From a virus, in the IMG/VR virus record IMGVR_UViG_3300031578_000123, positions 1-42,430 of that record: a stretch of 42,430 bases of DNA; one strand, given 5' to 3'. This document shows, in pieces, positions 1 through 42,430 of this stretch; within the stretch, counting starts at the first letter, position 1, and every line of letters starts with the position of its first letter. The notes beneath the pieces were generated by a model. The model ran no database searches. It was not told the DNA's origin and worked only from the letters and a program-made list of their open reading frames with translations. The position numbers and the translations under genes are program-made.

Positions 1-127
1 TGGATGTATTGTATGGTGCTTCGGCATACCCACACTATCCGATAGTCCCTGCTGATTATAGCAAATCCCACTATGCTTTGATAATCGGCAATGCTGCTAT
101 ACCCACAACTGCTAGTGGTGAGTGGGT
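1..127. repeat. Terminal overlap: bases 1-127 identical to 42304-42430 (circular-assembly closure; unique genome length 42,303 bp)
   Basis: Direct comparison of the two window ends (tggatgtattgtatggtgc...gctagtggtgagtgggt in both). Confidence 0.95.
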
Positions 128-557
128 ATCCATACCTCTCAATGCCAACGGTATAGCTAGGATTGAGAAAGGTACTGGAGGTAAAACTAGATTCTGCATA
201 AGGCTAGATAGGGATAGTGAGAATAATCCTCCTACCTCTGATGGTTATATCTATGTTAAGCTATCATTTCCCACAGAGGACAAACAACCAAAACTTGTGA
301 TTACCTACACATCATCCCAGAGCCTGTTGGTATCCACATTAGCATTTACAGATGTAACCAAGGAATCATTAACTATGAATGGTGAGATAACCAGTGGTCT
401 AGCCACAAAGCGTGGATTTGATTATGGTGCTATTTCTGGTGCGCTGGCAAGTGAGTGGTACGAGGAAGGTTCATTTGGTCCTGGTGCCTTCTCCAAGGAA
501 ATAACTGGTTTAACAGCAGGACAGGAATTTTGTTGCAAAGCAAAGGCGTGTGAGTAA
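1..557 (+). CDS. 3' part of a virion/tail-associated structural protein; 5' part is 42006..42430 (gene crosses the circular junction, about 284 aa in total)
   Basis: ORF 9..557 is in frame with the ATG at 42006 once 42304=1 is applied. FLVWDTSSIPSDAIITAAEILAY resembles DNRLRE-type beta-sandwich domains (from memory, unverified). Confidence 0.75.
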   Translation, partial: DVLYGASAYPHYPIVPADYSKSHYALIIGNAAIPTTASGEWVSIPLNANGIARIEKGTGGKTRFCIRLDRDSENNPPTSDGYIYVKLSFPTEDKQPKLVITYTSSQSLLVSTLAFTDVTKESLTMNGEITSGLATKRGFDYGAISGALASEWYEEGSFGPGAFSKEITGLTAGQEFCCKAKACE

Positions 558-1162
558 TGACTTGGGTATATGGTAGTGAACTTTGTGTGGAACCGCACAT
601 TCTAGTATGTGATTGGGTATATGGTGCTGAGGTATGTGTTACATTACCAACAACAGTGTACCCAACCTCAGCTAAGGTAAGAGTTACCAGCCTTGTGCAT
701 AGATGGACTCCAGGCGATTATACATTGCAGATAGGATTGGGTGAATTGACCACAGACTTTACCATCCCAGATATAATACTTAAACCACCACCAGCAGTAA
801 CACCAGGACCAGAACCTGTACCTCCTGGACCAATAATGCCAGTGTGCATTGAAGGTAACTACACCTGTGTAGGTAGAGACAAGTATGTATGTTTCGAGGG
901 TAGGTGGAGATTAGCACTAGCCAATGCTCCTGAATGTGTCGGAGGTGGTTGCCTTGAGGGAAGTTATAAATGTGAAGGAACCGATAAATATGTCTGCTTT
1001 GAGGGTAGATGGCGGTTGTCATTAAGTAATGCTCCAGAGTGTGGAGGCGGAGGTAGCTGCTTAGAAGGAAGCTATAAGTGTGTGGGTGCTAATAAGATGG
1101 TTTGTTTTGAAGGGAGATGGAGACTAGCCCAAGCTAACTCTCCAGAATGTAGGGGTGCATAA
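557..1162 (+). CDS. Cys-rich tail-fibre/receptor-binding candidate with three tandem ~36-aa modules
   Basis: 201-aa ORF, TAATG-coupled to the upstream gene; Pro-rich linker followed by 3 repeats C-x-E-G-x-Y-x-C-x-G-x2-K-x-V-C-F-E-G-R-W-R-L-x5-P-E-C. Confidence 0.7.
   Translation: MTWVYGSELCVEPHILVCDWVYGAEVCVTLPTTVYPTSAKVRVTSLVHRWTPGDYTLQIGLGELTTDFTIPDIILKPPPAVTPGPEPVPPGPIMPVCIEGNYTCVGRDKYVCFEGRWRLALANAPECVGGGCLEGSYKCEGTDKYVCFEGRWRLSLSNAPECGGGGSCLEGSYKCVGANKMVCFEGRWRLAQANSPECRGA
845..1150 (+). repeat. Three tandem in-frame coding repeats (~105-111 nt each) encoding a 4-Cys module
   Basis: CIEGNYTCVGRDKYVCFEGRWRLALANAPEC / CLEGSYKCEGTDKYVCFEGRWRLSLSNAPEC / CLEGSYKCVGANKMVCFEGRWRLAQANSPEC. Confidence 0.9.
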
Positions 1163-1548
1163 TGGGACGGGAAAAGACAGGTAGACCAAAAGATATAGAT
1201 TCTTGGAGACAGCGACAATATCTTGACCTCCAACAGAGGAAGTTGCATATCTCTGCTGGTTCCATAACCTGGGATATGCTAACTGATGGTGTAAAGAAAT
1301 TACTAACTGTATTACCAATAGGTAGGTATGGTGGTGATGGCTCTACCTTCGATGTTGGTATTGATGAGTTAGGTAGGGTTGTATTTGTCCCTATAACATA
1401 TGGTGGTGGCACCTATGGCCTGTGTGTTTATGGTGCAGAATATGGCCTCTATGGCACAGGGAAGTATGGAGCCACCTCTTATGGGTCAATTATGGTTTAC
1501 GGAGGTAAATATGAAAATGGCAAATATGGTGAAAGCAAATATGAATAA
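1162..1548 (+). CDS. Hypothetical protein with Gly/Tyr-rich C-terminus (structural region)
   Basis: 128-aa ORF, TAATG-coupled to the upstream gene; repeated YG/KYG motifs in the C-terminal half. Confidence 0.55.
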   Translation: MGREKTGRPKDIDSWRQRQYLDLQQRKLHISAGSITWDMLTDGVKKLLTVLPIGRYGGDGSTFDVGIDELGRVVFVPITYGGGTYGLCVYGAEYGLYGTGKYGATSYGSIMVYGGKYENGKYGESKYE

Positions 1549-1562
1549 GGAGGTAATGTAAA

Positions 1563-2792
1563 ATGGGTAGTGGAACAGCTGTTGCGACTGGTGATGTAAT
1601 CACCGCCGCTAAAATGAATTTAAAACTGGAGACAATAGTGGATGCCGACATCACGCATGACTCAGGTGATTGGACTGTCGGTGAGGATGGTGCAGGGCAG
1701 GATATAATCTACTATACGGATACTGCTGGGAGGGCGATGACCTGGGACCCTTCGGATGATTCCTTGGAATTTGACGATGATGTCCATATAGCATTTGGAG
1801 ATGATGATGATGTGGAGATTTACTGGAACGGCTCAAACCTAATAATCATGCCAGCTACTGATGACACAGGAGCAATCACAATTGGTGATGGCACCAATAA
1901 GTCTATGGACTTTCTGTGGTATGGCACTACCGCAGCCAAGTATGTCAAGTTTGACCTTGGTGGTGATAAGGTAACTTTAGAGGATATAGACCTGTACCTT
2001 GGCGATACCGACTATCTGATATTTGGTGATGGTGCTGATATAACCATAAGGTGGACCAGTGCATTGTTGGAGATACTACCAGCCACGGATGATACTGGTG
2101 CTATCAACATTGGTAATGGTTCTGCAAACATAGACCTCAAGATATTCCTAGGTGCTGCTGGTGTCTATGCTGATTTTAATGTAGGTACTGCTTCCCTAGT
2201 CTTAGTAGGAACAGCAGCTACAATCCTATCAATAACCAGCACACTGACTGGTGCTACTGCCGACAACGCTGTGGAGATGGATGTAACTGATGAAATGACT
2301 ATATCTGGAGGTATGAACCGTGCCCTACATATCAACTATTCTGCCACTGGAGCACAGTCTGGTACTGCCCAAATAAATGCTATTGCCATTGATATGGACA
2401 TATCCGATAACATAGGTGATTGGATGCCGCTTGCCATATACACTGGAACCGTAGCTGACAAAAACATAGGGAACTTCTTCGGTATTTCTATGTATTTTGA
2501 GGACTTTGGTAATGGTGTGGCTAACTTCTGTGCATTGGATATAGGCTACAATTCACCTCATGCACCATCTGGTCGCAATGCCTTTATGAGGTTAAGGCAA
2601 CACAATACAGTCCAAGCCGATAGTGCGGTTATGCTCCTAGAAGGAAATAGTGCTGCTGGTTATTTCCTGGTAGGTGATGTTGCTACCAACCTAATAGAGA
2701 CTGGAGATGTTACCTCAGGCAAAACCTGTACACATGGTGTGAGGTGTAAAGTAGGAGCAACAGTGTTTGTTCTAGCAGGTTATGAAGATTAA
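1563..2792 (+). CDS. Tail fibre/spike-like structural protein with internal duplication
   Basis: AGGAGG RBS; N-terminus GDVITAAKMNLKLE is typical of phage fibre N-termini; duplicated segment PATDDTGAITIGDG / PATDDTGAINIGNG. Confidence 0.65.
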   Translation: MGSGTAVATGDVITAAKMNLKLETIVDADITHDSGDWTVGEDGAGQDIIYYTDTAGRAMTWDPSDDSLEFDDDVHIAFGDDDDVEIYWNGSNLIIMPATDDTGAITIGDGTNKSMDFLWYGTTAAKYVKFDLGGDKVTLEDIDLYLGDTDYLIFGDGADITIRWTSALLEILPATDDTGAINIGNGSANIDLKIFLGAAGVYADFNVGTASLVLVGTAATILSITSTLTGATADNAVEMDVTDEMTISGGMNRALHINYSATGAQSGTAQINAIAIDMDISDNIGDWMPLAIYTGTVADKNIGNFFGISMYFEDFGNGVANFCALDIGYNSPHAPSGRNAFMRLRQHNTVQADSAVMLLEGNSAAGYFLVGDVATNLIETGDVTSGKTCTHGVRCKVGATVFVLAGYED

Positions 2793-2808
2793 ATAAAAGG
2801 AGGTATTT

Positions 2809-3210
2809 ATGAAGGTAACTAATAGGGACATTTTTGAGGGGAGAAAGGCTATTCAGGAATTACTTGGATTGAAACTACCCGTAAGGACAAGTTTGCAGGT
2901 TGCCAAACTGAGTAGGAAATTCAATGAGGTATTAAAGGATATAGATGTTGTTAGGCGAGGATTGATTGGTACCTATGGCACTGAATCTGGAAAGAGTGGT
3001 AAGGAAGTCAAGGCGGATAATGAGAATTTCCCAAAGTTTATGCAGGAATTTGATGAGTTGCTGGAAACAGAGGTTGACATTGAAGCAACCAAGGTAAAAC
3101 TTCCTGAGGTGATTAGTGCTACCTGTGATGCTTGTCATCACAATATGGATAGACCATTAGAGATAGAACCTTGGATTCTTGCAGCATTGGAGAAATTCGT
3201 GGAGGTGTAA
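2809..3210 (+). CDS. Hypothetical protein (structural module)
   Basis: 133-aa ORF with AAGGAGG RBS, co-oriented with and tightly packed among structural genes. Confidence 0.65.
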   Translation: MKVTNRDIFEGRKAIQELLGLKLPVRTSLQVAKLSRKFNEVLKDIDVVRRGLIGTYGTESGKSGKEVKADNENFPKFMQEFDELLETEVDIEATKVKLPEVISATCDACHHNMDRPLEIEPWILAALEKFVEV

Positions 3211-4876
3211 TATGAATTTGACGGAAACGAGAGCAGCCCTGATAATTGACCTGGCGGATGCGGCCTGGGATACTGGTGAGCTGGACAGAGGAGTAACAAA
3301 GGCTGTTGCTGACCTATCCAGATTCCTCCCAGATGAGGCGGTCTATGAGCATACCTTTGTCCTTGAGGTAACAGATGGACCGTGGACAAGTGCTGCTGCT
3401 CATGGAACCTATGTGGAGTTGGCCAATAAACCAATCAAATGGGATTCTGAAACAATCAAAAGTGCTGATGGTGTTACTACATATACCAAAAATACGGATT
3501 ATACCTTTGACTATATGAATGGCAAGGTGACCACTATCAGTGGTGGTTCTATGGCTGTGGGTACTGCCTATCTAGCTACATATACCAAATACAGAGAGGG
3601 CATTGATATTGGTTCCATGGATACCAACCTAATTAGGGTTAGGAGAGTGGAATATCCACTAAGCTCCGAGGCCGTGATGAAGTTTGTTCCATTCTTTATT
3701 TGGGGTAATATCCTCTATATTGCATCCGAGCAAATGGCGGACAAGAAGCATATAGCTATTTATTATGATAAGGAGTGTACCGCACCAACTGTTACTGAGG
3801 ATGGTAGCTTTGACCCTGTATTGGATGAGGTAATCCTCAAAGGTGCTGCTGCCTATGCCTTGATGTCCAAAGGTCTAAAAGCTGAACATGATGCCAAAAT
3901 TGCCATTGGTGCTGCTGATACCGCTATTGCTACCATTGATAAAGCCAATGCCGAGACAGCATTAAGTAGTGTTGCTGGTAGGATAACTGCTGCCACCACA
4001 GCATTAGAAAAGATTACCTCAGAAGCTGCTGCTATTGGAACAGCCCTAACTGGTATAGCAGCTTACCTAACCCTAGCTGATGCTGCTCTGGTCAAGGTGC
4101 CTATTGAAGTAGCAAAAGCTGGTAGTGATACTGGTGAGGATATGGAGAACATAAATAACCTACTCACCGATGCAGATACCGCTTTGGATAGTGTTGCTAC
4201 CAAGATTACTGCAATGGGAACAGCATTAGCTGAGTTAGCTGCTATGTGGACAGATGAGATAACCTTCAGAACCTATGCCAATGCTTACCTAGAATCAGGT
4301 GATGATTACATCAATAAGGTTAATGTTGGTGACAGTGTAGCTAATCTCTATGCTACCTATGCACAGGTACAAGCTACCTTGGCGAGGTTGTCCGAGAACA
4401 GAAGGGCTGGTAAACTAACCGAAGCATCTACCCAATTATCTGGTGCTTCACAGCATATTGGTGAGGCTAACTCCAGAGCTAACCTTGTCAATGGTTATAT
4501 CTCAGAAGCCAGGGAGAGGGTAAACCAAGCCAGAGCATATGTGGATGAGGCAAGTGGTTGGGTAGCTCTAGTTGATAGGCTAGTAGCAAATGCCAATACC
4601 AGATTGGGATTGATTACCAATTACATTAGTGAGGCTAATACCAATATGTCCCAGGCTGGTGGGCACATTGCCGAAGCTACTAGCAGACTAGCTTGCCAGG
4701 AGCTAATAGCTAGACAGGCTGATACATACAATGCTATTGCTACACAGCAAATGTCACTAGCAGAGAAATACCTAGCCGAAGCTGTTGAGCGTAGGAATGA
4801 GTTTTGGAGTATATTGAAGGACAAAAGTCAGATGCGTAGGGAATACAGTTTAGTATCCCAAAGACAAGCAGTATGA
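3211..4876 (+). CDS. Structural protein with long Ala-rich coiled-coil C-terminal half
   Basis: ATG at 3211 preceded by GGAGGTG (preferred over the track start 3179). About 300 aa of heptad-like, Ala/Glu-rich sequence with repeated ISEA motifs. Confidence 0.7.
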
Positions 4877-5358
4877 ACTATTTAGAGGAAACCGAAAAGG
4901 CATATTTGGCTGGTATTGTGGACACAGAATGCCATCTTGGTATTACAATCAAACACCAAAAAACACGGCGTAATCCTATATATGCTCCCACATTAAGGTT
5001 GACCATGATAGACCCTGAGGTGGTTTGGTGGGCACACGAGTTGACTGGTCTTGGTTCTGTGCATCTTTTACCACGGAAACCACCTTGTCATGATATATGG
5101 TTATGGGCAGTCACACACAGGGAGCTGGAAGAATTGCTACCTGAAATAGAGCCTTATTTACTGGTTAAAGGTGAAACAGCCAGATTGATATTAGAATTTA
5201 TGGGTAGGTTAGGTTCAACAAAGGTGAAATCTAATGAGGAGCACCAAACTAGATTGGATATGGTATTCCGAATCCGCCAATTAAATCAAGCCAATAGGTT
5301 GGACAAGCAGCAAATGAGAAGGGAGTATAGCTTGGTAGCACAAAGACAGTCAGCATGA
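4873..5358 (+). CDS. Free-standing LAGLIDADG homing endonuclease (single-motif type)
   Basis: KAYLAGIVDTECHLG motif near the N-terminus; 161 aa; ATGA overlap with the upstream stop, in a different frame. Confidence 0.85.
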   Translation: MNYLEETEKAYLAGIVDTECHLGITIKHQKTRRNPIYAPTLRLTMIDPEVVWWAHELTGLGSVHLLPRKPPCHDIWLWAVTHRELEELLPEIEPYLLVKGETARLILEFMGRLGSTKVKSNEEHQTRLDMVFRIRQLNQANRLDKQQMRREYSLVAQRQSA

Positions 5359-5426
5359 CACTGATTATATTTTGGTCGGTTATCATAATAACAGGGATTA
5401 TCCTTTATAAGAAGATTAAGGACTAA
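5355..5426 (+). CDS. Micro-ORF encoding a 23-aa single-TM peptide (MTLIIFWSVIIITGIILYKKIKD)
   Basis: ATGA-coupled to the homing endonuclease stop; hydrophobic core plus basic tail; too short to be sure. Confidence 0.3.
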   Translation: MTLIIFWSVIIITGIILYKKIKD

Positions 5427-5427
5427 T

Positions 5428-5625
5428 TTAATCCTTGACTATAAGTAGATTACCATTGTCCATTGTAACCAAGTGACAATTTACCTTCCCATGTAGTGTT
5501 GTAACAACCAAGGTACCATGTAGCGCAAATATATCTATGCTCAATACTATGGATGGGTCAATGCCAAGTTGTTTACAAATCTTTAGTCCTGCTTCCACAC
5601 TGTTGCCTGGTATGCTTTTACTCAT
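5428..5625 (-). CDS. Hypothetical protein (last gene of the leftward operon)
   Basis: ORF 5428..5634. The ATG at 5625 overlaps the polymerase TAA (TAATG) and follows a GGTGGGAA RBS. Confidence 0.5.
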   Translation of the reverse strand: MSKSIPGNSVEAGLKICKQLGIDPSIVLSIDIFALHGTLVVTTLHGKVNCHLVTMDNGNLLIVKD

Positions 5626-7271
5626 TATTCCCACCTTTGTAGGTACTTAACCTCAATCGGTGTTTGCAATGGAGCTATGTCATCCAGATTTGGTAACTCC
5701 ACTCTACCATCGAATATCATTTCATCATGTACCTGCATTACAATTGGTAAGTCCTTGCACCTAATCAATGCCCTTTTCAGAATTTCCGCAGCACTACCCT
5801 GAATTGGGTAATTAACAGCTTTCCTTTGTATCTTACCCTCAGACTCCTCATCTAATGTAGGTAATCTAATGCTCCTACCAAACAATGTAGTGACATAAGG
5901 ATTCCTTAGTGATTCTTCCTGCAATGTTTGGATATAATCACCAGCCTCTTTGTACTTAGCAAACCACATTTCCTTTAACTGCTTGGCTCTGGACAAGCTT
6001 CTAATATGAGCAGTTTCCATAATAGTTTCATCCGTAGCTCCATATATCATGGAAAAGTTGACATTCTTTGATGGTCTCCTAGGTATCCCTAAAAAATCAG
6101 CGGTTGTTTGGTGAATGTCTCCACCAGTATCATAGATATATTGCATTTCCCTATCATCAGACAGGTATGCCAGTATCCTTAATTCTATCTGGGAAAAATC
6201 ACCGTCTGTGAAAACCCCATTATCTGGTAGAAACATATTCCTGACCTCACCCTTAGGTATATTCTGCAGGTTCCTATCCGTTGAGCTAATCCTACCAGTA
6301 ATAGCATCCAAATGAAACCTCGTATGCGCCCTTTCCTCCTTAGCCCAAGGTTTGATATAAGTACCGAGTAGTTTGGACTTAGCTCTGTAATCCAAAACCA
6401 TCGATGCTAATGGGTCACTCATCTTTTCAAGTATCTCCACACTGGTGCTTAATTGCTTTTTGCCTGACCTACCACCCCTTGTAAATGGTATCCTGTTGAA
6501 AACACCATACGCTCCCCTTTTAGCTAATATGTACCCAACCTGCTGTGAGGAACCTGGATTAAATCCATCAGTATATGCCAGGTCAATGTAGTAGTTGACT
6601 TCCTTTTCCAGATTTCTCTCCAACCTAGCCCTAACATCTTGGTCTAATAGTATTCCCTTAAATGACATACCTACTAGGATTGGTATAAGCTCCATCTCGG
6701 TATTGTAATAATCCGCATTGACCTTTGGCAACAGGAAGTCATGTACTGCATGGGTAGCCACAGCATCCTGACAGCATTTCATGGCTACCGTTTCCTGTGG
6801 CAAATCCAGCATTATCTGTCCTTTGCCAAGTATTTCTGGGATTGTGTGTACCTCATAGAACCTGCCACCATTCATTCCCATATGGCTTGCTAGGTCAACC
6901 AGCTTGGATGGCCTAATGTTCAACAACTGAGCTAGGACATTGGTATCACCTATATTCCCATTATAGATTTCATATTCCCTGAGACACAGTAGGTCGAATG
7001 GTGCATTTTGGAATACCTTTTTCACACTAGGGTCTTTTAGTAAGTTCCAAGGAATATATGGTGATTGTTCGGGGAATAGTGGGAAGTAGAAAGCCATTTC
7101 TGGGTTAGGTGATATACCAACCCCAATGGCTATTCTTTCCTTGAGTGAAATGGTTTCCGTGTCCACTGCTATTACCTTAGGGTCAGTGAGGAAATCCGTG
7201 TACAAACCAGCTCTTGGTTCTACATCACCATAATAGTAGAAGTTCCGTCCAATGTCATATGCAAAATACAT
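5625..7271 (-). CDS. Family A DNA polymerase with compact 3'-5' exonuclease domain
   Basis: Exo I VIAVDTET; Exo II NAPFD; motif A DGDFSQIELRILAYLS; motif B RRPSKNVNFSMIYG; motif C VMQVHDEMIF. Confidence 0.95.
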   Translation of the reverse strand: MYFAYDIGRNFYYYGDVEPRAGLYTDFLTDPKVIAVDTETISLKERIAIGVGISPNPEMAFYFPLFPEQSPYIPWNLLKDPSVKKVFQNAPFDLLCLREYEIYNGNIGDTNVLAQLLNIRPSKLVDLASHMGMNGGRFYEVHTIPEILGKGQIMLDLPQETVAMKCCQDAVATHAVHDFLLPKVNADYYNTEMELIPILVGMSFKGILLDQDVRARLERNLEKEVNYYIDLAYTDGFNPGSSQQVGYILAKRGAYGVFNRIPFTRGGRSGKKQLSTSVEILEKMSDPLASMVLDYRAKSKLLGTYIKPWAKEERAHTRFHLDAITGRISSTDRNLQNIPKGEVRNMFLPDNGVFTDGDFSQIELRILAYLSDDREMQYIYDTGGDIHQTTADFLGIPRRPSKNVNFSMIYGATDETIMETAHIRSLSRAKQLKEMWFAKYKEAGDYIQTLQEESLRNPYVTTLFGRSIRLPTLDEESEGKIQRKAVNYPIQGSAAEILKRALIRCKDLPIVMQVHDEMIFDGRVELPNLDDIAPLQTPIEVKYLQRWE

Positions 7272-7277
7272 TCCTGA

Positions 7278-7517
7278 TTATAACTCCATAGCATATTCGT
7301 TTGGAAAACCTGTTATCAACCAATCAACCAGGTCATTCATGTCTTTTGTTTTCAGTGGTTCATGCCTGAGGAATGGGAATCTACCTATGTCATATCCGTG
7401 GAGTTTTACCTCAACTAGGATTGTAACTAGGTAGGTGAAATCTATCACATCATCTTCACTGACATGGTGCAGTACCATTGGTCTTCTTCTTCCCATGTGT
7501 ATTCTTATTACATTCAT
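7278..7517 (-). CDS. Hypothetical protein
   Basis: 79-aa ORF with AGGAGGAAC RBS, in the operon. Confidence 0.6.
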   Translation of the reverse strand: MNVIRIHMGRRRPMVLHHVSEDDVIDFTYLVTILVEVKLHGYDIGRFPFLRHEPLKTKDMNDLVDWLITGFPNEYAMEL

Positions 7518-7654
7518 TTGTTCCTCCTAACCCTATGCCTTTTGGATTCCTTGCCATGTTTCATTCCATGAATCATAGCATCCACATAAACCTTGTGCAG
7601 TAATGTTTCCAGCCGTGTCCAATGTTCCTCTGCTGTTTGTTTGTCTGATTTCAT
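7514..7654 (-). CDS. Small hypothetical protein (46 aa, MKSDKQTAEEHWTRLETLL...)
   Basis: Below the ORF-track size cutoff. ATGA-coupled at both ends (to the methyltransferase stop and the next start); AGGAGAAATAA RBS. Confidence 0.5.
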   Translation of the reverse strand: MKSDKQTAEEHWTRLETLLHKVYVDAMIHGMKHGKESKRHRVRRNK

Positions 7655-8463
7655 TTATTTCTCCTAAAAATTACTATATCCTCATCATCTATGGTAGCAT
7701 AACCCTTGCTTCTCCATACATCTTGATAGCCACTACCAGTAGCTTCCCGCTTAAACCATGCTATATTCTCAAAACCAAATCCAACACAGGTTCTGATTAA
7801 CCAATCACTGAGATATACCCTTTTTCCTTGGTTTATGTAATCCTTCAGCACCACTGTTAGTGTGCCACCAGGTATAATGCTGTCATAGCACAACTTGTAA
7901 ATCTTCTCCATTGCCTGGTTGTACATAAACCTGTTGAGATTCCCAACATTTCTTGGGTCAGTTGAGTAATTAGCTTGGTGTTTGTGGGAGTATGCCATTG
8001 TTTTCCATTTCTCCTTCATCTTATCATCCATAGGATTTTTGGACTTTAATATCATTGCGTATGGAGGACTAAAGATAATGTGGTTAACTGGTATTGGCAT
8101 AACATTCCTACAATCACCACCGATTATGATTATGGTATTATCTGTGGCTGGTTTGATTATCTCCCTGGCCTGTATCATTATTTCCTGATAGCGTTTTTCC
8201 AGCTCCACACAGACAATGTTCCTACCCAACAATGCTCCAATCATTATGGTACCTGTCCCAGCCATAATGTCCATAATGGTATCACCAGGTTCACTGATAT
8301 ATTCTATTATGGATTCAACCATAGCAAAGTTATATTTGGCTGGGTGGTCCATTGCTTCTGGAGGGAACAGGTCTTGTCTTGGACCCTTACCCTTATCTAA
8401 TGGGAACAGTATCCATCCCTGTTCATTCCTAGGGTAACTTATGGCGAATTCACTTTTTACCAT
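7651..8463 (-). CDS. Orphan DNA methyltransferase, (S/D)PPY type (N6-adenine or N4-cytosine)
   Basis: AdoMet motif I IMDIMAGTGT followed by catalytic motif IV IIFSPPYA. The ORF is open to 8535, but MVKSEF at 8463 avoids a long overlap. No cognate endonuclease nearby. Confidence 0.85.
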   Translation of the reverse strand: MVKSEFAISYPRNEQGWILFPLDKGKGPRQDLFPPEAMDHPAKYNFAMVESIIEYISEPGDTIMDIMAGTGTIMIGALLGRNIVCVELEKRYQEIMIQAREIIKPATDNTIIIIGGDCRNVMPIPVNHIIFSPPYAMILKSKNPMDDKMKEKWKTMAYSHKHQANYSTDPRNVGNLNRFMYNQAMEKIYKLCYDSIIPGGTLTVVLKDYINQGKRVYLSDWLIRTCVGFGFENIAWFKREATGSGYQDVWRSKGYATIDDEDIVIFRRNK

Positions 8464-8734
8464 TAAATTCTTTGTCCTTTGCTTTGTCCCACCCATTCTT
8501 CTTATACCATTGCATACCACACTGAGGACATTCAAACACCAAATCGGAATCTCTGACCCATGTCAATGGAACCTTGCATAACATACAATAAGGCATGATA
8601 GCTATCCATCTATAACTAGCAATGGTTTGTGCCTCATGTAATGCTTTCATAACACCAAAGGTAATGTTTACTGATTTTGGTGGTACTATTATCTTATCTA
8701 GGGTTATTGTATCAATGCCTTTTATCTTTTCCAC
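8450..8734 (-). CDS. Zinc-ribbon protein
   Basis: CMLC...CPQC pairs in a 94-aa ORF. Confidence 0.6.
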   Translation of the reverse strand: MEKIKGIDTITLDKIIVPPKSVNITFGVMKALHEAQTIASYRWIAIMPYCMLCKVPLTWVRDSDLVFECPQCGMQWYKKNGWDKAKDKEFNGKK

Positions 8735-9463
8735 TATATTATCCTCCCTATCGCAGTTAATAATTTCCTTGCTGTTATTAAACCTATGCCCTCTACCATA
8801 GCCAAATCCTCAGGTTCTTGAACCATAACCCTCCAAGCAGTCTCGAATTCTCCAATCAAAGCCTTTGCTCCTTTCTCACCAACCACACTTTTGTTGTGGT
8901 TATCTCTTATTCCCATAAGTGTCTGTATTTGATTATTCCATTCCTTTGGCACGACCTTATGCTTTATGTACCTTTTGAGCGTGGTGTGCTCTGGCTTTAG
9001 GGAATTATTGTGCATGGTTACCAAAGCCTGTGCTGTTTCTACCCAATCGAATGTTGGTAAATATGTAATTCCAGCCTTGTCTAGCTGGTATATCCAAGCA
9101 TAGAATAGAGCAATGCTGGTTCCAAACCTATGCCCTGGTATAAGGAACTTCCTATCCTTGGATAAATGCCATACCTGTGTTCCTGGCTTCTTGTTGTGCA
9201 ATGTACCATTGAACACTCCCTCATTCAGCAGATACATTTCATCCACTTCCAGCATATCCTTCCTTAGCTGTGTCTCTACATCATCCAAGCTACTCAGCAT
9301 TTCACCAGCCTGTTTCCTAGACACACCTATTCTGTGTCCATCAATGGCTATCCATGTATAGTCAGGTAAGCCTTTGTTATTGAATGAACCCCTGATGGTA
9401 TCAACAGATTGTTGGATGATGGATTCAATCTCTACTGGCTCAAAATGTATCCACGAATATCAT
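8734..9463 (-). CDS. ERCC4 (XPF/Mus81)-like nuclease domain plus C-terminal helix-hairpin-helix; needs a +1 shift at UUU-UGA (9445..9440) or is disrupted
   Basis: A strong RBS (AAGGAGG) and the ATG at 9463 give MIFVDTF then a stop. The +1 frame continues EPVEIES...LPDYTW...IGVSRKQAGEMLSSLDD (ERCC4-like pattern) to VEGIGLITARKLL (HhH). The track ORF starts only at GTG 9324. Confidence 0.6.
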
Positions 9464-9528
9464 GGATGCACCTCCTTTTGCAGAGTATGGGAAATTACAC
9501 CTTGCTGTCCCACATTGTTTATGTACCA

Positions 9529-10305
9529 TCACTCGCCTTGAATCATCCTTATGGCCTCTGCTATTTTATCATATGATGGGTCCTCAAACTCCATACCGAC
9601 CAGTGCAGTAGGCACGGATTGTTCATCAACCTTGCAGTAAAATTTACCATTCTGCTTGTAGGTATGCAGCATTAAATCCGTGGAATCACCAAGGGATGAG
9701 AAGCCTGACCTTTCCCTCTCTCCAGTTCTTGAGTCCTTAATCTCACCAGTCTTGAAGTCTGTCATTGGTTTGTACTCATCCCTTGAATGATGGGTTAACA
9801 CCAGGTTCTTGCCATGAGCCTTAGCTTGGTATATCAAACCTCTCATCCTGATGTTAGGTTCCCTGTATTCTATTGGAAGCAGACTCACCCTCAACCTGCT
9901 TTCACTACGAAGTAGGTTACCATTAGGGTCAAGCTGTATTTCCTGTTTCTCCTGTAAGTATGCTGTGCATATTGTTTCCCACAATAATGTACCTGTGTCT
10001 ATGACACCAGTAACCATTTCACTTTTCAGAAACCTTAGGTACTCAACCAAGAATTCATACCACAGTTCCTTAACTCCAGTAACAATCTTACTTTGCTTGA
10101 TGGTAACCTCATCTATGGTTCCCTGCATAGGTACTACGAATGGTTTAGTGGTGACAAAACCACCATCCGTGTCCTTCTTAAACCTCCATTTAGCCCTATC
10201 ATAACCACCCAAATCAAACTCAAGGTGTTGGATAGGTTTAGGAAATGTTAATGCTAAGGAGGACTTTCCCGACTTATCTTCCCCCCAAATGCCACAACAT
10301 ATCAT
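9529..10305 (-). CDS. Sak4-like (AAA_24) RecA-fold recombination ATPase
   Basis: N-terminal Walker A GIWGEDKSGKSSLALTFPKP and a size (258 aa) typical of AAA_24/Sak4. Confidence 0.8.
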   Translation of the reverse strand: MICCGIWGEDKSGKSSLALTFPKPIQHLEFDLGGYDRAKWRFKKDTDGGFVTTKPFVVPMQGTIDEVTIKQSKIVTGVKELWYEFLVEYLRFLKSEMVTGVIDTGTLLWETICTAYLQEKQEIQLDPNGNLLRSESRLRVSLLPIEYREPNIRMRGLIYQAKAHGKNLVLTHHSRDEYKPMTDFKTGEIKDSRTGERERSGFSSLGDSTDLMLHTYKQNGKFYCKVDEQSVPTALVGMEFEDPSYDKIAEAIRMIQGE

Positions 10306-10505
10306 TCCTTTACCTCTCCTAATCTATTCCTAAGCTCTTTAGCTTCATCACCATCCAATTCAACAACATACCCAGTATGCAGAAGGAATTGTATTTTGTC
10401 TTCCACAATATCTGTTCGGTATATGTCACCTTTAATAAAGGGTAATAGATATTCAATACCCTCTACATACATTTTGTGTTCGGTTCTGACATCATATATA
10501 TTCAT
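10302..10505 (-). CDS. Hypothetical protein
   Basis: 67-aa ORF, overlap-coupled on both sides. Confidence 0.6.
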   Translation of the reverse strand: MNIYDVRTEHKMYVEGIEYLLPFIKGDIYRTDIVEDKIQFLLHTGYVVELDGDEAKELRNRLGEVKE

Positions 10506-11344
10506 TCCTTCATCTCCTGTTCCACTATGCCTTTAGGACAATATTCCGCTACCTCACAATACCCTCTGCATCTATTGCCTCCCCAGCTTTCCTCATCATT
10601 GCATGGGTCAGGCAGGTATTGTGGATTCTCTTTATACTTTGATAATGCTATTAGGAGTTTATCCTTTTTCCAGTCAAAATAGTTAATAACTTCCTCATCA
10701 TCCAATCTCTTAATAGGCACCAGCTTTATGTTAAAGTCTATACCTCTAGTCCTTGCTATTTGCAATCCACCATCCCTCACTGTTACCTGCAACTGCATCT
10801 TACCTATCTTTAGTCCACGTCCTTCCAGCATCACCCTATACCTGTTCAATTGTAATTCCGATTCCCTTAGGTTAATGGTGCTTGGGTCAACGCTAAATTT
10901 AGCATCCTTGCCTTTACCTTCCTTGACTATACCAAGTGCCCTGACCATCCTATAACTACCCCATGTTTTGTAATCTATGAGGGTCCAGGCACCATCCTTT
11001 GGTTCCAGCAAATCAAATATATCATGTCCATCTGGACCAAGAGCAATCTCTGATGGGAGGTTTAGCTCCTTAGCTGCTTCCTCTAGCTTTTGGTGATGCC
11101 TTGTTCCTAGCAGGGCAAATGCTTTATTCTGTGGGTCTATGGTATAGTCCCTAGTTATCTTGAGGAATTCTATCATTGTTCCATTAAGCAACTGTGTGGT
11201 GCTTGGTACACCTGTCCATACCCTCTGCTCCGTGATGGCTTTTATTGTTGGTAATGTCAAGCACCTATCAGTGCAATGGTTTATGCAATCATCTATGAGG
11301 ATTGGGTCTGTTGCTTTTGGACATACTATCCACTTTGGTGGCAT
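10502..11344 (-). CDS. Cas4/RecB-like PD-(D/E)XK exonuclease with Fe-S cluster cysteines
   Basis: N-terminal Cys cluster (CPK...CINHCTDRC); LIDYKT (D-x-K) core; C-terminal CRGYCEVAEYC. Confidence 0.85.
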   Translation of the reverse strand: MPPKWIVCPKATDPILIDDCINHCTDRCLTLPTIKAITEQRVWTGVPSTTQLLNGTMIEFLKITRDYTIDPQNKAFALLGTRHHQKLEEAAKELNLPSEIALGPDGHDIFDLLEPKDGAWTLIDYKTWGSYRMVRALGIVKEGKGKDAKFSVDPSTINLRESELQLNRYRVMLEGRGLKIGKMQLQVTVRDGGLQIARTRGIDFNIKLVPIKRLDDEEVINYFDWKKDKLLIALSKYKENPQYLPDPCNDEESWGGNRCRGYCEVAEYCPKGIVEQEMKE

Positions 11345-11414
11345 TATCTATCTCCTTTTGTGCTTCTGCCTCCGCACGGTCATCCATCTTTACATCATAT
11401 GGTTCTGGCTTCAT
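11289..11414 (-). CDS. Small ORF (41 aa, MKPEPYDVKMDDRAEAEAQKEID...) overlapping the nuclease start
   Basis: ATG at 11414 with GAGGAGGTAACA RBS; overlaps 10502..11344 by 56 nt in another frame. Confidence 0.4.
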   Translation of the reverse strand: MKPEPYDVKMDDRAEAEAQKEIDNATKVDSMSKSNRPNPHR

Positions 11415-11855
11415 TGTTACCTCCTCTTCTTTTAGTGAGCCTGAGCCTACACTCCAGCGTTGTCCGCCTAGAACCTCTCCACTCCATCCGCCGTCAACCT
11501 GCCTAGCAGGATTGGCCAATCTGTCCTTGGCCTAGGCTCACCTTGCTCACCAGCTAGTGCAAAGTTTGTTTCCATTGCACCTTATCCCTGCCCTGTCGCT
11601 TTGTGCAGTTCCTAAAGGAATGTGATAAAAACCAACTCATTTAACACTTCAGGCTTAGATAGGTTTTCTGCCTTGGCCTGACTTCAATGACCACAGACAA
11701 GTCCAGAGGGCAACTCCCTATCGGTAGCTGGCAAGCTCTTGCTGGCTTGGTCTGTTTAGGTCTGCCTGTCATCCTTTTGGCTAACCGATATGCCTATGGC
11801 TTTGGTCTTTTCCAACCTCTCAGGACACCAGCAAGTCTTATTTAATTGTCAATGT
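11415..11855 (-). ncRNA. Candidate structured non-coding RNA or long structured leader (unclassified)
   Basis: 441 nt with no credible ORF inside a tightly packed operon. GC is much higher than the flanks (59/100 by hand count for 11456-11555). Several perfect helices, e.g. 11533-11552 with 11433-11449, hairpins 11514-11532 and 11498-11510. Strand assumed from operon context. Confidence 0.5.
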
Positions 11856-12491
11856 TCAGGGGGTCAGGATGTGCCATATACCATTGGTATCCTTGCTTAT
11901 CTTACCAGTGGATTCCATCTCAGGAAGGAATACCCTGTGTAATATGTTATCAATTAGCTTGGCATCACCCTTTACCACCGCATTCTGGAATACTAACTGA
12001 TTCCATTCCTCCTCAGCTTTGCCATCAAGGAGTTCCAATGCTCTGGCTACGGCATCCATAGGGGAACTCTGTATTGCACCTTCACCAGCTAGTCCAATTA
12101 CCTCCCATGCTTCCCTAGCTGTGGCCTTCCCCTCATCCCTGTTCCACATCATGTGACCAGAAGTAAGCTTCATGTGGTGTATCATGTTGACAGTGTTCCT
12201 AATGTCCTGGTTCTCAGGGATAAGTTTGGCTAGGGAATCCGCATATACTGTCCATTGGCTTACCTTCCTTTTGTTAAGTGGGAAACTTAACTGAGCTATT
12301 GGGAATGGATATGGCTCCACACTTTCAATGACCTCTATATCATTGTAGTTGAGGTTAACATATGTTCTGGCTGGTGGGAATCTATCCACCAGTTCCGTTG
12401 TAAACCTCTCCAGCTTACCTTTGAATTCCCTTAGTGGACTCCTCTGATACCCTTCTATTAAACCTCTGATGCTAACTAATTCTTCTGACAT
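11856..12491 (-). CDS. Hypothetical protein (211 aa)
   Basis: Long ORF with GGAGGGTGAC RBS, in the early operon. Confidence 0.7.
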   Translation of the reverse strand: MSEELVSIRGLIEGYQRSPLREFKGKLERFTTELVDRFPPARTYVNLNYNDIEVIESVEPYPFPIAQLSFPLNKRKVSQWTVYADSLAKLIPENQDIRNTVNMIHHMKLTSGHMMWNRDEGKATAREAWEVIGLAGEGAIQSSPMDAVARALELLDGKAEEEWNQLVFQNAVVKGDAKLIDNILHRVFLPEMESTGKISKDTNGIWHILTP

Positions 12492-12552
12492 TTAGTCACC
12501 CTCCTTTTTGGTTATGTAATCCTTTTCCAGTGTGAGTTTCATGGTTACTCCT

Positions 12553-12846
12553 TTATTGTGCTCCTGACAACTTACTTATTATATCCTTTACCAAAATCTC
12601 GTAACATGATTTTATGGTATCCTGGGTTCGTAGTATAATTCGTATGGCATAATCAATGGGGTTGGATTCTGGAGCCTTAACTTCACCTACACGGTCTGGT
12701 TCTTTCTGTTTGATGAATGTTTCCTGCATCTTCATCTTCAGGTTTGATGCTAATTCATCGAGTCTTGCTATTTCACTTAATAGGCATACTTCCTTGGGAC
12801 TTCCTTCTTGCGTAGGAAATTCAGGTGTGCTGTCTGTATTGTCCAT
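12553..12846 (-). CDS. Hypothetical protein
   Basis: 97-aa ORF with AGGAGGTATAA RBS. Confidence 0.6.
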   Translation of the reverse strand: MDNTDSTPEFPTQEGSPKEVCLLSEIARLDELASNLKMKMQETFIKQKEPDRVGEVKAPESNPIDYAIRIILRTQDTIKSCYEILVKDIISKLSGAQ

Positions 12847-12861
12847 TTATACCTCCTTTTA

Positions 12862-13056
12862 TTACATATCTATGATACGCACCGAACATGGTGAAAAACT
12901 ATCCTCGGTCATGGTCCCATTCTCTACCTCCTTAGGACAAGCATCAAGCAGGGTGTTTTTAATCCATTCTTTAACAGGTATGCTCTCCTGCAATGCTGCG
13001 TATTTTATGGCTATCTTTTCCTGGGAATCTGTGTCAATTATGATATGCCAGCCCAT
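12862..13056 (-). CDS. Small protein, possibly ribbon-helix-helix-like regulator
   Basis: First gene after a consensus promoter. HIIIDTDSQEKIAIKYAALQESIPVKEWIKNTLLDA has a beta-strand/helix/helix pattern typical of RHH (weak, by eye). Confidence 0.5.
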   Translation of the reverse strand: MGWHIIIDTDSQEKIAIKYAALQESIPVKEWIKNTLLDACPKEVENGTMTEDSFSPCSVRIIDM

Positions 13057-13088
13057 GTATCACTTCCCCCACTTGTGGGTGTATTATC

Positions 13089-13118
13089 ATTATAGCTCCT
13101 GACATAGCAGCTTGTCAA
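13089..13118 (-). promoter_or_regulatory. Consensus sigma-70/sigma-A promoter TTGACA-N18-TATAAT (leftward)
   Basis: -35 at 13118..13113 and -10 at 13094..13089 on the minus strand, about 30 nt upstream of the 13056 start. Confidence 0.7.
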
Positions 13119-13119
13119 G

Positions 13120-13162
13120 TTGACATAATCCTAACTGATTGACATAATCCATTTAACATAAT
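13120..13162 (+). repeat. Decamer array: TTGACATAAT x2 (13120, 13139) plus TTAACATAAT (13153)
   Basis: Direct reading. The first copy is back-to-back with the minus-strand -35 (TGTCAAgTTGACA palindrome 13113-13125). Confidence 0.9.
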
Positions 13163-13167
13163 ACTTC

Positions 13168-13181
13168 AGAACATTTGTTCT
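13168..13181. promoter_or_regulatory. Perfect 14-bp palindromic box AGAACATTTGTTCT (GAAC-N4-GTTC, Cheo/LexA-box-like)
   Basis: Direct reading; matches the Gram-positive SOS-box core GAAC-N4-GTTC. Confidence 0.6.
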
Positions 13182-13182
13182 G

Positions 13183-13790
13183 GTATACTTAATTATAACC
13201 ATATTACTGTAATAACATATTATACTATACACTGCCATTTGTTTGGATATTCCTTAATCTTAATTAACCAATCATCCAATAATACCATATCCTTAGTCTT
13301 TATCAATGTCCTATCTGATATACCTTTTATCTCAATGCCTTTATCTCTGGCTTTATATAAGGATATAATATATAGGATGGAATTTTCTACTATATCCTCA
13401 TATAAGGCAAACACAATAAATGGTGGTATTCCCGTCTTGATGTGCCATCTAATTAACCATTCCTTATCATATGTATCTATGTAAGGCAGGTATCTTTGAG
13501 ATAATTTCCTAGCTTTTATTTCCAACCAAAATCTATGCCCTTCTCCAATAACATATTTATCCACATGAAGATATTTATAATCTTTACCCTTATGAGGGTA
13601 TCTGATAGGTAATGGGTGGCTACCAACATCCCAAACTTCATAACCAGCTTTGGTGAATATCTTGCTGACCAAATCCTCAGCCTTGAGGCCTATTTCCAAA
13701 TAATCCTGAAACTCCATAAGCGTATTATAACCCTCCTAAATGTATACTCTTATTATCTATAAACAGTAATATGGCTATAATTAAGTATAC
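13183..13790. mobile_element. 608-bp AT-rich cassette bounded by 28-bp inverted repeats (27/28) carrying one PD-(D/E)XK-like ORF
   Basis: 13183-13210 gtatacttaattataAccatattactgt is the reverse complement of 13763-13790 with 1 mismatch. The interior is visibly more AT-rich than the genome. Confidence 0.5.
13220..13717 (-). CDS. PD-(D/E)XK nuclease-like protein (Hjc/endonuclease-like core)
   Basis: 165 aa; GLKAEDLVSKIFTKAGYEV...HVDKYVIGEGHRFWLEIKARK fits an E...D...E-x-K nuclease core; AGGAGGG RBS. Confidence 0.6.
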   Translation of the reverse strand: MEFQDYLEIGLKAEDLVSKIFTKAGYEVWDVGSHPLPIRYPHKGKDYKYLHVDKYVIGEGHRFWLEIKARKLSQRYLPYIDTYDKEWLIRWHIKTGIPPFIVFALYEDIVENSILYIISLYKARDKGIEIKGISDRTLIKTKDMVLLDDWLIKIKEYPNKWQCIV

Positions 13791-13841
13791 ACTAATATAC
13801 ACTAACTCTATGCCCTTAATACTGTTTATAGATACATATAC

Positions 13842-14126
13842 CTATGGCTTGTCCTTTACACCCAAGATAGCTTTTAGCTTATCTATACTATCATCCAAAG
13901 CGGAGTGCCAAGGTGTTTTACCTCCAGTTATTCGCACCCCGCATAGTTGGGCATGAATTGTTGTGAGCAAAGGTATTACATTCCTTAACATAGCATCAGC
14001 ACCATCTTCATAGGCAGTATACTTACCATCAGATACCTGCCTAAAGTGGGCATCAGCCAAGTCCACAAAAGGTGTATCTTGCATGGGAGTATGGGGATTA
14101 TTCCATCCTTCTTTAGGTCTCCACAT
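13842..14126 (-). CDS. Hypothetical protein
   Basis: 94-aa ORF with GGAGGTGAAC RBS. Confidence 0.6.
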   Translation of the reverse strand: MWRPKEGWNNPHTPMQDTPFVDLADAHFRQVSDGKYTAYEDGADAMLRNVIPLLTTIHAQLCGVRITGGKTPWHSALDDSIDKLKAILGVKDKP

Positions 14127-14262
14127 TGTTCACCTCCTTCTGATTAGTGTAAAATTCCTTATCCTTGTCGGCATCCTGTTTTAGCTTCCAGTATAGAAGT
14201 TCATCCCATCCTAGAATCTCCCATTTCTCAGTTTCTTGGTGTTCCTCTATATCAGGCATCAT
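14113..14262 (-). CDS. Hypothetical small protein (start MMPDIEE...)
   Basis: Internal ATG at 14262 preceded by GGAGGAGGAAA; the track ORF extends to 14301. Confidence 0.5.
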   Translation of the reverse strand: MMPDIEEHQETEKWEILGWDELLYWKLKQDADKDKEFYTNQKEVNNVET

Positions 14263-14378
14263 TTTCCTCCTCCGTTTATACTCATGTACATACCCCAGCA
14301 ACCACTACAAACATAATCTCCGTTGTATCCTACCTTTGGATTTGTTAGCATGACATCCTCTCTGCTTTTCCAAGCCAT
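14259..14378 (-). CDS. Micro-ORF (39 aa, MAWKSREDVMLTNPKVGYNGDYVCSGCWG...)
   Basis: ATGA-coupled to the downstream gene; below the track cutoff. Confidence 0.35.
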   Translation of the reverse strand: MAWKSREDVMLTNPKVGYNGDYVCSGCWGMYMSINGGGK

Positions 14379-14388
14379 ACCACATATC

Positions 14389-14562
14389 CTATGATGGTAT
14401 CTTACCTTGCTTTAGGTCCTCAATACAGGATTCCCATGCCCATATTTCATCAGGGGAAATAGATTTCTCCAGCCAAAATCCTGCTTCTTTTATTCCCGCC
14501 TTCTTGCCATCATCATATGCAATCCTGTAGGCTTTTTTTGCTGTTATATTAGCTTGTTTCAT
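14389..14562 (-). CDS. Small hypothetical protein (57 aa, MKQANITAKKAYRIAYDDGKK...)
   Basis: AAGGAGAGAAAGGACA RBS before the ATG at 14562; below the track cutoff. Confidence 0.45.
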   Translation of the reverse strand: MKQANITAKKAYRIAYDDGKKAGIKEAGFWLEKSISPDEIWAWESCIEDLKQGKIPS

Positions 14563-14577
14563 TGTCCTTTCTCTCCT

Positions 14578-15321
14578 TTATGGTATCACTCTAAATGTTA
14601 AATTACTCCTGGTAACCTGTATCTTCATTGACTTTATCTCCTCCTCGGCATGGCGAACCTTCTCAAAGGATAGAATGACCTCACCATCTTTATTGCTATT
14701 GACGGTTCTTATGCTGGTATCACACCAATCCTGCAGGATGCTGGAACCAAACATATCATCAGCACTGGAATATATCTGACCACCAACAACCATTGGCTTT
14801 CGGTCATGGTGTACTAATACGATGGCTACCTTGTACCTGTCTATCATTTGGTTGAGCCAGTCAGTTAGTTTCCTAATGTCATACTCATCCACTATTTTAC
14901 CAGACATGATGGAGTATATTGGGTCTATGATTAGGACTTGTGGGTGGGTTTCTTGTAGCTCCTTCTCGATGTCTGCTCCACCATAAGCTTTATCCAGTTT
15001 GATGTAGTGTTCGGTACGGAAATATAGGTTATCTGGGTACAGTTTGTTGCCATCAACAAATTTCCTAGTGCGTTTCTGGAACAATGCTTTTGGAATCTCA
15101 GTTTGCAGGATATACACGGATGATGGTACAGTTTTGTAGCCAAACCATGGGTTCCCTGTGGCTAGGGTGAAAGCCATGTGTACCACCAACATGGACTTCC
15201 ATGTTTGCCATCTACCAAACAGTATCATCTTGGTCTGTGGTAGCAGGATACCTTGGTCAATGATGTACTGTTGGTGTGGTGGCTGCCATGATAATAATTC
15301 CTTTAGGTTTTGGGCTTTCAT
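14578..15321 (-). CDS. RepA/AAA_25-like RecA-fold ATPase (replicative helicase-like) with atypical Walker A
   Basis: LFGRWQTWKSMLVVHMAFTLATG (Walker A position), VLIIDPIYS (Walker B), AIVLVHHDRKP; the layout is typical of AAA_25. Confidence 0.75.
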   Translation of the reverse strand: MKAQNLKELLSWQPPHQQYIIDQGILLPQTKMILFGRWQTWKSMLVVHMAFTLATGNPWFGYKTVPSSVYILQTEIPKALFQKRTRKFVDGNKLYPDNLYFRTEHYIKLDKAYGGADIEKELQETHPQVLIIDPIYSIMSGKIVDEYDIRKLTDWLNQMIDRYKVAIVLVHHDRKPMVVGGQIYSSADDMFGSSILQDWCDTSIRTVNSNKDGEVILSFEKVRHAEEEIKSMKIQVTRSNLTFRVIP

Positions 15322-15695
15322 TTACCATCGCCACCGTGTCCTTCCAGACCCAATTTCTTCTTCCACTTAGACACAGTGCTGGCATCTACCCTTAGCTTTT
15401 CAGATACCACAGATAGACTGCCATTTACCAATAGTTCCTCCAGCGGTTTGTTGTACTCCCGTTCCAAAGACCTCATTAGGGGAGTTTTCAGTGGATTAGG
15501 CTCACCTAAAGACCTCTGTTCGTTGGAAATACTTTCTAATATTTCCTCTTTGAATGAAGAAAAATGACCACATCTACGATTATTACCCAGCTTCCTTGCT
15601 GGTATCCATATTCCCTTTGGTTTGCAGTAATACCTTTTGCCCTTTGGTGTTAGGGACAGAATGATATTACGGCAGTTGGAGCATCTAACTCTCAT
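15318..15695 (-). CDS. DNA-binding protein: N-terminal Cys-rich region plus C-terminal HTH
   Basis: CSNC...C...C at the N-terminus; LSVVSEKLRVDASTVSKWKKKLGL is HTH-like. Confidence 0.65.
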   Translation of the reverse strand: MRVRCSNCRNIILSLTPKGKRYYCKPKGIWIPARKLGNNRRCGHFSSFKEEILESISNEQRSLGEPNPLKTPLMRSLEREYNKPLEELLVNGSLSVVSEKLRVDASTVSKWKKKLGLEGHGGDGK

Positions 15696-15722
15696 GGTAA
15701 TCCTCCTTTATTATAACCTTCT

Positions 15723-15896
15723 TTAGTCTTCCCTTGATGCTTTTACTCCCTTCAAATATGCATCTGTGCACAGGGAACAAGTTCCTGTGTAAATTTCCCA
15801 TAATGCGCATTCCTTTTCCTCACACTGGCACTGGTCTTTGAGGACAGCCCCATCTTTATCTAGGGTGTTACTATTGAATTTCAACGGGCATATCAT
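15723..15896 (-). CDS. Small Cys-rich protein (start MICPLKF...)
   Basis: Internal ATG at 15896 with AGGAGACAAGGAGGG RBS; 6 Cys in 57 aa. Confidence 0.55.
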   Translation of the reverse strand: MICPLKFNSNTLDKDGAVLKDQCQCEEKECALWEIYTGTCSLCTDAYLKGVKASRED

Positions 15897-16030
15897 TTTA
15901 TTTTCCCTCCTTGTCTCCTCCTTAATCTGTTTATTCCATGCCATATCCAATACACAATGAATAGGGTGAGTCCAGCCAGTATCAGTGATGGAATGAAGTA
16001 GTTTAGGATTATGCTGATAATGTACCTCAT
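15893..16030 (-). CDS. Micro-ORF, 45-aa membrane peptide (MRYIISIILNYFIPSLILAGLTLFIVYWIW...)
   Basis: ATGA-coupled at both ends; one long hydrophobic segment followed by an Arg-rich tail. Confidence 0.4.
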   Translation of the reverse strand: MRYIISIILNYFIPSLILAGLTLFIVYWIWHGINRLRRRQGGKIK

Positions 16031-16398
16031 GTTCCTAAGATATGGTGTAGGATAAAATAAACCAACTGTTTAGCTTCTGCTTGGTTCATTATTACAGTCC
16101 TTCCCAGCTTATGGTCATTGGTTCTCTGTGTCAGCCAGAATCCAGTATTACGGTACTTAACTATTAGGGATTTCCTAGGGTTATCTGTAATTACCATCAT
16201 GCTATTTATATCCTTAGCCATATCTTCCCCTTTGGCTGTGTATTCCCTTGGTAGATAGTCACAGAAGGTGGTAAAGCCATGATGACCTCTGTTATATTGG
16301 CACTGGAGGCAGACATCTGAGGTTACAGTACCACTTATACCATACTTAGGACACTCACCTGTAAGTCCATGTGTATCAAAGTGTATTTCCTTATCCAT
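16027..16398 (-). CDS. Hypothetical protein
   Basis: 123-aa ORF, coupled to its neighbours. Confidence 0.6.
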   Translation of the reverse strand: MDKEIHFDTHGLTGECPKYGISGTVTSDVCLQCQYNRGHHGFTTFCDYLPREYTAKGEDMAKDINSMMVITDNPRKSLIVKYRNTGFWLTQRTNDHKLGRTVIMNQAEAKQLVYFILHHILGT

Positions 16399-16730
16399 TA
16401 CTTGCCATCCTTCATATACCAGTATTTCTTGAACACCTCTGGCATCTCAGTCTTTGGTACTGAGCCAAGGTAATGACCTATCCAAAACATCACGGAAACC
16501 ATTTCTATTATGTCATCTGCTATCATTATTACCATTGGGTTCCTCATAGCGATGCCAGCTATAATGATGGAACTAGCAGAACGTAGTACCTCTTCCATAC
16601 TATCAAATGTTTCCTTGTCGTTTGACCTTAGGAAGTCAGCGTGGTTCTTGGATTCCTTGAGTAGCTCTAATGTGTCGACCCTCATCTCCTCAACAAACCC
16701 GTGTATATCTCCGAATTCATGCTTTTCCAT
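16398..16730 (-). CDS. Hypothetical protein
   Basis: 110-aa ORF with AAGGAGGAGCA RBS. Confidence 0.6.
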   Translation of the reverse strand: MEKHEFGDIHGFVEEMRVDTLELLKESKNHADFLRSNDKETFDSMEEVLRSASSIIIAGIAMRNPMVIMIADDIIEMVSVMFWIGHYLGSVPKTEMPEVFKKYWYMKDGK

Positions 16731-16740
16731 TGCTCCTCCT

Positions 16741-16818
16741 TTAATCTTTCAGAATAATTACCAAACAGATTACTGCTATGATTCCTAGAACCATCCCTAC
16801 TATTACCCGTTCTGTCAT
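16741..16818 (-). CDS. Micro-ORF, 25-aa TM peptide (MTERVIVGMVLGIIAVICLVIILKD)
   Basis: ATGA-coupled to the upstream stop; very short. Confidence 0.25.
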   Translation of the reverse strand: MTERVIVGMVLGIIAVICLVIILKD

Positions 16819-17084
16819 TCCTCTAACAGCTCCTCATACTCATCTTGGTCTAAGAAGCTGTCAAGATGCAAACCATCAATGATAGCTTCTACTGTTAGCT
16901 CCTTACCATTGGGCATTTTGATTATTCGGTCATGGATGCCTTGGTTAGCCAGCTTTATAGCTTCTTGGGCAATAGGGATAAATGACTTATGGATAGGTGG
17001 AAAGTGGTTACACCCTAGATGCCATTCCAATGCTTGTTCCTGTTTAAGTCTGCTTACCATTTCCTCTGCTTGTAATCTTCCCAT
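16815..17084 (-). CDS. Hypothetical protein (start MGRLQAEEM...)
   Basis: Internal ATG at 17084 preceded by TAGGAGGAACC; the track ORF extends to 17126. Confidence 0.55.
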   Translation of the reverse strand: MGRLQAEEMVSRLKQEQALEWHLGCNHFPPIHKSFIPIAQEAIKLANQGIHDRIIKMPNGKELTVEAIIDGLHLDSFLDQDEYEELLEE

Positions 17085-17092
17085 GGTTCCTC

Positions 17093-17260
17093 CTATTTGT
17101 ACCAGATGCAAATGACTATCACACACATATAACTCTCTGTCCCTGCATCCTGGGATTGGGTAATGTATTGGATTTTATTGGCTCTGTGATTTATCAACCA
17201 CCCATTGATTTCGACTTCTAATTTCTCACCATCCTGCCCTAAAAATATCTTTACCCTCAT
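17093..17260 (-). CDS. Small protein resembling Cse60-family proteins of Bacillota (55 aa)
   Basis: MRVKIFLGQDGEKLEVEINGWLINHRANKIQYITQSQ matches the remembered Cse60 pattern (MxVKxF...LExxxNxFL...I). ATGA-coupled with GGAGGTACA RBS. Confidence 0.45.
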   Translation of the reverse strand: MRVKIFLGQDGEKLEVEINGWLINHRANKIQYITQSQDAGTESYMCVIVICIWYK

Positions 17261-17646
17261 TGTACCTCCTCTCCTGTTTCATTGCAGATTGCCTTGTAAC
17301 GGAAGGCAGTATATTCCTCCCTCTCCACATGACACCTTTCTGGCACTGATAATTCAGTTATCCTTATTACAATGTCACCAATGGTTCCATCAACAGCGAA
17401 TTTACCACCGTAGCTACTCATTTTTGGTTCATCAAAAGTTGCACCTGCCTTTGAGCAGGTTTCCAAGGCTTCGTCGCCACCAAATAATCGGATTACCAAT
17501 TTCATGTCGGAATCGCAATCCGCAGAGCCATCCAATTCTTGGATTTCCTTTGGTAACAATTCCACCAATGCTCTGGCTTCCTCGGCTTCTCGTAACCACC
17601 TTATTCGGTCATGCATATTCCTTTTAGCTGTTTCCATTAAGTTCAT
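17257..17646 (-). CDS. Hypothetical protein
   Basis: 129-aa ORF with GGAGGTAATA RBS. Confidence 0.6.
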   Translation of the reverse strand: MNLMETAKRNMHDRIRWLREAEEARALVELLPKEIQELDGSADCDSDMKLVIRLFGGDEALETCSKAGATFDEPKMSSYGGKFAVDGTIGDIVIRITELSVPERCHVEREEYTAFRYKAICNETGEEVQ

Positions 17647-17831
17647 ATTACCTCCTTTTCATATGCCATTATATCATCCATGTCAAATAAGTACCCACAT
17701 CTGATGCACCCAAACTTATCATGTTTGCCCGACCAGAACAGTCCTCCACCACACAGTGGACATTCATGCCAATGTTCTCCCACTATATCGAGTCCTATGA
17801 GTTCTGGGTCTTGGGTGATTTCATTATCCAT
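17643..17831 (-). CDS. Zinc-ribbon protein
   Basis: CPLCGG...CIRCG in 62 aa. Confidence 0.6.
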   Translation of the reverse strand: MDNEITQDPELIGLDIVGEHWHECPLCGGGLFWSGKHDKFGCIRCGYLFDMDDIMAYEKEVI

Positions 17832-17834
17832 TTG

Positions 17835-18254
17835 TCATTGTTCCCTCCCTTCTTTTATTACCTCAAGCATTGTGCATCGTTGGGCTACAACAGTTTTTGT
17901 GGTATTCCTAGTATCCCTACGACCATAGCCATTTCCGAAATGCCAGTGTACTTCCCCATAGGCTATTTGGTTCTTGAACCCTACCTTACATAATGCAAGA
18001 TTTGGGTAGTGTGTCAGGATTCTCTCGGCATCCTTTCTTTTAGTGAAGATGTGGAACCCACCTGGATATCTGTCTTCCCAGCCAGCCATGGGAACAGAGT
18101 CCTTATCCGCATCTGAGAACCTAGTCATTGATATAGGAATAGTTTTAGCATTATTCATTCCAGTGGTGTAGCTACCATCTATTCCTGACCATCGTAGTAA
18201 TTTATAGCCTTTGCTACCTGTGAATTTTCTGCCAAACTTTACCGCCAGGCACAT
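17835..18254 (-). CDS. Unknown-family protein, paralog A (N-terminus MCLAVKF)
   Basis: About 45% identity by eye to 18724..19089 (MCLA.K..RKF.G..G.KLL, GFHIFT.(K/R)(K/R)DA.RI..H(Y/F)PNL.LCKV.FK.Q..YGEV.W). Confidence 0.65.
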   Translation of the reverse strand: MCLAVKFGRKFTGSKGYKLLRWSGIDGSYTTGMNNAKTIPISMTRFSDADKDSVPMAGWEDRYPGGFHIFTKRKDAERILTHYPNLALCKVGFKNQIAYGEVHWHFGNGYGRRDTRNTTKTVVAQRCTMLEVIKEGREQ

Positions 18255-18265
18255 TTTATACCTCC

Positions 18266-18469
18266 CTATTGTTCATATTCTATTGTTGTTACCTTATTAA
18301 CCAGTTCCATTTCCACCCCACAATCCTCACACATGAATACATGGTTATTTGGCAAATACCAATAATCCCTAACATTGCCAGAGTATTCCGCTCCACACAC
18401 GGGACAGTGGAGTATCTTGTTGTCATATGTGAATATTTGGTCCTCCATGTTGGACTTAATTGCCCTCAT
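18266..18469 (-). CDS. Zinc-ribbon protein
   Basis: CPVCG...CEDCG in 67 aa. Confidence 0.6.
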   Translation of the reverse strand: MRAIKSNMEDQIFTYDNKILHCPVCGAEYSGNVRDYWYLPNNHVFMCEDCGVEMELVNKVTTIEYEQ

Positions 18470-18478
18470 GTTACCTCC

Positions 18479-18721
18479 TTATGATAGGAACGCTTCCTCA
18501 TTTATCATCCATGTTTTGCCGTTTATGGACACCTTGATGAAGCTCTTATCCTCTAAGTTGTATAGCAACCTCATTACCATTGGAACGGGCAACCCAGTTA
18601 CGGTTGATAGCATAGCTGGGTTGGCTCCCTCAAGCTGGTCCAATACTCTAAGGACTGTATCCTCAGCGAATCTCTTGCCACCTACCTCATCCATCATGGG
18701 ATTATATCTCCTTCTTAGCAA
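18479..18721 (-). CDS. Winged-helix DNA-binding protein candidate
   Basis: VLRVLDQLEGANPAMLSTVTGLPVPMVMRLLYNLEDKSFIKVS resembles MarR/wHTH topology. Confidence 0.55.
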   Translation of the reverse strand: MLRRRYNPMMDEVGGKRFAEDTVLRVLDQLEGANPAMLSTVTGLPVPMVMRLLYNLEDKSFIKVSINGKTWMINEEAFLS

Positions 18722-18723
18722 AT

Positions 18724-19089
18724 CTATATTAGCTTACAGTATTTAGCCACTACCGTGGTGGTTGGGTATCCCCAAGTCCATGCCACCTCACCGTAAACCT
18801 CTTGGCCTTTGAATTGCACCTTACATAGGTGTAGGTTGGGGAAATGCTTCCATATACGCAAAGCATCCCTCTTCCTTGTGAATATATGGAACCCTGCTGG
18901 GTAATGGAATGATGGTGACATAAGATTATTACTTTCTATTCGTTCTTCACCAGCATCAGCCCAATCCTTTCCTATCTGTATCACACTAACATACAACATC
19001 CCTGTTTGGTAGGTGCCATTCTGTTTGGCTAATAGCTTCCATCCTCTGTTTCCTTTAAATTTCCTATCATACTTTATTGCTAAACACAT
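18724..19089 (-). CDS. Unknown-family protein, paralog B (N-terminus MCLAIKY)
   Basis: Paralog of 17835..18254. Confidence 0.65.
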   Translation of the reverse strand: MCLAIKYDRKFKGNRGWKLLAKQNGTYQTGMLYVSVIQIGKDWADAGEERIESNNLMSPSFHYPAGFHIFTRKRDALRIWKHFPNLHLCKVQFKGQEVYGEVAWTWGYPTTTVVAKYCKLI

Positions 19090-19100
19090 TGTTTACCTTC

Positions 19101-19373
19101 TTAGCAAACTTCCACTGTGGTGCCAGGAACCCTACACCTTCTGGCTAAGTAGTTCCTAGCTATCCTAGCAGCATCCTTCCAGCTTTTGCCTGACCCTACC
19201 GTGAAGAAGAAGTTTAGTGTCCATGACCCCCATTTGATTCTATTACCTGGACCTGGGTGGTCATCTTCCTCTCCGTAGTGGTCTGGAGTAAACTCTCCGC
19301 CAGACTTTGCACCACCATCCCAGTAACCATGTTGTGGCTTGGGGAATGTAACCCTTATTGTTGGTACTTTCAT
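19101..19373 (-). CDS. Hypothetical protein
   Basis: 90-aa ORF with GGAGGTAGT RBS. Confidence 0.6.
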   Translation of the reverse strand: MKVPTIRVTFPKPQHGYWDGGAKSGGEFTPDHYGEEDDHPGPGNRIKWGSWTLNFFFTVGSGKSWKDAARIARNYLARRCRVPGTTVEVC

Positions 19374-19389
19374 ACTACCTCCTATGACC

Positions 19390-19560
19390 TAAGATTTCCT
19401 TGGCTTCACCACATTTAGACTAACCTTAAGGTCGGTATCAACTACCGATATGAAGCCGTTGGTGGTAGCTACTACCAATGTTTTGCCGCTGGAGCTTGGT
19501 ACTCCTGAGCTAATCGTGGCGGTGATGGTAAGTTTGTCACCTTCTAGTTTTATGTCCATG
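19390..19560 (-). CDS. Small hypothetical protein (56 aa, MDIKLEGDKLTITATISSGVPSSSGKTLVVATTNGF...)
   Basis: GGAGGTAAC RBS before the ATG at 19560; below the track cutoff. Confidence 0.5.
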
Positions 19561-19584
19561 TTACCTCCTTCCTTGATTGTGGTT

Positions 19585-19788
19585 CTATTTTGTTTCCAAC
19601 TCTATGGCTATGTCAACCAGGGTATTCTTCCATTCATCAAACGCATATCGGTAACCATCCATCCAGTCATGATTGCTAGAGAAAGAGTTGGGACTACTTG
19701 TTGTGTGTTTCCATGTAAGGAGTCTAGCATCCATCCTTTCCCTAGCTAATTTTAGTATGAGTTTGGTTTCATTCCCTACCTCTGCCAT
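19585..19788 (-). CDS. Hypothetical protein
   Basis: 67-aa ORF with GGAGGTAAACC RBS. Confidence 0.55.
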   Translation of the reverse strand: MAEVGNETKLILKLARERMDARLLTWKHTTSSPNSFSSNHDWMDGYRYAFDEWKNTLVDIAIELETK

Positions 19789-20075
19789 TGGTTTACCTCC
19801 TTATCTCCTTATTAGTTAATCAGGTAACTGTATTTATGGTGGCCAATATCGTATGTAGCCATATAGGGCAAGGGCTAGGCAAGAAACTATCCACAATGCT
19901 GCCACCAACCAACCACAATCTCCGTCCTTTTTTGCATCCACCTTAACCTCCTTTTTCCTACTAATTTCTCTTAATCCATAGTATTACTTCCCACCATTGG
20001 CTATCAGCCATTTCTGATAGGTATTGCCAGTCCTTCCCCTGTTCACCCTTCAACACCACTATGGCTAGTGCTATG

Positions 20076-20324
20076 CTATTGGCTGTTAACCTTTCCTGCA
20101 TTGATTATTACCACCTTTCCATTCCTGTGTGCTGGGTTCCTGTGTCTCATTGGCATTGGGGTATTGCCCTCCAGTAAGTCTAAGGTATATTGCAGCATAG
20201 CTTGGCGGACTGGTTTACCTAGTAACCTATTGAAAGCTGCCCGTTCCTGGATTTCCTCTCTGAGGGTTTGTTTCCTCTCCTCGGAGAGTTCTCTGATTGT
20301 GGCTGATATTTCCCTTGATTCCAT
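20076..20324 (-). CDS. Hypothetical protein
   Basis: 82-aa ORF adjacent to the upstream gene. Confidence 0.6.
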   Translation of the reverse strand: MESREISATIRELSEERKQTLREEIQERAAFNRLLGKPVRQAMLQYTLDLLEGNTPMPMRHRNPAHRNGKVVIINAGKVNSQ

Positions 20325-20325
20325 G

Positions 20326-20562
20326 TTACACCTCTGGTACTTTAGTTACCTTGAGAGCTACGCCGATAAGGTCTCTAGGAATCAATCCCTCAAAGTAGGA
20401 AGAGAATACGATGTATTTGCTTCCATCACCGTTGTCATAAAAGGCAAAGCTTTCATAACAGTTGTCGGCTACAACCTCACTGTTACCCTTCCCATCGGTG
20501 TAGAGAAGCTCAGGATTGCCGCTGTCTGGATTGAGTCTGCCTGTGAAAGTATTATGATTCAT
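20326..20562 (-). CDS. First early leftward gene, hypothetical (start MNHNTFTGRL...)
   Basis: Internal ATG at 20562 preceded by AAAGGAGGTAAGACAG; the track ORF extends to 20610. Confidence 0.6.
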   Translation of the reverse strand: MNHNTFTGRLNPDSGNPELLYTDGKGNSEVVADNCYESFAFYDNGDGSKYIVFSSYFEGLIPRDLIGVALKVTKVPEV

Positions 20563-20652
20563 CTGTCTTACCTCCTTTTGCCTGACCTTTAAGCCCTTTG
20601 TTCCTTGCATTTACTTCTCGCTTCCCTGTTCCTTATCATTTCTTAGTATCTT

Positions 20653-20682
20653 ATTATAATTCCTAGCTATTGATGCTGTCAA
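20653..20682 (-). promoter_or_regulatory. Consensus promoter TTGACA-N18-TATAAT (early leftward)
   Basis: -35 at 20682..20677 and -10 at 20658..20653 on the minus strand, about 85 nt upstream of the 20562 start. Confidence 0.7.
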
Positions 20683-20696
20683 TAGACCAGATGTTC

Positions 20697-20710
20697 GGCT
20701 CATATGTTCT
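20697..20710. promoter_or_regulatory. Box GGCTCATATGTTCT (minus strand AGAACATATGAGCC), just upstream of the early-left -35
   Basis: Direct reading; same family as 13168, 20799, 20900, 21587 and 21644. Confidence 0.5.
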
Positions 20711-20733
20711 AATCCCCCAGGGGGCGGCTTCAC

Positions 20734-20791
20734 TTGACATAATACCACCGATTGACATAATGTTGCTTGACATAATCCTAGTTGACATAAT
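20734..20791 (+). repeat. Decamer array: TTGACATAAT x4 (20734, 20752, 20767, 20782); degenerate TTACATAAT at 20829
   Basis: Direct reading; spacings of 18, 15 and 15 bp. Confidence 0.95.
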
Positions 20792-20798
20792 ACCAACC

Positions 20799-20825
20799 AG
20801 AACATATGTTTCGCACTGGTGTTCT
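20799..20825. promoter_or_regulatory. Two abutting boxes AGAACATATGTTTC and CGCACTGGTGTTCT
   Basis: Direct reading. The first overlaps a possible -10 (TATGTT, 20805-20810) 17 nt after the TTGACA at 20782. Confidence 0.45.
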
Positions 20826-20899
20826 AGGTTACATAATGTTCCCGAAAATGGCGGTTTTGTTGCCCCTTGCTGAATTTTCTCTAGTGACCAGCTATGGTT

Positions 20900-20913
20900 A
20901 GCACATTTGTTCT
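20900..20913. promoter_or_regulatory. Box AGCACATTTGTTCT lying 1 bp from the -35 of the moron promoter
   Basis: Direct reading; near-inverted copy of the box at 21587-21600. Confidence 0.5.
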
Positions 20914-20914
20914 A

Positions 20915-20943
20915 TTGACAACCTTTAGCTAAGGTGTTAAGAT
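20915..20943 (+). promoter_or_regulatory. Promoter candidate TTGACA-N17-TAAGAT for 20997..21530
   Basis: Direct reading. A minus-strand TGATACAAT (20950..20942) overlaps its -10. Confidence 0.5.
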
Positions 20944-20996
20944 TGTATCATAGCATTAGATGGTAAGTGCTAAATAAAATACGAGGAGAGTGAACA

Positions 20997-21530
20997 ATGA
21001 ATGCAAAGGAACTTAGAGACAACCTGGCTATGGTTGCCAAGACAGGCGAAGTAGCCAATATCCGAGCTGCTGTAAAGGCTTTGGATGAGGCTGAGAAAGC
21101 CGAGGCTAAGGCACTAAAGGCAAAGGCTGATGCTAAGTGGGCGGAACAGTCCGCAGCCCGTACAGAGCTTACACAGCGTCTAGAGCAATCTTTGGGCGAA
21201 GTGTCGGGCAAGTTTAGAACCGAGATTTTGAAAGTCGTGGGCGAGGATGAAGCCTTGCTAAGGTTCACAATAGACTACAAGGCCAAGACCAGTTCTTGTA
21301 GCATTGTGCGAACCGTGGCTAAGGCCAGGGGTACAGGCAACGGCAAACACGGTAAGATACAAGCTCTGTTTGAGCAATATGCCACCGCCGGGGAGAGGGC
21401 GGCATTGGCAAAGGCAATCGAAGATGCCAGAGTGGAGGACGCCCTGTGCAGGGTGGATGCTATTGAATGGAAACATCGCACCAATGTCAAGAAGCGATTG
21501 CTACTTGAAGGTACAATTCAAGCTGAATAG
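20997..21530 (+). CDS. GC-rich moron protein of unknown function (177 aa, Ala/Lys/Glu-rich helical N-terminal half)
   Basis: ACGAGGAGAG RBS; own promoter and terminator; base composition visibly more GC-rich than the rest of the genome. Confidence 0.75.
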   Translation: MNAKELRDNLAMVAKTGEVANIRAAVKALDEAEKAEAKALKAKADAKWAEQSAARTELTQRLEQSLGEVSGKFRTEILKVVGEDEALLRFTIDYKAKTSSCSIVRTVAKARGTGNGKHGKIQALFEQYATAGERAALAKAIEDARVEDALCRVDAIEWKHRTNVKKRLLLEGTIQAE

Positions 21531-21541
21531 TTATCACAAGG

Positions 21542-21574
21542 CGGGGGGATGCCATCACTCCCCGTCTTTCTTTT
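21542..21574 (+). terminator. Intrinsic terminator (G/C stem plus TCTTTCTTTT)
   Basis: cggggggatgccatcactccccg stem-loop followed by a T-rich run, 12 nt after the stop codon. Confidence 0.6.
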
Positions 21575-21586
21575 ATGCCTGTGATT

Positions 21587-21600
21587 AGAACATTTGTGCT
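21587..21600. promoter_or_regulatory. Box AGAACATTTGTGCT
   Basis: Direct reading; near-inverted partner of 20900-20913. Confidence 0.5.
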
Positions 21601-21624
21601 ACTTCTCGCCACCAGCCACAATAG

Positions 21625-21657
21625 TTGACATAATACCAGCATTAGAACATTTGAGCT
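21625..21657 (+). promoter_or_regulatory. Single TTGACATAAT (21625-21634) followed by box AGAACATTTGAGCT (21644-21657)
   Basis: Direct reading; same decamer-then-box order as at 13.1 kb and 20.8 kb. Confidence 0.5.
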
Positions 21658-21725
21658 AGGGTACGGGTGACGACATTATGAGGTATGGGCTTGATTTAGG
21701 ACCACTCTCGCAAATTTACTTTCCC

Positions 21726-21910
21726 TATAACCAAATCCATGATGATAACCAAATCCATGATGAGCAATCATTACATTATAACCAAATCCATTTTGATTGG
21801 TTTATTAGCCAAGATGGTTTCGGAATCCCAGATGAGCAATACATTCATTTCATGGTTTAATCATCTGGTATTACCTCATCTACATTTTATCCATTCATGG
21901 TTTAATCATA
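21726..21910. repeat. Iteron-like repeat field (candidate replication origin or protein-binding platform)
   Basis: AACCAAATCCAT x3 (21729, 21747, 21780), GATGAGCAAT x2 (21759, 21831), TTCATGGTTTAATCAT x2 (21849, 21894), AT-rich, between convergent units. Confidence 0.45.
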
Positions 21911-21994
21911 TACCTGAATGCCCAGATGGAATATGTTAATGCAAACCAGAATCTTCTAAACCAGTTCATTTATCCCTCCAAATTATCCAAATCC

Positions 21995-22231
21995 CTATCG
22001 TAAGGATGGAACATATGGGGCTTCATGCAAAGTTTTTCCTATTGCCATCAGGCAAGTATCCTGTGTGATGGGAAACAATCTTGTCTTATCACACCATTTG
22101 CACCAGAATTCACCATATCCATTTCCATTCTTGGATGGTATCTGAATCCAGAAATGGGCACCTGTGGGTGACTTGTCACACTTCCACAGACCATCTTCTA
22201 TGTAGTTGGTATAGATTCCTTTATTATCCAT
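21995..22231 (-). CDS. Hypothetical Cys/Trp-rich protein
   Basis: 78-aa ORF; overlaps the upstream gene by 34 nt; weak RBS. Confidence 0.5.
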   Translation of the reverse strand: MDNKGIYTNYIEDGLWKCDKSPTGAHFWIQIPSKNGNGYGEFWCKWCDKTRLFPITQDTCLMAIGKTLHEAPYVPSLR

Positions 22232-22611
22232 TTTGCGGGTGTGCCTCCAATATCTCTCATTTCCTCAGCTATCTTGTCCATCTCTGATTCTAGCCTGATG
22301 GATTCCAATATATCATCGGGGAACTTTTTCAATCCATTCTTCCTCTGTTTGAACCTATTGTATCTCCTGATGAGTAGGTATCTTTTCCTAGCATCTTCTG
22401 ATGACATGGGCAATTTCTTCCTGCCACGGATTCCTGGTGTGTAGGGATTATTATTAAGATACGCCATGCCATTGTCTACCCAGCATTGTGGGTGGAAATA
22501 CATCCTGTAAGTCCTATCACTTTTTTTGGTCTGCCCGATTACCATAGGAGTAGATGCCTCAATCTGGTGTTCACAGTAATGGCATTTGGTGGTTCTCTTG
22601 CACCATGTCAT
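22198..22611 (-). CDS. Zinc-finger plus basic-region protein (possible regulator)
   Basis: CKRTTKCHYCEH...FHPQCW followed by an Arg/Lys-rich segment; TAGGAGGCAAATAAAATTG RBS; first gene after a consensus promoter. Confidence 0.6.
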   Translation of the reverse strand: MTWCKRTTKCHYCEHQIEASTPMVIGQTKKSDRTYRMYFHPQCWVDNGMAYLNNNPYTPGIRGRKKLPMSSEDARKRYLLIRRYNRFKQRKNGLKKFPDDILESIRLESEMDKIAEEMRDIGGTPAKWIIKESIPTT

Positions 22612-22651
22612 CCAAACATCAATTTTATTTGCCTCCTATCCATCTGCTTAT

Positions 22652-22681
22652 ATTATAATACCTTAGTCAGCTATAAGTCAA
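22652..22681 (-). promoter_or_regulatory. Consensus promoter TTGACT-N18-TATAAT (leftward)
   Basis: -35 at 22681..22676 and -10 at 22657..22652 on the minus strand. Confidence 0.7.
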
Positions 22682-22682
22682 G

Positions 22683-22748
22683 ATGACATAACACTCAATG
22701 GTTGACATAATACTAAATATCCGAGTTGACATAATGACTTGACATAAG
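22683..22748 (+). repeat. Decamer array: ATGACATAAC (22683), TTGACATAAT (22702, 22726), TTGACATAAG (22739)
   Basis: Direct reading. The first copy lies back-to-back with the leftward -35. Confidence 0.9.
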
Positions 22749-22767
22749 ATTATCAACATGATACAAT
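22739..22767 (+). promoter_or_regulatory. Promoter TTGACA-N17-TACAAT with extended TGn -10 (rightward)
   Basis: TTGACATAAGATTATCAACATGATACAAT. The -10 ends 6 nt before the ATG at 22774. Confidence 0.7.
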
Positions 22768-22773
22768 AATATC

Positions 22774-23286
22774 ATGGGAGCTAATGTGGCTACTTCCGCT
22801 ACTCCTGAGGATATTGCTGAATCCATAGTACCATATTTCCCTGAGGATGGCAAGAAGTCCAAATACCTAGCTTACAGGGTTTGTGGCTTTAACATCAGGG
22901 AATCCATGAGCCTTGCCAATGTTTCACTTACCAGCATCAGAAGGTGGCGTGAGGCTGATGAGGAATTTGTCAAACTAGATACCACAGGGCTTAATGAGCT
23001 AAAGGAAAAGCTTAGTGCTAAATACCTCAATGTTGAATTCACCCGCAACTTCCACCTAGTCCTGCAAAAGGACTTCAATGTCCTTGTCAAGAGCATCAAG
23101 GCTCCAAACAGTCTAACTGTCCAAGAGAATCAGTACCTTCTCAAACTAAGGGCTTTCTATACCCCTCAGCAGTTTGCCGTGATACAGGAATTGGTAGGTG
23201 AAGCTGTTGGTCCAGGGTTTGATTTTACCAAGCTCATCTTTGAGGTTAGGAGAGAAAGGGAAGAAGTGAGGATAACCAGTGAATAA
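22774..23286 (+). CDS. HTH DNA-binding protein (regulator or small-terminase-like)
   Basis: YRVCGFNIRESMSLANVSLTSIRRWREADEEF is HTH-like. Either a leaderless ATG at 22774 or a GTG at 22786 after GGGAG. Confidence 0.65.
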   Translation: MGANVATSATPEDIAESIVPYFPEDGKKSKYLAYRVCGFNIRESMSLANVSLTSIRRWREADEEFVKLDTTGLNELKEKLSAKYLNVEFTRNFHLVLQKDFNVLVKSIKAPNSLTVQENQYLLKLRAFYTPQQFAVIQELVGEAVGPGFDFTKLIFEVRREREEVRITSE

Positions 23287-23306
23287 ATACAAGGTGGGGG
23301 ATAATA

Positions 23307-23444
23307 ATGGATTGCCCACATTGCCACAAACCAATGCAGTTGGTCAAGGAGACCAAACATGAATCATTGTACAAATGTCCCATCTGTCACCGTACTGAGC
23401 TTAGGAAGAATAATAAACCCATTGCGGAATTAAAGGAGAATTAG
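23307..23444 (+). CDS. Small zinc-ribbon protein (45 aa)
   Basis: CPHC...CPIC; AAGGTGGGGGA RBS; below the track cutoff. Confidence 0.5.
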   Translation: MDCPHCHKPMQLVKETKHESLYKCPICHRTELRKNNKPIAELKEN

Positions 23445-23690
23445 ATGGAAACATTAACTAGCCTAATAGTCATTGGGGTAGTGGTTGCTGGCAATGTAAT
23501 TGGTTGGGTTTACAGCTATGGCAAGTTGTCACAGAGGGTTGAGGACATAAATGGTACTTATGTTAGCATGGCTAAGAGTTTGAAGGAGCTTGATGGTAAA
23601 GTTAATGGCATCAGTCGTCATGTGGCTAACCTTGAAGGAACATTAACAACATTTATGGAGCTTATGAAGGAGAACCGTGGCAAAGGGTAA
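23445..23690 (+). CDS. Membrane-anchored coiled-coil protein (lysis-related?)
   Basis: N-terminal TM LIVIGVVVAGNVIGWVY, then a helical region; AAGGAGAATTAG RBS. Confidence 0.55.
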   Translation: METLTSLIVIGVVVAGNVIGWVYSYGKLSQRVEDINGTYVSMAKSLKELDGKVNGISRHVANLEGTLTTFMELMKENRGKG

Positions 23691-23806
23691 AAGAGCTACA
23701 CTAAGGCAAAAGGTAGCTGGGAGACACAATCTGATGAAAGCTCAGGTGATGAGGATTGGTGCAAGAGGCATGAGGTACAAGAGGAGATTACCAAAAGGTT
23801 ATTGAT

Positions 23807-23989
23807 ATGTTTAAGGAGAATGTAAGACCAATAGGTGCTTTGGTGTGTATTGTTACCTTGTGCATCTTAGCTGTCTTTGATGGTTGTGGTGCATCTACTA
23901 CTCCACAATGGGCAATAGGCATCTTAGGTGCTGTGGCTGGTGAATGGCTTATAGAGCGTGGGGTTAGGAAATCTAAAGGAGGAGAATGA
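23807..23989 (+). CDS. Two-TM small membrane protein (holin-like)
   Basis: Two hydrophobic segments and a charged C-terminus in 60 aa. Confidence 0.5.
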   Translation: MFKENVRPIGALVCIVTLCILAVFDGCGASTTPQWAIGILGAVAGEWLIERGVRKSKGGE

Positions 23990-24198
23990 GTAAGTACCAC
24001 AGATACCATGATGGTGAATCCCAGATAATAGACACAAAGGGTGAATTGCTGAAGTTGGCTTGTTGTGATTGTGGCTTAGTGCATTATGTAGCCGTAACCA
24101 TCATAGATGATAGTTTGGTTAAGCTACAATTTGTTCAGGATAAAAGAGCCACGGGACAATTACGCAGACATAAATGGGGGAATCTACAAAGGAGGTAA
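23986..24198 (+). CDS. Hypothetical protein
   Basis: 70-aa ORF, ATGA-coupled, GGAGGAGA RBS. Confidence 0.55.
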   Translation: MSKYHRYHDGESQIIDTKGELLKLACCDCGLVHYVAVTIIDDSLVKLQFVQDKRATGQLRRHKWGNLQRR

Positions 24199-24201
24199 AT
24201 A

Positions 24202-24300
24202 ATGGCAAAATGTCCTGGAAGCAAGATAAGGTCAAAGGGTAAAGGGAGAGGATTAGGTACTGGGAAAGGTAAAGGTCCAATAGGGAGGCATAGGAGATAA
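24202..24300 (+). CDS. Micro-ORF, 32 aa, Gly/Lys/Arg-rich (MAKCPGSKIRSKGKGRGLGTGKGKGPIGRHRR)
   Basis: AAGGAGGTAAATA RBS; TAATG-coupled to the downstream gene. Confidence 0.4.
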   Translation: MAKCPGSKIRSKGKGRGLGTGKGKGPIGRHRR

Positions 24301-24593
24301 TGTCTGCCGTAGGTGAGGTGTTCTCTGACATCCAATCTGTGGAAAATAATGCCTATCTAGACATTAGACCAGCCAGTGGCAAGGAAGCTGTGGTCAATAA
24401 TATCTATTTCGAGGATGATGTGGAGATTTCCTTCTATGATGGAACTAACGAGGTGGATTTTGATTCTGCCACTGGTGCAGGTATCTATTCCAGATTTGGG
24501 TTTGATGTAACATATACTGATAGGATAAGGGTGAAGAATGTTGGTGGTGAGGCTCATCCGATAGGCTACTCAGGAAGGTACACAAAGTCATGA
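24300..24593 (+). CDS. Hypothetical structural-region protein
   Basis: 97-aa ORF, coupled on both sides. Confidence 0.6.
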   Translation: MSAVGEVFSDIQSVENNAYLDIRPASGKEAVVNNIYFEDDVEISFYDGTNEVDFDSATGAGIYSRFGFDVTYTDRIRVKNVGGEAHPIGYSGRYTKS

Positions 24594-25633
24594 TAAAAAC
24601 ACCAGAAACATTGGATATGCTTAGGGATGTTAATATTCCTTCTCCAACGGATGATTATGTTCTGGCTTATAATGCTACCACTGGACTATGGGAAGCTGTT
24701 GCTGCATCTGGTGGAGTAACTGACCACGGTGCATTAACAGGTTTAGCTGATGATGACCATTCCCAATACCACACCGATGCTAGAGGTGATGCCAGATACC
24801 TATACCGTGAGAATGTGGCTGCATTTACTCCTGATGGTAATTATGAACCTGCTACTAAGAAATATGTGGATGATAATATCGGTGGCGGTGGGCTCTCCTT
24901 TCTGGAATTTACCATTGAAGAACATTTCATGGATGTATTACTTGATGCTGGTGGAGCTAATGGCACGGGTAATCCAGCGATAGCTCAGAAGGTTATTACT
25001 GCTGTTGGTTGCACAGGGCTAACAAAGGCTAATGGATTCTTGGTAATAGAACTAAAATGCACAGCAGGAACACTTGGTGAAGTTGGACAAATAGAATTAA
25101 CTTCCTCAGGAACATGGGATGATGAAGAATGGCATATTGACCCTCCTTGGAGTGATATAACCACTGAGTGGAAAACCTTTATCTTACCATTAGCAAATGC
25201 AGTAACACAGGGTGGTGAACTTAATCCTTCCAAAGGCATAAGTTTTATTAGATGGTATAATATTTCCACTGATGGCAATGTAACCATTTATTGGAAAAAT
25301 GCTCATATCCGTTATGCGGTTCCCATACCTACGGGTGTTTCAGGTTATCTTGAGGTTCCTGCAGCTTGCACAATTAGCCAAGTAACCATGCTTGCCAATG
25401 AATCAGGCTCAATTATTGTGGATATTTGGAAGGATACCTATGCTAATTTCCCACCAACTGATGCAGATTCAATAACCGCAGTAGCACCACCAACCATAAC
25501 CACAGCCCAGAAGTCCCAAGATAGCACCCTCACCAACTGGACTATATCACTATCTGCTGGGGACATATTGGCTTTTAATGTGGACTCATGCACAACCATC
25601 ACTAAGGTAACAATTATTATTAGAATGTCATAA
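24590..25633 (+). CDS. Tail fibre-like protein
   Basis: N-terminus LRDVNIPSPTDDYVLAYNATTGLWEAV and DDDHSQYH are typical of phage fibre N-terminal regions. Confidence 0.65.
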   Translation: MIKTPETLDMLRDVNIPSPTDDYVLAYNATTGLWEAVAASGGVTDHGALTGLADDDHSQYHTDARGDARYLYRENVAAFTPDGNYEPATKKYVDDNIGGGGLSFLEFTIEEHFMDVLLDAGGANGTGNPAIAQKVITAVGCTGLTKANGFLVIELKCTAGTLGEVGQIELTSSGTWDDEEWHIDPPWSDITTEWKTFILPLANAVTQGGELNPSKGISFIRWYNISTDGNVTIYWKNAHIRYAVPIPTGVSGYLEVPAACTISQVTMLANESGSIIVDIWKDTYANFPPTDADSITAVAPPTITTAQKSQDSTLTNWTISLSAGDILAFNVDSCTTITKVTIIIRMS

Positions 25634-25644
25634 GGAGGTGAATC

Positions 25645-25830
25645 ATGGCAAAGAAATGGATAGCAAAAGCCATCAAGAGACCAGGTGCTTTACACAAAGC
25701 ATTAGGTGTTGCTAAGGGTGCAAAGATTCCTGTTGGTAAAATCCGCAAAGCAGCTAAGGCTAAGGGTAGATTAGGTAAACAGGCCAGATTAGCCTTGACA
25801 CTAAGAGGATTCCGCAAAGGGAGGAAATAG
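25645..25830 (+). CDS. Highly basic small protein (DUF3008-like pattern)
   Basis: KRPGALHKALGV..GAKIP...IRKAAKAKGRLGKQARLALTLR; AAGGAGGTGAATC RBS. Confidence 0.55.
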   Translation: MAKKWIAKAIKRPGALHKALGVAKGAKIPVGKIRKAAKAKGRLGKQARLALTLRGFRKGRK

Positions 25831-26013
25831 ATGGCTAGGTATAAAACTGTTAAGCTAAAGCGGTGGAAGGTCTTAAAAGTAGCCATAAGGAAGCATAAGC
25901 CAGGTTTAGCTATGAGGGCATTAGGTATGTATAGGCTTCCACAGACCCTCAGAAGGCTTTATACTCCACAGACCACAACTGCTATAATGGGTGGATTCAA
26001 ACCAAGAAGGTAA
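25831..26013 (+). CDS. Highly basic small protein
   Basis: 60-aa ORF immediately upstream of TerL; GGGAGGAAATAG RBS. Confidence 0.5.
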   Translation: MARYKTVKLKRWKVLKVAIRKHKPGLAMRALGMYRLPQTLRRLYTPQTTTAIMGGFKPRR

Positions 26014-26021
26014 GGAAATAA

Positions 26022-27581
26022 ATGTCAACCCAGACTGCATTATTTGAGGAGCTTATCCACGATAAGGTGAAATTCATTGAATCATTACTCCTTATCGAAA
26101 ATAAGCAATCCAGGCGTGTACCGTTCATCCTAAATCCAATCCAGCGTGATGCCCACAGGGTTGAGACTGGTAGGGATATGTGGGTCAAACCTGCACAGGT
26201 TGGATTTAGCTCTGATAGGTTAGCTACCAGACTAATAGATACCATTACTACTCCTGGCACCAACACTGTCCTAATAGCTTATGAGGAATTCATTACCCAG
26301 AGATTATTGGACAGAGCACAATTTTTCTACAATGTACTTAACTCCTTAGGCATCCCAGGGTTTCCCCAAATGAGCCACCATTCCTCATATGAAAAGACAT
26401 TCCCTGACATCCATAGCTCCATGTATATCAGTTCCGCAAGGAGTTATGTTGCTGGTAGGGCTGAGACTATCCATCACCTATTGGCGGATGAACACGCTTT
26501 TTGGGAACCAGGAGCAACTGAGAGAATCCTGGCTCCAGCCATAGACAGGGTTCCTCCAGATGGCACAATAGATATACTATCCACTCCTAATGGTCAATAC
26601 AATGATTTCCATGATATGTGTATGATGGCTAAGGAGGGTGAATCTGTATTTGCATACCATTTCTATCCTTGGTTCATGCACCCAGAATATAACTTAACCA
26701 CAGATAGTATATTACTAACCAAGGATAGTGCTCCTGGATGGGCTAGGGAGCTTAGAACATATGAGCTAAATCTTGACCCAGATGAAGATAAATTAGTTAA
26801 TAACCACAATCTAACATTTGACCAAATTCGCTGGAGGAAGTATAAAATCCAGGAAAAGAAAAGCCTGAGAAGGAGTGGCGAGCTTGTTAAACTATTCCAG
26901 CAAGAATACCCTGAGGATGATGTATCCTGTTGGCTGGCTGCTGGAGATATGTATTATGACACCGATGTGGTTAACCAGTTAGCCAAGGGATGTTACCCAG
27001 CACCTATACATGAATACAATGCTAATGTATGGTATCCTCCAGAACAAGGCAAGTGGTACCTAGTGTCCATTGACCCAGGACAGGCTAAGGTTACCCAAAC
27101 AGCTATTGTTGTCCTAAACTTCCAAGATGATAAACCTACCTATTGTGCTAGGGCAGCAGGGTTATGGGGACCAGAAACCACAGTGCACCATGCTTTGGAA
27201 CTAGCCAGATATTACAACAATGCTATGGTAACATGGGAAGCAAATTCCCATGGATTGGCAATAGCTCCATTGATAAAGGGTTGGCCGAATGTTTACTTTC
27301 GAAGGGATGTAGTTAGTGGCAGGGAATCCAGTGAATTGGGATGGTTGACCACTCCTAAGACTAAGGATTTCATGCTCCACACAACTGCAAGGATGCTAAA
27401 TACCATGACCGTGCATGATATAGATTTCCTCTCTGAATGTAGAAATATCCGTTTGGCTGGAGATAAAGCCGTATCGGTAGGTGCCGATGACATCCACGAC
27501 GCTGTTTGCATTGGGTTAGTTTGTAGAGATAGCAGACCAGTAAACCGTGGATTTGTCGGTACCTCAGGTTATAGGTGGTAA
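26022..27581 (+). CDS. terL: Terminase large subunit
   Basis: Walker A-like KPAQVGFSS, Walker B HHLLADEHAF, coupling motif LSTPNG, nuclease-domain VSIDPGQAK; 519 aa. Confidence 0.9.
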   Translation: MSTQTALFEELIHDKVKFIESLLLIENKQSRRVPFILNPIQRDAHRVETGRDMWVKPAQVGFSSDRLATRLIDTITTPGTNTVLIAYEEFITQRLLDRAQFFYNVLNSLGIPGFPQMSHHSSYEKTFPDIHSSMYISSARSYVAGRAETIHHLLADEHAFWEPGATERILAPAIDRVPPDGTIDILSTPNGQYNDFHDMCMMAKEGESVFAYHFYPWFMHPEYNLTTDSILLTKDSAPGWARELRTYELNLDPDEDKLVNNHNLTFDQIRWRKYKIQEKKSLRRSGELVKLFQQEYPEDDVSCWLAAGDMYYDTDVVNQLAKGCYPAPIHEYNANVWYPPEQGKWYLVSIDPGQAKVTQTAIVVLNFQDDKPTYCARAAGLWGPETTVHHALELARYYNNAMVTWEANSHGLAIAPLIKGWPNVYFRRDVVSGRESSELGWLTTPKTKDFMLHTTARMLNTMTVHDIDFLSECRNIRLAGDKAVSVGADDIHDAVCIGLVCRDSRPVNRGFVGTSGYRW

Positions 27582-27582
27582 A

Positions 27583-27789
27583 ATGAAATTAACTTGGGAA
27601 GAATGTCATGCTTTTGTTATAGGATTCGGTCATGCCATTTGGATTTGGAAAAGACTTCCAATGCCATTAAATTATAAGAATCCACTAGAAGAGGAGTACC
27701 ACTATTATGTTGCTGGTGGTGCTACCGCTGTACTTATAATGGTGGGTATTATTGTTGGTATGATAATTTACATAGGGAGGCTAATATGA
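27583..27789 (+). CDS. Small membrane protein
   Basis: ATG at 27583 after GGTGGTAAA; C-terminal TM GGATAVLIMVGIIVGMIIYIG. Confidence 0.55.
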   Translation: MKLTWEECHAFVIGFGHAIWIWKRLPMPLNYKNPLEEEYHYYVAGGATAVLIMVGIIVGMIIYIGRLI

Positions 27790-29468
27790 CTGAGTTGACT
27801 TCAAGGAACATAATAACCCAGTGTACCGAGCTAAAGAATTATTGGAGTGTTAGGAATAAGCAATTCCAAGACTGGTATGACATATTGTTATTGACCAACG
27901 ACTTGGAACAGGAGGACATGGAGAGTGTCATATCCAATGACCCTGGAACATCATTCAGAATGGCTCTCCATCTATTAACATCTAGTATCATATCCCATAA
28001 GATACCTACTGAAATGCTGGAACGCCCTGAGATAGTGGATACCAGCAAACTAGAGCATTATGTAACTAACCATTGGCTGAGACTAGGGAATAACCACAGG
28101 AGATTAGGTAAGCAATCATGGCTTAGGGAGCTGGTTAGCCTTATGTTGGCTACTGGATGGTATTCTGTATTTGTCCTAGCTACCCCGAATGAACTAATAG
28201 CTGAGGTCTGGAATCCGATGGAGGTATTCCCTGAATTCTCTAGTGATGGTTTGCTCCGCTGTGCCCATGTTTACCCACTAACACCAATGGCTGCAAACCG
28301 TAAAGCAAAGCTGAATAAGTGGCCTATTGAGAGACCATTCAATTCTCCTACCACCCTATACAATTACTTTGTGGTGGATGATGATGGTGATGTAGCTAAT
28401 GCCATCGTTCTTGGTAATAACCTTGTCAGACCAATAACCAAGCTTGCTAGGAATGAACAGGCATCCGATGTTATACCAATATTTGTGTCTCCTGTTGCTG
28501 GACTCCCTGATATGGGGATAATTAAATCTGGCAAAGGGTGGCAGAAAAACTATGGTGAATCCATAATTGCTGTAAATGCTGTGGAGTATAAGAACCAGAA
28601 TAAGATGCTATCCTATATCCAACAATTGGTTAGGGATTCTGCCAATCCAAGATGGTTTGAACAGTCCCGTAGTGATAAAGGTATATTGTCACCAGAGACC
28701 ATCTTCAAGCGTGGTGGTATATTCCGTGGTAGTCCAGAGGACAATGTTACTCCATTGCCAACTGTTCCAATCCCAGTAGAGATAAGAACCATACTATTTG
28801 ATTATGCCAATAGAATCCAGAGAGGTTTATTCCCTTGGGCTATATTTGGAAACGTACAGCAAACCACATCAGGTTATATGATGTCCCAAATTGCTGCTGC
28901 TGCCATGAACGCTCTTACTCCATACGCTGAGGCAATGACTGGACTGATAGGTGATGTGGATAATTACTGGCTCCATGAGATTAAGGAGCGTGGTCTTAAA
29001 CCATACAAACTTGAAATGCCAAAGAATATCCCACCTGATGCTGAGTTTGTGGTAGAATACAACATCAATATCCCTGGTAGCCTAGTCCAGCGAGCAACTG
29101 TGGCTAGGATGCTAGACCCAACCTTTAGATTTGATTTTGCTACCACTACTGATTTACTATTCCCCGAAATCAAAGACCCATTGAGGGTACAGGGTAGAGT
29201 CAACAAGGATGATGCTATGATGAATGAAATAGCTCAAGCCTTAGCCTTAATAGATGTTTACCGAACTATGGCAAGGGAAGCTAAAGAAGATGGGGATGCT
29301 ACTACCTCTGCATTGTACACCAAAGCTGCTGATGCTGTGGAAGCCCAATTAGGAGGAGCACAGCCAAAATCACCAGCACTACCTAGAGCCAAGGAGGTTA
29401 GGACAGCAGCACCAAGAGAGGAAGGGATGGCTCCTACACCGTCTGGTGGAGCACTTGAGGGAATGTAA
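27786..29468 (+). CDS. Portal protein (by position and size)
   Basis: 560-aa ORF directly after TerL and before the head genes; no motif verified. Confidence 0.65.
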   Translation: MTELTSRNIITQCTELKNYWSVRNKQFQDWYDILLLTNDLEQEDMESVISNDPGTSFRMALHLLTSSIISHKIPTEMLERPEIVDTSKLEHYVTNHWLRLGNNHRRLGKQSWLRELVSLMLATGWYSVFVLATPNELIAEVWNPMEVFPEFSSDGLLRCAHVYPLTPMAANRKAKLNKWPIERPFNSPTTLYNYFVVDDDGDVANAIVLGNNLVRPITKLARNEQASDVIPIFVSPVAGLPDMGIIKSGKGWQKNYGESIIAVNAVEYKNQNKMLSYIQQLVRDSANPRWFEQSRSDKGILSPETIFKRGGIFRGSPEDNVTPLPTVPIPVEIRTILFDYANRIQRGLFPWAIFGNVQQTTSGYMMSQIAAAAMNALTPYAEAMTGLIGDVDNYWLHEIKERGLKPYKLEMPKNIPPDAEFVVEYNINIPGSLVQRATVARMLDPTFRFDFATTTDLLFPEIKDPLRVQGRVNKDDAMMNEIAQALALIDVYRTMAREAKEDGDATTSALYTKAADAVEAQLGGAQPKSPALPRAKEVRTAAPREEGMAPTPSGGALEGM

Positions 29469-29722
29469 TGTGTGATATTTGTGATGTAATGCTAAGGTAT
29501 GGGATAACTGATGTCCATTCCAGCAAGGCTATTTCCTTGTGTCTGAATTGTCCTGAACCAGTGTGCCTATTGGGAGTAGACCATAAACAGCATATGTCCC
29601 ATGGTAGGATAGCTGAGGCTTCCAGACTAGCTGGTTCTGGTCTTGGTACAGCAGGGATAGCCAAGACAATGCACAAGAGCAAAAGACAGGTATTAAGATA
29701 TTTGGAGGAAGTAAATGCCTAA
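29468..29722 (+). CDS. Cys-rich plus HTH small DNA-binding protein embedded in the head module
   Basis: CDIC...CLNCPEPVC, then GSGLGTAGIAKTMHKSKRQVLRYLEE (LuxR/sigma region-4-like HTH by eye). Confidence 0.6.
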   Translation: MCDICDVMLRYGITDVHSSKAISLCLNCPEPVCLLGVDHKQHMSHGRIAEASRLAGSGLGTAGIAKTMHKSKRQVLRYLEEVNA

Positions 29723-32700
29723 TGGTTTTGCTGAAGAACTAAGGAAATGGAATGAACAACTCCAAGGGAGTATAACTAGGCTGACATCCGTTGAATCAGA
29801 GGTTGCGGGACTGAGGAAGAAAACTGAGAAGCCATTACCTTGGTGGCAGAGATTGATATTTTGGACTCCTCCGTCCCAATGGCAAACAGTAAGTAAATTG
29901 GCAGGGGAGCAGATTCCTTCTCCAGCTACACCAGAGTTTTGGGCTAAGAGACCTATTGAGGAGAAGCTACAAGAGGAACTTGTTGCCATAGATGATTATA
30001 ACCGTGCTGCATGGTTCTCCGTACTTTATTCTGTTAGTCCAGATGACCTTAGGAAGCTAGGTATCACCAGCTTTGAGGACTGGGTTGAAAAGCATCCTCC
30101 TGAGGCTGGGACATCCACCACTGATTTAACCAGAGCAAAGGAATACATAGACACAATACTTTCTGTTGCTGAACCAACAAAACCTACCATAGCTACTGAG
30201 GAAATGATAGCCGAAGGATTCCTTACAGAACCTTTGGAAACAAGACCTAGATTCAAGGGCATCCATATAACAACTGTGGAAGAAATGACAAAGTGGCTCA
30301 GGAAGGAAGTACCTCCAGTAGAACGCCCTCCAGGATTAACAGAAGGTGGATTGTTAGGCTATCTTAAGGAGGAAAGAGGTCTCAGTGATGAGGAATTAGC
30401 CTACATAGATGAATCCGTTAGTCCTTTTATACAGATGGTTGAAGAGTATGAGGAAGGAAGGGAACAAACAGCACGGTATAAAGCTGGGTTAGAAACTCCA
30501 GAAATGCCTGAATTGTCCATTGGTCAGAAGATTAAACTGATTGCTTCCCAACCGATACTAGCCTTGATTGACACCATGCAGCCCTATTGGACATATTGGG
30601 ACTACCCTAGGTCTGCTATCCTTGCCAGACTTTCACACCGTATTGAGGAGACATTGAGTTTTCCCATTACTATGCCTGGTGCTAAACCTACACCAGAGGA
30701 GGAAGGATTACTTGATGAATTGGATACTCTATATGAGGCTAACAGGGAAGCTGGCATGGATTATTGGATGGCTCACAGCAAAGCATGGCAGGATTGGGAA
30801 CTTAACCATTGGGCAAAGATGGGCATTGAGATAATCTCTGACCCTGTGTCATATCTTGGGTTTGGTCTCTTGATGAAGGCTGGGAAGGCAACCAAAGGTA
30901 TACCCGTCATAGGTAGGATAATGGGTGGGCTAGGCTCCTTTGAGCGTGGGTTTATAGCAGTTACCGAAGCGTTACCTACATTCATTAAGTCCAAAATAAT
31001 AAAACTTCCAAAAACCACAGGACAGAGGGCTGCTTTGGCTGGTGCAGAGGTTAGTGATACCATAATATCAGTGCATGGTAAGAATGCTTCTGGTTTAGGG
31101 AAAACATTAAAGCAGATAACTCCAGATGATTTTGTTAAACTAAATGAGGAGTCAATAGCCCGTGCAGTAGCACACCCAGATGTTGTTGACCCACTTACCC
31201 AGCTTGGTTGGTCTTATATCAAAAGAACTCCAATGACCCATAATGAACTGTTGGAATGGGGAGCTAAGGTTACCTCCAAACTAGGTCCTGATGATGTCAC
31301 ACCAGGCATGGTTGACAACATAGAGAGAATCCTTGAACACGCAAAGGTTAAGGGTAGCAGGTTTCCTGTTAACAACCTTGACCTAGCTGCTAAGGAAATC
31401 CTACTAGGAACCCTGAATGTGGCTGATTCACCTAGTAACATGAAGGTCATAAAGTCCTTAATCAGGAAAGCCTATAAGACCAGCATTGATGAAGCCTTAG
31501 AAACAGCACGATTACCAATAACCCAATCCATCAAGACCGCTTCCCTAAAAGCTGAGAATATAGTTTGGTCGGAAGCCACCGAAAAACTATTCTTTAAGAG
31601 GATGCACCAAGGCTATGTTGCTGGTATAATGCACGAAGTCCTTGACCCACTAGAAACCCAAGTATGGCGTGGTTTTATAGACAAACAAATAGTTATGCCA
31701 TTTGCCAGAGCATACCTCATAACTGGTTCCTATGCTCCTTGGAACTGGTTTGAAGAAGTATTCAGGACTGTGCTTGGTAGAGGTGGAGGAGTCTATGGCA
31801 AGAACGCTCCAGCTAGATTAGAAAATCTTGCTATGGGGTTAATGCTTGATAGGGATGTTCTTAGAGGAGCAGAATTAGCCAAGATGTCATATACCAATAT
31901 ATTGAAGAAAAGGTTGCTGAAACCTGGTGCTCCCGTTGGCATGGGTGAAATATCTGAGGCTGCATTACTCAAGGAAACTGCTGAGGCTGTTGGTAAACCA
32001 GCACTAGAGAAACTATTGCTCCTTGGCTGGTTACCAGGTGGCAAAGGTAGAGCAGTCCATGAGGCAATGTATTTCCCAATCAGAGCTTCCCAGTGGGCTG
32101 GTGGTATGCAGCGGGCTGGATATGTTGCTAAGAAATTCTTTGACAACCTTGATGATATAGCACCTGATACAATGGCAGCTCTCAGAGGAGCAAAGCCTTC
32201 TAAACCACCAAGCGTTATAGGTCAACCTAGGAAAGCACAAAAGGCTTTTCTCCAACGGTGTGATGATAATGCTTTTATTGGTCCAACAAAGACCGAGAAC
32301 ACACCTAGAGAGTTTTCCATGAAGAATACCTCCTTAGCCGAGGGTTATTCTGCCAGTCTAAAGTATCCTGAGCTTGGTGACACCAGAGATTTCATCCTAA
32401 GCCATATTGAGACTGATAATTGGGATAATGTTCTTGCTGTTACTGGTGAAGCCAAGACCATGATGGCGGATAACCTAATCAATTCTCCAGAAGGTAGTAG
32501 GATATTCCTCAAGAACATTACCGATGACATACTGAAAAATGCTGAGAAGGTAACCACACCAGATGAGCTTATGGGTTATGTGGATGCTCTTAGGGAAATT
32601 ACAGGGATAAATCCTAAAACCATCCAAAAGCTATTTGTTGGTCTCCATGACAAAGCATCCAAGCTACCATCAAAAGCAGCAAGGGTAGAAATGTATAATG

Positions 32701-35396
32701 TTGGTCACCAGAGCATTGCTCCATTCCTTGACGAGGGTGAAAAGCAAGCTGGGAGGTTGTTAAACTTTATAAAGAAGAATTCAAAGGTATTGACTCCCGC
32801 ACAGGTAACAGAGCTTAACAAAACCCTTAACATATACACAGCCAGGATAGCAGCTTTGCAGGACACCAGGCGTTTAGCTATGGCTAGGAGCCAAGAACTT
32901 ATAGCTCAGGGTTTTGGTCCTGGTAGTGATAAGTTTGTGGCTGAAAGGAATGAAATTTGGATGAAGCACCTTAATGAGGTGGACCCTGAGTTATTTGCCA
33001 CACAGGAAATGCTGGCTGAGGGTATAGATACCTTAATAACACCTAGGAACATACCAAAACCCACCATAAATGCCTCAGTTAGAGGATTAACTCCAGCCGA
33101 TGTAGCTGCATTGCATTATGGCACAGGAGACCAACTAGCCTTTGGTTTAATGAATTCCGAAATGCTGATGCAAAAACCATACTACATGAAACTGACCATA
33201 GCCAGAGCTAATGCTATGGCAGCAAGAGCCAATACCACCCGTGAAGCCTTGGGATTTACCGATGATGCCATATCCCAAGTTTATGACCAGATACTTTATA
33301 GTCTGAGGTCTAGTCCAGAATTCCACAATATGCTTACCAGACCCTATGCTGAGGTGGATAACTTTGCCAGAGATTTGGAATCCATCAAATTAGCTGGTGG
33401 CACCAGTCCTGATGCCATGAAAGCAATGCAGGATTATGCTACCACATATGCTAACAACCTGAGGAAATTGGACATATACAAACCTTATGTTCCACCAGCT
33501 AAACCCCCAAAGAAACCAGCAGTCAAACTTCCTGGTGAAGGCTCCGAAGATTGGTGGCGTATTAAACAGGAAGCTATGGATAAAACAATGATTTCCTATC
33601 ACCAAGACTTCACCGACTATTCCAACATGAACGCTTTGGATGATGCTATGAGACACGTATTTCCATACTGGGTATATGAATCCCAGCGGTGGTTCTGGCT
33701 TGCTAGGAACATGGTAACCCATCCAGGAATTATGAACACTTGGGCTAAATACATGGATAACACGGACTTTGGTTACATCCATATGCCAGGTACTTCCCTA
33801 GATGCCAATGTCCTCAGAGGTACTGTTTACAAAGGTGGCATGAGTACCCTTGTCCGCAGGGACTATCCAGAATACTATGATAGGATGTTCCCTGAATTAT
33901 TTGAATCAATGGATTATGCCCAAAGACTAGGATTCTTCCCCAATATATTCTGGAGTATTCCAGTATCTATGTATGGTGGCAGACAACCACAGTTTGGACA
34001 GTTACTTCCTGCTGTGGCTAGAACTCCATTGGACTTATATGTTGCCTCCAACCCTGATTCCGAATCTGCTAGAGCATTGCAGGATATACTATTCCCTGAT
34101 TACTTTAGGCAGTATCTCCAAATAACCCAAGCCTCCCATATGGCTAGTGTTGGACAAATCCAAAGAGGCATTAACGGTGTGTATATCTGGGAAAAGATGC
34201 AGCGTAGTGAGGAACTTACCTTAGAAGAACAGGAACTATGGGATGCTGCTAGAGGTAAAGTAGCTTCCTATGCTCCACTAATGGAACACGGTGGCATATA
34301 CCGCCTAAGACATGAGGACAGAATAGCAGCCTATGATTGGTGGGGTAAATTCATTGAGGAGAAAACCGGTGTGTCTGTGGAAATGCAAGATGACCTGAGA
34401 AAGCACGGTATGTCCGTAGGTGATGTCTGTCCTGGGTTATCACAGTTGGATATGGCACAGATAGAGGAAGCATTGGAGTACAAAAGATGGATTGCACCTA
34501 GAGCAACTGCACCACTAAGACCTAGTAATGAGATTGAGGTTAACCTAATCCTATCAGAGTTTTGGGGTATGGTAAGGCAACATGGGGATACCTCAGAAAG
34601 TTCCATAAAGGAACTGGAGAGACAAGCCTTTGTTGAGAGGAGTATCTCCGCTGAGGATTATGTTACCAGGGTTGGAGATATTATGGAGGAAAATGCTAAG
34701 TATATCCACCAGCTCAGAGGTGATAAGTTTGACCACACCACAGGGGAGTGGGAAGCCAATCCTCAGAGTAAGAGTAAATTCAAGATTGTCCCTGTAACCC
34801 TTGATGAAAGGTCAGCCTTTTATACCGAAAGGGGAGTTAATCTGTCCATGTCCACCCTAGATGAAATGCTGGCTATGTGGTATGATATATCCCCGCAGGA
34901 GAAGATAGACCCTGAGACTGGTACTAGATACATGGATTGGGGAACCTACTTTGCCACTATGGATGCTATTGAGAAATTGCTTCCTACCAGCCTAAAAGCC
35001 GAATGGCAATCCTATATGTCTAGGAATAATACTCCAGGCTGGCTCATGTATAGAAATGCTACCAAGCAATATCTAGCTCCGTATTGGAATGTAACCAATG
35101 TCATTAAGGACCAATTCACCCCAGATGAACAGTCCCTAATAGATGAGTATTACATGGTTAAAGATATTGACCCAGCCAGAGCCGAGGAGATTCAGGACAT
35201 GACCAGACCCAATGGACTAAAGCTTATATCCCAATATAGGTCTGCTCTTACCAATGCCAGGAAGAAGCTAAGAATGACTGTTCCAATGGTAGATGCCCAA
35301 CTTATGTTTTGGGGTAGGACTTCTACATTTCTTACTCCAGAGGCAGAGAGGATGTATAACCAATTAGTACAGGAAGCTAAGGGGTTCCCTCAGTGA
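29715..35396 (+). CDS. Giant protein (1,893 aa) of unknown function; candidate internal virion/ejection protein
   Basis: Uninterrupted 5.7-kb ORF between portal and scaffold; no catalytic motif recognised by eye. Confidence 0.8.
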   Translation: MPNGFAEELRKWNEQLQGSITRLTSVESEVAGLRKKTEKPLPWWQRLIFWTPPSQWQTVSKLAGEQIPSPATPEFWAKRPIEEKLQEELVAIDDYNRAAWFSVLYSVSPDDLRKLGITSFEDWVEKHPPEAGTSTTDLTRAKEYIDTILSVAEPTKPTIATEEMIAEGFLTEPLETRPRFKGIHITTVEEMTKWLRKEVPPVERPPGLTEGGLLGYLKEERGLSDEELAYIDESVSPFIQMVEEYEEGREQTARYKAGLETPEMPELSIGQKIKLIASQPILALIDTMQPYWTYWDYPRSAILARLSHRIEETLSFPITMPGAKPTPEEEGLLDELDTLYEANREAGMDYWMAHSKAWQDWELNHWAKMGIEIISDPVSYLGFGLLMKAGKATKGIPVIGRIMGGLGSFERGFIAVTEALPTFIKSKIIKLPKTTGQRAALAGAEVSDTIISVHGKNASGLGKTLKQITPDDFVKLNEESIARAVAHPDVVDPLTQLGWSYIKRTPMTHNELLEWGAKVTSKLGPDDVTPGMVDNIERILEHAKVKGSRFPVNNLDLAAKEILLGTLNVADSPSNMKVIKSLIRKAYKTSIDEALETARLPITQSIKTASLKAENIVWSEATEKLFFKRMHQGYVAGIMHEVLDPLETQVWRGFIDKQIVMPFARAYLITGSYAPWNWFEEVFRTVLGRGGGVYGKNAPARLENLAMGLMLDRDVLRGAELAKMSYTNILKKRLLKPGAPVGMGEISEAALLKETAEAVGKPALEKLLLLGWLPGGKGRAVHEAMYFPIRASQWAGGMQRAGYVAKKFFDNLDDIAPDTMAALRGAKPSKPPSVIGQPRKAQKAFLQRCDDNAFIGPTKTENTPREFSMKNTSLAEGYSASLKYPELGDTRDFILSHIETDNWDNVLAVTGEAKTMMADNLINSPEGSRIFLKNITDDILKNAEKVTTPDELMGYVDALREITGINPKTIQKLFVGLHDKASKLPSKAARVEMYNVGHQSIAPFLDEGEKQAGRLLNFIKKNSKVLTPAQVTELNKTLNIYTARIAALQDTRRLAMARSQELIAQGFGPGSDKFVAERNEIWMKHLNEVDPELFATQEMLAEGIDTLITPRNIPKPTINASVRGLTPADVAALHYGTGDQLAFGLMNSEMLMQKPYYMKLTIARANAMAARANTTREALGFTDDAISQVYDQILYSLRSSPEFHNMLTRPYAEVDNFARDLESIKLAGGTSPDAMKAMQDYATTYANNLRKLDIYKPYVPPAKPPKKPAVKLPGEGSEDWWRIKQEAMDKTMISYHQDFTDYSNMNALDDAMRHVFPYWVYESQRWFWLARNMVTHPGIMNTWAKYMDNTDFGYIHMPGTSLDANVLRGTVYKGGMSTLVRRDYPEYYDRMFPELFESMDYAQRLGFFPNIFWSIPVSMYGGRQPQFGQLLPAVARTPLDLYVASNPDSESARALQDILFPDYFRQYLQITQASHMASVGQIQRGINGVYIWEKMQRSEELTLEEQELWDAARGKVASYAPLMEHGGIYRLRHEDRIAAYDWWGKFIEEKTGVSVEMQDDLRKHGMSVGDVCPGLSQLDMAQIEEALEYKRWIAPRATAPLRPSNEIEVNLILSEFWGMVRQHGDTSESSIKELERQAFVERSISAEDYVTRVGDIMEENAKYIHQLRGDKFDHTTGEWEANPQSKSKFKIVPVTLDERSAFYTERGVNLSMSTLDEMLAMWYDISPQEKIDPETGTRYMDWGTYFATMDAIEKLLPTSLKAEWQSYMSRNNTPGWLMYRNATKQYLAPYWNVTNVIKDQFTPDEQSLIDEYYMVKDIDPARAEEIQDMTRPNGLKLISQYRSALTNARKKLRMTVPMVDAQLMFWGRTSTFLTPEAERMYNQLVQEAKGFPQ

Positions 35397-35434
35397 ATTA
35401 AATATACACACTGATTTAATTATGTTAGTTTAGC

Positions 35435-35458
35435 TTGACATAATGATATTGACATAAA
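35435..35458 (+). repeat. Decamer pair TTGACATAAT (35435) and TTGACATAAA (35449)
   Basis: Direct reading. Confidence 0.9.
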
Positions 35459-35478
35459 GCTACTAGCTATGATACAAT
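35449..35478 (+). promoter_or_regulatory. Promoter TTGACA-N18-TACAAT with TGn (capsid cassette)
   Basis: TTGACATAAAGCTACTAGCTATGATACAAT, 34 nt upstream of the scaffold ATG. Confidence 0.7.
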
Positions 35479-35511
35479 TAGGTATAGTAAACCAGAATAG
35501 GAGGTTTAATC

Positions 35512-36045
35512 ATGGCTGATGAACAAGGGACTCAGACATCTAACCCACCAGAAGGACCAAAGATGGTTCCAGAGAAAGACCTTTTGGCGGTAAAGGTGGG
35601 TGCAGAAAGGAAGGAAGCTGAGTTGCTTACCCAGGTAGCTGAGGCTAACAGGGTTAAGGAAGAAACTCACAACAACCTTCTTGCTATGCAGGCTGCCAAG
35701 GAGCAGCTTGAGACACAGCTTAGTGAGGGTACTGCCACCAAAGCACAGGTAGATGACCTTCAAGCCAAACTAAAAACTGCCGAGGTATCGGTAAGTGGCT
35801 TAACCAATAAGCTACTTGACCAAAAGAGAGCCATCATTGCATCTTATGGTGTAGATGTCAGCACTCTTGTTGGTAAGACCCAGGAACAACTGGATGTTTG
35901 GGAGGAAGCCCTGAAAGCAACAGGGCAGAAACCCATACCAGCCAGATTAGATGTTGGTGGAGGTGGTGGAGGAATTGCTGCTCCTGCAACTGCATTGGAA
36001 TCAGCCGTTGCGGAGATAGCAGGAATCCGAGGTAAAATGAAATAA
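35512..36045 (+). CDS. Scaffolding protein candidate
   Basis: 177 aa, helical and charged (LAMQAAKEQLETQL...), immediately upstream of the major capsid gene. Confidence 0.65.
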   Translation: MADEQGTQTSNPPEGPKMVPEKDLLAVKVGAERKEAELLTQVAEANRVKEETHNNLLAMQAAKEQLETQLSEGTATKAQVDDLQAKLKTAEVSVSGLTNKLLDQKRAIIASYGVDVSTLVGKTQEQLDVWEEALKATGQKPIPARLDVGGGGGGIAAPATALESAVAEIAGIRGKMK

Positions 36046-36058
36046 GGAGGAATAAATT

Positions 36059-37072
36059 ATGGGAGCTGTTGTTGGACACTGGAAAAATTTAACCGAAGCT
36101 CAAAGATTGACTGAATCCCAGTTGCTTCCTGGTGTTGTTGAGGAAATCATCAAGCGGGAAAACTTGCTGGAGCGTGTTCCTGTGGCTCTTGCTCAGGGAA
36201 AGTCCATAAAGTGGAACCGAGAAAAGGTAACCTTGGAGGCTGATGTCCAGAATCTGGATATTGGTCAACAGATGTCCTGGGTTTCCAGTATGGAATATGA
36301 CCCTCAGGAGACCACTTTGGTGAGGAAAGGTATGCAGAGACTCTTGGATAACTTCATAGTTGATGTCTATGGAACCGTCCAGAACTACGAGGCTCAGGCT
36401 TTGCTTGAAATCAAGAAAGGTGTTACCTTAGCATTGGGTGATAACCTAATCTATGATGACCCTGCTGCTGATGCCAAGCAGTTTGTTGGTCTGCATGACC
36501 TGGCCTATCTCCAGACTGGAACTGACTTGGATATTGACATGGCTGGTGCTCTGGAGCTTAATAGGCTAAGGATGCAGATTGATGCCATGAAGCATGGTGT
36601 GGACATTATCTATATGCCTATGGTCATTGCCCGAAGGATGGATGCAGCCTACCAAGAGAGAGGCTTTGCAAGTCTAGGTACTGCCTCTAGCTCTTTTGCC
36701 ATGATTAGTTATGGACTTAACGAAATGGGCAAGAGGATAATGTTCTTTGATGGGATTCCTATTATAAGGACTGATTTCCTGGTGAAGGAAGATGATGGTA
36801 GTAATGCCCCTAGAACCAAGAACACGGCGGGTGCTGCATACTCAATCTTTATGATAAAGTTTGGTGATGTGTTTGCAGGTAATCCTGGTCTCTGTATGGG
36901 ATTTGGAGACCCTGAGATGGGGAGCCAGCTTTACAGGATTGAGTTGTTTGACAAGCTGGAGAACTATGATGCCAAAGGGATTAGATTAGTCTCATATGTA
37001 GCACCGTTGCTAGGTAGTAAACTTTGTTTAGGCAGGATTTACGATGTAACGGATGCTCCGATTGCTGCCTAG
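36059..37072 (+). CDS. Major capsid protein (HK97-fold type, by position and pattern)
   Basis: 337 aa after the scaffold gene; AAGGAGGAATAAATT RBS; sequence pattern resembles HK97-like capsid proteins (unverified). Confidence 0.75.
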   Translation: MGAVVGHWKNLTEAQRLTESQLLPGVVEEIIKRENLLERVPVALAQGKSIKWNREKVTLEADVQNLDIGQQMSWVSSMEYDPQETTLVRKGMQRLLDNFIVDVYGTVQNYEAQALLEIKKGVTLALGDNLIYDDPAADAKQFVGLHDLAYLQTGTDLDIDMAGALELNRLRMQIDAMKHGVDIIYMPMVIARRMDAAYQERGFASLGTASSSFAMISYGLNEMGKRIMFFDGIPIIRTDFLVKEDDGSNAPRTKNTAGAAYSIFMIKFGDVFAGNPGLCMGFGDPEMGSQLYRIELFDKLENYDAKGIRLVSYVAPLLGSKLCLGRIYDVTDAPIAA

Positions 37073-37100
37073 ATAAAATAAGGAAGAAGGAGGATAAGAG

Positions 37101-37946
37101 ATGACTACATATATAAAACATGATGTAAGGGTTGAGGATGGTGGAATAATTTGCCTACCGCCTTGGGTTGGTGGTGAAGTGGAAACTGGCTGTGTTGCTA
37201 GGCCAGACCTAGACGATATGTATGGTGCCGTTCTTGATACCGTCCAGCAGTATCCTCTAGGTGCCAAGTTTGAGCTTGGTGATAGGGTATTCCGCTATGT
37301 AAAGTTTGGTGATGATGATGCGGGTCAAGTTTGGGGAGCTGGAGAAGGTCAGCTTCCCGAATGCGGTATCCTGATGAGTGCCACCGCCTTGGAGGTCAGC
37401 ACAACCATTGTCTCAGGAGCATTGGCTTCAAAGACGGTTGTTATAACTGAGTCAGATGTTTCGGAAAATGACTTTGCTGGTGGTTACTTCTGTGTTCAAG
37501 CTGGTAGTAAAATCTTCATGTCCCACATTGAAAGTAATACTGCTACCGTTGGTGGTAATGTCACCTTGACATTGCAGACCAAACTACCAATAGTTCTCTC
37601 CGCAAGCTACACAGCCTCCATTACCAAGTGCATTTGGAAGGATGTTGTAAGGCATAGTGGTGCTGCTGCTGAATGTGGAAGTGCAGTGCTTGGAGTCTAC
37701 CAGGGCTATGAGCCTCCCGCATCAGAAGGTTTGTATGGCTGGATTCAGACCTGGGGACCTGCTGTTGTACAGATAAGTGTAACCCACCAAGGTGATGCAC
37801 ATGCTGAAAGGATGCTGTGGGCAGATAATGGTGCTGCTCAGTGTGAGGTTGGTTATACCGCTAAACAGCCTATTGGGTGGTACTTACAGGAATATGACGC
37901 AAGTACCTTTAGCTTGCCAGTAGTATTCCTGATGTTATCCCATTAA
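37101..37946 (+). CDS. Head-associated structural protein (decoration/auxiliary capsid candidate)
   Basis: 281-aa ORF with AGGAGGATAAGAG RBS, last gene before the G7/C7 hairpin. Confidence 0.6.
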   Translation: MTTYIKHDVRVEDGGIICLPPWVGGEVETGCVARPDLDDMYGAVLDTVQQYPLGAKFELGDRVFRYVKFGDDDAGQVWGAGEGQLPECGILMSATALEVSTTIVSGALASKTVVITESDVSENDFAGGYFCVQAGSKIFMSHIESNTATVGGNVTLTLQTKLPIVLSASYTASITKCIWKDVVRHSGAAAECGSAVLGVYQGYEPPASEGLYGWIQTWGPAVVQISVTHQGDAHAERMLWADNGAAQCEVGYTAKQPIGWYLQEYDASTFSLPVVFLMLSH

Positions 37947-37956
37947 GTAGATGGCA

Positions 37957-37980
37957 GGGGGGGAGCCTTAAATCCCCCCC
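37957..37980 (+). terminator. Strong G/C hairpin GGGGGGGA-N8-TCCCCCCC (terminator or RNA-stabilising element; no U-tract)
   Basis: Direct reading, 11 nt after the stop codon. Confidence 0.45.
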
Positions 37981-38009
37981 AATAAATCATAGAGGAGGAA
38001 ATTAGGACT

Positions 38010-38312
38010 ATGATATACGTGGTCAAAGGTAGAGAGACTGTGACAGGTCTTTCAGCGTCAAAAGGATTCACTGCCATACAGATACCACCTACCACTACCA
38101 AACTTAATGTAATCTATGCCATTGCCCAACCAGTCGATGGTGACATCAGAATGTGCATGGATGGGACTGTTCCCACATCCACCAGAGGTATCAAGATAAA
38201 TGAGGATACCATCTTTGAGGTTTGGGGTTCAGCAGCCCTAATAGCTTTCCGTTGTATCAATGATGGTGGCACCGCCAAACTGGAAGTAATCTACATGGGG
38301 CAGGGAGGTTAG
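38010..38312 (+). CDS. Hypothetical structural protein
   Basis: 100-aa ORF with GAGGAGGAAATTAGGACT RBS. Confidence 0.6.
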   Translation: MIYVVKGRETVTGLSASKGFTAIQIPPTTTKLNVIYAIAQPVDGDIRMCMDGTVPTSTRGIKINEDTIFEVWGSAALIAFRCINDGGTAKLEVIYMGQGG

Positions 38313-38314
38313 AG

Positions 38315-38776
38315 ATGTTAAAAAATGTTAGGGGACAAACAAGTGTTGACCTTTCTGGCATTGAGGATGTACTTGATACCATTGAAACCAGGACAGACTT
38401 CCTAGACATAACAACCTTTAGCCAGGAAGCCGTAGCTGCAATGGATGTCAATGGCGTAACCTGGAAAGACCTTCTTGATAAATCCACCATAACCAAACCC
38501 ACAAAGATATGTGGCTTTAAGTTAACCACAGCAGGAACTTGGGCTGGTGTTGCCAAAATCCGAATCACTGATGGTGCTGGCACAAAGATATTCCCATTCG
38601 GTGATGAGCTAGTCCAGGATGCAGATTGGACAAGCGGCACCCAGGAGACACTTAACTTCCCAATTTGGGTTCCCATTGCCGATGGGTATAAGGTCCAATT
38701 CCGAAGCTCTGAGGCAGCAGATGGTGAGAATGAGACCTTGCAGCTAAATAACCTTGATATAATAGAGGTAGGATAG
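38315..38776 (+). CDS. Hypothetical structural protein
   Basis: 153-aa ORF with GGGAGG RBS. Confidence 0.6.
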   Translation: MLKNVRGQTSVDLSGIEDVLDTIETRTDFLDITTFSQEAVAAMDVNGVTWKDLLDKSTITKPTKICGFKLTTAGTWAGVAKIRITDGAGTKIFPFGDELVQDADWTSGTQETLNFPIWVPIADGYKVQFRSSEAADGENETLQLNNLDIIEVG

Positions 38777-38786
38777 GAGGTAAATA

Positions 38787-39221
38787 ATGAATGCTTCCAT
38801 AAAAGCAAGAGAATATGAGTTTAGCATTGGCGGTGTAAACTTCAATGGTCATGCCAAAATAAAGACACTGACACTTGACACCAATGCCTACAATGACCAT
38901 GCTTACACACTACATGATGCTAGTGATGGTGAGGATTACCAAGTACCTGTTGGTAAGGTGTTTATATCCTTCCAAGCTTTGGTTTGGCTAGAGCAAATTG
39001 CAATGGTGGGTAGGATAGGTGAATCTACTGAAGCAGATGGAGTCATTGATGACACTGGAGAGGTTCTTAAACTTGCTAATGGCACACTGCTACCATTTAT
39101 GGTAAATTGTGTTGGTGTTTTTAGTGCTGGTAAATACATTACGGCTGAATCGGATAGTGGTAATGACAACTACACCATAAAGTCGGGTAGTGTTCTGTAT
39201 GGTATTGAGACAGATGCGTAG
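38787..39221 (+). CDS. Tail/fibre-associated protein, short paralog
   Basis: Shares EYEFSIGG.NFN, (V/N)(G/D)KVFI.F and L(Y/L)GIE..A termini with 39233..40084. Confidence 0.65.
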   Translation: MNASIKAREYEFSIGGVNFNGHAKIKTLTLDTNAYNDHAYTLHDASDGEDYQVPVGKVFISFQALVWLEQIAMVGRIGESTEADGVIDDTGEVLKLANGTLLPFMVNCVGVFSAGKYITAESDSGNDNYTIKSGSVLYGIETDA

Positions 39222-39232
39222 AGGAGTTAAGT

Positions 39233-40084
39233 TTGAAAACTTATGAGTTTAGCATAGGTGGATACAACTTCAATGATTGGAGTAGGGTGAAAGAACTCTA
39301 TGTCCCTGAGGACATAAGCAACAGCACCGATAAGTCTCTCCATGTGAGAGGACGGGAAGCTCTACCACACCATCTACAACACTATGTAATCCCGAATGAT
39401 AAGGTATTTATAGCCTTCGCCTTAACCAATGTCTTGCTTTCAGCTAACACTGGTATAGGCTTGTTTGGTACGGGCAAAGGTTTTGGAAGGTATCCTGAAA
39501 GCCATCAGCAGCCTGGAGATGATAACCCTGGTGCTCCTTTTGCTTGGTCTCCAACATATTTCTATTTAGGAAACTACTATTGTGGAGGAACTTGGGGAAG
39601 TCTTGTAATACACAATGGTAGAATTTATGAGTGCTGTCAAACCCATGCTCCTAGTGCAGATAAAGAACCTTCACCAGCAGGTGATACTGCTTACTGGTTA
39701 AAAGGAAGTGAGTGGAATGTGGATTGGGAAGTTGGTAAGTTCTATTTCTTCAATGAGCTTGAAATGGTTACTGTGGAGGGTGTAGCTGGAGCTTATATGT
39801 GTATGGTAGACCATACCTCAGAAGCCAGCAACAAGCCTTGTGATGATGACTGGGATGACATTTGGAATCCTGGAGATGAGTTCACAGCTGATTTAACATC
39901 CCAGTATGGGTTTAGTAAGAAGTGCCTTAACATCTCCAAAGGCATAACCAAGCCTTTTGATGCGGAGGTTTTGGCTGTGTTTGATGGCACTACTAGCACC
40001 TATGGGAGGCGGATTGATGCCATGACCAGTGGTGGTACTATGAAAGCTGGTGCTACTTTATTGGGTATTGAGATAAATGCTTAG
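39233..40084 (+). CDS. Tail/fibre-associated protein, long paralog with ~140-aa Cys/Trp/Tyr-rich insertion (TTG start)
   Basis: GAGGAG RBS 6 nt before the TTG. The insertion has two segments resembling CBM5/12-type carbohydrate-binding repeats (by eye). Confidence 0.6.
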   Translation: MKTYEFSIGGYNFNDWSRVKELYVPEDISNSTDKSLHVRGREALPHHLQHYVIPNDKVFIAFALTNVLLSANTGIGLFGTGKGFGRYPESHQQPGDDNPGAPFAWSPTYFYLGNYYCGGTWGSLVIHNGRIYECCQTHAPSADKEPSPAGDTAYWLKGSEWNVDWEVGKFYFFNELEMVTVEGVAGAYMCMVDHTSEASNKPCDDDWDDIWNPGDEFTADLTSQYGFSKKCLNISKGITKPFDAEVLAVFDGTTSTYGRRIDAMTSGGTMKAGATLLGIEINA

Positions 40085-40092
40085 GAGGTATC

Positions 40093-40305
40093 ATGGCGGA
40101 ACAGAAGTTAGAAGTAATCATAAAATGGGAGAATGACAACTACTTTGAGATAACAGCTAAGAAGAATGGTGGGGAGAAATTCACCATAATCAGGAATGAT
40201 GAAAATGCACATCTGTTGGACATGTGGTCTGGTGTGCAGAAAGCATCACTTCAATATTTTAGGGCTGTGCTTGAGGACATCAAAGTAGATATGTCGGCAG
40301 AATAA
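40093..40305 (+). CDS. Hypothetical protein
   Basis: 70-aa ORF with TAGGAGGTATC RBS. Confidence 0.6.
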   Translation: MAEQKLEVIIKWENDNYFEITAKKNGGEKFTIIRNDENAHLLDMWSGVQKASLQYFRAVLEDIKVDMSAE

Positions 40306-40315
40306 GGAGGATATT

Positions 40316-40531
40316 ATGCCGTTACCAGTACAATCGTTAAATCCAAATTCCAGCCCTGATGATATTAAAAGAGCCATTGCTAGGAGCATTGAGCAATGTG
40401 AGGAGGAAGGTAAGTCGAAAGACCAGTGTATCGCCATTGCTTATAGGTATGCGGAGAAAGCTACTGGCAAAGCTACCTCATCTTTGGCTTCTCCAGGGAT
40501 GGAATACGGTGAACCTAGTAATATAGCTTAG
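40316..40531 (+). CDS. Hypothetical protein
   Basis: 71-aa ORF with AAGGAGGATATT RBS. Confidence 0.6.
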   Translation: MPLPVQSLNPNSSPDDIKRAIARSIEQCEEEGKSKDQCIAIAYRYAEKATGKATSSLASPGMEYGEPSNIA

Positions 40532-40538
40532 AGGTAAC

Positions 40539-41009
40539 ATGAGGACAATTACCAAAACGGACAAAGCCTATGCAGCAGGTATCCTGGATGGAGAAGGCAA
40601 TACTGGTATTTATAAGATGGTTAGAAACACTAAATATAGCAATCATCCTATATATAGGTTAATTGTTGGTATATCTAATACAAATAAAGAAGTAATACAA
40701 TGGTTAACTGAGACATTTGATTGCTGTCATCCAACGCTTAGGTATCCAAAGACGGTTGATGGGAATAAACCTATATATATGGTTAGATTTCAGGACTTAA
40801 ATGCTATTGCATTTTTGGATATAGTTAAGGATTATGTAATAATAAAGAGGTTGCAGGTGGCATTAGCATTGGGTTTTGGTGAATTTCAAAGTGAGCACAA
40901 TTATAAGGGTAATAACAAAGTTCCAGAATGGGTCATGTGCAGACGGGAGGGTTTTTATCAATCATCCAGATTCTTTAATCAGGTAGGAGTGAACCATGAG
41001 AGTGATTAG
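40539..41009 (+). CDS. Free-standing LAGLIDADG homing endonuclease (second copy, diverged paralog)
   Basis: KAYAAGILDGEGNTG motif; 156 aa; AT-rich relative to its neighbours; overlaps the downstream start by 14 nt. Confidence 0.85.
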   Translation: MRTITKTDKAYAAGILDGEGNTGIYKMVRNTKYSNHPIYRLIVGISNTNKEVIQWLTETFDCCHPTLRYPKTVDGNKPIYMVRFQDLNAIAFLDIVKDYVIIKRLQVALALGFGEFQSEHNYKGNNKVPEWVMCRREGFYQSSRFFNQVGVNHESD

Positions 41010-42003
41010 TTCCGCCCTAAAGGCAGCCCAACAGGCTACCTCTGTGTTGCCATATATCCACATATACCTTACCTGCAATGATGGCAATGTATATGACTAT
41101 ACCAATAGGCTCATCCAACTAGAACACCATGAAGAACCCTACAACGATTGGGCTAATATATTCCTTTATGACAATGATAGAGGTATAGCTGACCTCAGAG
41201 GTTGCTGGCTAGAAATAGGCTACGGAGCTTACGGCTCTGCTGGTCCTGAGTATTCCGATACACCTAGATTGTGGGTTAAGTGGACTCAACTCCTATCCAG
41301 AGAAGGAGATTTATTTATGATGCTGCATTGTGAAGGAGCCTGGTCCAGCATGGGTGAAATTGACATAGTCACCAAAGGTTCACCACCCCATTATGACGGT
41401 CAATATGAGGAGACCTATACCATTTATGATACTATAAAGGATATAATGGCAGCTTGTGGATGTACCCTCAATCCATTGGATAGTGGTCAGGATGATAGCA
41501 TAATTGATACCTTATGCCCACAGGTTTGGCTGAACCAAAGCCCATTTGAGAATCCTGCTGAGGTCATATACCGCTTGATAGCAATGACCAAATGCTTCAT
41601 CAGACCACTAACCAATATGCAGTTTGAGATAAGGTTCCCACAGGATTCGGATTCCAATGATGAAAACTATTGTTATAATTCCCCTCATTACTTCCACGAA
41701 TATGTAGAAGTAAGGAAGATAAACATACCTAACCACATTGTGGTGTATGCTAATCCTGGTGAAGATGAGGAATGGACTAATATGATAACTGCCGAATCTG
41801 AGGATGAAGCTACCATTAACAAGTATAAGTGTGTGACCAGACACCACATAGCTATGGACATAGACAATCCTAGTGATGCTGGTAACAGAGCCTCAGCTAT
41901 CCTAACCAGAATAATGTTTGAGGAGTTATCTGGTAGATTGATAATCCCCCATGATTGTAGTGTGGAATTGTATGATAGGGTCGGGATATATGATGAGAGG
42001 TAA
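40996..42003 (+). CDS. Structural (tail) protein, function unknown
   Basis: 335-aa ORF with GGTAGGAGTGAACC RBS. Confidence 0.65.
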   Translation: MRVISSALKAAQQATSVLPYIHIYLTCNDGNVYDYTNRLIQLEHHEEPYNDWANIFLYDNDRGIADLRGCWLEIGYGAYGSAGPEYSDTPRLWVKWTQLLSREGDLFMMLHCEGAWSSMGEIDIVTKGSPPHYDGQYEETYTIYDTIKDIMAACGCTLNPLDSGQDDSIIDTLCPQVWLNQSPFENPAEVIYRLIAMTKCFIRPLTNMQFEIRFPQDSDSNDENYCYNSPHYFHEYVEVRKINIPNHIVVYANPGEDEEWTNMITAESEDEATINKYKCVTRHHIAMDIDNPSDAGNRASAILTRIMFEELSGRLIIPHDCSVELYDRVGIYDER

Positions 42004-42005
42004 CA

Positions 42006-42430
42006 ATGTCCGAGTATAACGAAATACCAATACATTATAGAAGCTATGCAGCAAACCCAGCCGCAGGTCGTACATGGGATAATGTTTGGAGTGCTCCTAC
42101 CGCTGACCCTGGAATAAATGAGGAATCACTTAGGTGTGAAATCCAAACTTACAGTAGTGCAACTGGATTTTGGTTGTTTCGTAGTTTCTTAGTATGGGAT
42201 ACCTCATCCATACCCTCTGATGCTATAATTACCGCTGCGGAGATACTGGCTTATGTTGTTCCTACAGGTGGTATCAGGAATGATTACGGTTCCTCCATAG
42301 CATTGGATGTATTGTATGGTGCTTCGGCATACCCACACTATCCGATAGTCCCTGCTGATTATAGCAAATCCCACTATGCTTTGATAATCGGCAATGCTGC
42401 TATACCCACAACTGCTAGTGGTGAGTGGGT
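42006..42430 (+). CDS. 5' part of the junction-spanning structural gene (continues at 128..557 in unique coordinates)
   Basis: ATG at 42006 after GAGAGGTAACA; open to the window end; in frame with 9..557. Confidence 0.75.
   Translation, partial: MSEYNEIPIHYRSYAANPAAGRTWDNVWSAPTADPGINEESLRCEIQTYSSATGFWLFRSFLVWDTSSIPSDAIITAAEILAYVVPTGGIRNDYGSSIALDVLYGASAYPHYPIVPADYSKSHYALIIGNAAIPTTASGEW
42304..42430. repeat. Second copy of the 127-bp terminal overlap
   Basis: Identical to 1-127. Confidence 0.95.

What the first reader, a model, noticed from the sequence alone, without database searches (positions are those of the whole stretch)
4820..5358. The homing endonuclease carries a diverged duplicate of the C-terminus of the structural gene it sits behind
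The last 18 codons of structural gene 3211..4876 (4820-4876) encode DKSQMRREYSLVSQRQAV-stop. The last 18 codons of LAGLIDADG gene 4873..5358 (5302-5358) encode DKQQMRREYSLVAQRQSA-stop.

Of the 14 identical residues, 8 use different synonymous codons (for example cgt/aga, tta/ttg, tac/tat), so the two copies are protein-conserved but nucleotide-diverged. The endonuclease starts by ATGA overlap in another frame.

The simplest reading is that the endonuclease gene inserted inside the 3' end of the structural gene. It would have brought a replacement 3' end from a diverged donor allele (copy 1, probably cleavage-resistant). The resident 3' end (copy 2) would remain fused in frame to the endonuclease ORF. 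That would pinpoint the homing site and be a rare visible footprint of intron-less homing. Alternatively, the shared tail is a functional peptide used by both proteins.
Basis: partly seen in the sequence, partly recalled or inferred. Interest (0 to 1): 0.65.

Follow-up and report, generated by a model that had tools for sequence, protein, structure and literature searches.

The report
Homing endonuclease carrying a spare gene end
A selfish endonuclease gene has inserted 19 codons before the end of a phage tail-type gene, bringing a diverged substitute gene end with it and leaving the original end fused to its own reading frame; this layout was known from yeast and fungal mitochondria and turns up several times in this phage group.

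Summary
Gene 3212..4876 ends DKSQMRREYSLVSQRQAV* (copy 1). The I-CreI-like LAGLIDADG ORF 4873..5358 ends DKQQMRREYSLVAQRQSA* (copy 2). They share 14/18 residues, 8 with different codons, and 41/57 nt.

- The closest endonuclease-free relatives (78-82% identical proteins) end with exactly the copy-2 peptide. They are 88-93% nt-identical to copy 2 but only 68-74% to copy 1.
- In an endonuclease-free relative, copy 2 and the small membrane ORF after it are contiguous with the gene.
- Copy 1 lies in the most aberrant 66 nt of the whole gene (13/55 versus 87/1145 window-unique changes).
- None of the 154 related endonucleases inspected has the tail. The family normally ends "LNxRG", which is where the junction lies (5300|5301).
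- No intron or intein is present.

I found the same layout twice more in relative L004, in the DNA polymerase gene and in a 64-aa gene. A mirror-image 5' version sits at the window's second LAGLIDADG gene (40539..41009).

It works like yeast WHO elements and the fungal mitochondrial cases. Cleavage, resistance of copy 1 and ongoing mobility are inferred, not shown.

The parts
3212..4876 (+). Host gene: 554-aa virion or tail-type protein. It has an N-terminal alpha/beta domain and a long coiled coil, and it is the last gene of the structural block. Its C-terminal motif RRNEFWSILxDKxQxRxExSLVSQRQPA is conserved across the family.
   Evidence: ORF and ribosome-binding site. Best PHROG hit is phrog_788, 'tail protein', E 8e-7. 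87 homologues share the conserved tail. The AF2 model has mean pLDDT 80. Its weak fold matches are to chains 7wmp_m and 9nwi_A of two solved phage-tail structures (KHP30, Pa223), TM 0.41. One homologue has a weak Pfam SU10_adaptor hit.
4811..4876 (+). Diverged replacement 3' end, i.e. copy 1 (4820-4876) plus about 8 nt upstream. It supplies the functional C-terminus and the stop codon of the host gene. It is the inferred donor-derived, cleavage-resistant allele.
   Evidence: 13 of 55 sites differ uniquely from three relatives, against 87/1145 in the rest of the gene. Fisher p = 3e-4, and it is the densest 66-nt stretch of the gene. Alignment. Identity to relatives' tails is 39-42/57.
4873..5358 (+). 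LAGLIDADG homing endonuclease ORF of 161 aa, single-motif and I-CreI-like. The native part is aa 1-143 (4873-5301). Aa 144-161 are the displaced host tail.
   Evidence: Best PHROG hit phrog_5046, E 1.5e-17. 2200 homologues. I-MsoI and I-CreI by sequence. AF2 pLDDT 93.4 and Foldseek TM 0.71-0.77 to I-CreI. Motif YLAGIVDTEC, with the family's invariant Asp and the near-invariant Glu present. No Pfam hit for this protein itself at E <= 0.1.
5300..5301 (+). Right junction of the insert. Homology to endonuclease-free alleles resumes at G5301. It falls within a few residues of where single-motif relatives normally end, and no endonuclease stop codon remains here.
   Evidence: blastn: window 5301-5424 matches L004 7608-7731 at 85.5%. 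Family alignment A2 places QLNQANRL on the terminal LNxRG motif.
5302..5358 (+). Copy 2: the displaced resident-type 3' end of the host gene, read in frame as the last 18 codons and stop of the endonuclease ORF.
   Evidence: 50/57, 52/57 and 53/57 nt identical to the tails of L004, L001 and L013. 18/18 aa identical to L004 and L001. Among 88 sequences scanned (87 loci plus the window), only this phage has a second tail copy.
5355..5426 (+). Small hydrophobic ORF (23 aa, MTLIIFWSVIIITGIILYKKIKD). Its start overlaps the stop of copy 2 (ATGA). In endonuclease-free relatives the same ORF overlaps the stop of the host gene. It belongs to the inferred downstream homology arm.
   Evidence: Conserved in L004 with mostly synonymous or conservative changes. 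An analogous ORF is present in L072, L063 and L057.

Best explanation
Window 4811-5300 is a homing-endonuclease cassette that sits inside the 3' end of a conserved virion gene without using an intron or an intein.

The cassette has two parts:
(a) a diverged substitute for the last 19 or so codons of the host gene (copy 1), whose TGA stop is formed by the endonuclease's own ATGA start;
(b) a complete I-CreI-type LAGLIDADG gene that has no stop codon of its own.

The resident 3' end (copy 2) was pushed downstream. By chance of frame it is read as an 18-residue extension of the endonuclease. It also supplies the stop codon and keeps the ATGA coupling to the next small ORF.

Inferred mechanism: in a mixed infection the enzyme cuts endonuclease-free alleles at a site spanning ...ATCCTCAA|GGACAAGCA... 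(codons I-L-K|D-K-Q). The break is repaired from the occupied genome. The gene body serves as the left homology arm, and copy 2 plus the downstream ORF as the right arm. The recipient acquires copy 1 and the endonuclease and keeps a displaced tail.

Shown here: the anatomy, the insertion relative to empty alleles, the abnormal divergence of copy 1, and the endonuclease fold.

Inferred: enzyme activity, cut site, resistance of copy 1, donor origin, and repeated homing.
For: - Empty alleles exist, and they end with copy-2-type sequence that is contiguous with the downstream ORF.
- Copy 1 is the outlier: 24% window-unique differences against 7.6% in the rest of the gene. The break point is at about 4811-4813.
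- Copy 2 has only about 1 unique difference in 47 conserved sites (my count from the sequences).
- The host tail contains family-invariant residues (D537, R542, R551, Q552). An insertion here therefore has to restore it.
- The endonuclease is full length from the family-typical start MNxLxExEKAYLAG to the family end motif LNxRG, and its model is a confident I-CreI fold.
- There is no ribozyme.
- 34 distinct related loci have at least 500 nt downstream of the gene. Only this phage has a LAGLIDADG ORF abutting the host gene's stop. L004 has two elsewhere in the 1.5 kb scanned, and L013 gives a weak hit.
- Independent parallels exist:
  - In L004 the DNA polymerase gene has a diverged, 3-codon-longer 3' end, then an unrelated LAGLIDADG gene (24% identity), then a relic of the resident polymerase end. 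The relic matches orthologues at 80/93 and 77/93 nt, against 64-67/102 for the functional end.
  - In L004 a 64-aa gene is followed by a third LAGLIDADG gene, which runs into a relic GRNRSVKKAHRR* matching the tails in L001 and L013.
  - The window's second LAGLIDADG ORF (40539..41009) starts with the conserved start of the downstream gene family (MRTI). That gene itself has an atypical start, MRVI.
- The same organisation and logic are established experimentally for yeast WHO elements.
Against: - No cleavage data exist.
- The endonuclease is known from one phage lineage only. No relative lies between 34% and 100% identity in the 5.8-billion-protein word-index search, and none shares 50% identity in the exhaustive search. 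No donor lineage and no second host background are available.
- The empty alleles are from phages only 78-82% identical, not from the same population. Contigs of four runs showed no endonuclease-free variant.
- Copy 1 matches no sampled lineage better than 42/57.
- Two near-invariant glycines of the motif are replaced (G18T, G20C), so the enzyme could be impaired.
- The left boundary is statistical and rests on three close relatives.
- A single illegitimate event would leave the same anatomy as repeated homing.
Confidence: 0.78

Rival explanations
1. In-place duplication followed by divergence. The insertion event duplicated the resident 57 nt. Copy 1 then diverged in situ, for example under selection to escape self-cleavage or to prevent deletion by recombination between the direct repeats. 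No donor allele was involved.
For: No donor lineage with a copy-1-like tail was found. Copy 1 still shares the clade-specific MRREY with copy 2.
Against: Copy 1 would have had to evolve about three times faster than the rest of the gene, and far faster than copy 2, while staying under protein constraint. The changes include many synonymous ones and one three-base codon change (CAG to AGT), and they spread over more than 60 nt, wider than a 20-22 bp target. The L004 polymerase case has a replacement end with a 3-codon length difference, which is hard to obtain by point divergence.
Confidence: 0.1
2. A one-off illegitimate recombination between two related phages. One had a free-standing endonuclease gene just after the stop codon. 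The displaced tail is an accident of repair, and the element is not mobile as a unit.
For: Only one lineage carries it. The region between the structural and replication modules is highly variable among relatives.
Against: The same layout occurs at three other sites with unrelated LAGLIDADG genes, always with the endonuclease ORF ending at or within 5 nt of the junction. That argues for a regular mechanism rather than an accident.
Confidence: 0.1
3. Copy 1 is the native end of this phage's gene. The endonuclease came in together with copy 2 and the downstream ORF from an L004-like donor, and it was inserted exactly at the stop codon.
For: Copy 2 and its flank are as similar to L004 (85.5%) as the gene body is (81%). 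On identity alone its origin cannot be assigned.
Against: The gene's last 66 nt are an outlier relative to the rest of the same gene, although this is normally one of its most conserved parts. A native end should not be.
Confidence: 0.07
4. The shared tail is a functional peptide module that both proteins need.
For: The tail is strongly conserved in the host protein family. In the AF2 model it extends the endonuclease's last helix with pLDDT 81-88. I-CreI needs its own C-terminal region for DNA binding (title of PDB entry 2o7m). Copy 2 shows no amino-acid change relative to L004 and L001.
Against: None of the 154 related endonucleases inspected has it, and the family ends at the junction. Copy 2 is collinear at the nucleotide level with empty alleles, including the non-homologous downstream ORF. 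In the two L004 cases the relic is not translated with the endonuclease.
Confidence: 0.04
5. The endonuclease is ancestral to the clade, and relatives lost it by recombination between the two copies.
For: Direct repeats flanking an insert can mediate precise loss.
Against: The relatives' tails are copy-2-like along their whole length, not chimeric. 33 other distinct loci across the family lack a LAGLIDADG ORF at this position. Several identical losses would be required.
Confidence: 0.03

Closest known systems
WHO elements of Torulaspora and Lachancea yeasts, which home into FBA1 (PMC7282813; bioRxiv 10.64898/2026.08.13.744650)
   Same: The organisation is identical: a full-length host gene whose 3' end is an allelic, resistant replacement, then the endonuclease gene, then a fragment made of the previous 3' end that serves as downstream homology. 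There is no intron and no intein.
   Different: WHO proteins are HO/VDE-like, with a zinc finger. This enzyme is a 143-aa I-CreI-type monomer. WHO replaces about a third of FBA1 (cleavage at about nt 668), whereas here only 19 codons are replaced. In WHO the relic is not fused to the endonuclease ORF. WHO acts in nuclear meiosis, this element in phage mixed infection. Cleavage and resistance were demonstrated for WHO and were not tested here.
Fungal mitochondrial endonuclease-gene insertions with a foreign or duplicated C-terminus: Allomyces macrogynus atp6, Ophiostoma rps3, Phlebia radiata atp6 and cox2 (as described in PMC4019555 and PMC12308204)
   Same: A LAGLIDADG or GIY-YIG gene is inserted in the 3' end of an essential gene. 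A substitute C-terminal coding piece comes with it, and the original end is displaced downstream.
   Different: [quoted passage not shown] Here it is a separate ORF that overlaps the host gene's stop (ATGA) and is fused to the displaced end instead.
Free-standing phage homing endonucleases and intronless homing (T4 Seg and Mob enzymes; review PMC2988022)
   Same: A phage-borne endonuclease gene without intron or intein. It presumably spreads by double-strand-break repair in mixed infections, with co-conversion of flanking sequence.
   Different: Those genes lie between genes. The review text has no word starting 'duplicat'. Here the insertion point is inside the coding sequence, and the gene end is duplicated and replaced.
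Endonuclease-gene islands with fragments of essential genes in ICP1-like phages (PMC10055350)
   Same: Small ORFs next to endonuclease genes are fragments of neighbouring essential genes. The authors propose that they act as recombination substrates for homing.
   Different: Different endonuclease families (T5orf172, HNH). The passages I searched describe no replacement end paired with a displaced resident end, and no in-frame fusion to the endonuclease.
I-CreI and I-MsoI homodimeric LAGLIDADG endonucleases
   Same: Fold and motif. Foldseek TM is 0.71-0.77 over 141-144 columns. phmmer to I-MsoI gives E 1.4e-4.
   Different: Those enzymes are encoded in group I introns of rRNA genes. This one is intron-less, shares only about 20% identity, and has T and C in place of the two motif glycines.

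Membership tests
LAGLIDADG homing endonuclease, single-motif (I-CreI type) | LAGLIDADG motif with the conserved acidic residues | tested here: met
   YLAGIVDTEC. D17 is invariant and E19 near-invariant in the 44-sequence alignment. G18 and G20, which are at least 90% conserved, are T and C here.
LAGLIDADG homing endonuclease, single-motif (I-CreI type) | The helix-and-strand core fold of I-CreI | tested here: met
   AF2 mean pLDDT 93.4. The top 50 Foldseek hits are all LAGLIDADG endonucleases or engineered derivatives, mostly I-CreI and I-MsoI. The best I-CreI matches have TM 0.71-0.77 and E about 5e-9.
LAGLIDADG homing endonuclease, single-motif (I-CreI type) | Match to the curated Pfam models (PF00961, PF14528) | tested here: not met
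   No Pfam family at E <= 0.1 for this protein. Its homologues P0101 and P0105 do hit PF00961, P0101 above the cut-off and P0105 below it. phmmer links the protein to 2200 relatives.
LAGLIDADG homing endonuclease, single-motif (I-CreI type) | Site-specific double-strand cleavage as a homodimer | not testable with these tools
   Needs a protein assay. A search for a pseudo-palindrome around the junction was inconclusive.
WHO-type homing element (organisation) | The endonuclease gene lies immediately downstream of an intact host gene whose 3' end differs from that of empty alleles | tested here: met
   ATGA overlap at 4873-4876. Copy 1 has 13/55 unique differences against 87/1145 in the rest of the gene.
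WHO-type homing element (organisation) | A fragment of the host gene's 3' end downstream of the endonuclease gene that matches empty alleles | tested here: met
   Copy 2 matches empty alleles at 50-53/57 nt, and the match continues into the flank.
WHO-type homing element (organisation) | Occupied and empty alleles coexist in one population | tested here: inconclusive
   Empty alleles were seen only in phages 78-82% identical. Contigs of four runs show only the occupied form.
WHO-type homing element (organisation) | The endonuclease cuts the empty allele but not the occupied one | not testable with these tools
   No assay was possible.
WHO protein family (HO/VDE-related) | Intein-derived LAGLIDADG protein with a zinc-finger domain | tested here: not met
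   The 161-aa I-CreI-type single domain leaves no room for an intein-derived region or a zinc finger. It works like a WHO element but is not a member of that protein family.
Group I or group II intron-encoded endonuclease | A ribozyme surrounding the ORF | tested here: not met
   Rfam finds no intron at E <= 10 in 4500-5700 and nothing at gathering score in the whole window. Of the 482-nt insert, all but the first 53 nt (copy 1 upstream of the ATG) is ORF.
Intein | In-frame insertion within the host protein, with splicing domains | tested here: not met
   The endonuclease is in another frame, after the host gene's stop codon.
Classical free-standing phage endonuclease gene (intergenic) | Located between intact genes with no duplication of gene ends | tested here: not met
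   Relative to empty alleles the insertion point is 19 codons before the stop codon, and 58 nt are duplicated.

The most novel reading that the evidence does not exclude
LAGLIDADG genes of this phage group form a general class of 'gene-end replacement' homing elements, the phage counterpart of the rare third category defined by yeast WHO elements. They can invade either the 3' or the 5' end of conserved genes. They carry a diverged substitute end. They dispense with their own start or stop signals by borrowing those of the displaced host end. The displaced end is an integral homology arm. In the window's case the borrowed 18-residue basic tail may even contribute to the enzyme, for example to DNA contacts.
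Probability: 0.35. Interest if true: 0.72.

Novelty: new variant of a known kind. Interest (0 to 1): 0.6.

Why it matters
It shows a third way, besides introns and inteins, for a homing endonuclease to live inside an essential phage gene without harming it: the element brings its own copy of the gene end.

- The footprint narrows the predicted recognition site to a few tens of bases around ...ATCCTCAA|GGACAAG..., which makes a direct cleavage test easy to design.
- The recurrence at four sites, with unrelated endonucleases, suggests that such cassettes are a regular source of mosaic gene ends, of small 'orphan' ORFs, and of odd C-terminal extensions in phage genomes.
- Annotation pipelines would miss these or mislabel them.
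- It extends to viruses of bacteria an organisation that was recently called rare and is otherwise described in yeasts and fungal mitochondria.

Tried and rejected
- **Cultured-phage relatives.** tblastn of the host protein against 50,697 phage records gave nothing. The endonuclease matched only Caulobacter phages, at 33% identity. There it is an ordinary gene between genes. I did not scan that locus for duplications.
- **Donor search.** No endonuclease relative lies between 34% and 100% identity. No sampled tail matches copy 1 better than 42/57.
- **Endonuclease-free variants of the same phage.** Only assembled contigs were available. All were occupied and showed no joints.
- **Intron or intein.** Excluded (and the reading frames).
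- **Pseudo-palindromic target around the junction.** The best score was 7/11 paired positions, 8-12 nt upstream. About 1% of background positions score as well, so this is inconclusive.
- **Base composition.** The endonuclease core has 41.5% G+C against a window mean of 42.7%. There is no foreign signal.
- **Promoter and terminator scan of 4500-5800.** No more hits than in shuffled sequence.
- **Chance similarity of the endonuclease start to the small downstream ORF** (MNY versus MNF in L072). Rejected, because MNxLxExEKAYLAG is the native start in this endonuclease family.
- **Generic scan for C-terminal peptides repeated downstream.** Besides the real cases it flagged a paralogue pair (18724..19089 and 17835..18254) and a repeat artefact in L086. 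Both were dismissed.
- **Identity of the host protein.** Foldseek was dominated by non-specific coiled-coil hits.
Full report
**1. The observation**

- The + strand carries a 554-codon gene (ATG 3212 to TGA 4876), preceded by GGAGGTG.
- Overlapping its stop by ATGA, and in another frame, a 161-codon ORF runs 4873..5358.
- The last 18 codons of the two ORFs encode DKSQMRREYSLVSQRQAV and DKQQMRREYSLVAQRQSA.
- 14 residues are identical, and 8 of those use different codons. Nucleotide identity is 41/57.
- BLASTP of the two proteins finds only this stretch, at E = 5e-7.
- Contigs from four runs (three of them full-length across 4300-5900) and an ENA assembly carry the arrangement, with one mismatch that lies outside the element.

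**2. The two genes**

- *The second ORF is an I-CreI-type LAGLIDADG endonuclease.*
  - Best PHROG hit is phrog_5046, E 1.5e-17.
  - An exhaustive search finds 2200 homologues.
  - phmmer links it to I-MsoI and I-CreI.
  - The AF2 model has pLDDT 93.4, and its best structural matches are I-CreI chains, TM 0.71-0.77.
  - The motif is YLAGIVDTEC. The family's conserved Asp and Glu are present. Two near-invariant glycines are replaced by T and C.
  - Pfam itself gives no hit for this protein.
- *The first gene is the last gene of the structural block.* A major head protein lies at 36059..37072, and 26022..27581 gives a weak terminase match (E 6e-4).
  - Its best PHROG hit is 'tail protein'.
  - The model is an N-terminal alpha/beta domain followed by about 340 residues of long helices.
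  - It has weak fold matches to chains of two solved phage-tail structures, and one homologue has a weak SU10_adaptor hit.
  - 'Structural' is therefore reasonable, but the exact role is open.
- *The C-terminus is conserved.* Across 87 homologues and more than 60 loci it reads RRNEFWSILxDKxQxRxExSLVSQRQPA. R528-W532, L535, D537, R542, R551 and Q552 are invariant among the 12 closest.

**3. Which copy is the resident one**

- The closest relatives of the host protein are P0002 (82% identity) and P0003 (78%). Both end ...KDKQQMRREYSLVAQRQSA, which is exactly copy 2.
- Their contigs (L004-L007, L011; L001) have no endonuclease after the gene.
- blastn aligns window 2800-4882 with L004 5588-7672 at 81%. 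Separately it aligns window 5301-5424 with L004 7608-7731 at 85.5%.
- So copy 2 and the small hydrophobic ORF that follows it (5355..5426) are contiguous with the gene body in the empty allele. About 482 nt are extra in the window.
- Copy 2 is 50, 52 and 53 of 57 nt identical to the tails of L004, L001 and L013. Copy 1 scores only 39, 42 and 40.
- I counted sites where the three relatives agree and the window differs. There are 87/1145 before position 4811 and 13/55 in 4811-4876 (Fisher p = 3e-4). This is the densest 66-nt stretch of the whole gene.
- The change begins at ATATTG (window) versus ATCCTC (relatives), at 4811-4816.
- Copy 1 keeps the clade-specific MRREY. It also has S at two positions, as more distant family members do. 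That is what an unsampled sister lineage would look like.

**4. The tail is not part of the endonuclease family**

- None of the 154 related endonucleases inspected has a similar end.
- Single-motif relatives of 135-185 aa end a few residues after a conserved 'LNxRG'.
- In the alignment this motif falls on QLNQANRL, residues 136-143. That is immediately before D144, the first residue of copy 2.
- The start MNYLEETEKAYLAG is also the family's usual start.
- The cassette therefore holds a complete endonuclease gene minus its stop codon, and the junction is at 5300|5301.
- The AF2 model simply continues the last helix through the tail, with pLDDT 81-88. No alignment depth supports that part.

**5. 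Other classes excluded**

- Rfam finds no intron in 4500-5700 even at E <= 10, and nothing at gathering score in the whole window.
- The ORF is out of frame with the host gene, so it is not an intein.
- Relative to empty alleles it is not intergenic either.

**6. The same design elsewhere in this phage group**

A generic scan for C-terminal peptides repeated downstream, plus a LAGLIDADG profile search, turned up three more cases.

- *(a) L004, minus strand: the DNA polymerase gene.*
  - The gene ends ...HDELIFDGYVSADKLEPMESIAPFPTPIDIKYLQCWE*.
  - Next comes a 40-nt spacer with a TTGACA-17-TATGAT promoter-like site.
  - Then a 147-aa LAGLIDADG gene, only 24% identical to the window's.
  - Five nt later lies (M)IFDGRVELPNLEGIAAFPTPIEVKYLQCWE*.
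  - This relic is 80/93 and 77/93 nt identical to the polymerase ends of the window and L001. The functional L004 end is 64-67/102 identical to any of them.
  - The insertion follows the polymerase's conserved QVHDE motif.
- *(b) L004, plus strand: a 64-aa basic protein gene.*
  - The gene ends ...LTPKRAIKKAHRRK*.
  - A 140-aa LAGLIDADG ORF overlaps its stop.
  - That ORF terminates at a TAG that lies out of frame inside a relic reading GRNRSVKKAHRR*. The relic matches the native ends in L001 and L013 and their downstream flank.
- *(c) The window itself: a second LAGLIDADG ORF, 40539..41009.*
  - It lies between a 71-aa gene and a 335-aa gene that abut directly in L004.
  - It starts ATGAGGACAATTA (MRTI), which is the conserved start of the 335-aa family (MR[TS]ISS in most of the roughly 25 loci recovered).
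  - The window's own 335-aa gene starts MRVISS, and its start codon lies inside the endonuclease's 3' end.
  - This looks like the mirror image, a 5'-end replacement. It rests on only about 13 nt.
- In all four cases the endonuclease ORF ends at, or within 5 nt of, the junction with resident sequence.
- In two of them the ORF runs out of frame into resident sequence and stops after a few codons. In the polymerase case it has its own stop 5 nt before the relic. In the window's first case it happens to be in the resident frame and reads all 18 codons.
- The in-frame fusion is therefore best seen as one of three frame outcomes, not as evidence for a shared functional peptide.

**7. Mechanism**

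- Shown: the anatomy, the insertion relative to empty alleles, the abnormal divergence of copy 1, and the endonuclease fold.
- Inferred: the enzyme cuts empty alleles, and repair copies copy 1 and the endonuclease gene from the occupied genome. The gene body and copy 2 with its flank act as the two homology arms.
- Resident-type sequence is retained up to about 4810 and again from 5301. Any target that is destroyed in the occupied genome must therefore include the segment ATCCTCAA (codons I-L-K) and its junction with GGACAAG. This locates the predicted homing site.
- The double ATGA arrangement suggests that the endonuclease is translated by coupling to the host gene, and that the small downstream ORF stays coupled. 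This is also inference.

**8. Comparison with what is known**

- The organisation is that of yeast WHO elements. There, cleavage of sensitive FBA1 alleles, resistance of the replaced end and the role of the downstream fragment were shown or modelled. Their authors call it a third and rarer category of homing element.
- It also matches the fungal mitochondrial cases in atp6, rps3 and cox2.
- In phages, fragments of essential genes next to endonuclease genes have been noted and proposed as recombination substrates. The T4 review text has no word starting 'duplicat'.
- The protein is not a WHO/HO relative. The element works like WHO elements without belonging to that family.
- I rate it a new variant of a known kind. 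The new aspects are the phage setting, the I-CreI-type enzyme, the very short replaced segment, the borrowed stop and start signals, and the relic fused to the endonuclease.

**9. Limits**

- There is one occupied lineage, no donor, and no same-population empty allele.
- There is no biochemistry.
- The motif substitutions might impair the enzyme.
- In-place divergence, a single illegitimate event, or import of copy 2 with the endonuclease remain possible at low probability.

Noticed in passing
window 40539-41009 (+), with 40316-40531 and 40996-42003: A second LAGLIDADG ORF (156 aa, 35.5% G+C) sits between two genes that abut directly in relative L004. It begins with the conserved start of the downstream 335-aa gene family (MRTI). 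That gene itself starts MRVI, and its start codon lies inside the endonuclease's 3' end. This looks like a mirror-image 5'-end replacement.
   Followed up: partly
L004 8741-9440 (minus strand); also in L005, L006 and L011: The DNA polymerase gene has a diverged, 3-codon-longer 3' end. It is followed by a promoter-like TTGACA-17-TATGAT, an unrelated 147-aa LAGLIDADG gene, and a relic of the resident polymerase end (IFDGRVELPNLEGIAAFPTPIEVKYLQCWE*). The window's polymerase gene (5625-7271) is uninterrupted.
   Followed up: yes
L004 7739-8385 (+): A third LAGLIDADG gene (140 aa) overlaps the stop of a 64-aa basic protein gene. It runs into a relic of that gene's resident end (GRNRSVKKAHRR*) and uses an out-of-frame TAG there as its stop. 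The window lacks this 64-aa gene.
   Followed up: partly
window 5355-5426 (+): A conserved 23-aa hydrophobic ORF (MTLIIFWSVIIITGIILYKKIKD). Its start overlaps the preceding stop codon. Equivalent small membrane-type ORFs overlap the stop of the host gene in L004, L011, L072, L063 and L057. Its function is unknown.
   Followed up: partly
window 18724-19089 and 17835-18254 (minus strand): Two paralogous genes (121 and 139 aa, both starting MCLA[IV]K...), separated by two small genes. One of these (18266-18469) has two CxxC pairs. They are not related to an endonuclease insertion.
   Followed up: no
window 29715-35396 (+): A single 1893-aa ORF lies in the structural block, between a 560-aa ORF and the head genes. 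I did not analyse it.
   Followed up: no
window 4873-5358, residues 18 and 20: The motif reads LAGIVDTEC, where at least 90% of relatives have LAGxIDGEG. By the alignments, the T aligns with I-CreI Gly19. From my own knowledge, not tested here: in engineered I-CreI the G19S change affects homodimer activity. The enzyme could be weakened, or its dimer interface may pack differently.
   Followed up: no
whole window: No tRNA genes and no Rfam family at gathering score. The host protein has no relative among 50,697 deposited phage genomes. This is a roughly 42-44 kb phage lineage known only from metagenomes (soil and sediment runs), with convergent structural and replication modules meeting at 5.4 kb.
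   Followed up: partly

Follow-up and report, generated by a model that had tools for sequence, protein, structure and literature searches.

The gap at positions 11415 to 11855 of the 42,430-nt virus sequence analyzed here (the window) very probably encodes, on its minus strand, a member of a conserved family of structured RNAs. The family is widespread in uncultivated phages, with at least dozens of distinct members among the matches listed. Comparison of related loci established the family, its modular anatomy, the helices P1, P2, and PX, its noncoding nature, and the exchange of one module for a tRNA-like one. As the best overall explanation, to which we assign a probability of about 0.5, we propose that this conserved modular RNA also serves as intercistronic punctuation; taken separately, the claim that the element acts in processing or stability of the operon transcript is tentative.

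A noncoding gap beside the recombination genes

As a preliminary description of this DNA had reported, 441 nt separate the stop of the gene at 11856..12491 (minus strand) from the next ATG, at 11414. Its count of 59 G+C per 100 nt at 11456-11555 was confirmed, and GC content is higher throughout the gap (49.0%) than in the whole window (42.7%). Its view that no coding frame is present also held: each frame on both strands contains 5 to 11 stops, and the longest open stretch is 61 codons. The claim that neighboring genes of the operon lie less than 70 nt apart was incorrect, as spacings of 204 nt (9325-9528) and 379 nt (7272-7650) occur elsewhere. The conserved block GCCAGCAAGAG reads KPARA in the window's chance open reading frame (ORF) and SQQE, in a different frame, in that of relative L002; with stops in all frames, no conserved reading frame was found. 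Blocks of nucleotides stay conserved across very distant phages with indels of lengths not divisible by three, and the interiors of modules vary in length by tens of bases.

The upstream gene encodes a 211-aa protein that is the most common 5′ neighbor of the RNA family. Sequence searches of Pfam, PHROG, and PDB returned no match for it. An AlphaFold2 model (mean pLDDT of 84.7) gave SSB, Stn1, and PrgE OB-folds as its best Foldseek matches, with E values of only ~0.03; on the basis of this model, the protein is probably an OB-fold, SSB-like protein. Downstream lies a small ORF of 41 aa (MKPEPYDVKMDDRAEAEAQ...; 11289..11414, minus strand) whose N terminus is kept in the counterparts in L001 (60 aa) and L002 (88 aa), and which overlaps by 56 nt the start of a Cas4-like exonuclease gene (10502-11344; phrog_2139, E = 3.4e-09). 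The Sak4-like gene at 9529-10305 matches phrog_124. The element would thus be placed between the SSB-like gene and recombination genes (the small ORF, the Cas4-like exonuclease, and the Sak4-like annealase) and is predicted to be transcribed within the early operon from a sigma-70 promoter at ~13118-13089 (minus strand).

Comparative evidence for the family and its modules

Folding of the single sequence was not informative. The minus strand has a minimum free energy of −141.2 kcal/mol (z = −1.77), and 6 of 100 shuffled sequences fold equally well; the plus strand gives z = −0.22. Since this is not significantly above chance, the "helix-dense" appearance of the segment is no evidence in itself, and the case rests on comparison. 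A covariance model (CM R1) covering the leader, P1, the D1 core, the junction, and the 5′ strand of P2 was built from 15 sequences, with the window and its close relatives left out. It matched the window at 11716-11855 on the minus strand with 54.7 bits (E = 6e-16); the next-best match in the window had an E value of 0.94, and the element is thus present in single copy.

Among 33 loci chosen by the upstream protein only, 21 carry the element directly 3′ of the homologous gene, and at least 35 further matches were found in 100 metagenome loci. Homologs of the upstream protein also lie directly 5′ of the RNA in eight loci fetched by pattern; as pattern-fetched members were ascertained on the P1 3′ and P2 5′ strands, only the ~20 protein-anchored members are unbiased. 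The flanking protein is just 30 to 40% identical among phages whose helix strands stay conserved in sequence. The element, 110 to 450 nt long in the family, always has the orientation of the genes, and it also adjoins unrelated genes (RecT-like, HNH) without a neighboring OB-fold gene. The slot itself is variable among relatives, L005 and L343 having two small ORFs there instead. The sole genome-assigned member is in a Dehalococcoidia MAG.

Searches of known families were negative. The window had no match in Rfam 15 at gathering thresholds (4,227 further families beside GOLLD, ROOL, HEARO, and OLE), the region 11200-12000 had none even at an E value of ≤10, and 24 related loci gave nothing relevant apart from tRNA matches in two relatives. 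BLAST of the region and of a 34-nt conserved core found no match in 50,697 GenBank phages, and no published description of such an RNA family was found in the literature. The central claim of the preliminary description, that the strand transcribed here (minus) encodes a new structured RNA, is thus supported by homologous noncoding elements in dozens of phage contigs, the CM E value of 6e-16, covariation of P2 among relatives, the reading of the conserved block in different frames, and the absence of an Rfam match. Its suggestion of a ROOL- or GOLLD-type RNA was not borne out, with no cmscan match at an E value of ≤10.

All features of the RNA described below lie on the minus strand. The element opens with an AU-rich leader, UUGACAAUUAAAUAAGA (11836..11853), for which alignments give the family consensus UUAACAAYUGAAUAG. 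The leader carries one stop in each frame, TGA (11851-11849), TAA (11844-11842), and TAA (11840-11838), and such three-frame stops occur in 22 of 40 family leaders; the frequency is 6.5% when leaders are shuffled and 1.4% in random windows of 25 nt. A role for the leader as a phage promoter was rejected: it occurs once in the window with no excess over chance at 2 mismatches, which argues against a general promoter, and it is too short for −35/−10 spacing.

Module D1 (11738..11835), which lies within the CM R1 match, has a multi-stem junction with conserved junction nucleotides. It is closed by P1, formed in the window by CUUGCUGG (11835-11828) and CCAGCAAG (11745-11738), which amounts to 9 bp when a U·G is counted. 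Pairing of P1 reaches 96.9% in 23 protein-anchored sequences; three of its nine pairs never vary, and only two pairs have changed on both sides. We propose that P1 is capped by an H-type pseudoknot, in which UCCUG (11825-11821) would pair with CAGG (11768-11765) as a/a′ and UCGGU (11788-11784) with ACCAA (11751-11747) as b/b′, the latter with one C-A mismatch in the window. Because MAFFT did not align D1 interiors consistently, the pseudoknot statistics were taken from an anchor-based script. Complementarity of a/a′ is higher within sequences than between them (permutation P = 0.039), and UCGG/CCGA is invariant in the family; a fifth b/b′ pair was discarded as unsupported, being G-A in 5 of 17 sequences. 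The pseudoknot fold of D1 is accordingly an inference with weak support.

D1 and D2 are joined by AGCUUG in the window (11732..11737), a junction that varies between 2 and 6 nt in the alignment. Its CUUG could pair with CAAG (11545-11542) and so lengthen P2 outward, an option specific to the window and the L001 lineage that comes from reading the sequence alone. Module D2 (11550..11731) is closed by P2, CCAGCUA (11731-11725) with UAGCUGG (11556-11550), a second conserved helix of the family that the preliminary description had missed. The window meets the P2 membership test (CCAGCYA/URGCUGG closing the second domain), and RNAalifold recovered the helix on 34 sequences. One variable pair is U-A in 29 sequences, C-G in 9, U·G in 2, and C-A in none; a flanking pair is G-C in 27, G·U in 6, and A-U in 3. 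For these counts the 3′ strand was placed by sequence context only. The interior of D2 ranges from 16 to 168 nt across members; in the window it comprises the hairpin CC-GAUA-GG (11724-11717), which has a GNRA cap, and a variable insert of 168 nt containing the hairpins TCAGGC/GCCTGA and GTGCAA/TTGCAC. Tolerance of G·U, absence of the equivalent C-A, and the preference for folding of one strand together indicate an RNA rather than a DNA element.

Module PX (11435..11549) is formed by UGAGCCUA (11540-11533) and UAGGCUCA (11449-11442), and two hairpins lie inside it (11532-11514 and 11510-11498). GUGAGC (11550-11545) and GCUCAC (11440-11435) may add an outer helix. Across the family the consensus reads CCUGAGCC ... 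(U)AGGCUCAGG. The window meets the PX membership test (CCUGAGCC/GGCUCAGG type) with an atypical 5′ strand, in which GG replaces CC of the consensus. The motif also follows D2 in L128, L148, L137, L192, L170, L309, L350, L362, L363, L365, L369, and L374; its GUGUAGGCUCAGG is common to the window and L309, and position 7 has changed from C-G to A-U in L137 and L192. The remaining spacer (11415..11434), unstructured by inspection, contains the ribosome binding site (RBS) GAGGAGG (11426-11420). The RNA finishes 8 nt ahead of this RBS and leaves it uncovered, and the order of closing helix, UAAAGGAGG, and ATG is common to most family members. No terminator was found in the window.

All eight helices drawn in the preliminary description are exactly complementary at their coordinates in the window, and two of the pairings, CTTGCTGG/CCAGCAAG (P1) and TGAGCCTA/TAGGCTCA (PX), recur in homologs. 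The ATCGGT/ACCGAT helix is contradicted, as UCGG has a local partner in the family, CCGA (which is ACCAA in the window), and ACCGAU is part of the next domain. The other hairpins fall in variable inserts specific to lineages.

tRNA-like modules and hammerhead-type cores in relatives

The preliminary description saw no tRNA signature, which is true of the window: ARAGORN found no tRNA, there was no RF00005 match at an E value of ≤10, D1 obtained no score against the Rfam tRNA model, and no RCCA follows the helix. It does not extend to relatives, in which a tRNA-like cloverleaf can replace the first module. In L175, P1 encloses a cloverleaf that exceeds the Rfam tRNA threshold (36.6 bits versus 29) and that ARAGORN labels tRNA-???; L352 scores 28.1 bits, under the 29-bit threshold. 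The anticodon regions of both are abnormal, indicating that these cloverleaves are not decoders. In three further relatives (L196, L241, and L250), a D-arm GGCGGAAUAGGUAGACGC and a T-arm GGGUGCAAAUCCC lie between the P1 strands; L369 has a tRNA-like module at the 3′ position, and L309 combines two tandem units, one tRNA-like and one with the pseudoknot, whose acceptor sequence is identical. No tmRNA was found by ARAGORN in the window, in agreement with the preliminary description, or in 12 relatives.

Units can also be repeated. Tandem units occur in L172 and L237, and L190 has the layout D1-D2-D3, a 42-aa ORF, D1-D3, and the next ORF, such that a single gene is flanked by units; its second unit has a G·U in P1. 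The RNA of L042 (~185 nt) is self-contained and finishes with an intrinsic terminator, after which come RBS and ATG.

A descriptor of the type II hammerhead core had three matches in 375 loci (L349, L364, and L370), all directly after the SSB-like gene, at the junction that holds the RNA in the window. Rfam does not recognize these hammerhead-like motifs. In the window, the descriptor scan found no hammerhead core (CUGANGA ... GAAA ... UH, three stems).

Several other identities were considered and rejected. A group I or II intron is excluded by flanking genes that are separate, complete ORFs differing by locus and by the lack of an Rfam intron match, consistent with the preliminary description, which had seen no intron signature. 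An HDV-like fold with D2 as P4 has an incompatible strand order, the likeness to the SRP Alu domain (CCAGCUAC) is a string coincidence in a different structure, and an attP or integration site was dismissed since there is no integrase in the ORFs scanned.

Proposed function and relation to known systems

In the punctuation model, the three-frame stops of the leader would release ribosomes ahead of the RNA. D1 would then present a 9-bp helix stacked on a 4- to 5-bp helix with a pseudoknot cap, a 13-bp stack sized like the acceptor/T-arm minihelix of a tRNA; next would come D2, an extended hairpin domain on a conserved base, and PX, and the RNA would end just before the next RBS. P1 (9 bp) directly adjoins UCGG/CCGA (4 bp) on the 3′ strand and the leader is single stranded, which may resemble the geometry of a pre-tRNA, a coaxial acceptor/T-type stack of ~12 to 13 bp behind an unpaired 5′ leader; coaxial stacking of these two helices is inferred, and b/b′ is mismatched in the window. 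D1 could therefore be cut like a pre-tRNA, by RNase P on the 5′ side and possibly by RNase Z or E on the 3′ side; as the window element lacks a ribozyme core, any cleavage would be by a host enzyme. The folded modules would shield the termini of the mRNA fragments so produced, which would allow the SSB-like gene and the downstream genes to differ in stability and output, and a stable RNA fragment might be released as by-product or product. The RNase P cut and its effect on expression are inferred by analogy of shape only, without cleavage or transcript data. Sequence conservation beyond pairing is not explained by simple punctuation.

Such conservation in P1, PX, and UCGG/CCGA, beyond what pairing needs, suggests sequence-specific recognition by a protein or nucleic acid. 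One speculative extension, for which our confidence is low, is that D1 represents a previously unknown structural mimic of the acceptor/T-arm, swappable with a class II tRNA-like cloverleaf and arrayed with D2 and PX as a dedicated phage RNA device, either for RNase P punctuation or as a trans-acting ribonucleoprotein (RNP) or decoy engaging a host tRNA-binding factor or the OB-fold protein. The hosts of the uncultivated phages that would use such mimics are possibly Chloroflexota.

A stable trans-acting RNA, whose modules are excised or accumulate as a tRNA mimic or decoy (for example, of host tRNA-directed nucleases or enzymes) or form an RNP with the OB-fold protein, with the operon position incidental, remains a serious though doubtful alternative. 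Helix strands that stay conserved beside a protein only 30 to 40% identical would suit a specific partner. In 21 of 33 loci the RNA is linked with the OB-fold gene, although the element also occurs by RecT-like and HNH genes with no OB-fold gene adjoining, and no target or partner can be named. Its D1 is interchangeable with nondecoding cloverleaves, its slot is variable and accessory (L005 and L343), and the L042 unit is self-contained with its own terminator; most members, however, lack a promoter or terminator of their own, and the window has just one copy of the leader motif. The arrangement in L190, in which units bracket one small gene, fits punctuation better than a trans-acting RNA, and the tandem units of L172 and L237 and the hammerhead-type cores of L349, L364, and L370 also count in favor of punctuation.

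The remaining explanations are far less plausible. A riboswitch-like or protein-binding leader controlling translation or transcription of the nuclease and recombinase genes, the former also suggested in the preliminary description, is improbable because the downstream gene differs among loci (41-aa ORF, Zn-ribbon, MazG-like, HNH, or exonuclease, among others) and the RBS is not sequestered but free, 8 to 15 nt past the last helix. Nearly all members do lie directly 5′ of an RBS, and D1 has conserved nucleotides in its multi-stem junction; the order of element, terminator hairpin, RBS, and ATG in L042 resembles a transcriptional riboswitch, but only L042 has a terminator after the element, whereas the window has none. 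The number and type of modules vary, unlike an aptamer, and no Rfam riboswitch matched. Slightly less credible still is a DNA-level element, whether an origin of replication, a site for single-strand initiation, a signal for recombination, or a small inserted mobile element. Its location in the replication/recombination module, presence or absence at one slot, inverted-repeat strands conserved in sequence, and GCTGGTGG exact in L136, L175, L196, L241, and L347 would all suit it, as would GCTGGTG in P1, which agrees with E. coli Chi at 7 of 8 bases. The Chi reading was set aside: the UG after P1 occupies what we take to be the tRNA U8-G9 position, accounting for the resemblance, and an enteric Chi is not expected in the Dehalococcoidia MAG. 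Pairing that allows G·U and not C-A, one-strand folding, and invariable orientation with the genes are further objections; three-frame stops and abutment on the RBS are features of RNA and translation, and there are no flanking direct repeats, no terminal inverted repeats, and no transposase nearby. A decayed gene or chance spacer structure is hardly tenable. It could draw on the small ORFs in the slot of L005, L002, and L001 and on a z score of just −1.77, but it fails against blocks conserved between distant phages with nontriplet indels and differing frames, the CM E value, and the covariation of P2.

If correct, this explanation would add to phage biology a widespread RNA family that lacks an Rfam model, is not represented among GenBank phages, and has not been described as far as we could find. 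The swap of pseudoknot and cloverleaf at one helix is a natural experiment in tRNA mimicry, and hammerhead-type motifs at a shared junction lead to the testable claim that early operons are punctuated by several interchangeable RNA-cleavage devices. For annotators, the model offers an explanation when a GC-rich gap next to SSB and recombination genes looks "empty" in a metagenomic phage genome.

Punctuation of transcripts by tRNAs and RNase P has its model in mitochondria. In phages, the C4 RNA of P1/P7 and the CI RNA of P4 are RNase P-processed regulatory RNAs of ~77 nt that act by antisense pairing to nearby repeats. Like the element described here, they are phage encoded, nondecoding, and located inside an operon transcript, and they owe their processing by RNase P to an acceptor-stem-like helix. 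Neither sequence nor CM comparison relates the window element to them; the present RNA is 110 to 450 nt long, modular, and pseudoknotted, with no antisense target found and a single copy in the window.

Processing of long phage transcripts is the proposed role of prophage hammerheads that bracket individual genes (Perreault et al. 2011, PMC3088659). These hammerheads share with our element an intercistronic, gene-oriented position, sometimes bracketing single small genes, and three relatives have a hammerhead-type core at the junction concerned; the window element differs in having no hammerhead core or Rfam ribozyme match. YrlA Y RNAs (PMC4201824) and the 8/4 and 9/3 allo-tRNAs (PMC5389517) resemble the tRNA-like modules of relatives in having a long acceptor/T stack (of 8+5 or 8+6 bp in the modules), a D-arm and variable region of class II type, and abnormal anticodon loops, and in occurring in phages. 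There is, unlike for YrlA, no Ro60 gene, no Ro-binding stem, and no Rfam YrlA match, and the window module is a pseudoknot instead of a cloverleaf, with D2 and PX following the units. GOLLD and ROOL are likewise phage RNAs of several hundred nucleotides, multidomain, associated with tRNAs or tRNA-like structures, and of unknown function; the RNA described here is shorter, varies in its number of modules, and always lies between genes of an operon.

Genomic setting of the gap

The minus-strand gene run that holds the element starts at a perfect sigma-70-type promoter (TTGACA-18-TATAAT, 12/12; 13118-13089, minus strand). A second consensus sigma-70 promoter (TTGACA-17-CATAAT with an extended TG) lies back to back with it on the plus strand, within 13089-13148; surroundings are AT-rich (28-35% GC), and 13089-13148 is likely a divergent early control region. 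After the promoter come ORFs of 64, 97, 211 (12491-11856), and 41 (11414-11289) amino acids, a Cas4-like exonuclease (11344-10502; phrog_2139), and a Sak4-like annealing protein (10305-9529; phrog_124), all on the minus strand. A methyltransferase and a family A DNA polymerase are encoded farther along the window and a primase/helicase upstream; in the structural module, a 1893-aa ORF (29715-35396, plus strand) had no PHROG match at E ≤ 0.001. Pfam, PHROG, and PDB sequence searches gave no match for the 211-aa family; the AlphaFold2 model of the protein is confident (mean pLDDT, 84.7) and has only weak similarity to SSB-type OB-folds (E about 0.03). An SSB beside Sak4 would be consistent with knowledge of Sak4 systems. 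The 41-aa ORF is acidic (MKPEPYDVKMDDRAEAEAQ..), and its last 56 nt are shared, in a different frame, with the beginning of the exonuclease gene. The N terminus of this small ORF, but not its length or C terminus, is conserved in related loci L001 (60 aa) and L002 (88 aa).

The gap between the 211-aa and 41-aa ORFs (11415-11855) was confirmed to be 441 nt long and without a coding frame, since all frames on both strands are interrupted by 5 to 11 stops each. The preliminary description had called the operon otherwise tight; the gap itself is real, but minus-strand gaps of 204 nt (9325-9528) and 379 nt (7272-7650) also occur. Neither matched R1, our covariance model of the element family, and their folding z-scores (simple shuffles) were -1.8 and -1.3, respectively. 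In the 379-nt gap an RBS precedes an ATG, and a small ORF is probably present. The GC enrichment was reproduced (59 G+C per 100 in 11456-11555; 49.0% in the gap versus 42.7% in the window), and all eight helices drawn by hand proved exactly complementary; the impression of helix density was not borne out by single-sequence folding, which was not significantly better than that of shuffles (z = -1.77 for the transcribed and -0.22 for the opposite strand). As had been expected, ARAGORN found neither tRNA nor tmRNA in the window. The Rfam 15 scan that had been proposed matched no known family, with nothing at gathering scores in the window and nothing at E ≤ 10 in 11200-12000.

A modular RNA family

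The 211-aa protein and the exonuclease, used as queries, each recovered a few IMG/VR contigs. A noncoding stretch again follows the homologous gene in L001 and L002 (~71% protein identity) and in L004 (34%), and shares with the window the blocks TTAAATA..CTTGCTGGTGTCC and CCRAGCCAGCAAGAG(..)CCAGCTACCCGAAAG. In L005 the same slot holds two small ORFs, and the element is therefore accessory. Exact-pattern searches across viral, metagenome, and genome collections, filtered for presence of the complementary 5′ strand, yielded at least about 40 distinct members. Because these were ascertained on part of their sequence, 36 loci were also fetched by protein alone. R1, built from 15 members with the window, L001, and L002 left out, matched the window at 11716-11855 (minus strand; 54.7 bits, E = 6e-16), and its sole other match in 42 kb had an E value of 0.94. 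It placed the element immediately 3′ of the 211-aa-family gene in 21 of 33 protein-anchored sources and gave at least 35 matches in 100 metagenome loci, with two units in some. No match to the region or to its 34-nt conserved core was found in 50,697 GenBank phage records; among the members listed, only L309 was genome assigned, to a Dehalococcoidia MAG contig. The 211-aa family is the commonest upstream neighbor, the alternatives being a weakly RecT-like 420-aa protein and a 150- to 180-aa family, and downstream genes are diverse.

The transcribed strand opens with a leader, UUGACAAUUAAAUAAGA (11853-11836, minus strand; family consensus UUAACAAYUGAAUAG). Stop codons interrupt each of its three frames in 22 of 40 members, compared to 1.4% of random windows and 6.5% of shuffled leaders. 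The window stops are TGA at 11851 and TAA at 11844 and 11840 (minus strand), and the leader often provides the stop codon of the upstream gene, whichever gene that is. The possibility of a repeated promoter motif was rejected.

Module D1 (11835-11738, minus strand) is closed by helix P1, CUUGCUGG/CCAGCAAG plus an extending U.G pair. In the unbiased, protein-anchored set, pairing in P1 reaches 96.9%, and the helix varies little, with double changes in 2 pairs (e.g., CUCGCUGG/CCAGCGAG in L350). Conserved in its interior are UGUCC, AUAUCGG, a GNGAAR stretch, and ACCGAG. The strand 3′ of the UG is complementary to the bases immediately 5′ of GNGAAR (CCUG/CAGG, CUCCU/AGGAG, CCAC/GUGG, or CACU/GGUG), and a second internal helix, UCGG/CCGA, is invariant. 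We interpret the two as an H-type pseudoknot, with modest statistical support for the first helix (complementarity of 3.82 bp within versus 3.47 bp between sequences; permutation p = 0.039). P1 and UCGG/CCGA would form a 13-bp stack.

Helix P2, CCAGCUA/UAGCUGG, closes module D2 (11731-11550, minus strand), whose interior spans 16 to 168 nt among members. A GNRA-capped hairpin comes after P2; it reads CC-GAUA-GG in the window and CCC-GAAA-GGG in the majority of members. With the 3′ strand of P2 placed by context alone, the variable pair was U-A in 29 members, C-G in 9, U.G in 2, and C-A in none, and the flanking pair was G-C in 27, G.U in 6, and A-U in 3. This is the clearest covariation in the element, and the acceptance of G.U but not of C-A points to an RNA made on the minus strand, a conclusion that is well supported. 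PX (11549-11435, minus strand; UGAGCCUA/UAGGCUCA in the window, family consensus CCUGAGCC...UAGGCUCAGG) was identified in a dozen or more members, one C-G pair being exchanged for A-U. Many members, but not the window, add a last module, D3, whose G-rich closing helix (GGGGUGGGG-UG ... CCAGCCCCACCC) is freely variable in sequence. A free RBS begins 8 to 15 nt beyond the RNA end.

The match to a model built without the window, the covariation of P2, and the absence of an Rfam 15 family bear out the earlier proposal of a novel structured RNA; membership of the gap in a conserved, modular, structured RNA family is well supported. The conserved block GCCAGCAAGAG is read in different frames (..KPARA.. 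in a chance ORF of the window, ..SQQE.. in a chance ORF of L002), and module interiors differ in length by tens of bases among members. Together with the three-frame stops, these differences indicate that the element is not coding; a decayed gene is unlikely. That the RNA is shielded from translation is well supported.

tRNA-like and hammerhead-like relatives

In L175, a cloverleaf with a D-arm, a long variable arm, and a GGGUUCAAAUCCC T-arm lies between the same P1 strands (Rfam tRNA, 36.6 bits; threshold, 29); ARAGORN labels it tRNA-??? because its anticodon loop is abnormal. L196, L241, and L250 have GGCGGAAUAGGUAGACGC ... GGGUGCAAAUCCC between these strands, with 60 to 100 nt inserted. L369 has a tRNA-like unit at the D3 position, and L309 has tandem tRNA-like and pseudoknot units with identical acceptor sequence. 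Cloverleaf and pseudoknot are thus interchangeable modules, and the UG 3′ of P1 is the counterpart of tRNA positions 8-9. The window D1 was not a tRNA by any test applied. The tRNA-like genes at L175:6394-6486, L309:1037-1124 (minus strand), and L352:3747-3894, fused to or beside the RNA family, have 8-bp acceptors, class II features, and abnormal anticodon regions (a 6- or 8-nt loop, G33, and a 93-nt insertion, respectively); that of L352 encodes its CCA end. On the minus strand of the window, GCTGGTGT (11835-11826) and GCTGGTGA (11554-11547) match 7 of 8 bases of E. coli Chi, GCTGGTGG, and some relatives have the exact octamer.

At L190:1100-1680 (minus strand), two RNA units bracket one 42-aa ORF in the order D1-D2-D3, ORF, D1-D3, next ORF. 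D2 is missing from the second unit, whose P1 contains a G.U pair (CUUGCUGG/CUAGCAAG); both units end in near-identical D3 helices (GCCGUGGGGUG...GCCCCACGGUC). At L042:9450-9720, in an unrelated, GC-richer phage context, the RNA is compact (~185 nt), and between it and an HNH endonuclease gene lies an intrinsic terminator (GCCCCGGUAAGUGCCGGGGUUUUUUU). L348, L359, L367, and L373 have no R1 element yet carry GC-rich long hairpins within the first 100 to 300 nt after the SSB-like gene (the 211-aa ORF family), resembling isolated D3 modules (e.g., GGGCCUGUGUGGG...CCCACCAGGCCC in L359).

A type II hammerhead descriptor (C-GAA-A/stem III-U-H, stem I hairpin, CUGANGA-G) had only three matches in 375 loci, L349 3717-3789, L364 3978-4077, and L370 487-578, all directly 3′ of the SSB-like gene and covarying in stems I and III. 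The motifs comprise C-GAAA, a 9-bp stem III with a long loop, a UC cleavage site, and a stem I hairpin and close with CUGAUGA or CUGAGGA, then G. Rfam hammerhead models did not report them, so the identification rests on a descriptor written for this analysis.

Function and known RNAs

Of the mechanisms considered, intercistronic punctuation is the most economical, although no cleavage has been shown. Host pre-tRNA machinery would cut the tRNA-minihelix mimic, stable modules would then cap the ends of the cut mRNA pieces, and the SSB-like gene would thereby be decoupled from the recombination genes. This reading rests on the exchange with tRNA-like modules, single-gene bracketing in relatives, the presence instead of a putative self-cleaving motif at this junction in three relatives, the leader stops in every frame, and the unsequestered RBS. 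The sequences of P1, P2, PX, and UCGG/CCGA are conserved well beyond pairing needs, which suggests a specific partner. A reading in which the RNA acts in trans, by mimicking tRNA or as a ribonucleoprotein together with the OB-fold protein, is therefore a serious rival to punctuation. The riboswitch-like leader entertained in the preliminary description is unlikely, as downstream genes are diverse and the RBS is free. A DNA-level signal, including the Chi-like GCTGGTG, is also unlikely; the resemblance to Chi probably arises incidentally from the tRNA-like U8-G9 that follows the helix.

No Rfam family, GenBank phage record, or full-text-searched paper was found to match the element. Unnamed tRNA-like candidates are listed in a large candidate-RNA survey of viruses (PMC10690425), but none of them could be tied to the element. 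For prophage hammerheads flanking a single gene, a role in processing long phage transcripts has been proposed (PMC3088659). We place the element with phage-encoded tRNA-like and processing RNAs, although the possibility that it is more distinctive than these is a real one.

Follow-up and report, generated by a model that had tools for sequence, protein, structure and literature searches.

The window analysed here, a stretch of 42,430 nucleotides, is the complete, circularly assembled genome of a novel 42-kb phage: positions 1-127 equal positions 42304-42430. The same 6.3 kb recurs at 100% identity in two other samples. A decamer, TTGACATAAT, is repeated at five intergenic loci, on or beside strong sigma-70-type promoters, and is accompanied by a second motif, a LexA-like box (GAAC-N4-GTTC).

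Arrays, promoters and boxes of the genome

The decamer occurs in 10 exact copies, all on the + strand, at 13120, 13139, 20734, 20752, 20767, 20782, 21625, 22702, 22726 and 35435. The expectation is 0.22, and none of 100 dinucleotide-preserving shuffles reached 10. Five variants complete the set: TTAACATAAT at 13153, ATGACATAAC at 22683, TTGACATAAG at 22739, TTGACATAAA at 35449 and GTTACATAAT at 20828. With one mismatch allowed, there are 20 hits against 5.95 expected. The features are as follows.

13118..13162 (+): array A, three half-sites, AGTTGACATAAT (13118-13129), TTGACATAAT (13139-13148) and TTAACATAAT (13153-13162), immediately upstream of the -35 of the minus-strand promoter at 13118 and overlapping it by 1 nt.
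20732..20837 (+): array B, four exact copies (20734, 20752, 20767, 20782; the first reads ACTTGACATAAT) plus GTTACATAAT at 20828-20837; the four-copy block is bracketed by two inverted pairs of LexA-like boxes.
21623..21634 (+): single half-site AGTTGACATAAT, flanked on both sides by LexA-like boxes.
22681..22748 (+): array D, ATGACATAAC (22683), TTGACATAAT (22702 and 22726) and ACTTGACATAAG (22737-22748); the first copy abuts the -35 of the minus-strand promoter at 22681, the last is the -35 of the late (terS) promoter.
35435..35458 (+): array E, TTGACATAAT (35435) and TTGACATAAA (35449); the last copy is the -35 of the promoter in front of the scaffold and capsid genes.
22739..22767 (+): late promoter TTGACA-N17-TG-a-TACAAT in front of the terminase small subunit gene (22774-23286; weak PHROG terS hit).
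35449..35478 (+): late promoter TTGACA-N18-TG-a-TACAAT in front of 35512-36045 and the capsid gene 36059-37072.
13089..13118 (-): perfect promoter TTGACA-N18-TATAAT driving 12862-13056 (ribbon-helix-helix-like by our reading of the sequence) and the replication genes downstream.
20653..20682 (-): perfect promoter TTGACA-N18-TATAAT driving the leftward early operon; its -35 abuts a pair of LexA-like boxes.
22652..22681 (-): promoter TTGACT-N18-TATAAT driving 22198-22611 (PARP-type zinc-finger protein) and 21995-22231.
20915..20943 (+): promoter TTGACA-N17-TAAGAT (with TG) for the conserved 177-aa gene 20997-21530; its -35 abuts a LexA-like box.
20683..20710: two adjacent LexA-like boxes (TAGACCAGATGTTC, GGCTCATATGTTCT), the left arm of the inverted repeat bracketing array B.
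20799..20826: two adjacent LexA-like boxes (AGAACATATGTTTC, GCACTGGTGTTCTA), the right arm of that repeat.
20901..20914: LexA-like box GCACATTTGTTCTA, abutting the -35 at 20915.
13168..13181: LexA-like box AGAACATTTGTTCT (perfect GAAC-N4-GTTC), just right of array A.
21587..21600: LexA-like box AGAACATTTGTGCT, left of the single decamer.
21644..21657: LexA-like box AGAACATTTGAGCT, right of the single decamer.

The observation made in the first-pass annotation, fifteen intergenic copies at five loci and all on one strand, is thus confirmed; only the position 20829 that it gave for the last variant is one base off. All 15 lie in intergenic DNA, which is 8.8% of the genome under our gene set; the probability is 5e-6 even if the five loci are counted as five events. 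The same-strand probability is 6e-5 for 15 sites, but only 0.06 if counted as 5 loci. One further copy with an intact core (ATGACATAAT, 16507) lies on the minus strand inside a gene, and may be there by chance. The annotated promoters hold as well, both the late promoters whose -35 is the last copy and the minus-strand promoters at 13118 and 22681, back to back with the first decamer.

The eight boxes of the window fit TAGAAC-N4-G(T/A)(T/G)C(TA) and are conserved in relatives. Of 49 boxes, 12 lie within 120 bp of arrays against 2.6% expected (p = 4e-9). They fit the Gram-positive 'Cheo' box, a GAAC-N4-GTTC palindrome at promoters; recognition by LexA is inferred from sequence alone.

Conservation of the decamer and identity with the XerD arm of dif

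The arrays are conserved, but their spacing and copy number change between close relatives. In the closest relative, L061, array B has one copy where the window has four, while the boxes and the GTTACATAAT copy are kept; at array E it has four copies. Array D is conserved in L061 and in L065, another relative. The orthologue of array A in the relative L068 has three copies with changed spacing and changed first three bases, but an unchanged ACATAAT. Orthologous copies differ only at positions 1-3 and 10: the invariant core is ACATAA, whereas TTG and the last T vary.

With its two 5' flanking bases each decamer reads A(C/G)TT(G/T/A)ACATAA-T. The unit A(C/G)TTGACATAA-T is the exact reverse complement of published actinobacterial and myxobacterial XerD arms of dif, the bacterial chromosome dimer-resolution site. 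ATTATGTCAA lies in the published dif sites of Frankia alni (CACGCCGATAATGCACATTATGTCAAGT, PMC3025954), Actinoplanes, Sorangium and Burkholderia mallei. The reverse complements of their 11-bp XerD arms, ACTTGACATAA and AGTTGACATAA, are the commonest 11-mers of the window family (10 and 6 copies), and AGTTGACATAAT occurs 4 times in the window.

We then compared a position matrix of 87 array copies with 48 proteobacterial dif sites. It aligned best as a reverse complement onto the XerD arm, with a score of 5.30 against a null of 1.94 +/- 0.65 (z = 5.2; 0 of 2000 shuffles reach it), although the shuffle null does not model the AT-richness shared by the two motifs. The information profile mirrors that reported for the XerD arm (PMC2731167), with the inner part (ACATAA) invariant. 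The sites match the 11-bp arm TTATGT(A/C/T)AA-N-T, of which the inner part is the most conserved. Position 3, corresponding to dif position 24, varies as G, T or A and is never C in any group, matching the dif table, where position 24 is never G. Every variant seen in the arrays exists as a natural dif arm.

Unrelated phage contigs carry similar irregular non-coding arrays. One such group (contigs L323, L356, L367, L419 and L348) uses ATTTAACATAA as its top 11-mer; in contig L345 it is the commonest and in L365 it ranks second. This is the reverse complement of the E. coli-type arm TTATGTTAAAT. The flank position is T when position 3 is A or T, and C or G when position 3 is G, as in natural arms. 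Contigs assigned to Nocardia and Acidimicrobiia use ACTTGACATAA. As a specificity control, pairs of a reversed decamer are as common in IMG/VR, but almost all sit in coding tandem repeats whose spacings are multiples of 3: one control locus has an irregular non-coding array, against 13, 18 and 10 loci for the three XerD-arm variants.

The sites are not complete recombination sites. No ATAA-N5-8-TTATG partner, as expected for an inverted XerC arm across a 6-8 bp central region, lies at any array. The only ACATAA-N7-TTATGT pair (23540) lies inside a gene, and the same search found none in the closest relative. The 15 copies at five loci also depart from the single dif copy per replicon, near the replication terminus. 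Nor does the genome resemble an IMEX-type element integrated by host XerCD: it has no full site, and the best 120 of 353 listed terminase-large-subunit relatives sit on contigs of at most 59 kb (most of the longer ones 40-45 kb), never on long bacterial contigs.

A proposed operator role and its alternatives

We propose that the decamers are XerD-type half-sites arrayed as operator clusters, on which a monomer-binding protein sits, most plausibly the host's own XerD recombinase. We hold this reading to be about as likely as not. Every strong sigma-70-type promoter of the genome is overlapped or directly abutted either by a half-site (the late promoters at 22739 and 35449, the leftward promoters at 13118 and 22681) or by a LexA-type box (20682 and 20915). 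In this view, bound protein would occlude sigma region 4 and keep the promoters quiet, in particular the otherwise constitutive late ones. Relief could come from titration of the small host XerD pool as phage DNA replicates, with 15 sites per genome copy, and from LexA cleavage at the boxes. This suggests that the phage wires its gene expression to a universal host protein.

The analysis itself establishes the identity of the motif with XerD arms, its conservation pattern, its co-variation with host-type dif arms in other phage groups, its position relative to promoters and the absence of an identifiable phage-encoded binder. That XerD binds, with or without XerC, that binding represses, and the titration timer are inferred; the timer is a proposal with no direct support. 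The link to XerD rests on sequence identity and co-variation only, with dif arms of bacteria at large. XerD is not known to act as a transcription factor. G at position 3 also creates a perfect -35 (TTGACA), so part of that preference may reflect promoter function rather than the host's dif. Some family members (L317 and L316) have consensus late promoters without any half-site, so the layer is dispensable.

Among the window's ORFs we found no recombinase and no CI/Cro-type or other repressor-type domain, though small unrecognisable proteins cannot be excluded. Beyond terminase large subunit, helicase and methylase, no protein family is shared between the window family and the other array-bearing contigs; a small, fast-evolving phage protein encoded outside the stretches examined for those contigs remains possible. 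The conserved neighbouring proteins persist in L317, which has no decamers.

The interpretation offered in the first-pass annotation was partly supported. The arrays are real, non-random and promoter-associated, and among the roles it suggested, operators for a DNA-binding protein fit best; like its author, we found no description of such arrays in the literature we could search. It missed both the identity with the XerD arm and the accompanying LexA-type box. The three phage proteins it named as binders are not supported: 29468-29722 (annotated as a sigma-region-4-like HTH) has no domain hit and is shared only with the closest relative; 22774-23286 (an HTH) is a weak terminase small subunit whose family persists in L317; and the promoter of the 12862-13056 family (RHH-like) carries LexA-like boxes instead of decamers in contigs L025 and L067.

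Orientation relative to the genome, which it took as conserved, is not supported as a defining property: it holds for this subfamily only, and L356, L348 and the relatives L315 and L318 mix orientations. A simpler explanation for the lock is available. The last copy doubles as a rightward -35; arrays most simply grow by local duplication, and copy number does differ between close relatives; and the promoter-plus-array module at 13.1 kb is a paralogue of that at 22.7 kb.

The strongest alternative, though unlikely, is a phage-encoded regulator that binds an asymmetric site as a monomer and controls many operons, like the gp71 repressor of mycobacteriophage L5 with its stoperators or the C1 repressor of P1; the likeness to XerD arms would then be coincidence or mimicry. 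The sites are asymmetric, lie next to promoters at many loci, and in relatives overlap core promoter elements in either orientation. Candidate DNA-binding proteins exist: the zinc-finger protein 22198-22611, the protein 12862-13056, and 15318-15695, which by our reading has a zinc ribbon followed by a helix-turn-helix. Phage general transcription factors can also keep one specificity across a large family, as at the late promoters of T4-like phages. However, the same motif, with the same variant spectrum, occurs in phage contigs sharing no detectable small protein with the window, and it shifts to the E. coli-type XerD arm, flank included, in other phage groups; a private phage repressor would not be expected to track host dif arms. 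The persistence of the neighbouring proteins in L317 and the boxes at the 12862-13056 family promoter in L025 and L067 also speak against it.

It is more doubtful that XerD, or a XerD-like host protein, binds for a purpose other than promoter control. The arrays would then act like the XDS sites of Bacillus subtilis, as places where SMC-type complexes (condensin, MukBEF, or a defence system such as Wadjet) are unloaded or stalled, or would drain XerD from the host chromosome. XerD is reported to unload Smc-ScpAB at dif-like XDS sites, and an artificial XDS array to block SMC translocation (PMC11840125, PMC11894783). Phages are known to counter SMC complexes, and a viral DNA mimic is reported to inhibit MukBEF (PMC7617805). 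The window's sites are likewise half-sites without XerC arms. Yet the arrays are found only at promoter-bearing gaps, 5 of about 20 intergenic gaps, with the last copy as the -35 or, in relatives, the site in the spacer. That precision is not needed for unloading, and there is no evidence that SMC complexes load on phage DNA of this kind.

Tandem RNA polymerase or sigma recruitment, also put forward in the first-pass annotation, is not supported and appears very unlikely. Each decamer would fuse a -35 (TTGACA) with an extended -10 (TG-a-CATAAT), the arrays being stacks of tandem promoters or a sink concentrating holoenzyme. Pairs spaced 19 and 18 bp (13120/13139, 22683/22702, 20734/20752) do form TTGACA-N16/17-TG-a-CATAAT, and the last copies of arrays D and E are genuine -35 elements. 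For the set as a whole, however, the TTG positions are the least conserved. C at the would-be -12 position is invariant in the window family (47 of 47) and present in 37 of 39 copies in the other contigs, while the would-be -7 T is replaced by C, G or A in a quarter to a third of copies. Spacing ranges over 13-47 bp, and the 19-bp spacing is lost in the closest relative. Variants without TTGACA (TTTACATAAT, TTAACATAAT) form the same kind of array in other phages, and the remoter relatives L315 and L318 carry an inverted copy inside the spacer, or over the extended -10, of consensus late promoters.

Least likely are packaging or replication landmarks (terminase small subunit or pac sites, origin iterons): arrays often lie next to terminase genes (the window at 22.7 kb, contigs L111 and L365) or primase genes (contigs L009, L053, L055 and L356), but five dispersed loci in one genome do not suit a pac site or an origin, the terminase and primase families differ between the contigs that share the motif, and the window has separate iteron-like repeats at 21726-21797.

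Comparison with known systems

With the XerD arm of dif, the arrays share the 11-bp sequence found in Actinobacteria, Myxococcales and Burkholderia, the conservation profile, the variants and the co-variation of the flank. Like the XerD-only XDS sites of B. subtilis, they lack a working XerC partner. They differ from dif in having no XerC arm and no central region, in their many copies in irregular direct repeats, and in lying on a phage genome at promoters rather than singly at a replication terminus.

The L5 stoperators and P1 C1 operators are likewise short asymmetric sites; they are bound by a monomer, occur at many places at and near promoters, and silence several operons at once. The L5 site also contains the -35-like CTTGACA. 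Those sites are bound by a phage-encoded repressor, with a sequence specific to an immunity group, and L5 sites are oriented relative to transcription and dispersed singly rather than in tandem arrays. Here no phage repressor is identifiable, the motif is shared by unrelated phages, and at 13.1 kb the sites point against the local minus-strand genes.

Other phages are governed by host proteins, such as the tectivirus GIL01 (LexA plus gp7) and the filamentous CTX-phi (LexA at PrstA, XerCD for integration); use of XerCD by vibriophages is reported in the literature. LexA-type boxes lie at promoters of the present phage, some as adjacent pairs as in GIL01, and as with CTX-phi, LexA and Xer recognition sequences occur together without an integrase of its own. 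CTX-phi, however, uses full XerC plus XerD sites for recombination, whereas here XerD half-sites only are arrayed and placed on promoters of a 42-kb tailed phage.

Finally, the omega heptads of pSM19035, the Cox boxes of P2 and the Apl sites of phage 186 are also arrays of short direct repeats in promoter regions, with copy number varying between loci and one protein acting on several promoters. Those repeats are contiguous or phased with the DNA helix and bound by an element-encoded protein; here the spacing is irregular, and the unit equals the site of a host recombinase.

Genome context, decamer arrays and LexA-type boxes

The 42,430 bases form a complete, circularly assembled phage genome, bases 1-127 being repeated at 42304-42430. 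It has no nucleotide match among 50,697 GenBank phages, and its protein matches are remote only. Structural and packaging genes run rightward from 22.7 kb through the end and on to 5.4 kb, whereas a replication module, including family A DNA polymerase, a methylase and a DnaB-like helicase, runs leftward from 20.6 to 5.6 kb. No integrase, other recombinase, CI/Cro-type repressor, sigma factor or partition protein was found in any ORF, and searches for tRNA genes and Rfam families returned nothing. The terminase large subunit has at least 353 relatives; among the 120 best listed, no contig exceeds 59 kb (most of the longer ones are 40-45 kb) and none lies on a long bacterial contig.

The observation of the first-pass annotation, an intergenic decamer always found on the + strand, is confirmed. 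TTGACATAAT occurs 10 times exactly, all on the + strand, against 0.22 expected; with one mismatch there are 20 hits against 5.95 expected. The five variants it listed are present, one coordinate being a base off: GTTACATAAT is at 20828. All 15 sites are intergenic, in a genome that is 8.8% intergenic under our gene set. The only core-intact copy outside the five loci, ATGACATAAT at 16507-16516, lies inside gene 16398-16730 and on the opposite strand.

What had been claimed of the promoters is also correct: the last copies at 22739 and 35449 are -35 elements, and perfect or near-perfect minus-strand promoters sit back to back with the first copy at two loci. In addition, eight boxes of the form TAGAAC-N4-G(T/A)(T/G)CTA (core GAAC-N4-GTTC, consensus TAGAAC-N4-GTKCTA), which the first-pass annotation did not list, stand next to the arrays, some as adjacent pairs. 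Every strong promoter in the window is overlapped or abutted at its -35 by one of the two motifs:

13118 (minus strand): promoter back to back with the first decamer copy
22681 (minus strand): promoter back to back with the first decamer copy
22739 (+ strand): last decamer copy, the -35 of a TTGACA-N17/18-TG-n-TACAAT promoter
35449 (+ strand): last decamer copy, the -35 of a TTGACA-N17/18-TG-n-TACAAT promoter
20682: promoter abutted at its -35 by a box
20915: promoter abutted at its -35 by a box
13168-13181, 20683-20710, 20799-20826, 20901-20914, 21587-21600, 21644-21657: positions of the eight LexA-type boxes

Two inverted pairs of boxes bracket the four-copy array at 20.7 kb. The boxes are conserved in relatives, are strongly associated with the arrays in this family (p = 4e-9), and fit the LexA box of Gram-positive bacteria. 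In the relatives L025 and L067, two boxes occupy the place that decamers hold upstream of the 12862-13056 promoter in the window. The two motifs therefore look functionally interchangeable.

Conservation of the decamer and its likeness to the XerD arm of dif

Relatives were fetched from IMG/VR and other assemblies, and arrays lie at the homologous loci. Compared with the closest relative, which is about 75-83% identical in DNA, orthologous copies differ only at positions 1-3 and 10, never in ACATAA, while spacing changes and so does copy number: four in the window against one at 20.7 kb, two against four at 35.4 kb. A position matrix built from copies within two mismatches gives about 2 bits for positions 4-9; positions 1-3 and 10 score less, there is a purine two bases upstream, and the base after the decamer is almost never T. 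That profile is the reverse of what a -35 or a -10 would show. Remoter relatives have consensus late promoters with an inverted copy inside the spacer (genomes L315 and L318) or over the extended -10 (L315). This is an operator position, and the inverted copy cannot be a -35.

The lock to the + strand holds in the window and in its near relatives when they are oriented like the window, but it fails in L315 and L318, and in the array-bearing contigs L356 and L348 from other phage groups. It has simple explanations: the last copy must read TTGACA rightward, arrays most simply grow by local duplication (copy number does differ between close relatives), and the promoter-plus-array module at 13.1 kb is a paralogue of the one at 22.7 kb.

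With its flanks the unit reads A(C/G)TTGACATAA-T, the reverse complement of the 11-bp XerD arm of dif plus the first base of the central region. The string ATTATGTCAA is in the published dif sites of Frankia alni, Actinoplanes, Sorangium and Burkholderia mallei. The other array variants (TTAACATAAT, TTTACATAAT, GTTACATAAT and the forms ending in C) all occur as natural arms in the table of PMC2731167. The array matrix aligns to the XerD arm of 48 dif sites with z = 5.2, a score reached by 0 of 2000 shuffles. The XerD arm is reported to be best conserved in its inner part and variable at positions 23-24 (PMC2731167), and the arrays have the same profile: array position 3 is G, T or A but never C, matching the dif table, where position 24 is never G.

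No XerC arm accompanies any copy; these are half-sites, not recombination sites. The only dif-like inverted pair in the window, GGACATAA-ATGGTAC-TTATGTTAG with a 7-bp centre, lies at 23540-23568, inside gene 23445-23690, and the same search found no such pair in the closest relative (L061). Two further loci, L018 and L021, have a comparable pair, TT(T/G)ACATAA-N7-TTATGTAAA. The 5.9-kb IMG/VR locus L426 holds at least one full dif-like site with both arms (ATTTAACATAA-TATAAA-TTATGCGACAG) and a second, degenerate copy; it resembles the plasmid pdif sites of Acinetobacter, unlike the half-site arrays elsewhere.

The motif is not private to this phage. The same decamer forms irregular non-coding arrays in IMG/VR contigs of G+C 0.35-0.59 that share no small protein with the window, as well as in contigs assigned to Nocardia, Acidimicrobiia, Aurantimicrobium and Chloroflexota. 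A control scan with the reversed decamer found as many pairs, but nearly all of them lie in coding tandem repeats with spacings that are multiples of three.

Loci with irregular non-coding arrays, by decamer scanned.
Control (reversed decamer): 1
TTGACATAAT: 13
TTAACATAAT: 18
TTTACATAAT: 10

The TTA-type arrays belong to other phage groups, with a D5-like primase, different terminases and no recombinase. Their commonest 11-mer is ATTTAACATAA, the E. coli-type XerD arm, and the flank base co-varies with position 3 just as it does in natural dif arms. A motif that changes in step with phylum-specific dif arms across unrelated phages points to the host's XerD as the binder, rather than to a private phage repressor. 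The half-site may also be used at the end of an insertion sequence: on a Nocardia chromosome (locus L121, 3315-3348), a pair of ACTTGACATAAT repeats, 24 bp apart, lies at the start of a gene for an rve-family transposase.

Candidate binders and proposed mechanism

The interpretation offered by the first-pass annotation is partly supported: its general idea of an operator for a DNA-binding protein stands, but its specific phage candidates (29468-29722, 22774-23286 and 12862-13056) and its polymerase idea are not supported. Pfam and PHROG searches of these three and of the other neighbouring proteins gave nothing, apart from a weak terminase small subunit hit. BLASTP clustering and profile HMMs of 82 window protein families, searched against ORFs of 14 other array-bearing contigs, found only generic terminase large subunit, helicase and methylase hits, and listing the ORFs that flank the arrays was uninformative.

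Gene presence and absence across seven family genomes further showed that the proteins next to the arrays are conserved across the family, including L317, whose late promoters are perfect consensus without any decamer. We therefore consider the following unlikely to be the binders:

20997-21530: 177-aa protein
21995-22231 (minus strand): 78-aa zinc-finger protein
22198-22611 (minus strand): 137-aa protein, N-terminus weakly matching PARP-type zinc fingers
22774-23286: terminase small subunit

The two zinc-binding proteins are transcribed divergently from the terminase operon; the 137-aa one has an invariant C-x2-C...H-x2-C motif, and its profile weakly matches PARP-1 zinc fingers (E about 0.01), followed by a basic helical tail. 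Its exact sequence is not on record. The 12862-13056 family is found with boxes alone in L025 and L067.

Other known motifs were compared by eye and rejected: DnaA box, IHF, Fur hexamers, OmpR/PhoP/RpaB direct repeats (wrong period, and CATAA is not expected), FNR/CRP half-sites, Tus/RTP Ter sites, matS, Chi, KOPS and BlaI/CopY boxes. Promoters formed by pairs of decamers were also rejected, as the 19-bp spacing is not conserved in the closest relative.

We propose that host XerD monomers occupy the half-sites. Those on or next to a -35 would exclude sigma region 4 and silence the promoters, the otherwise constitutive late ones above all; LexA would do the same at the boxes. Replication of the phage DNA would titrate the small XerD pool and release late transcription, while SOS induction would release the box-controlled promoters. 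Our analysis establishes the sequence identity, its conservation and co-variation, the promoter geometry and the lack of a phage candidate, whereas binding, repression and titration are inferred. In a variant with the same binder, the arrays would act like XDS sites, which unload SMC complexes; we rank it lower because the placement on core promoter elements is so exact.

The feature is a promoter-embedded array of XerD-type half-sites, paired with LexA-type boxes. A literature search with the decamer string gave no relevant paper, and we found no description of such arrays in tailed phages. XerD is known as a recombinase and, in Bacillus subtilis, as an SMC unloader; promoter-embedded arrays of its half-sites on phage genomes would show that phages read or exploit this protein. 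They would give a concrete model of how a phage with no recognisable repressor, activator or sigma factor of its own times or silences consensus-strength late promoters, and would supply natural XerD-only binding arrays for studying XerD outside recombination.

More tentatively, and on balance somewhat less likely than not, tailed phages of several unrelated lineages may carry XerD half-site arrays matched to the dif arm of their own host phylum. They would use this universal, low-abundance chromosome-maintenance protein as a transcriptional silencer and as a gauge of genome copy number for late genes, or alternatively as a device in cis for evicting SMC complexes. This would be a new class of phage cis-element and a new role for XerD. 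The apparent match between the array 11-mer and phylum-specific dif arms could also become a sequence-only signal of host phylum for the many uncultivated phages of this 42-kb family and others.

Host inference and other features of the genome and its relatives

An actinobacterial-type XerD arm, a GAAC-N4-GTTC box and strong Shine-Dalgarno sequences point to an actinobacterium of moderate G+C as the host, Chloroflexi being a second possibility; this is inference only, and in this view the host's dif would carry TTATGTCAA(G/C)T. A scan of genome contigs with the decamer pair returned mostly unrelated hits and no relative of the window, and an array-bearing contig labelled E. coli matches no E. 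coli genome and no phage.

Next to the array at 13.1 kb, a 28-bp inverted repeat, 96% complementary (13183-13210 and 13763-13790), flanks the 165-aa gene 13220-13717. The window has about 1.1 kb (13.2-14.56 kb) that the closest relative (L068) lacks, which looks like a small inserted cassette. In the 465-bp gap 21530-21995, three direct repeats of TATAACCAAATCCATGATGAT (spacing 18 and 33) lie at 21726-21797 (also 21719-21849), downstream of what looks by eye like a G+C-rich stem-loop at about 21541-21567. They could be iterons of an origin, or part of a small ORF or RNA.

An ORF of 1893 aa (29715-35396) lies between the 560-aa ORF 27786-29468, whose position suggests the portal although it has no domain hit, and the scaffold gene. 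It has no Pfam hit at all and is conserved across the whole family at 1963-2358 aa (L315, L316, L317, L318). Finally, several terminase large subunit genes of the family (L317 10001-12613, also P0037, P0048, P0086 and P0121) are about 860 aa instead of about 520 aa; they carry a LAGLIDADG domain, and in one case an intein-splicing domain, suggesting an intein in the terminase.

What the first reader, a model, noticed from the sequence alone, without database searches (positions are those of the whole stretch)
13183..13833. AT-rich PD-(D/E)XK nuclease-like gene bracketed by 28-bp inverted repeats (cassette or mobile unit)
13183-13210 (GTATACTTAATTATAACCATATTACTGT) is the reverse complement of 13763-13790 with one mismatch (27/28). 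The pair encloses exactly one ORF (13220..13717, 165 aa, D...E-x-K nuclease-like core), whose DNA is clearly more AT-rich than its neighbours.

The right-hand spacer is itself repeat-dense:
- A 14-bp inverted repeat: ATCTATAAACAGTA at 13755-13768 with TACTGTTTATAGAT at 13820-13833.
- A tandem TATACACTAA x2 at 13786-13805.

The left repeat directly abuts the perfect AGAACATTTGTTCT palindrome (13168-13181) and a decamer array.

A single-gene unit with terminal inverted repeats and foreign composition suggests a small selfish/homing nuclease cassette or another recently acquired accessory gene (for example counter-defence or superinfection exclusion). Alternatively, the repeats are paired operators that loop out the gene. 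I know of no described element with this architecture.
Basis: partly seen in the sequence, partly recalled or inferred. Interest (0 to 1): 0.7.

Follow-up and report, generated by a model that had tools for sequence, protein, structure and literature searches.

The report
Nuclease gene nested in phage hairpin
A fast-evolving accessory gene for an Hjc-like (Holliday-junction-resolvase-fold) nuclease sits inside the loop of an intergenic hairpin conserved across a small group of uncultivated phages, so the "terminal inverted repeats" are the two halves of that hairpin, not transposon ends.

Summary
The 28-nt inverted repeat (27/28) brackets one 165-aa ORF and is the strongest inverted repeat in the window.

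The ORF belongs to a tiny family (8 clusters among 1.84 billion representatives). Its AlphaFold model (pLDDT 81) matches archaeal Hjc resolvases, and E14/D53/E66/K68 align with the Hjc catalytic residues.

All seven lineages with readable flanks carry the repeat. The outer ~14 nt are conserved. The inner 12-26 nt differ between lineages but stay complementary: 94% paired vs 74% in shuffles, and 14 of 26 pairs change on both sides.

Three ORF-less relatives keep homologous arms only ~70-80 nt apart, forming a significant local hairpin at the same place. That place is the end of the ATPase operon, just upstream of an operator/promoter hub. There are no target-site duplications, no second locus, and no recombinase among the ORFs tested.

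Wobble pairs (7 vs 1) and fold energies favour pairing on the sense strand. My best reading is a conserved transcript-level stem, possibly an RNase III-type processing site, with a swappable nuclease gene in its loop. A homing-type selfish nuclease remains a live rival. Function is unproven and interest is moderate.

The parts
13763..13790 (-). Upstream arm in transcript orientation: 5'-GTATACTTAATTATAGCCATATTACTGT-3' on the minus strand. Its inner end lies 45 nt before the ATG.
   Evidence: The outer 14 nt are conserved in all lineages and the inner part is lineage-specific.
13220..13717 (-). 165-aa Hjc-like PD-(D/E)XK nuclease-fold gene with E14, D53, E66 and K68. It is the loop cargo of the stem.
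   Evidence: ORF. (tiny family). (motif conservation in 6 of 9 members). (alignment to Hjc catalytic residues, E=0.93, not significant). (model pLDDT 81, pTM 0.81). (Foldseek best matches are Hjc resolvases, E 2.7e-5, TM 0.64-0.68).
13183..13210 (-). Downstream arm: 5'-ACAGTAATATGGTTATAATTAAGTATAC-3' on the minus strand. It begins 9 nt after the stop codon. Its single mismatch with the upstream arm is a G.U pair on the sense strand.
13809..13834 (-). Third, degenerate arm copy that resembles the downstream arm. It pairs locally with the upstream arm to form a hairpin spanning 13754-13834, a structure that competes with the long-range stem.
   Evidence: I2: 26 nt, 85%.: -30.9 kcal/mol, z -4.6 on the sense strand.
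13168..13181 (.). Perfect palindrome AGAACATTTGTTCT (GAAC-N4-GTTC) abutting the downstream arm. It is a genome-wide operator-like motif and not part of the cassette.
   Evidence: 9 matches vs 2.3 expected, also at 20684-20913 and 21587-21657. Equivalent palindromes follow the arm in every relative.
13120..13162 (-). Three ATTATGT(C/T)AA decamers (TTGACATAAT on the plus strand). This regulatory array also occurs at four other intergenic hubs.
   Evidence: 20 matches vs 5.6 expected, with clusters at 20734-20791, 21625, 22702-22748 and 35435-35458.
13089..13118 (-). Consensus sigma-70-type promoter TTGACA-18-TATAAT (12/12) that starts the next operon. This places the stem at an operon boundary.
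   Evidence: The promoter is conserved in L001, L011, L013, L014 and L031.
14578..15321 (-). AAA_25 (RecA/DnaB-like) ATPase gene. It is the conserved upstream anchor of the locus and was used to find relatives.

Best explanation
The two arms are the halves of an intergenic hairpin that is conserved across this phage clade. The hairpin lies at the end of the ATPase/replication-gene operon, immediately upstream of an operator/promoter hub. In the window and six other lineages, a fast-evolving accessory Hjc-type nuclease gene with its own start codon sits in the loop. The arms are then 470-580 nt apart instead of about 70-80 nt.

Shown:
- The arms are homologous in ORF-bearing and ORF-less phages.
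- Their outer ~14 nt are conserved.
- The inner 12-26 nt change between lineages but remain complementary.
- The unit made of inner arms plus ORF differs on near-identical backbones, with the break at the inner/outer junction of the arm.

Inferred:
- The arms pair in the sense-strand transcript and form a 26-41-bp duplex that loops out the whole ORF.
- A duplex of that length is the size cut by RNase III, so the stem most likely defines or processes RNA ends at the operon boundary. The nuclease gene then rides as a passenger of the upstream operon without destroying the hairpin.
- The cassette is gained, lost or swapped by recombination at the conserved outer motif, not by transposition.

The protein is probably a structure-specific DNA nuclease or DNA binder of the replication/recombination module. 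The repeat persists in two lineages whose catalytic residues have decayed, so keeping the repeat does not depend on catalysis.

How sure I am of each part: the anatomy (a clade-wide hairpin with the gene nested in it, not a transposon) about 0.85; pairing at the RNA level about 0.5; RNase III involvement about 0.3.
For: - The repeat flanks the ORF in 7 of 7 lineages with both flanks visible.
- Inner positions show within-lineage complementarity of 12.1/14 versus 5.4/14 between lineages.
- Formal pair count: 94% of cells paired vs 73.9 +/- 2.3% in shuffles (0/500). 14 of 26 pairs change on both sides. Slid controls give 31-44%.
- ORF-less relatives keep homologous arms as a local hairpin at the same position. 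L031: 17/18, -35.6 kcal/mol, z -5.7. L035: 29-nt arms, -38.8 kcal/mol, z -4.6. L001/L033: -31.2 kcal/mol, z -2.3 to -2.6. The arms align without internal gaps across all ten lineages.
- Strand asymmetry: optimal duplexes use 7 G.U pairs on the sense strand vs 1 on the antisense (p=0.035). The sense duplex is more stable in 5 of 7 ORF-bearing lineages. In all 3 ORF-less hairpins the sense strand is favoured by both energy and z-score.
- L009 and L015 are 100% identical from the outer 20 nt of the downstream arm onward and 93% identical over ~1 kb. Their ORFs are only 42% identical, and the inner part of each downstream arm matches its own upstream arm.
- There are no TSDs, no other loci and no intrinsic terminator.
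- Long-range RNase III duplexes spanning hundreds of nt are documented in B. subtilis mRNAs (PMC11780869).
- The repeat is retained in L007 and L011, whose proteins lack the D/ExK residues.
Against: - There is no expression or cleavage data of any kind. RNase III involvement is pure inference.
- The strand asymmetry rests on about 8 informative pairs that are not phylogenetically independent. The sense strand also gives lower energies in shuffles, and for the window's own local hairpin the z-score favours the antisense strand.
- G.T tolerance would equally fit a sense-strand ssDNA hairpin.
- If only pairing mattered, the outer 14 nt should also drift with compensation, but they are conserved. 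This points to an additional sequence-specific reader (a protein) or to recombination at that motif.
- In the window, a local hairpin that uses the same upstream arm forms first during transcription and could pre-empt the long-range stem.
- L012, an ORF-less relative of L009, has no significant hairpin.
- Concerted evolution or repeated replacement of whole cassettes could mimic covariation.
Confidence: 0.5

Rival explanations
1. Site-specific selfish (homing-type) nuclease cassette. The Hjc-like enzyme made by an ORF-bearing phage cuts the ORF-less allele in a co-infecting relative. The target would be either the near-palindromic site formed where the two outer motifs lie close together or its extruded hairpin/cruciform. 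Recombinational repair then copies the cassette in. Occupied alleles are immune because the half-sites are about 500 nt apart. This reading is compatible with the arms also pairing in RNA.
For: - The protein has a nuclease fold of junction-resolvase type.
- The gene is sporadically present among close relatives at one fixed intergenic site: W vs L031 (ATPase 91%) and vs L001 (87%); L009/L015 vs L012.
- The ORF diverges much faster than the backbone.
- Catalytic residues are degenerate in 3 of 9 members, as expected from a homing-gene invasion-decay cycle.
- The composition is AT-rich in the window.
- The downstream-arm motif is partly degenerate in ORF-less L001 and L012, as resistant alleles would be.
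- Precedents: F-CphI, a free-standing phage homing endonuclease built on the Endo VII resolvase motif (PMC6083498), and the Hjc-related sequence-specific enzyme BpuJI (PMC1874659).
Against: - No case was found of the same ORF allele on divergent backbones. What is seen is the opposite: different alleles on the same backbone.
- Homing gives no reason to keep the arms complementary for as long as it took the ORFs to diverge to 29-55% identity, nor to keep them in lineages with dead catalytic sites.
- ORF-less L031 retains an almost perfect hairpin (17/18), so it is not a 'resistant' allele.
- Cleavage is untested.
Confidence: 0.2
2. The repeat is a double-stranded-DNA element and not an RNA stem. 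In this reading the near-palindromic outer motifs (TATAMTTAAKTATA) are paired binding sites for a phage or host protein. That protein could be a repressor that loops out the gene, the nuclease itself acting as an autoregulator, or a replication-origin or recombination protein.
For: - The outer 14 nt are conserved in sequence on both sides in all lineages (11/12 or better).
- Each outer motif is itself 12/14 palindromic (by inspection of the motif).
- The locus adjoins operator-like palindromes and decamer arrays that recur at five regulatory hubs.
- It lies in the replication module next to a helicase-like ATPase.
- The motif resembles the -10/start region of this phage's promoters.
Against: - The inner 12-26 nt vary freely but stay complementary, which a conserved binding protein does not explain.
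- Wobble and energy asymmetry favour one strand.
- The exact motif occurs nowhere else in the window despite five regulatory hubs.
- No -35 partner and no promoter call lie in the arms.
Confidence: 0.15
3. Autonomous miniature transposon. The repeats would be terminal inverted repeats recognised by the encoded nuclease acting as a transposase, as proposed for MPMEs or for IR-flanked restriction-modification units.
For: It is a single-gene unit with 26-41-nt inverted repeats whose inner parts co-vary with the ORF allele. [quoted passage not shown]
Against: - No target-site duplication in 7 lineages.
- All 9 family lineages lie at one locus.
- No copies in IMG/VR, 185,579 species genomes or GenBank phages.
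- No near-identical dispersed copies.
- The 14 motif hits in viral contigs lack a partner arm.
- The arms exist without the gene.
- The repeat is kept where catalytic residues are lost.
Confidence: 0.03
4. Invertible (phase-variable) segment. A site-specific recombinase would flip the ORF between the repeats.
For: Inverted repeats of 26-41 nt with palindromic outer sites resemble hix/gix-type crossover sites (from my own knowledge of those systems).
Against: - The ORF has the same orientation relative to both neighbours in all 7 lineages and in all sister contigs.
- No recombinase was found among the ORFs tested.
- Inversion would not explain the local hairpins in ORF-less genomes.
Confidence: 0.03

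Closest known systems
Archaeal Hjc Holliday-junction resolvases (PD-(D/E)XK; PDB 2wcw, 2eo0, 1gef, 1hh1)
   Same: They are the best structural matches (Foldseek E 2.7e-5, probability 1.0, TM 0.64-0.68 on the target). The secondary-structure order is the same. The four Hjc catalytic residues align with E14/D53/E66/K68.
   Different: There is no significant sequence similarity (E=0.93) and no Pfam or PHROG hit. The protein is about 40 aa longer, with a conserved C-terminal part (KTxIPPFIVF, YIIS, LLDDWL..KW) that is more conserved than the catalytic half. Three of nine members lack the catalytic residues. The family occurs in bacterial-type tailed phages. Activity is untested.
Free-standing homing endonuclease genes of phages, e.g. 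F-CphI of cyanophage S-PM2 (Endo VII motif; PMC6083498)
   Same: A small nuclease gene of junction-resolvase ancestry sits alone in an intergenic site, is sporadic among relatives and evolves fast.
   Different: There is no evidence of cleavage or super-Mendelian spread. The gene is bracketed by a conserved covarying stem that also exists without it. The fold family differs (Hjc-type rather than His-Me/Endo VII).
Homing-endonuclease ORFs nested in peripheral loops of group I introns (own knowledge)
   Same: An ORF is looped out between two complementary segments whose pairing has to be preserved, so the host RNA structure survives the insertion.
   Different: There is no intron or ribozyme here: no Rfam hit, and the arms directly abut a stop codon and an operator. 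The host structure is a simple intergenic hairpin.
Long-range RNase III processing duplexes (rRNA operon stems; B. subtilis mRNAs, PMC11780869)
   Same: Intramolecular duplexes of 20 bp or more pair across hundreds of nucleotides and enclose a functional RNA or coding region.
   Different: Cleavage is unproven here. The enclosed unit is a swappable accessory gene. The outer part of the stem is conserved in sequence.
Mycobacteriophage mobile elements MPME1/2 (PMC3029335) and IR-flanked restriction-modification units (PMC2853133)
   Same: They are compact units of one or a few genes bounded by inverted repeats, in phage genomes or carrying nuclease genes.
   Different: Those elements occur as near-identical copies at different sites with a 6-bp addition or 8-bp target duplication, and their repeats are absent from empty sites. 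Here there is one locus, no duplication, deep divergence, and the repeats persist in ORF-less genomes.

Membership tests
PD-(D/E)XK nucleases, Hjc-like branch | alpha-beta-beta-beta-alpha-beta core fold | tested here: met
   The AF2 model (pLDDT 81, pTM 0.81) has the order H3-23, E27-30, E51-58, E61-71, H82-95, E99-106. The best Foldseek matches are Hjc structures: E 2.7e-5, TM 0.64-0.68.
PD-(D/E)XK nucleases, Hjc-like branch | Catalytic E ... D ... E-x-K residues in register | tested here: met
   E14/D53/E66/K68 align with Pfu Hjc E9/D33/E46/K48. The motif is conserved in 6 of 9 family members and degenerate in P0003, P0008 and P0009.
PD-(D/E)XK nucleases, Hjc-like branch | Significant sequence match to a curated family model | tested here: not met
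   No Pfam or PHROG family matched at E<=0.1 / 0.01. The PDB profile search gives Hjc at E=0.93 only.
PD-(D/E)XK nucleases, Hjc-like branch | Mg-dependent cleavage of four-way junctions by a homodimer | not testable with these tools
   Needs purified protein and synthetic junctions.
Free-standing homing endonuclease gene | Sporadic presence at one intergenic site among close relatives | tested here: met
   Present in W, L009, L007, L011, L013, L014 and L015. Absent in L031 (ATPase 91%), L001/L033 (86-87%) and L035 (65%). Absent between the arms in L012.
Free-standing homing endonuclease gene | Same gene allele on diverged backbones, or co-conversion of flanks | tested here: inconclusive
   Only the reverse is seen: 42%-identical alleles on 93-100%-identical flanks. 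The sample is small.
Free-standing homing endonuclease gene | Enzyme cuts the gene-less allele, and the gene-bearing allele is immune | not testable with these tools
   Needs biochemistry or a co-infection assay.
TIR transposon / MPME-like element | Target-site duplication or added bases at the ends | tested here: not met
   Flanks just outside the arms share nothing in any of the 7 lineages.
TIR transposon / MPME-like element | Copies at different genomic sites, and repeats absent from empty sites | tested here: not met
   All members lie at one locus. No copies were found elsewhere. The arms are present in ORF-less genomes.
Invertible DNA segment (Hin/Gin/Cin-type) | Both orientations observed, with an adjacent site-specific recombinase | tested here: not met
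   Only one orientation is seen in all lineages and contigs. No recombinase domain was found in the ORFs tested. Reads were not available.
Long-range RNA processing stem (RNase III-type substrate) | Duplex of about 20 bp or more, maintained by compensatory change | tested here: met
   Stems are 26-41 bp and -22 to -45 kcal/mol. 14 of 26 pairs change on both sides, 0/500 shuffles reach this.
Long-range RNA processing stem (RNase III-type substrate) | Pairing specific to the transcribed strand (G.U tolerated, A.C not) | tested here: inconclusive
   7 vs 1 wobble pairs, p=0.035. The sense strand is favoured in 5/7 + 3/3 folds. However, composition contributes, one z-score goes the other way, and the events are not independent.
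Long-range RNA processing stem (RNase III-type substrate) | Staggered cleavage in both arms in vivo | not testable with these tools
   Needs RNA end-mapping with and without RNase III.
Intrinsic terminator | G+C-rich stem followed by a U tract | tested here: not met
   No terminator-like site in 12800-14300. The downstream arm is followed by CAGAACAAAUG with no U run.

The most novel reading that the evidence does not exclude
A structure-specific homing system. An Hjc-type junction-resolving enzyme is encoded inside the loop of a palindrome. It cleaves the hairpin or cruciform that the same palindrome forms in gene-less co-infecting phages, and repair then copies the gene in. Occupied alleles are immune simply because a 500-nt loop prevents extrusion. 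This would be a homing mechanism that reads DNA shape instead of sequence, and it would explain why the gene family exists only at this one hairpin.
Probability: 0.1. Interest if true: 0.85.

Novelty: new variant of a known kind. Interest (0 to 1): 0.5.

Why it matters
- It shows how an accessory (possibly selfish) nuclease gene can settle in a phage operon without breaking a conserved structural signal: it sits in the loop of that signal. This is the same logic as homing-endonuclease ORFs in intron loops, applied here to a plain intergenic hairpin.
- If the stem works in RNA, it would be a clear natural example of an mRNA duplex spanning about 550 nt that is kept by compensatory evolution around a whole gene. 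That is directly testable with RNase III mutants.
- It adds a new, very narrow, fast-evolving Hjc-like protein family in tailed phages, in which catalytic residues decay while the C-terminal half stays conserved.
- It gives a practical caution for genome scans: a gene flanked by inverted repeats is not by itself evidence of a transposon, and gene-less relatives have to be checked for the repeats.

Tried and rejected
Searches that found nothing:
- blastn (distant mode) of 11800-15400 against GenBank phages gave no match.
- Pfam and PHROGs on the ORF gave no family.
- Protein-pattern scans for the ORF family in IMG/VR and in 185,579 species genomes (one search failed for lack of a conserved stretch) found no relatives. 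The one metagenome scan added only the already-known L009 lineage.
- Rfam on the locus gave only sub-threshold generic hairpin (miRNA) hits. Rfam and ARAGORN on the L035 non-coding stretch gave nothing.

Ideas tested and dropped:
- Arm motif as a widespread element end: the 18-mer has 14 hits in viral contigs, but none has a partner arm or any tblastx similarity to the window, so they are chance matches.
- Target-site duplications: none.
- Promoter inside the arms: the outer motif contains TATAAT and resembles the -10/start region of the 35.4-kb promoter, but no -35 partner exists and the scan calls nothing there.
- Intrinsic terminator: none.
- SNP-level compensatory changes among near-identical sister contigs: no variation in the arms, so uninformative.
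- L012 hairpin: not significant.
- Direction of history (insertion vs deletion) from L001: the left side is clearly homologous to the window upstream region (score 57 vs 29 +/- 5), but the right side is only marginal (29 vs 22 +/- 3.5). No remnant of the family was found by tblastn in the ORF-less loci L031-L038 (L001 and L012 were not scanned), so the direction stays unresolved.

Technical dead ends:
- The first AF2 run with 3 sequences gave pLDDT 51 and was unusable. It was superseded by the 9-sequence run.
- The resemblance of ATTATGTTAAAT to the XerD arm of dif is treated as coincidence, because the decamer is a promoter-linked repeat at five hubs.
Full report
**1. The observation**

Positions 13183-13210 and 13763-13790 are reverse complements at 27 of 28 positions. 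The 28-mer occurs only at these two places even with three mismatches allowed, against none in 100 shuffles. It is the top-ranked inverted repeat in the whole window.

The pair encloses only one ORF that I accept as a gene, 13220..13717 on the minus strand, 165 aa. GC drops to 0.31-0.34 there against 0.39-0.43 around it.

**2. Setting**

The window is a tailed phage: terminase-like, major head and tail proteins are present. Every accepted gene from about 5.6 to 19.4 kb lies on the minus strand and forms a replication/recombination module. It contains a family A DNA polymerase, a methylase, AAA_24, an exonuclease and an AAA_25 ATPase.

Read in transcript orientation, the locus runs as follows:
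- ATPase, then three small genes.
- Upstream arm.
- The 165-aa ORF.
- Downstream arm.
- Palindrome AGAACAAATGTTCT.
- Three ATTATGT(C/T)AA decamers.
- A perfect TTGACA-18-TATAAT promoter (12/12).
- The next operon.

The palindrome and the decamer are genome-wide motifs that cluster at five intergenic hubs. They belong to the phage's regulatory system and not to the cassette. No integrase, recombinase, transposase or phage RNA polymerase was found among the ORFs tested.

**3. The protein**

Pfam and PHROGs give nothing. The family is extremely narrow. A search of 5.8 billion proteins finds three hits including the query itself. An exhaustive profile search of 1.84 billion representatives finds eight clusters. 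Nothing turns up in GenBank phages, IMG/VR or 185,579 species genomes.

With the nine-sequence alignment, AlphaFold gives a confident model (pLDDT 81, pTM 0.81). Its best matches in the PDB are archaeal Hjc Holliday-junction resolvases (E 2.7e-5, probability 1.0, TM 0.64-0.68). These are followed by a fusellovirus nuclease, SPARDA nuclease domains and restriction enzymes. Viral predicted structures give the same picture.

A profile search of PDB sequences also puts Hjc first, though not significantly (E 0.93). It aligns the four Hjc catalytic residues with E14, D53, E66 and K68.

The D and E-x-K residues are kept in six of nine family members and lost in three. The most conserved residues lie in the C-terminal half. 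So the 'PD-(D/E)XK nuclease-like' call is right, and it can be sharpened to Hjc-like. Catalysis may not be the conserved function in every lineage.

**4. The repeat is conserved and covaries**

I recovered the genomic context of every family member. In all seven lineages where both flanks are on the contig, the ORF is bracketed by an inverted repeat of 26-41 nt. The match ranges from 23/27 to 28/29. The inner end of the upstream arm lies 8-45 nt before the ATG. The downstream arm begins 3-17 nt after the stop codon.

The outer 12-14 nt (TATAyTwAATTA.. / ..TAATTAAGTATA) are nearly invariant. The inner 12-26 nt cannot be aligned between lineages, yet they stay complementary within each one. Complementarity is 12.1/14 within lineages, against 5.4/14 (maximum 9) when arms of different lineages are combined.

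On an alignment anchored at the outer ends, 94% of cells pair, against 73.9 +/- 2.3% in shuffles (0 of 500). Fourteen of 26 pairs change on both sides. Sliding the partner by one to three columns drops pairing to 31-44%.

The repeat is kept in L007 and L011, whose proteins have lost the catalytic residues.

**5. It is not a transposon**

- No target-site duplication exists in any lineage. The right end always abuts the same backbone sequence (CAG/CAA plus palindrome), while the left neighbour varies.
- All family members lie at this one locus.
- An 18-mer of the arm has 14 exact matches in IMG/VR, but none has a partner arm or any relation to this phage.
- The ORF has the same orientation in every lineage and contig, so there is no sign of inversion either.

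**6. The repeat exists without the gene**

This is the decisive result.

- L031 (ATPase 91% identical) lacks the ORF. It carries CTGATATACTGTATTATA and TATAATATAGTATATCAG (17/18, the mismatch being G.U on the sense strand) 70 nt apart. These are followed by the same palindrome, decamer array and promoter.
- L001 and L033/L034 (86-87%) have the same layout with a more degenerate stem.
- L035-L038 (65%) have 29-nt arms 79 nt apart, about 35 nt after the ATPase stop and directly before the decamers and promoter.

The arms of all ten lineages align without internal gaps over the outer ~15 nt. The ORF-less elements fold into significant hairpins: L031 -35.6 kcal/mol (z -5.7), L035 -38.8 (z -4.6), L033 -31.2 (z -2.6).

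So the inverted repeat is a backbone element of the clade, sitting at an operon boundary. The nuclease gene lies in its loop in some lineages.

**7. The cassette behaves as a swappable unit**

L009 and L015 share a backbone: 94% identity at the ATPase end and 93% over ~1 kb downstream. They are 100% identical from the outer 20 nt of the downstream arm onward. Their ORFs are only 42% identical, and the inner part of each downstream arm matches its own upstream arm.

L012 has the same backbone but shows only a degenerate arm pair with no ORF between the arms. It also has a divergent paralogue (P0009) directly after the ATPase. The 5' and 3' ends of that paralogue seem to survive as a tiny ORF in L009.

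Between the window and L008 the ATPase is 80% identical and the ORF 55%. The break between 'cassette' and 'backbone' therefore lies inside the arm, at the junction of its variable and conserved parts. Whether L001 arose by deletion or the window by insertion could not be resolved.

**8. Which strand, which molecule**

The window's only mismatch is G.U on the sense strand and A.C on the other. Over the seven ORF-bearing stems, the optimal duplexes use seven wobble pairs on the sense strand and one on the antisense (one-sided p = 0.035, not corrected for shared ancestry). The sense duplex is more stable in five of seven.

In all three ORF-less hairpins the sense strand is favoured by both energy and z-score.

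There are caveats. Sense-strand shuffles also fold somewhat better. For the window's local hairpin the z-score favours the antisense strand. G.T tolerance would also fit single-stranded DNA of the same strand. I take this as moderate evidence for pairing in the transcript.

No intrinsic terminator is predicted and no Rfam family matches.

**9. Most likely mechanism**

The stem is a conserved RNA element at the 3' end of the ATPase operon. Its length (18-29 bp locally, 26-41 bp when it spans the ORF) is that of RNase III substrates. Long-range RNase III duplexes across hundreds of nucleotides are documented in B. subtilis mRNAs (PMC11780869).

A gene placed in the loop is transcribed from the upstream operon and leaves the stem intact. 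Homing-endonuclease ORFs sit in intron loops for the same reason (my own knowledge).

Shown: the anatomy, the conservation, the covariation, the ORF-less hairpins and the cassette boundary. Inferred: RNA-level pairing, RNase III involvement and the passenger logic.

Not explained by pairing alone: the sequence conservation of the outer motif. This suggests a protein reader or a preferred recombination site.

In the window, a third arm copy (13809-13834) forms a strong local hairpin with the upstream arm (z -4.6). This hairpin could compete with the long-range stem.

**10. Rivals**

- Homing-type selfish nuclease. It fits the sporadic distribution, fast evolution, decaying active sites and nuclease fold. 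Its closest precedent is F-CphI (PMC6083498). It does not explain the long-term maintenance of complementarity, and it has no direct support.
- dsDNA protein-binding pair or origin element. It fits the conserved palindromic outer motif and the regulatory neighbourhood, but not the covarying inner arms.
- Transposon and invertible-switch readings. Both fail their defining tests.

**11. Verdict**

This is a real, conserved and previously undescribed arrangement. It is best filed as a new variant of known themes: accessory or selfish nuclease genes in phage intergenic sites, and ORFs nested in conserved RNA stems. Its 'mobile unit with terminal inverted repeats' interpretation is only partly supported. 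Interest is moderate (0.5). The structure-specific homing reading would be much more interesting, but it is unlikely on present evidence (about 0.1).

Noticed in passing
window 13120-13162, 20734-20791, 21625-21634, 22702-22748, 35435-35458: The decamer TTGACATAAT (ATTATGTCAA on the minus strand) occurs 20 times against 5.6 expected. It forms tandem arrays spaced 14-24 nt apart at five intergenic hubs, always in the same orientation. Most arrays lie just upstream of plus-strand genes and are combined with TTGACA-N17/18-TAyAAT promoters. It looks like a phage-wide promoter/operator code. Relatives carry variants (ATTATGTAAA x5 in L031).
   Followed up: partly
window 13168-13181, 20684-20697, 20799-20812, 20900-20913, 21587-21600, 21644-21657: The palindrome AGAACAnnTGTTCT (GAAC-N4-GTTC, the form of the Gram-positive LexA/Cheo box) occurs 9 times against 2.3 expected. 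It co-occurs with the decamer arrays next to promoters. It could be the operator of a phage repressor or a host LexA site, which would hint at the host phylum. It is not strictly conserved in relatives (GCACAA.., ATACATTTGTGC).
   Followed up: partly
window 13120-13148 (+): The decamer array creates a near-consensus plus-strand promoter (TTGACA-17-CATAAT with TG, 11/12). It points into the cassette antisense to the nuclease ORF, in a region where all genes are on the minus strand. An antisense transcript across the arm and ORF is possible. This feature is not general to the cassette, because several lineages (for example L009, L011, L013-L015) lack the decamer array.
   Followed up: no
L012 105-542; L009 466-530: A divergent paralogue of the nuclease family (P0009, 29% identity, C-terminus altered) sits directly after the ATPase and outside the arms in L012. 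In the closely related L009 lineage only its first and last codons seem to survive, as a 21-codon ORF (MITTPQYIKYWIKIGYNPLG). This suggests an internal deletion of a second family copy.
   Followed up: partly
L035 4440-5095 (also L036-L038): About 650 nt with no called gene lie between the promoter hub and the next gene. The stretch is G+C-richer and contains two tRNA-like T-arm motifs (GGTTCGAATCCCTAGC, GGTGCAAATCCCTAGC). ARAGORN finds no tRNA and Rfam finds no family. It may be an undescribed structured RNA or decayed tRNA genes.
   Followed up: partly
L009 720, 767, 1109 vs L005/L006/L008: The three SNPs inside the nuclease ORF among near-identical sister contigs are all G/A. By inspection of the codons all three change the amino acid (S/N, D/N, D/N). 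The flanking DNA shows ordinary mixed substitutions. This may be a small hint of diversifying change in the protein.
   Followed up: no
window 13131-13238 (-): A 35-codon ORF overlaps the downstream arm and the last codons of the nuclease gene. It is called as a gene in two sister assemblies (L003, L004) but not in L002. It is made of arm and palindrome sequence and is probably a gene-caller artefact.
   Followed up: no
window 10502-11344 (-): A 280-aa protein matches a PHROG exonuclease family and ends in a cysteine cluster (CRGYCEVAEYCP), as in Cas4/RecB-type PD-(D/E)XK nucleases. Together with the AAA_24 protein (9529-10305), it suggests a phage recombination module into which an Hjc-like resolvase would fit functionally.
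   Followed up: no
L031 3132-3638: In the closest ORF-less relative, the gene immediately downstream of the shared promoter is an unrelated 168-aa ORF, not the 64-aa gene found in the window. The first position of the downstream operon is therefore also variable.
   Followed up: no

Follow-up and report, generated by a model that had tools for sequence, protein, structure and literature searches.

The window analysed here, a single 42,430-nt stretch of viral DNA, contains at 29715-35396 an uninterrupted ORF that starts with ATG and codes for a giant protein of 1893 aa (214 kDa, pI 5.6); this feature and all others described below lie on the plus strand. With a length of 5,682 nt, the ORF takes up 13.4 % of the window, and its coordinates and genome share are those given by an earlier note on this DNA (13%). 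A Shine-Dalgarno sequence, GGAGGA (29704-29709), is found 5 nt 5' of the ATG, which itself overlaps the stop codon of an upstream 84-aa ORF (ATGCCTAA), and the N-terminal MPNGF is kept in homologues. These three features support the start at 29715. The probability of 1893 open codons occurring by chance, calculated from the base composition, is about 1e-49.5, and a protein identical to the product is present on 3 contigs. The giant ORF is a real gene under strong conservation.

The gene belongs to a head module in which the order TerL, portal-position gene, giant ORF, scaffold-sized gene and major capsid protein (MCP) is nearly invariant. In the window, the large terminase subunit TerL is encoded upstream by a 519-aa gene (26022-27581), followed by a 560-aa gene (27786-29468) assigned to the portal by position and size only, and by the 84-aa ORF, a putative HTH gene whose product has a Cys-rich N-terminus (29468-29722). 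In 51 of 53 loci, the giant ORF is directly preceded by a homologue of the portal-position gene, with a median gap of 22 nt; the 84-aa ORF, with a homologue in 2 of the 53, stands outside the conserved unit. The 115-nt gap after the giant ORF holds a sigma70-like site, TTGACA-18-TACAAT with TG (35449-35478), which matches the consensus at 11 of 12 positions; the earlier note placed the capsid cassette's own promoter after this ORF. Next come a 177-aa gene (35512-36045), assigned to the scaffold by position and size only and giving a weak coiled-coil-type match, and the MCP gene (36059-37072), confirmed by phrog_212 and by tblastn. At 39 of 47 loci, an MCP homologue follows the giant ORF at a distance of 0.6-1.1 kb. 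Elsewhere in the genome, perfect 12/12 sigma70 promoters head the early operon and several further 11/12 sites occur. The TerL relatives are short-tailed phages, and those without the giant gene show the order terL-portal-small-scaffold-MCP; the nearest deposited relatives of the MCP are long-tailed phages. The window offers no other candidate, by size or by annotation, for an ejection protein, tape measure or lysin. A scan of approximately 30 ORFs brought up no phage RNA polymerase, and the interval from the portal to the MCP gene holds no recognised prohead protease.

Searches with the window protein against Pfam (best E 0.088, below the cut-off), PHROGs (0 families), PDB sequences (0 matches) and, by tblastn, 50,697 phage records did not return a single match, in agreement with the earlier observation of a protein with no recognisable domain. 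Neither repeats nor catalytic motifs had been noticed by eye, and a self-BLASTP recovered only the identity match, while DxDxD, DxDGD, HExxH, Walker A and GDD motifs are all absent from the protein. The family consensus sequences likewise had 0 matches among the 50,697 phage records. The core of about 1,900 aa matches nothing known, so that a concatenation of well-known domains, such as a fused tail fibre, is not what this gene encodes.

An exhaustive HMM search revealed instead that the protein has numerous relatives: at least 542 cluster representatives (50 % identity), nearly all of 1,800-3,300 aa, on contigs of about 40-47 kb from uncultured soil and groundwater phages. A word-indexed homology search under-reported this giant family more than 40-fold. 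Neither Pfam nor PHROGs contains this family, nor does any of the 50,697 deposited phage genomes searched. Two subsets were used for description, 118 non-redundant members for a census of modules and 80 full-length relatives for alignment landmarks. Identity to the window protein ranges from 82 to 22 % across the 80 relatives, with conserved landmarks from end to end. Judged by sequence comparison, the window protein is a stripped-down, bare-scaffold member of a large and previously unannotated family of giant phage proteins.

Several landmarks can be distinguished along the polypeptide. The N-terminal 60 aa or so, beginning MPNGF (29715-29894), include the site, at aa 4-13 approximately, where relatives have an SLT or glucosaminidase domain added or inserted. 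A conserved block at aa 260-430 approximately (30492-31004) is the most hydrophobic part of the N-terminal region and holds the Gly-rich stretch SDPVSYLGFGLLMKAGKATKGIPVIGRIMGGLG (aa 375-407, nt 30837-30935), with a DPxxYxGxG motif in which D376, P377, G382, G384 and G400 are invariant among close relatives and D376, P377 and G382 are conserved in at least 90 % across the 80 members. This stretch, conceivably membrane-active as had been proposed, is conserved, and its region is the most consistently hydrophobic one of the family, being the top hydrophobic window in 33 of the 80 members and reaching a Kyte-Doolittle (KD) value of 1.6 or more in about 6 of them. It is not, however, of transmembrane grade: SDPVSYLGFGLLMKAGKATKGIPVIGRIMGGLG has 5 charged residues and a mean KD of 0.53, and the best 19-residue window of the whole protein reaches 1.21, below the usual transmembrane threshold. 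The family-wide median of the maximum is 1.36, with values of at least 1.6 in 13 of 80 members. Further downstream, the motif DKQIVMPFARAYLITGSYAPWNWFEE (aa 655-680; 31677-31754) contains L668, N677 and E680, invariant in the 80 members.

The most conserved, family-defining part is the C-terminal domain (aa 1276-1893; 33540-35393), which in the 542 cluster representatives is always found at the C-terminus of giant proteins. Its conserved residues include D1301, R1325, R1331, D1383, D1400, R1404 and K1494, and its most conserved motif block, FPYWVYESQRWFWL...KYMDN (aa 1316-1350; 33660-33764), is uninterrupted in the window protein. A C-terminal subdomain (aa 1629-1886 approximately; 34599-35372) is shared with P0012, an otherwise unrelated 1639-aa protein that a 60-kb phage encodes at the corresponding genomic position. 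This subdomain is also the best-modelled part of the protein (pLDDT about 75-90). Overall, the giant protein is acidic and is predicted, with low to moderate confidence, to be almost entirely alpha-helical: two AF2 models analysed with DSSP contain almost only helices (mean pLDDT 61-62), the longest of about 40-42 residues, interrupted by numerous motifs of conserved Pro, Gly and aromatic residues. AF2 left the most conserved segment, aa 1276-1425, unmodelled, and the models had no fold match in PDB or BFVD.

Recognisable modules are carried by 42 of the 118 non-redundant members, and they fall into two groups according to position. The first group comprises SLT and glucosaminidase domains, which are always at the extreme N-terminus (relative start positions 0-0.06 in the census). 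Such an N-terminal peptidoglycan hydrolase is present in 7-10 of the 80 relatives; above Pfam cut-offs, SLT was detected in P0059, P0094, P0132 and P0129, and glucosaminidase in P0100, P0114, P0155 and P0129. The second group comprises zincin-like, R-S-ExE ART-like and ART-PolyVal cassettes, which are confined to two internal hotspots. Of 80 relatives, about 20 have enlarged regions of 100-382 aa at hotspot 1 (aa 1024-1040 approximately; 32784-32834). The second hotspot, a linker rich in Pro and Lys (KPYVPPAKPPKKPAVKLPGEGSE; aa 1250-1280 approximately; 33462-33554), is filled in 50 of 79 relatives with modules of up to 1,041 aa that are zincin-like, ART-like or of unknown type. An ART-PolyVal domain was found in P0140 (E 1.1e-16); a zincin module family with the pattern HExxH...E.FA..F (23 of 118 members) and an R-S-ExE ART-like family (12 of 118) were assigned by conserved motifs, Pfam support being missing for most cassettes. 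The survey of homologue lengths and C-terminal domain swapping that the earlier note had suggested thus supplied the main evidence: swapping does occur, but its sites are the N-terminus and the hotspots near aa 1024 and 1260. In the window protein both hotspots are empty, and none of the muralytic or effector modules derived from the family is present. The suggestion that this protein combines wall penetration with effector or toxin functions holds for relatives endowed with SLT or glucosaminidase and ART or zincin modules; the window protein, being without enzymatic modules, cannot on its own combine wall hydrolysis and toxin activity, as far as present evidence goes.

A different kind of insertion affects the C-terminal domain. 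Thirteen of the 118 members are interrupted at three insertion points within one 30-residue motif, which belongs to the most conserved block (aa 1316-1350). Twelve insert sequences are in-frame and have Cys or Ser at position 1, a block B TxxH, two LAGLIDADG motifs, a terminal Asn and Ser or Thr at +1; Gly takes the place of His as the penultimate residue. Excision of the inserts restores the consensus FPYWTYESQRWFWL or KYM..GYIH. A Pfam search of the inserts gave no match, and a profile built from them found inteins or BIL domains in 7 of its 8 top PDB matches, albeit with E values of 0.06-1. From these sequence characters, the inserts in relatives are most probably inteins with a LAGLIDADG homing endonuclease; the window protein has none. 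Their presence in 13 of 118 members at a single 30-residue motif suggests that the giant protein is essential and constrained.

Taken as a whole, the giant protein is probably an essential, capsid-packaged pilot or ejectosome protein that is ejected at infection, a reading that we favour with some reserve. As the window protein itself has no muralytic or effector module, the case for ejection is built on the domain fusions of its relatives: wall-cutting and host-modifying modules, encoded by the gene that follows the portal gene, make head packaging and injection likely. Presence in the virion, ejection and a conduit or pilot role are inferred, as is any biochemical function of the conserved N- and C-terminal cores. 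The protein would be an internal virion protein of an uncultured lineage of soil and groundwater phages of about 43 kb, synthesised together with the head proteins, right after the portal-region genes and translationally linked to them. A few copies would be incorporated into the procapsid and, at infection, would leave through the portal and tail channel before or together with the DNA; the protein, being largely alpha-helical, would be capable of unfolding and refolding. The ejected protein may then assist the transit of the genome across the cell envelope as a pilot or ejectosome component. The helical core of about 1,900 aa would act as a delivery chassis to which relatives have added peptidoglycan hydrolases at the extreme N-terminus, presumably breaching the wall, and swappable host-acting effectors (putative zincin-type peptidases and ADP-ribosyltransferases) in the slots near aa 1024 and 1260. 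The window copy would represent the minimal form, with the N-terminal site and both slots empty.

Known systems offer analogies: the giant protein is analogous to T7 gp16, MuF proteins and polyvalent proteins, but is not detectably homologous to them. Like T7 gp16, it is large and, as predicted (mean pLDDT 61-62), largely alpha-helical, its longest helices of about 40 residues agreeing with the description of gp16 (PMC8954989). A lytic transglycosylase is found in relatives at the very N-terminal end, the location of the muralytic domain of gp16 (PMC8954989). The window protein differs in having no N-terminal peptidoglycan hydrolase, a domain that is dispensable or swappable among gp16 homologues (PMC8954989). 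As with the T7 ejectosome, the sequence evolves fast, so that size and synteny are the chief means of recognising homologues. The core of about 1,900-2,200 aa also approximates the sum of gp14, gp15 and gp16 (196 + 747 + 1318 aa). The hhalign probabilities against T7 were nevertheless as low as 0.2 % for gp16 and 1.4 % for gp15, values obtained with single-sequence templates of limited sensitivity. Further differences from gp16 are the location of the gene after the portal gene and not after tail-tube genes, the internal effector cassettes of the family, the absence of TM-grade helices in the window protein (best KD 1.21), whereas TM helices are reported as universal in gp14/gp16-type proteins (PMC8954989), and the size. 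The latter had been recognised as unusual for minor head or ejection proteins: gp16-like proteins measure 609-1337 aa, and the single polypeptide seen here exceeds every gp16-like protein of that review 1.4-2.5-fold (PMC8954989).

The slot directly 3' of the portal gene is that of SPP1 gp7/MuF, with the 84-aa ORF intervening in the window, which agrees with the earlier placement of the ORF among minor head or ejection genes. Polyvalent proteins bear 2-15 effector or enzymatic domains per polypeptide, and phage proteins with ART- or zincin-type domains are inferred to be capsid-packaged and injected (Iyer et al. 2017, PMC5512222). The relatives resemble them by their ART-PolyVal, zincin-type and muralytic modules, as catalogued there, and by a gene situated among portal/terminase packaging and head genes. 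By analogy, the giant core could thus be an anchor that carries effectors into the capsid and then into the host. This anchor would, however, be a conserved core of about 1,900 aa, compared with about 110 aa for the MuF domain; no Phage_Mu_F or portal Pfam domain was found in the window protein or in 27 relatives, and hhalign gave a probability of 0.2 % against SPP1 gp7. The window member also differs from polyvalent proteins in being without any effector domain, the multi-domain feature being found in 42 of 118 relatives. The head-packaged ADP-ribosyltransferase Alt of T4 is a small protein, packaged via a cleavable targeting peptide. Relatives of the window protein similarly bear ART modules on a presumably head-packaged protein, although the window protein itself does not.

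Tape measures are long, alpha-helical and fast-evolving proteins, sometimes endowed with muralytic or zincin domains. The same description applies to the giant protein, to the modules of its relatives and, if it is ejected as proposed here, to its behaviour (as for T5 pb2), and no other tape-measure candidate was recognised in the window. A siphovirus whose tape-measure gene had moved into the head module, the protein residing in the lumen of a long tail and being ejected from there, would also agree with the long-tailed relatives of the MCP. This reading is improbable given that in 51 of 53 loci the gene is flanked by the portal and scaffold genes instead of following those for the tail tube, the major tail protein or the frameshifted chaperones, that the predicted helices are broken and do not exceed about 42 residues instead of forming one long coiled coil, that internal repeats are absent and that the TerL relatives are short-tailed. 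Moreover, length varies by globular mid-protein cassettes of up to 1,041 aa, a misfit for the lumen of a tail tube.

It is about equally doubtful that the protein is a capsid-packaged enzyme composed of a conserved C-terminal domain with catalytic activity on nucleic acids and an accessory helical remainder; examples would be a new type of virion RNA polymerase, or an enzyme that binds DNA ends or translocates. Inteins typically occupy active sites of nucleic-acid enzymes, and here they strike one motif three times, in a domain with conserved Asp, Arg and Lys residues (those listed above) and a conserved segment left unmodelled by AF2. The size is comparable to that of virion RNA polymerases, N4 gp50 being likewise giant, capsid-packaged and injected (packaging is here proposed only), and the scanned ORFs included no phage RNA polymerase. 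Against these points, there are no DxDxD, DxDGD or T7-type motifs and no conserved His, Cys or Ser; the hhalign probability against N4 gp50 was 0.4 %, and no polymerase was matched by sequence or fold in the PDB. The consensus sigma70 promoters of the genome (12/12 and 11/12) also set it apart from N4 and imply that the host RNA polymerase suffices.

A head-assembly factor that is never ejected, serving as a giant scaffold or core inside the head or as a chaperone associated with the portal, and either removed or staying in the capsid, would suit the slot between portal and scaffold genes, the acidic and helical nature of the protein and the lack of a recognised prohead protease between the portal and MCP genes. 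We hold it to be just as unlikely, because the hydrolases and ART or zincin effectors of relatives make sense only with access to the host envelope and cytoplasm, and because a separate scaffold-sized gene already precedes the MCP gene. Finally, a non-functional chance ORF, assembly chimera or decaying pseudogene, in favour of which nothing was found, is effectively refuted by the open-frame odds, the strong ribosome-binding site, the identical protein on 3 contigs and the conserved full-length architecture of 542 family representatives.

A bolder version of the ejected pilot reading can be put forward tentatively, as rather unlikely. One polypeptide of about 2,000 aa would replace the multi-protein ejectosome of short-tailed phages, or the tape measure of long-tailed ones, and double as a modular injection chassis, with an N-terminal dock for wall-cutting enzymes and two internal slots for host-directed effectors. 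The C-terminal domain, in which the inteins insert, would then have a new function, as a pilot domain binding DNA ends or the portal, or as a hitherto undescribed enzyme. If true, this would be a third independent solution to protein-assisted genome delivery, beside gp14/15/16-type ejectosomes and MuF-anchored polyvalent proteins, and, most cassettes being unannotated, the family would offer a rich and so far unused supply of uncharacterised effectors delivered by injection.

Phage proteins that accompany the DNA decide the success of infection, yet no other part of phage genomes is so poorly conserved and annotated. One gene, probably of this kind, takes up at least 13 % of the genome throughout a lineage of soil and groundwater phages of about 43 kb. 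Our findings allow hundreds of giant virome proteins now called hypothetical to be given a usable label, and the dozens of unannotated hotspot cassettes are candidate new anti-host or anti-defence effectors. The combination of a conserved giant helical core with muralytic, ADP-ribosyltransferase and zincin modules docked at fixed sites suggests a general protein-injection chassis.

The giant ORF of the window is a genuine gene. Located on the forward strand (29715..35396), it begins with ATG, encodes 1893 aa without interruption and represents 13.4 % of the 42,430-nt window; given the window base composition, a run of 1893 codons without a stop has a chance of about 1e-49.5. Good support for the start comes from a Shine-Dalgarno-type GGAGGA (29704-29709, +) five bases before the ATG, from the overlap of this ATG with the stop codon of the preceding 84-aa ORF, and from the N-terminus MPNGF, which is seen again in homologues. 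An M-P-N-G start (window 29715-29729) is found in about a quarter of the members of the family, i.e. the giant phage proteins sharing the C-terminal domain of the window protein, and is not universal. M-[PT]-N-G-[FW] is kept ahead of an inserted SLT domain in some members, a hint that the N-terminus holds a conserved signal, perhaps one for targeting or processing.

Self-BLASTP revealed no internal repeats in the encoded protein (214 kDa, pI 5.6, two cysteines), and a simple motif scan found none of the DxDxD, DxDGD, HExxH, Walker A and GDD motifs. A Walker-A reading of GLLMKAGKAT was rejected on account of its wrong spacing and of the non-conserved G390, as was an aspartate-triad reading of 'DFTDY', whose first Asp is not conserved. 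The window protein gave nothing above cut-off in Pfam, zero matches in PHROGs and no significant match to PDB sequences with phmmer. Family profiles retrieved nothing significant from the PDB sequences, generic helical bundles only (E above 0.02), and tblastn with the window protein and two family consensus sequences found no match among 50,697 deposited phage records. The ORF call, self-BLASTP, motif scan and database searches thus agree with the earlier note, which had described a single uninterrupted ORF devoid of repeats, simple catalytic motifs or any recognisable domain.

The window protein belongs to a large family of giant head-module proteins that lacks annotation, and is its minimal member. 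A word-indexed search found 11-12 relatives of 1,639-2,816 aa, all metagenomic, and returned the same 12 proteins whether the query was the protein, an 11-sequence alignment or an 80-sequence alignment. An exhaustive HMMER search with a profile of the C-terminal domain (aa 1276-1893) yielded 542 cluster representatives at E <= 1e-3 and 369 at E <= 1e-30, recovering more than 500 relatives missed by the word-indexed search, so that a verdict of 'orphan' from the indexed search alone would be wrong. Nearly all representatives are 1,800-3,283 aa long, with the domain at the extreme C-terminus. In a census of 118 non-redundant members the length ranges from 1752 to 3283 aa (median 2153), the 1893 aa of the window protein lying near the short end. 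N-terminal landmarks, DPxxYxGxG (~aa 376-384) and PFARAYL...Y.P.N..E (aa 662-680), are also conserved in an 80-member full-length alignment, which indicates that the whole ~1,900-aa core is one conserved architecture. The 1639-aa relative P0012 (10001-14920 of L001, a 60.4-kb contig) shows family likeness in its last ~260 aa only (hhalign 97 %) and has the same genomic position, being followed directly by a 313-aa gene and an SU10-type MCP. Giant head-module proteins of another phage lineage thus also make use of the C-terminal subdomain as a module.

Among the 80 loci collected from IMG/VR, complete-looking contigs cluster at 40-47 kb, and the window protein is also present on a 43,977-bp contig. 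A search of 185,579 species genomes gave one match only, a 40.6-kb contig in a Pirellulales MAG, which points to a free-living lytic lineage and not to prophages. This phage-sized contig (L004, CAZNXD010000001.1, 40,616 bp), binned into an 'uncultured Pirellulales' MAG, carries a terL-portal-giant-scaffold block and is likely a mis-binned phage genome; as a host hint it is at best weak, and Pirellulales was not accepted as host on this binning. The window sequence is present in soil metagenomes (98-100 % of sampled words in positive soil runs), with weaker matches in groundwater.

The window, a nearly complete genome of a dsDNA phage, has a leftward module (family-A DNA polymerase with 3'-5' exonuclease, DNA methylase, DnaB-like AAA_25 helicase) and a rightward module of virion genes. 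The large terminase (TerL, 26022-27581) matches 284 phage records so annotated, and the major capsid protein (MCP, 36059-37072) matches phrog_212, with ~25 % identity to deposited MCPs. No matches were found for the 560-aa gene after TerL or the 177-aa gene before MCP, and for the former neither phage nor PDB searches gave anything at a threshold as lax as E 10. Their places correspond to those of portal and scaffold in two TerL relatives, ctQWt234 and Roseobacter phage CRP-7, whose order is terL-portal-small ORF-scaffold-MCP, without the giant gene. A portal-position homologue lies directly upstream of the giant gene in 51 of 53 loci (median gap 22 nt) and an MCP homologue 0.6-1.1 kb downstream in 39 of 47, a homologue of the 84-aa ORF being found in only two. 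The same gene order is known from SPP1, where the minor head protein gp7 (MuF) stands in the slot of the giant ORF. The hhalign comparisons with SPP1 gp7, T7 gp15, T7 gp16 and N4 gp50 were negative each time, and homology to MuF/gp7, T7 gp15 or gp16 and the N4 vRNAP appears absent on present tests. The next largest window proteins have 565, 560, 548 and 519 aa. Neither a lysin nor an HTH gene was confirmed in the window, and no tape measure, lysin or ejection-type protein was recognised elsewhere in it.

Three further genes of the window gave matches. The 347-aa gene upstream of TerL (24590-25633, +) matches phrog_35197 over its C-terminal 100 aa (E 1.8e-30) and also phrog_10330, a 'virion structural protein' PHROG (E 3.7e-13), small terminase being a possible role. 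In a 283-aa virion-module protein (39233-40084, +), a candidate receptor-binding or decoration protein, the carbohydrate-binding module CBM_5_12 was recognised with E 3.3e-6, just above Pfam's cut-off. In a 409-aa tail-region protein (1563-2792, +), the C-terminal half (residues 213-400) shares 31 % identity (E 2e-15) with a hypothetical protein of the uncultured-archaea virus ANMV-1, the sole match of this tail-region protein among deposited phage and virus records.

Insertions in relatives, mapped on query coordinates, fall in four hotspots, the N-terminus, ~aa 1024, ~aa 1260 and aa 1319-1350; that at ~aa 1260 is filled in 50 of 79 relatives, with inserts as long as 1,041 aa. At the N-terminus, Pfam recognised above cut-off an SLT lytic transglycosylase (P0059, P0094, P0132, P0129) or a glucosaminidase (P0100, P0114, P0155, P0129), with borderline hydrolases in three more members, always at the very start of the protein. 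A peptidoglycan hydrolase fused to a structural-module protein is a hallmark of virion-associated entry enzymes. The two internal slots (~aa 1024 and ~aa 1260) have module families in common. The commonest, in 23 of 118 non-redundant members, bears the zincin signature HExxH...E.FA..F, intact in 11 of 14 copies within the alignment; the second (12/118) bears the R-S-ExE ADP-ribosyltransferase (ART) triad as YRGsG...NVTSS...ESELiIP. For ART-PolyVal there is a formal detection in P0140 (E 1.1e-16) and a weak one in each of P0129, P0148 and P0155. Most of 18 cassettes tested have no Pfam match, and many match nothing. At least one recognised module is present in 42 of 118 members, and the window protein has none. 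The 2816-aa relative P0011 (L003 1406-9856) is extended at its C-terminus by 946 aa, which hold Gly/Ala-rich segments of strong hydrophobicity (KD19 2.06) and a zincin motif HEIGH...EFFATSYEAY (weak Reprolysin_4 match, E 6e-3).

An insert of ~300 aa with full intein anatomy was found in 12 of 80 members (P0004, P0009, P0021, P0024, P0026, P0030, P0043, P0062, P0086, P0098, P0108 and P0121; 13 of 118 in the census): it opens with Cys or Ser, contains TxxH (block B) and two LAGLIDADG-type motifs of a homing endonuclease, ends in ...TGN and is followed by Ser or Thr (+1). Its last residue but one is Gly, where inteins usually have His. Removal of the insert restores the family consensus. Pfam did not recognise the inserts, and an insert profile searched against the PDB gave inteins or BIL domains as seven of its best eight matches, all weak (E 0.06-1). 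The three insertion points (after W1319, after E1322, near M1347) lie in one 30-residue block within the family's most conserved motif (window 33660-33764), intein-free in the window copy. Inteins persist at highly conserved sites of essential genes, and their persistence here marks aa 1316-1350 as functionally critical; the giant ORF is essential-looking, and intein targeting does not by itself prove catalysis at this segment. Two paralogous HNH homing-endonuclease genes (40539-41009 and 4873-5358, both +, both phrog_5046, E ~2e-17) lie inside the virion module, and in locus L002 a free-standing LAGLIDADG gene (17732-18190) separates the scaffold and MCP genes. Together with the inteins, these genes show a lineage heavily colonised by selfish elements.

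AlphaFold2 (AF2) models were computed for two pieces, aa 61-1260 and aa 1276-1893, from shallow alignments of 11-12 sequences. The models are nearly all helix, with longest helices of ~40 residues and a mean pLDDT of 61-62; the last ~290 residues are reasonably confident, and aa 1276-1425, the most conserved stretch, was left without a model. Foldseek searches of the PDB (twice) and BFVD returned nothing significant (best E 0.25-0.49, TM ~0.1), and matches to alpha-pore-forming toxins (XaxB, AhlB, NheA) and tape measures were discarded as non-significant helical-bundle noise. The window protein has no TM-grade helix. Its Gly-rich stretch, proposed in the earlier note as possibly membrane-active, lies within the family's most consistently hydrophobic region, which supplies the highest-scoring window of 33 of 80 members and reaches KD >= 1.6 in ~6 of these 33; the stretch may interact with membranes.

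The hydrolase fusions, the ART and zincin cassettes and the invariant slot beside the portal gene best support packaging and ejection, and we consider it reasonably probable that the window protein is an internal head protein packaged and ejected with the DNA. ARTs and zincins are among the kinds of effector listed for phage polyvalent proteins, whose packaging in the capsid and injection are inferred (PMC5512222). Ejection proteins, recognised through size and synteny, are largely helical, able to refold and very fast-evolving, with a swappable N-terminal hydrolase (PMC8954989). The core is about as long as T7 gp14, gp15 and gp16 together, which invites the idea of a single-chain ejectosome and is no proof of it. 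A tape-measure role is disfavoured by where the gene lies and how long the helices are, by the lack of repeats and by the large globular cassettes in mid-protein. A virion polymerase is likewise disfavoured, since neither polymerase motifs nor homology were found and the genome has consensus sigma70 promoters. The 115-nt gap after the giant ORF holds the best sigma70-like site of the region (TTGACA-18-TACAAT, upstream TG, 11/12), and perfect 12/12 and 11/12 sites occur at 20653-20682 (-), 13089-13118 (-), 20734-20761 (+), 22739-22767 (+) and 13120-13148 (+). The perfect consensus opens the leftward early operon and recurs at ~13.1 kb, several 11/12 sites lying in divergent intergenic regions. 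From the perfect sites at the early operon, the phage seems to depend on the RNA polymerase of its host, and the promoter set suggests transcription entirely by that enzyme.

As a packaged and ejected protein, the giant gene product would serve as pilot, conduit and effector carrier, the window copy being the bare chassis. Such a function fits a known class of phage proteins, and what is new, by sequence and architecture, is a family with a distinctive chassis-and-cassette organisation.
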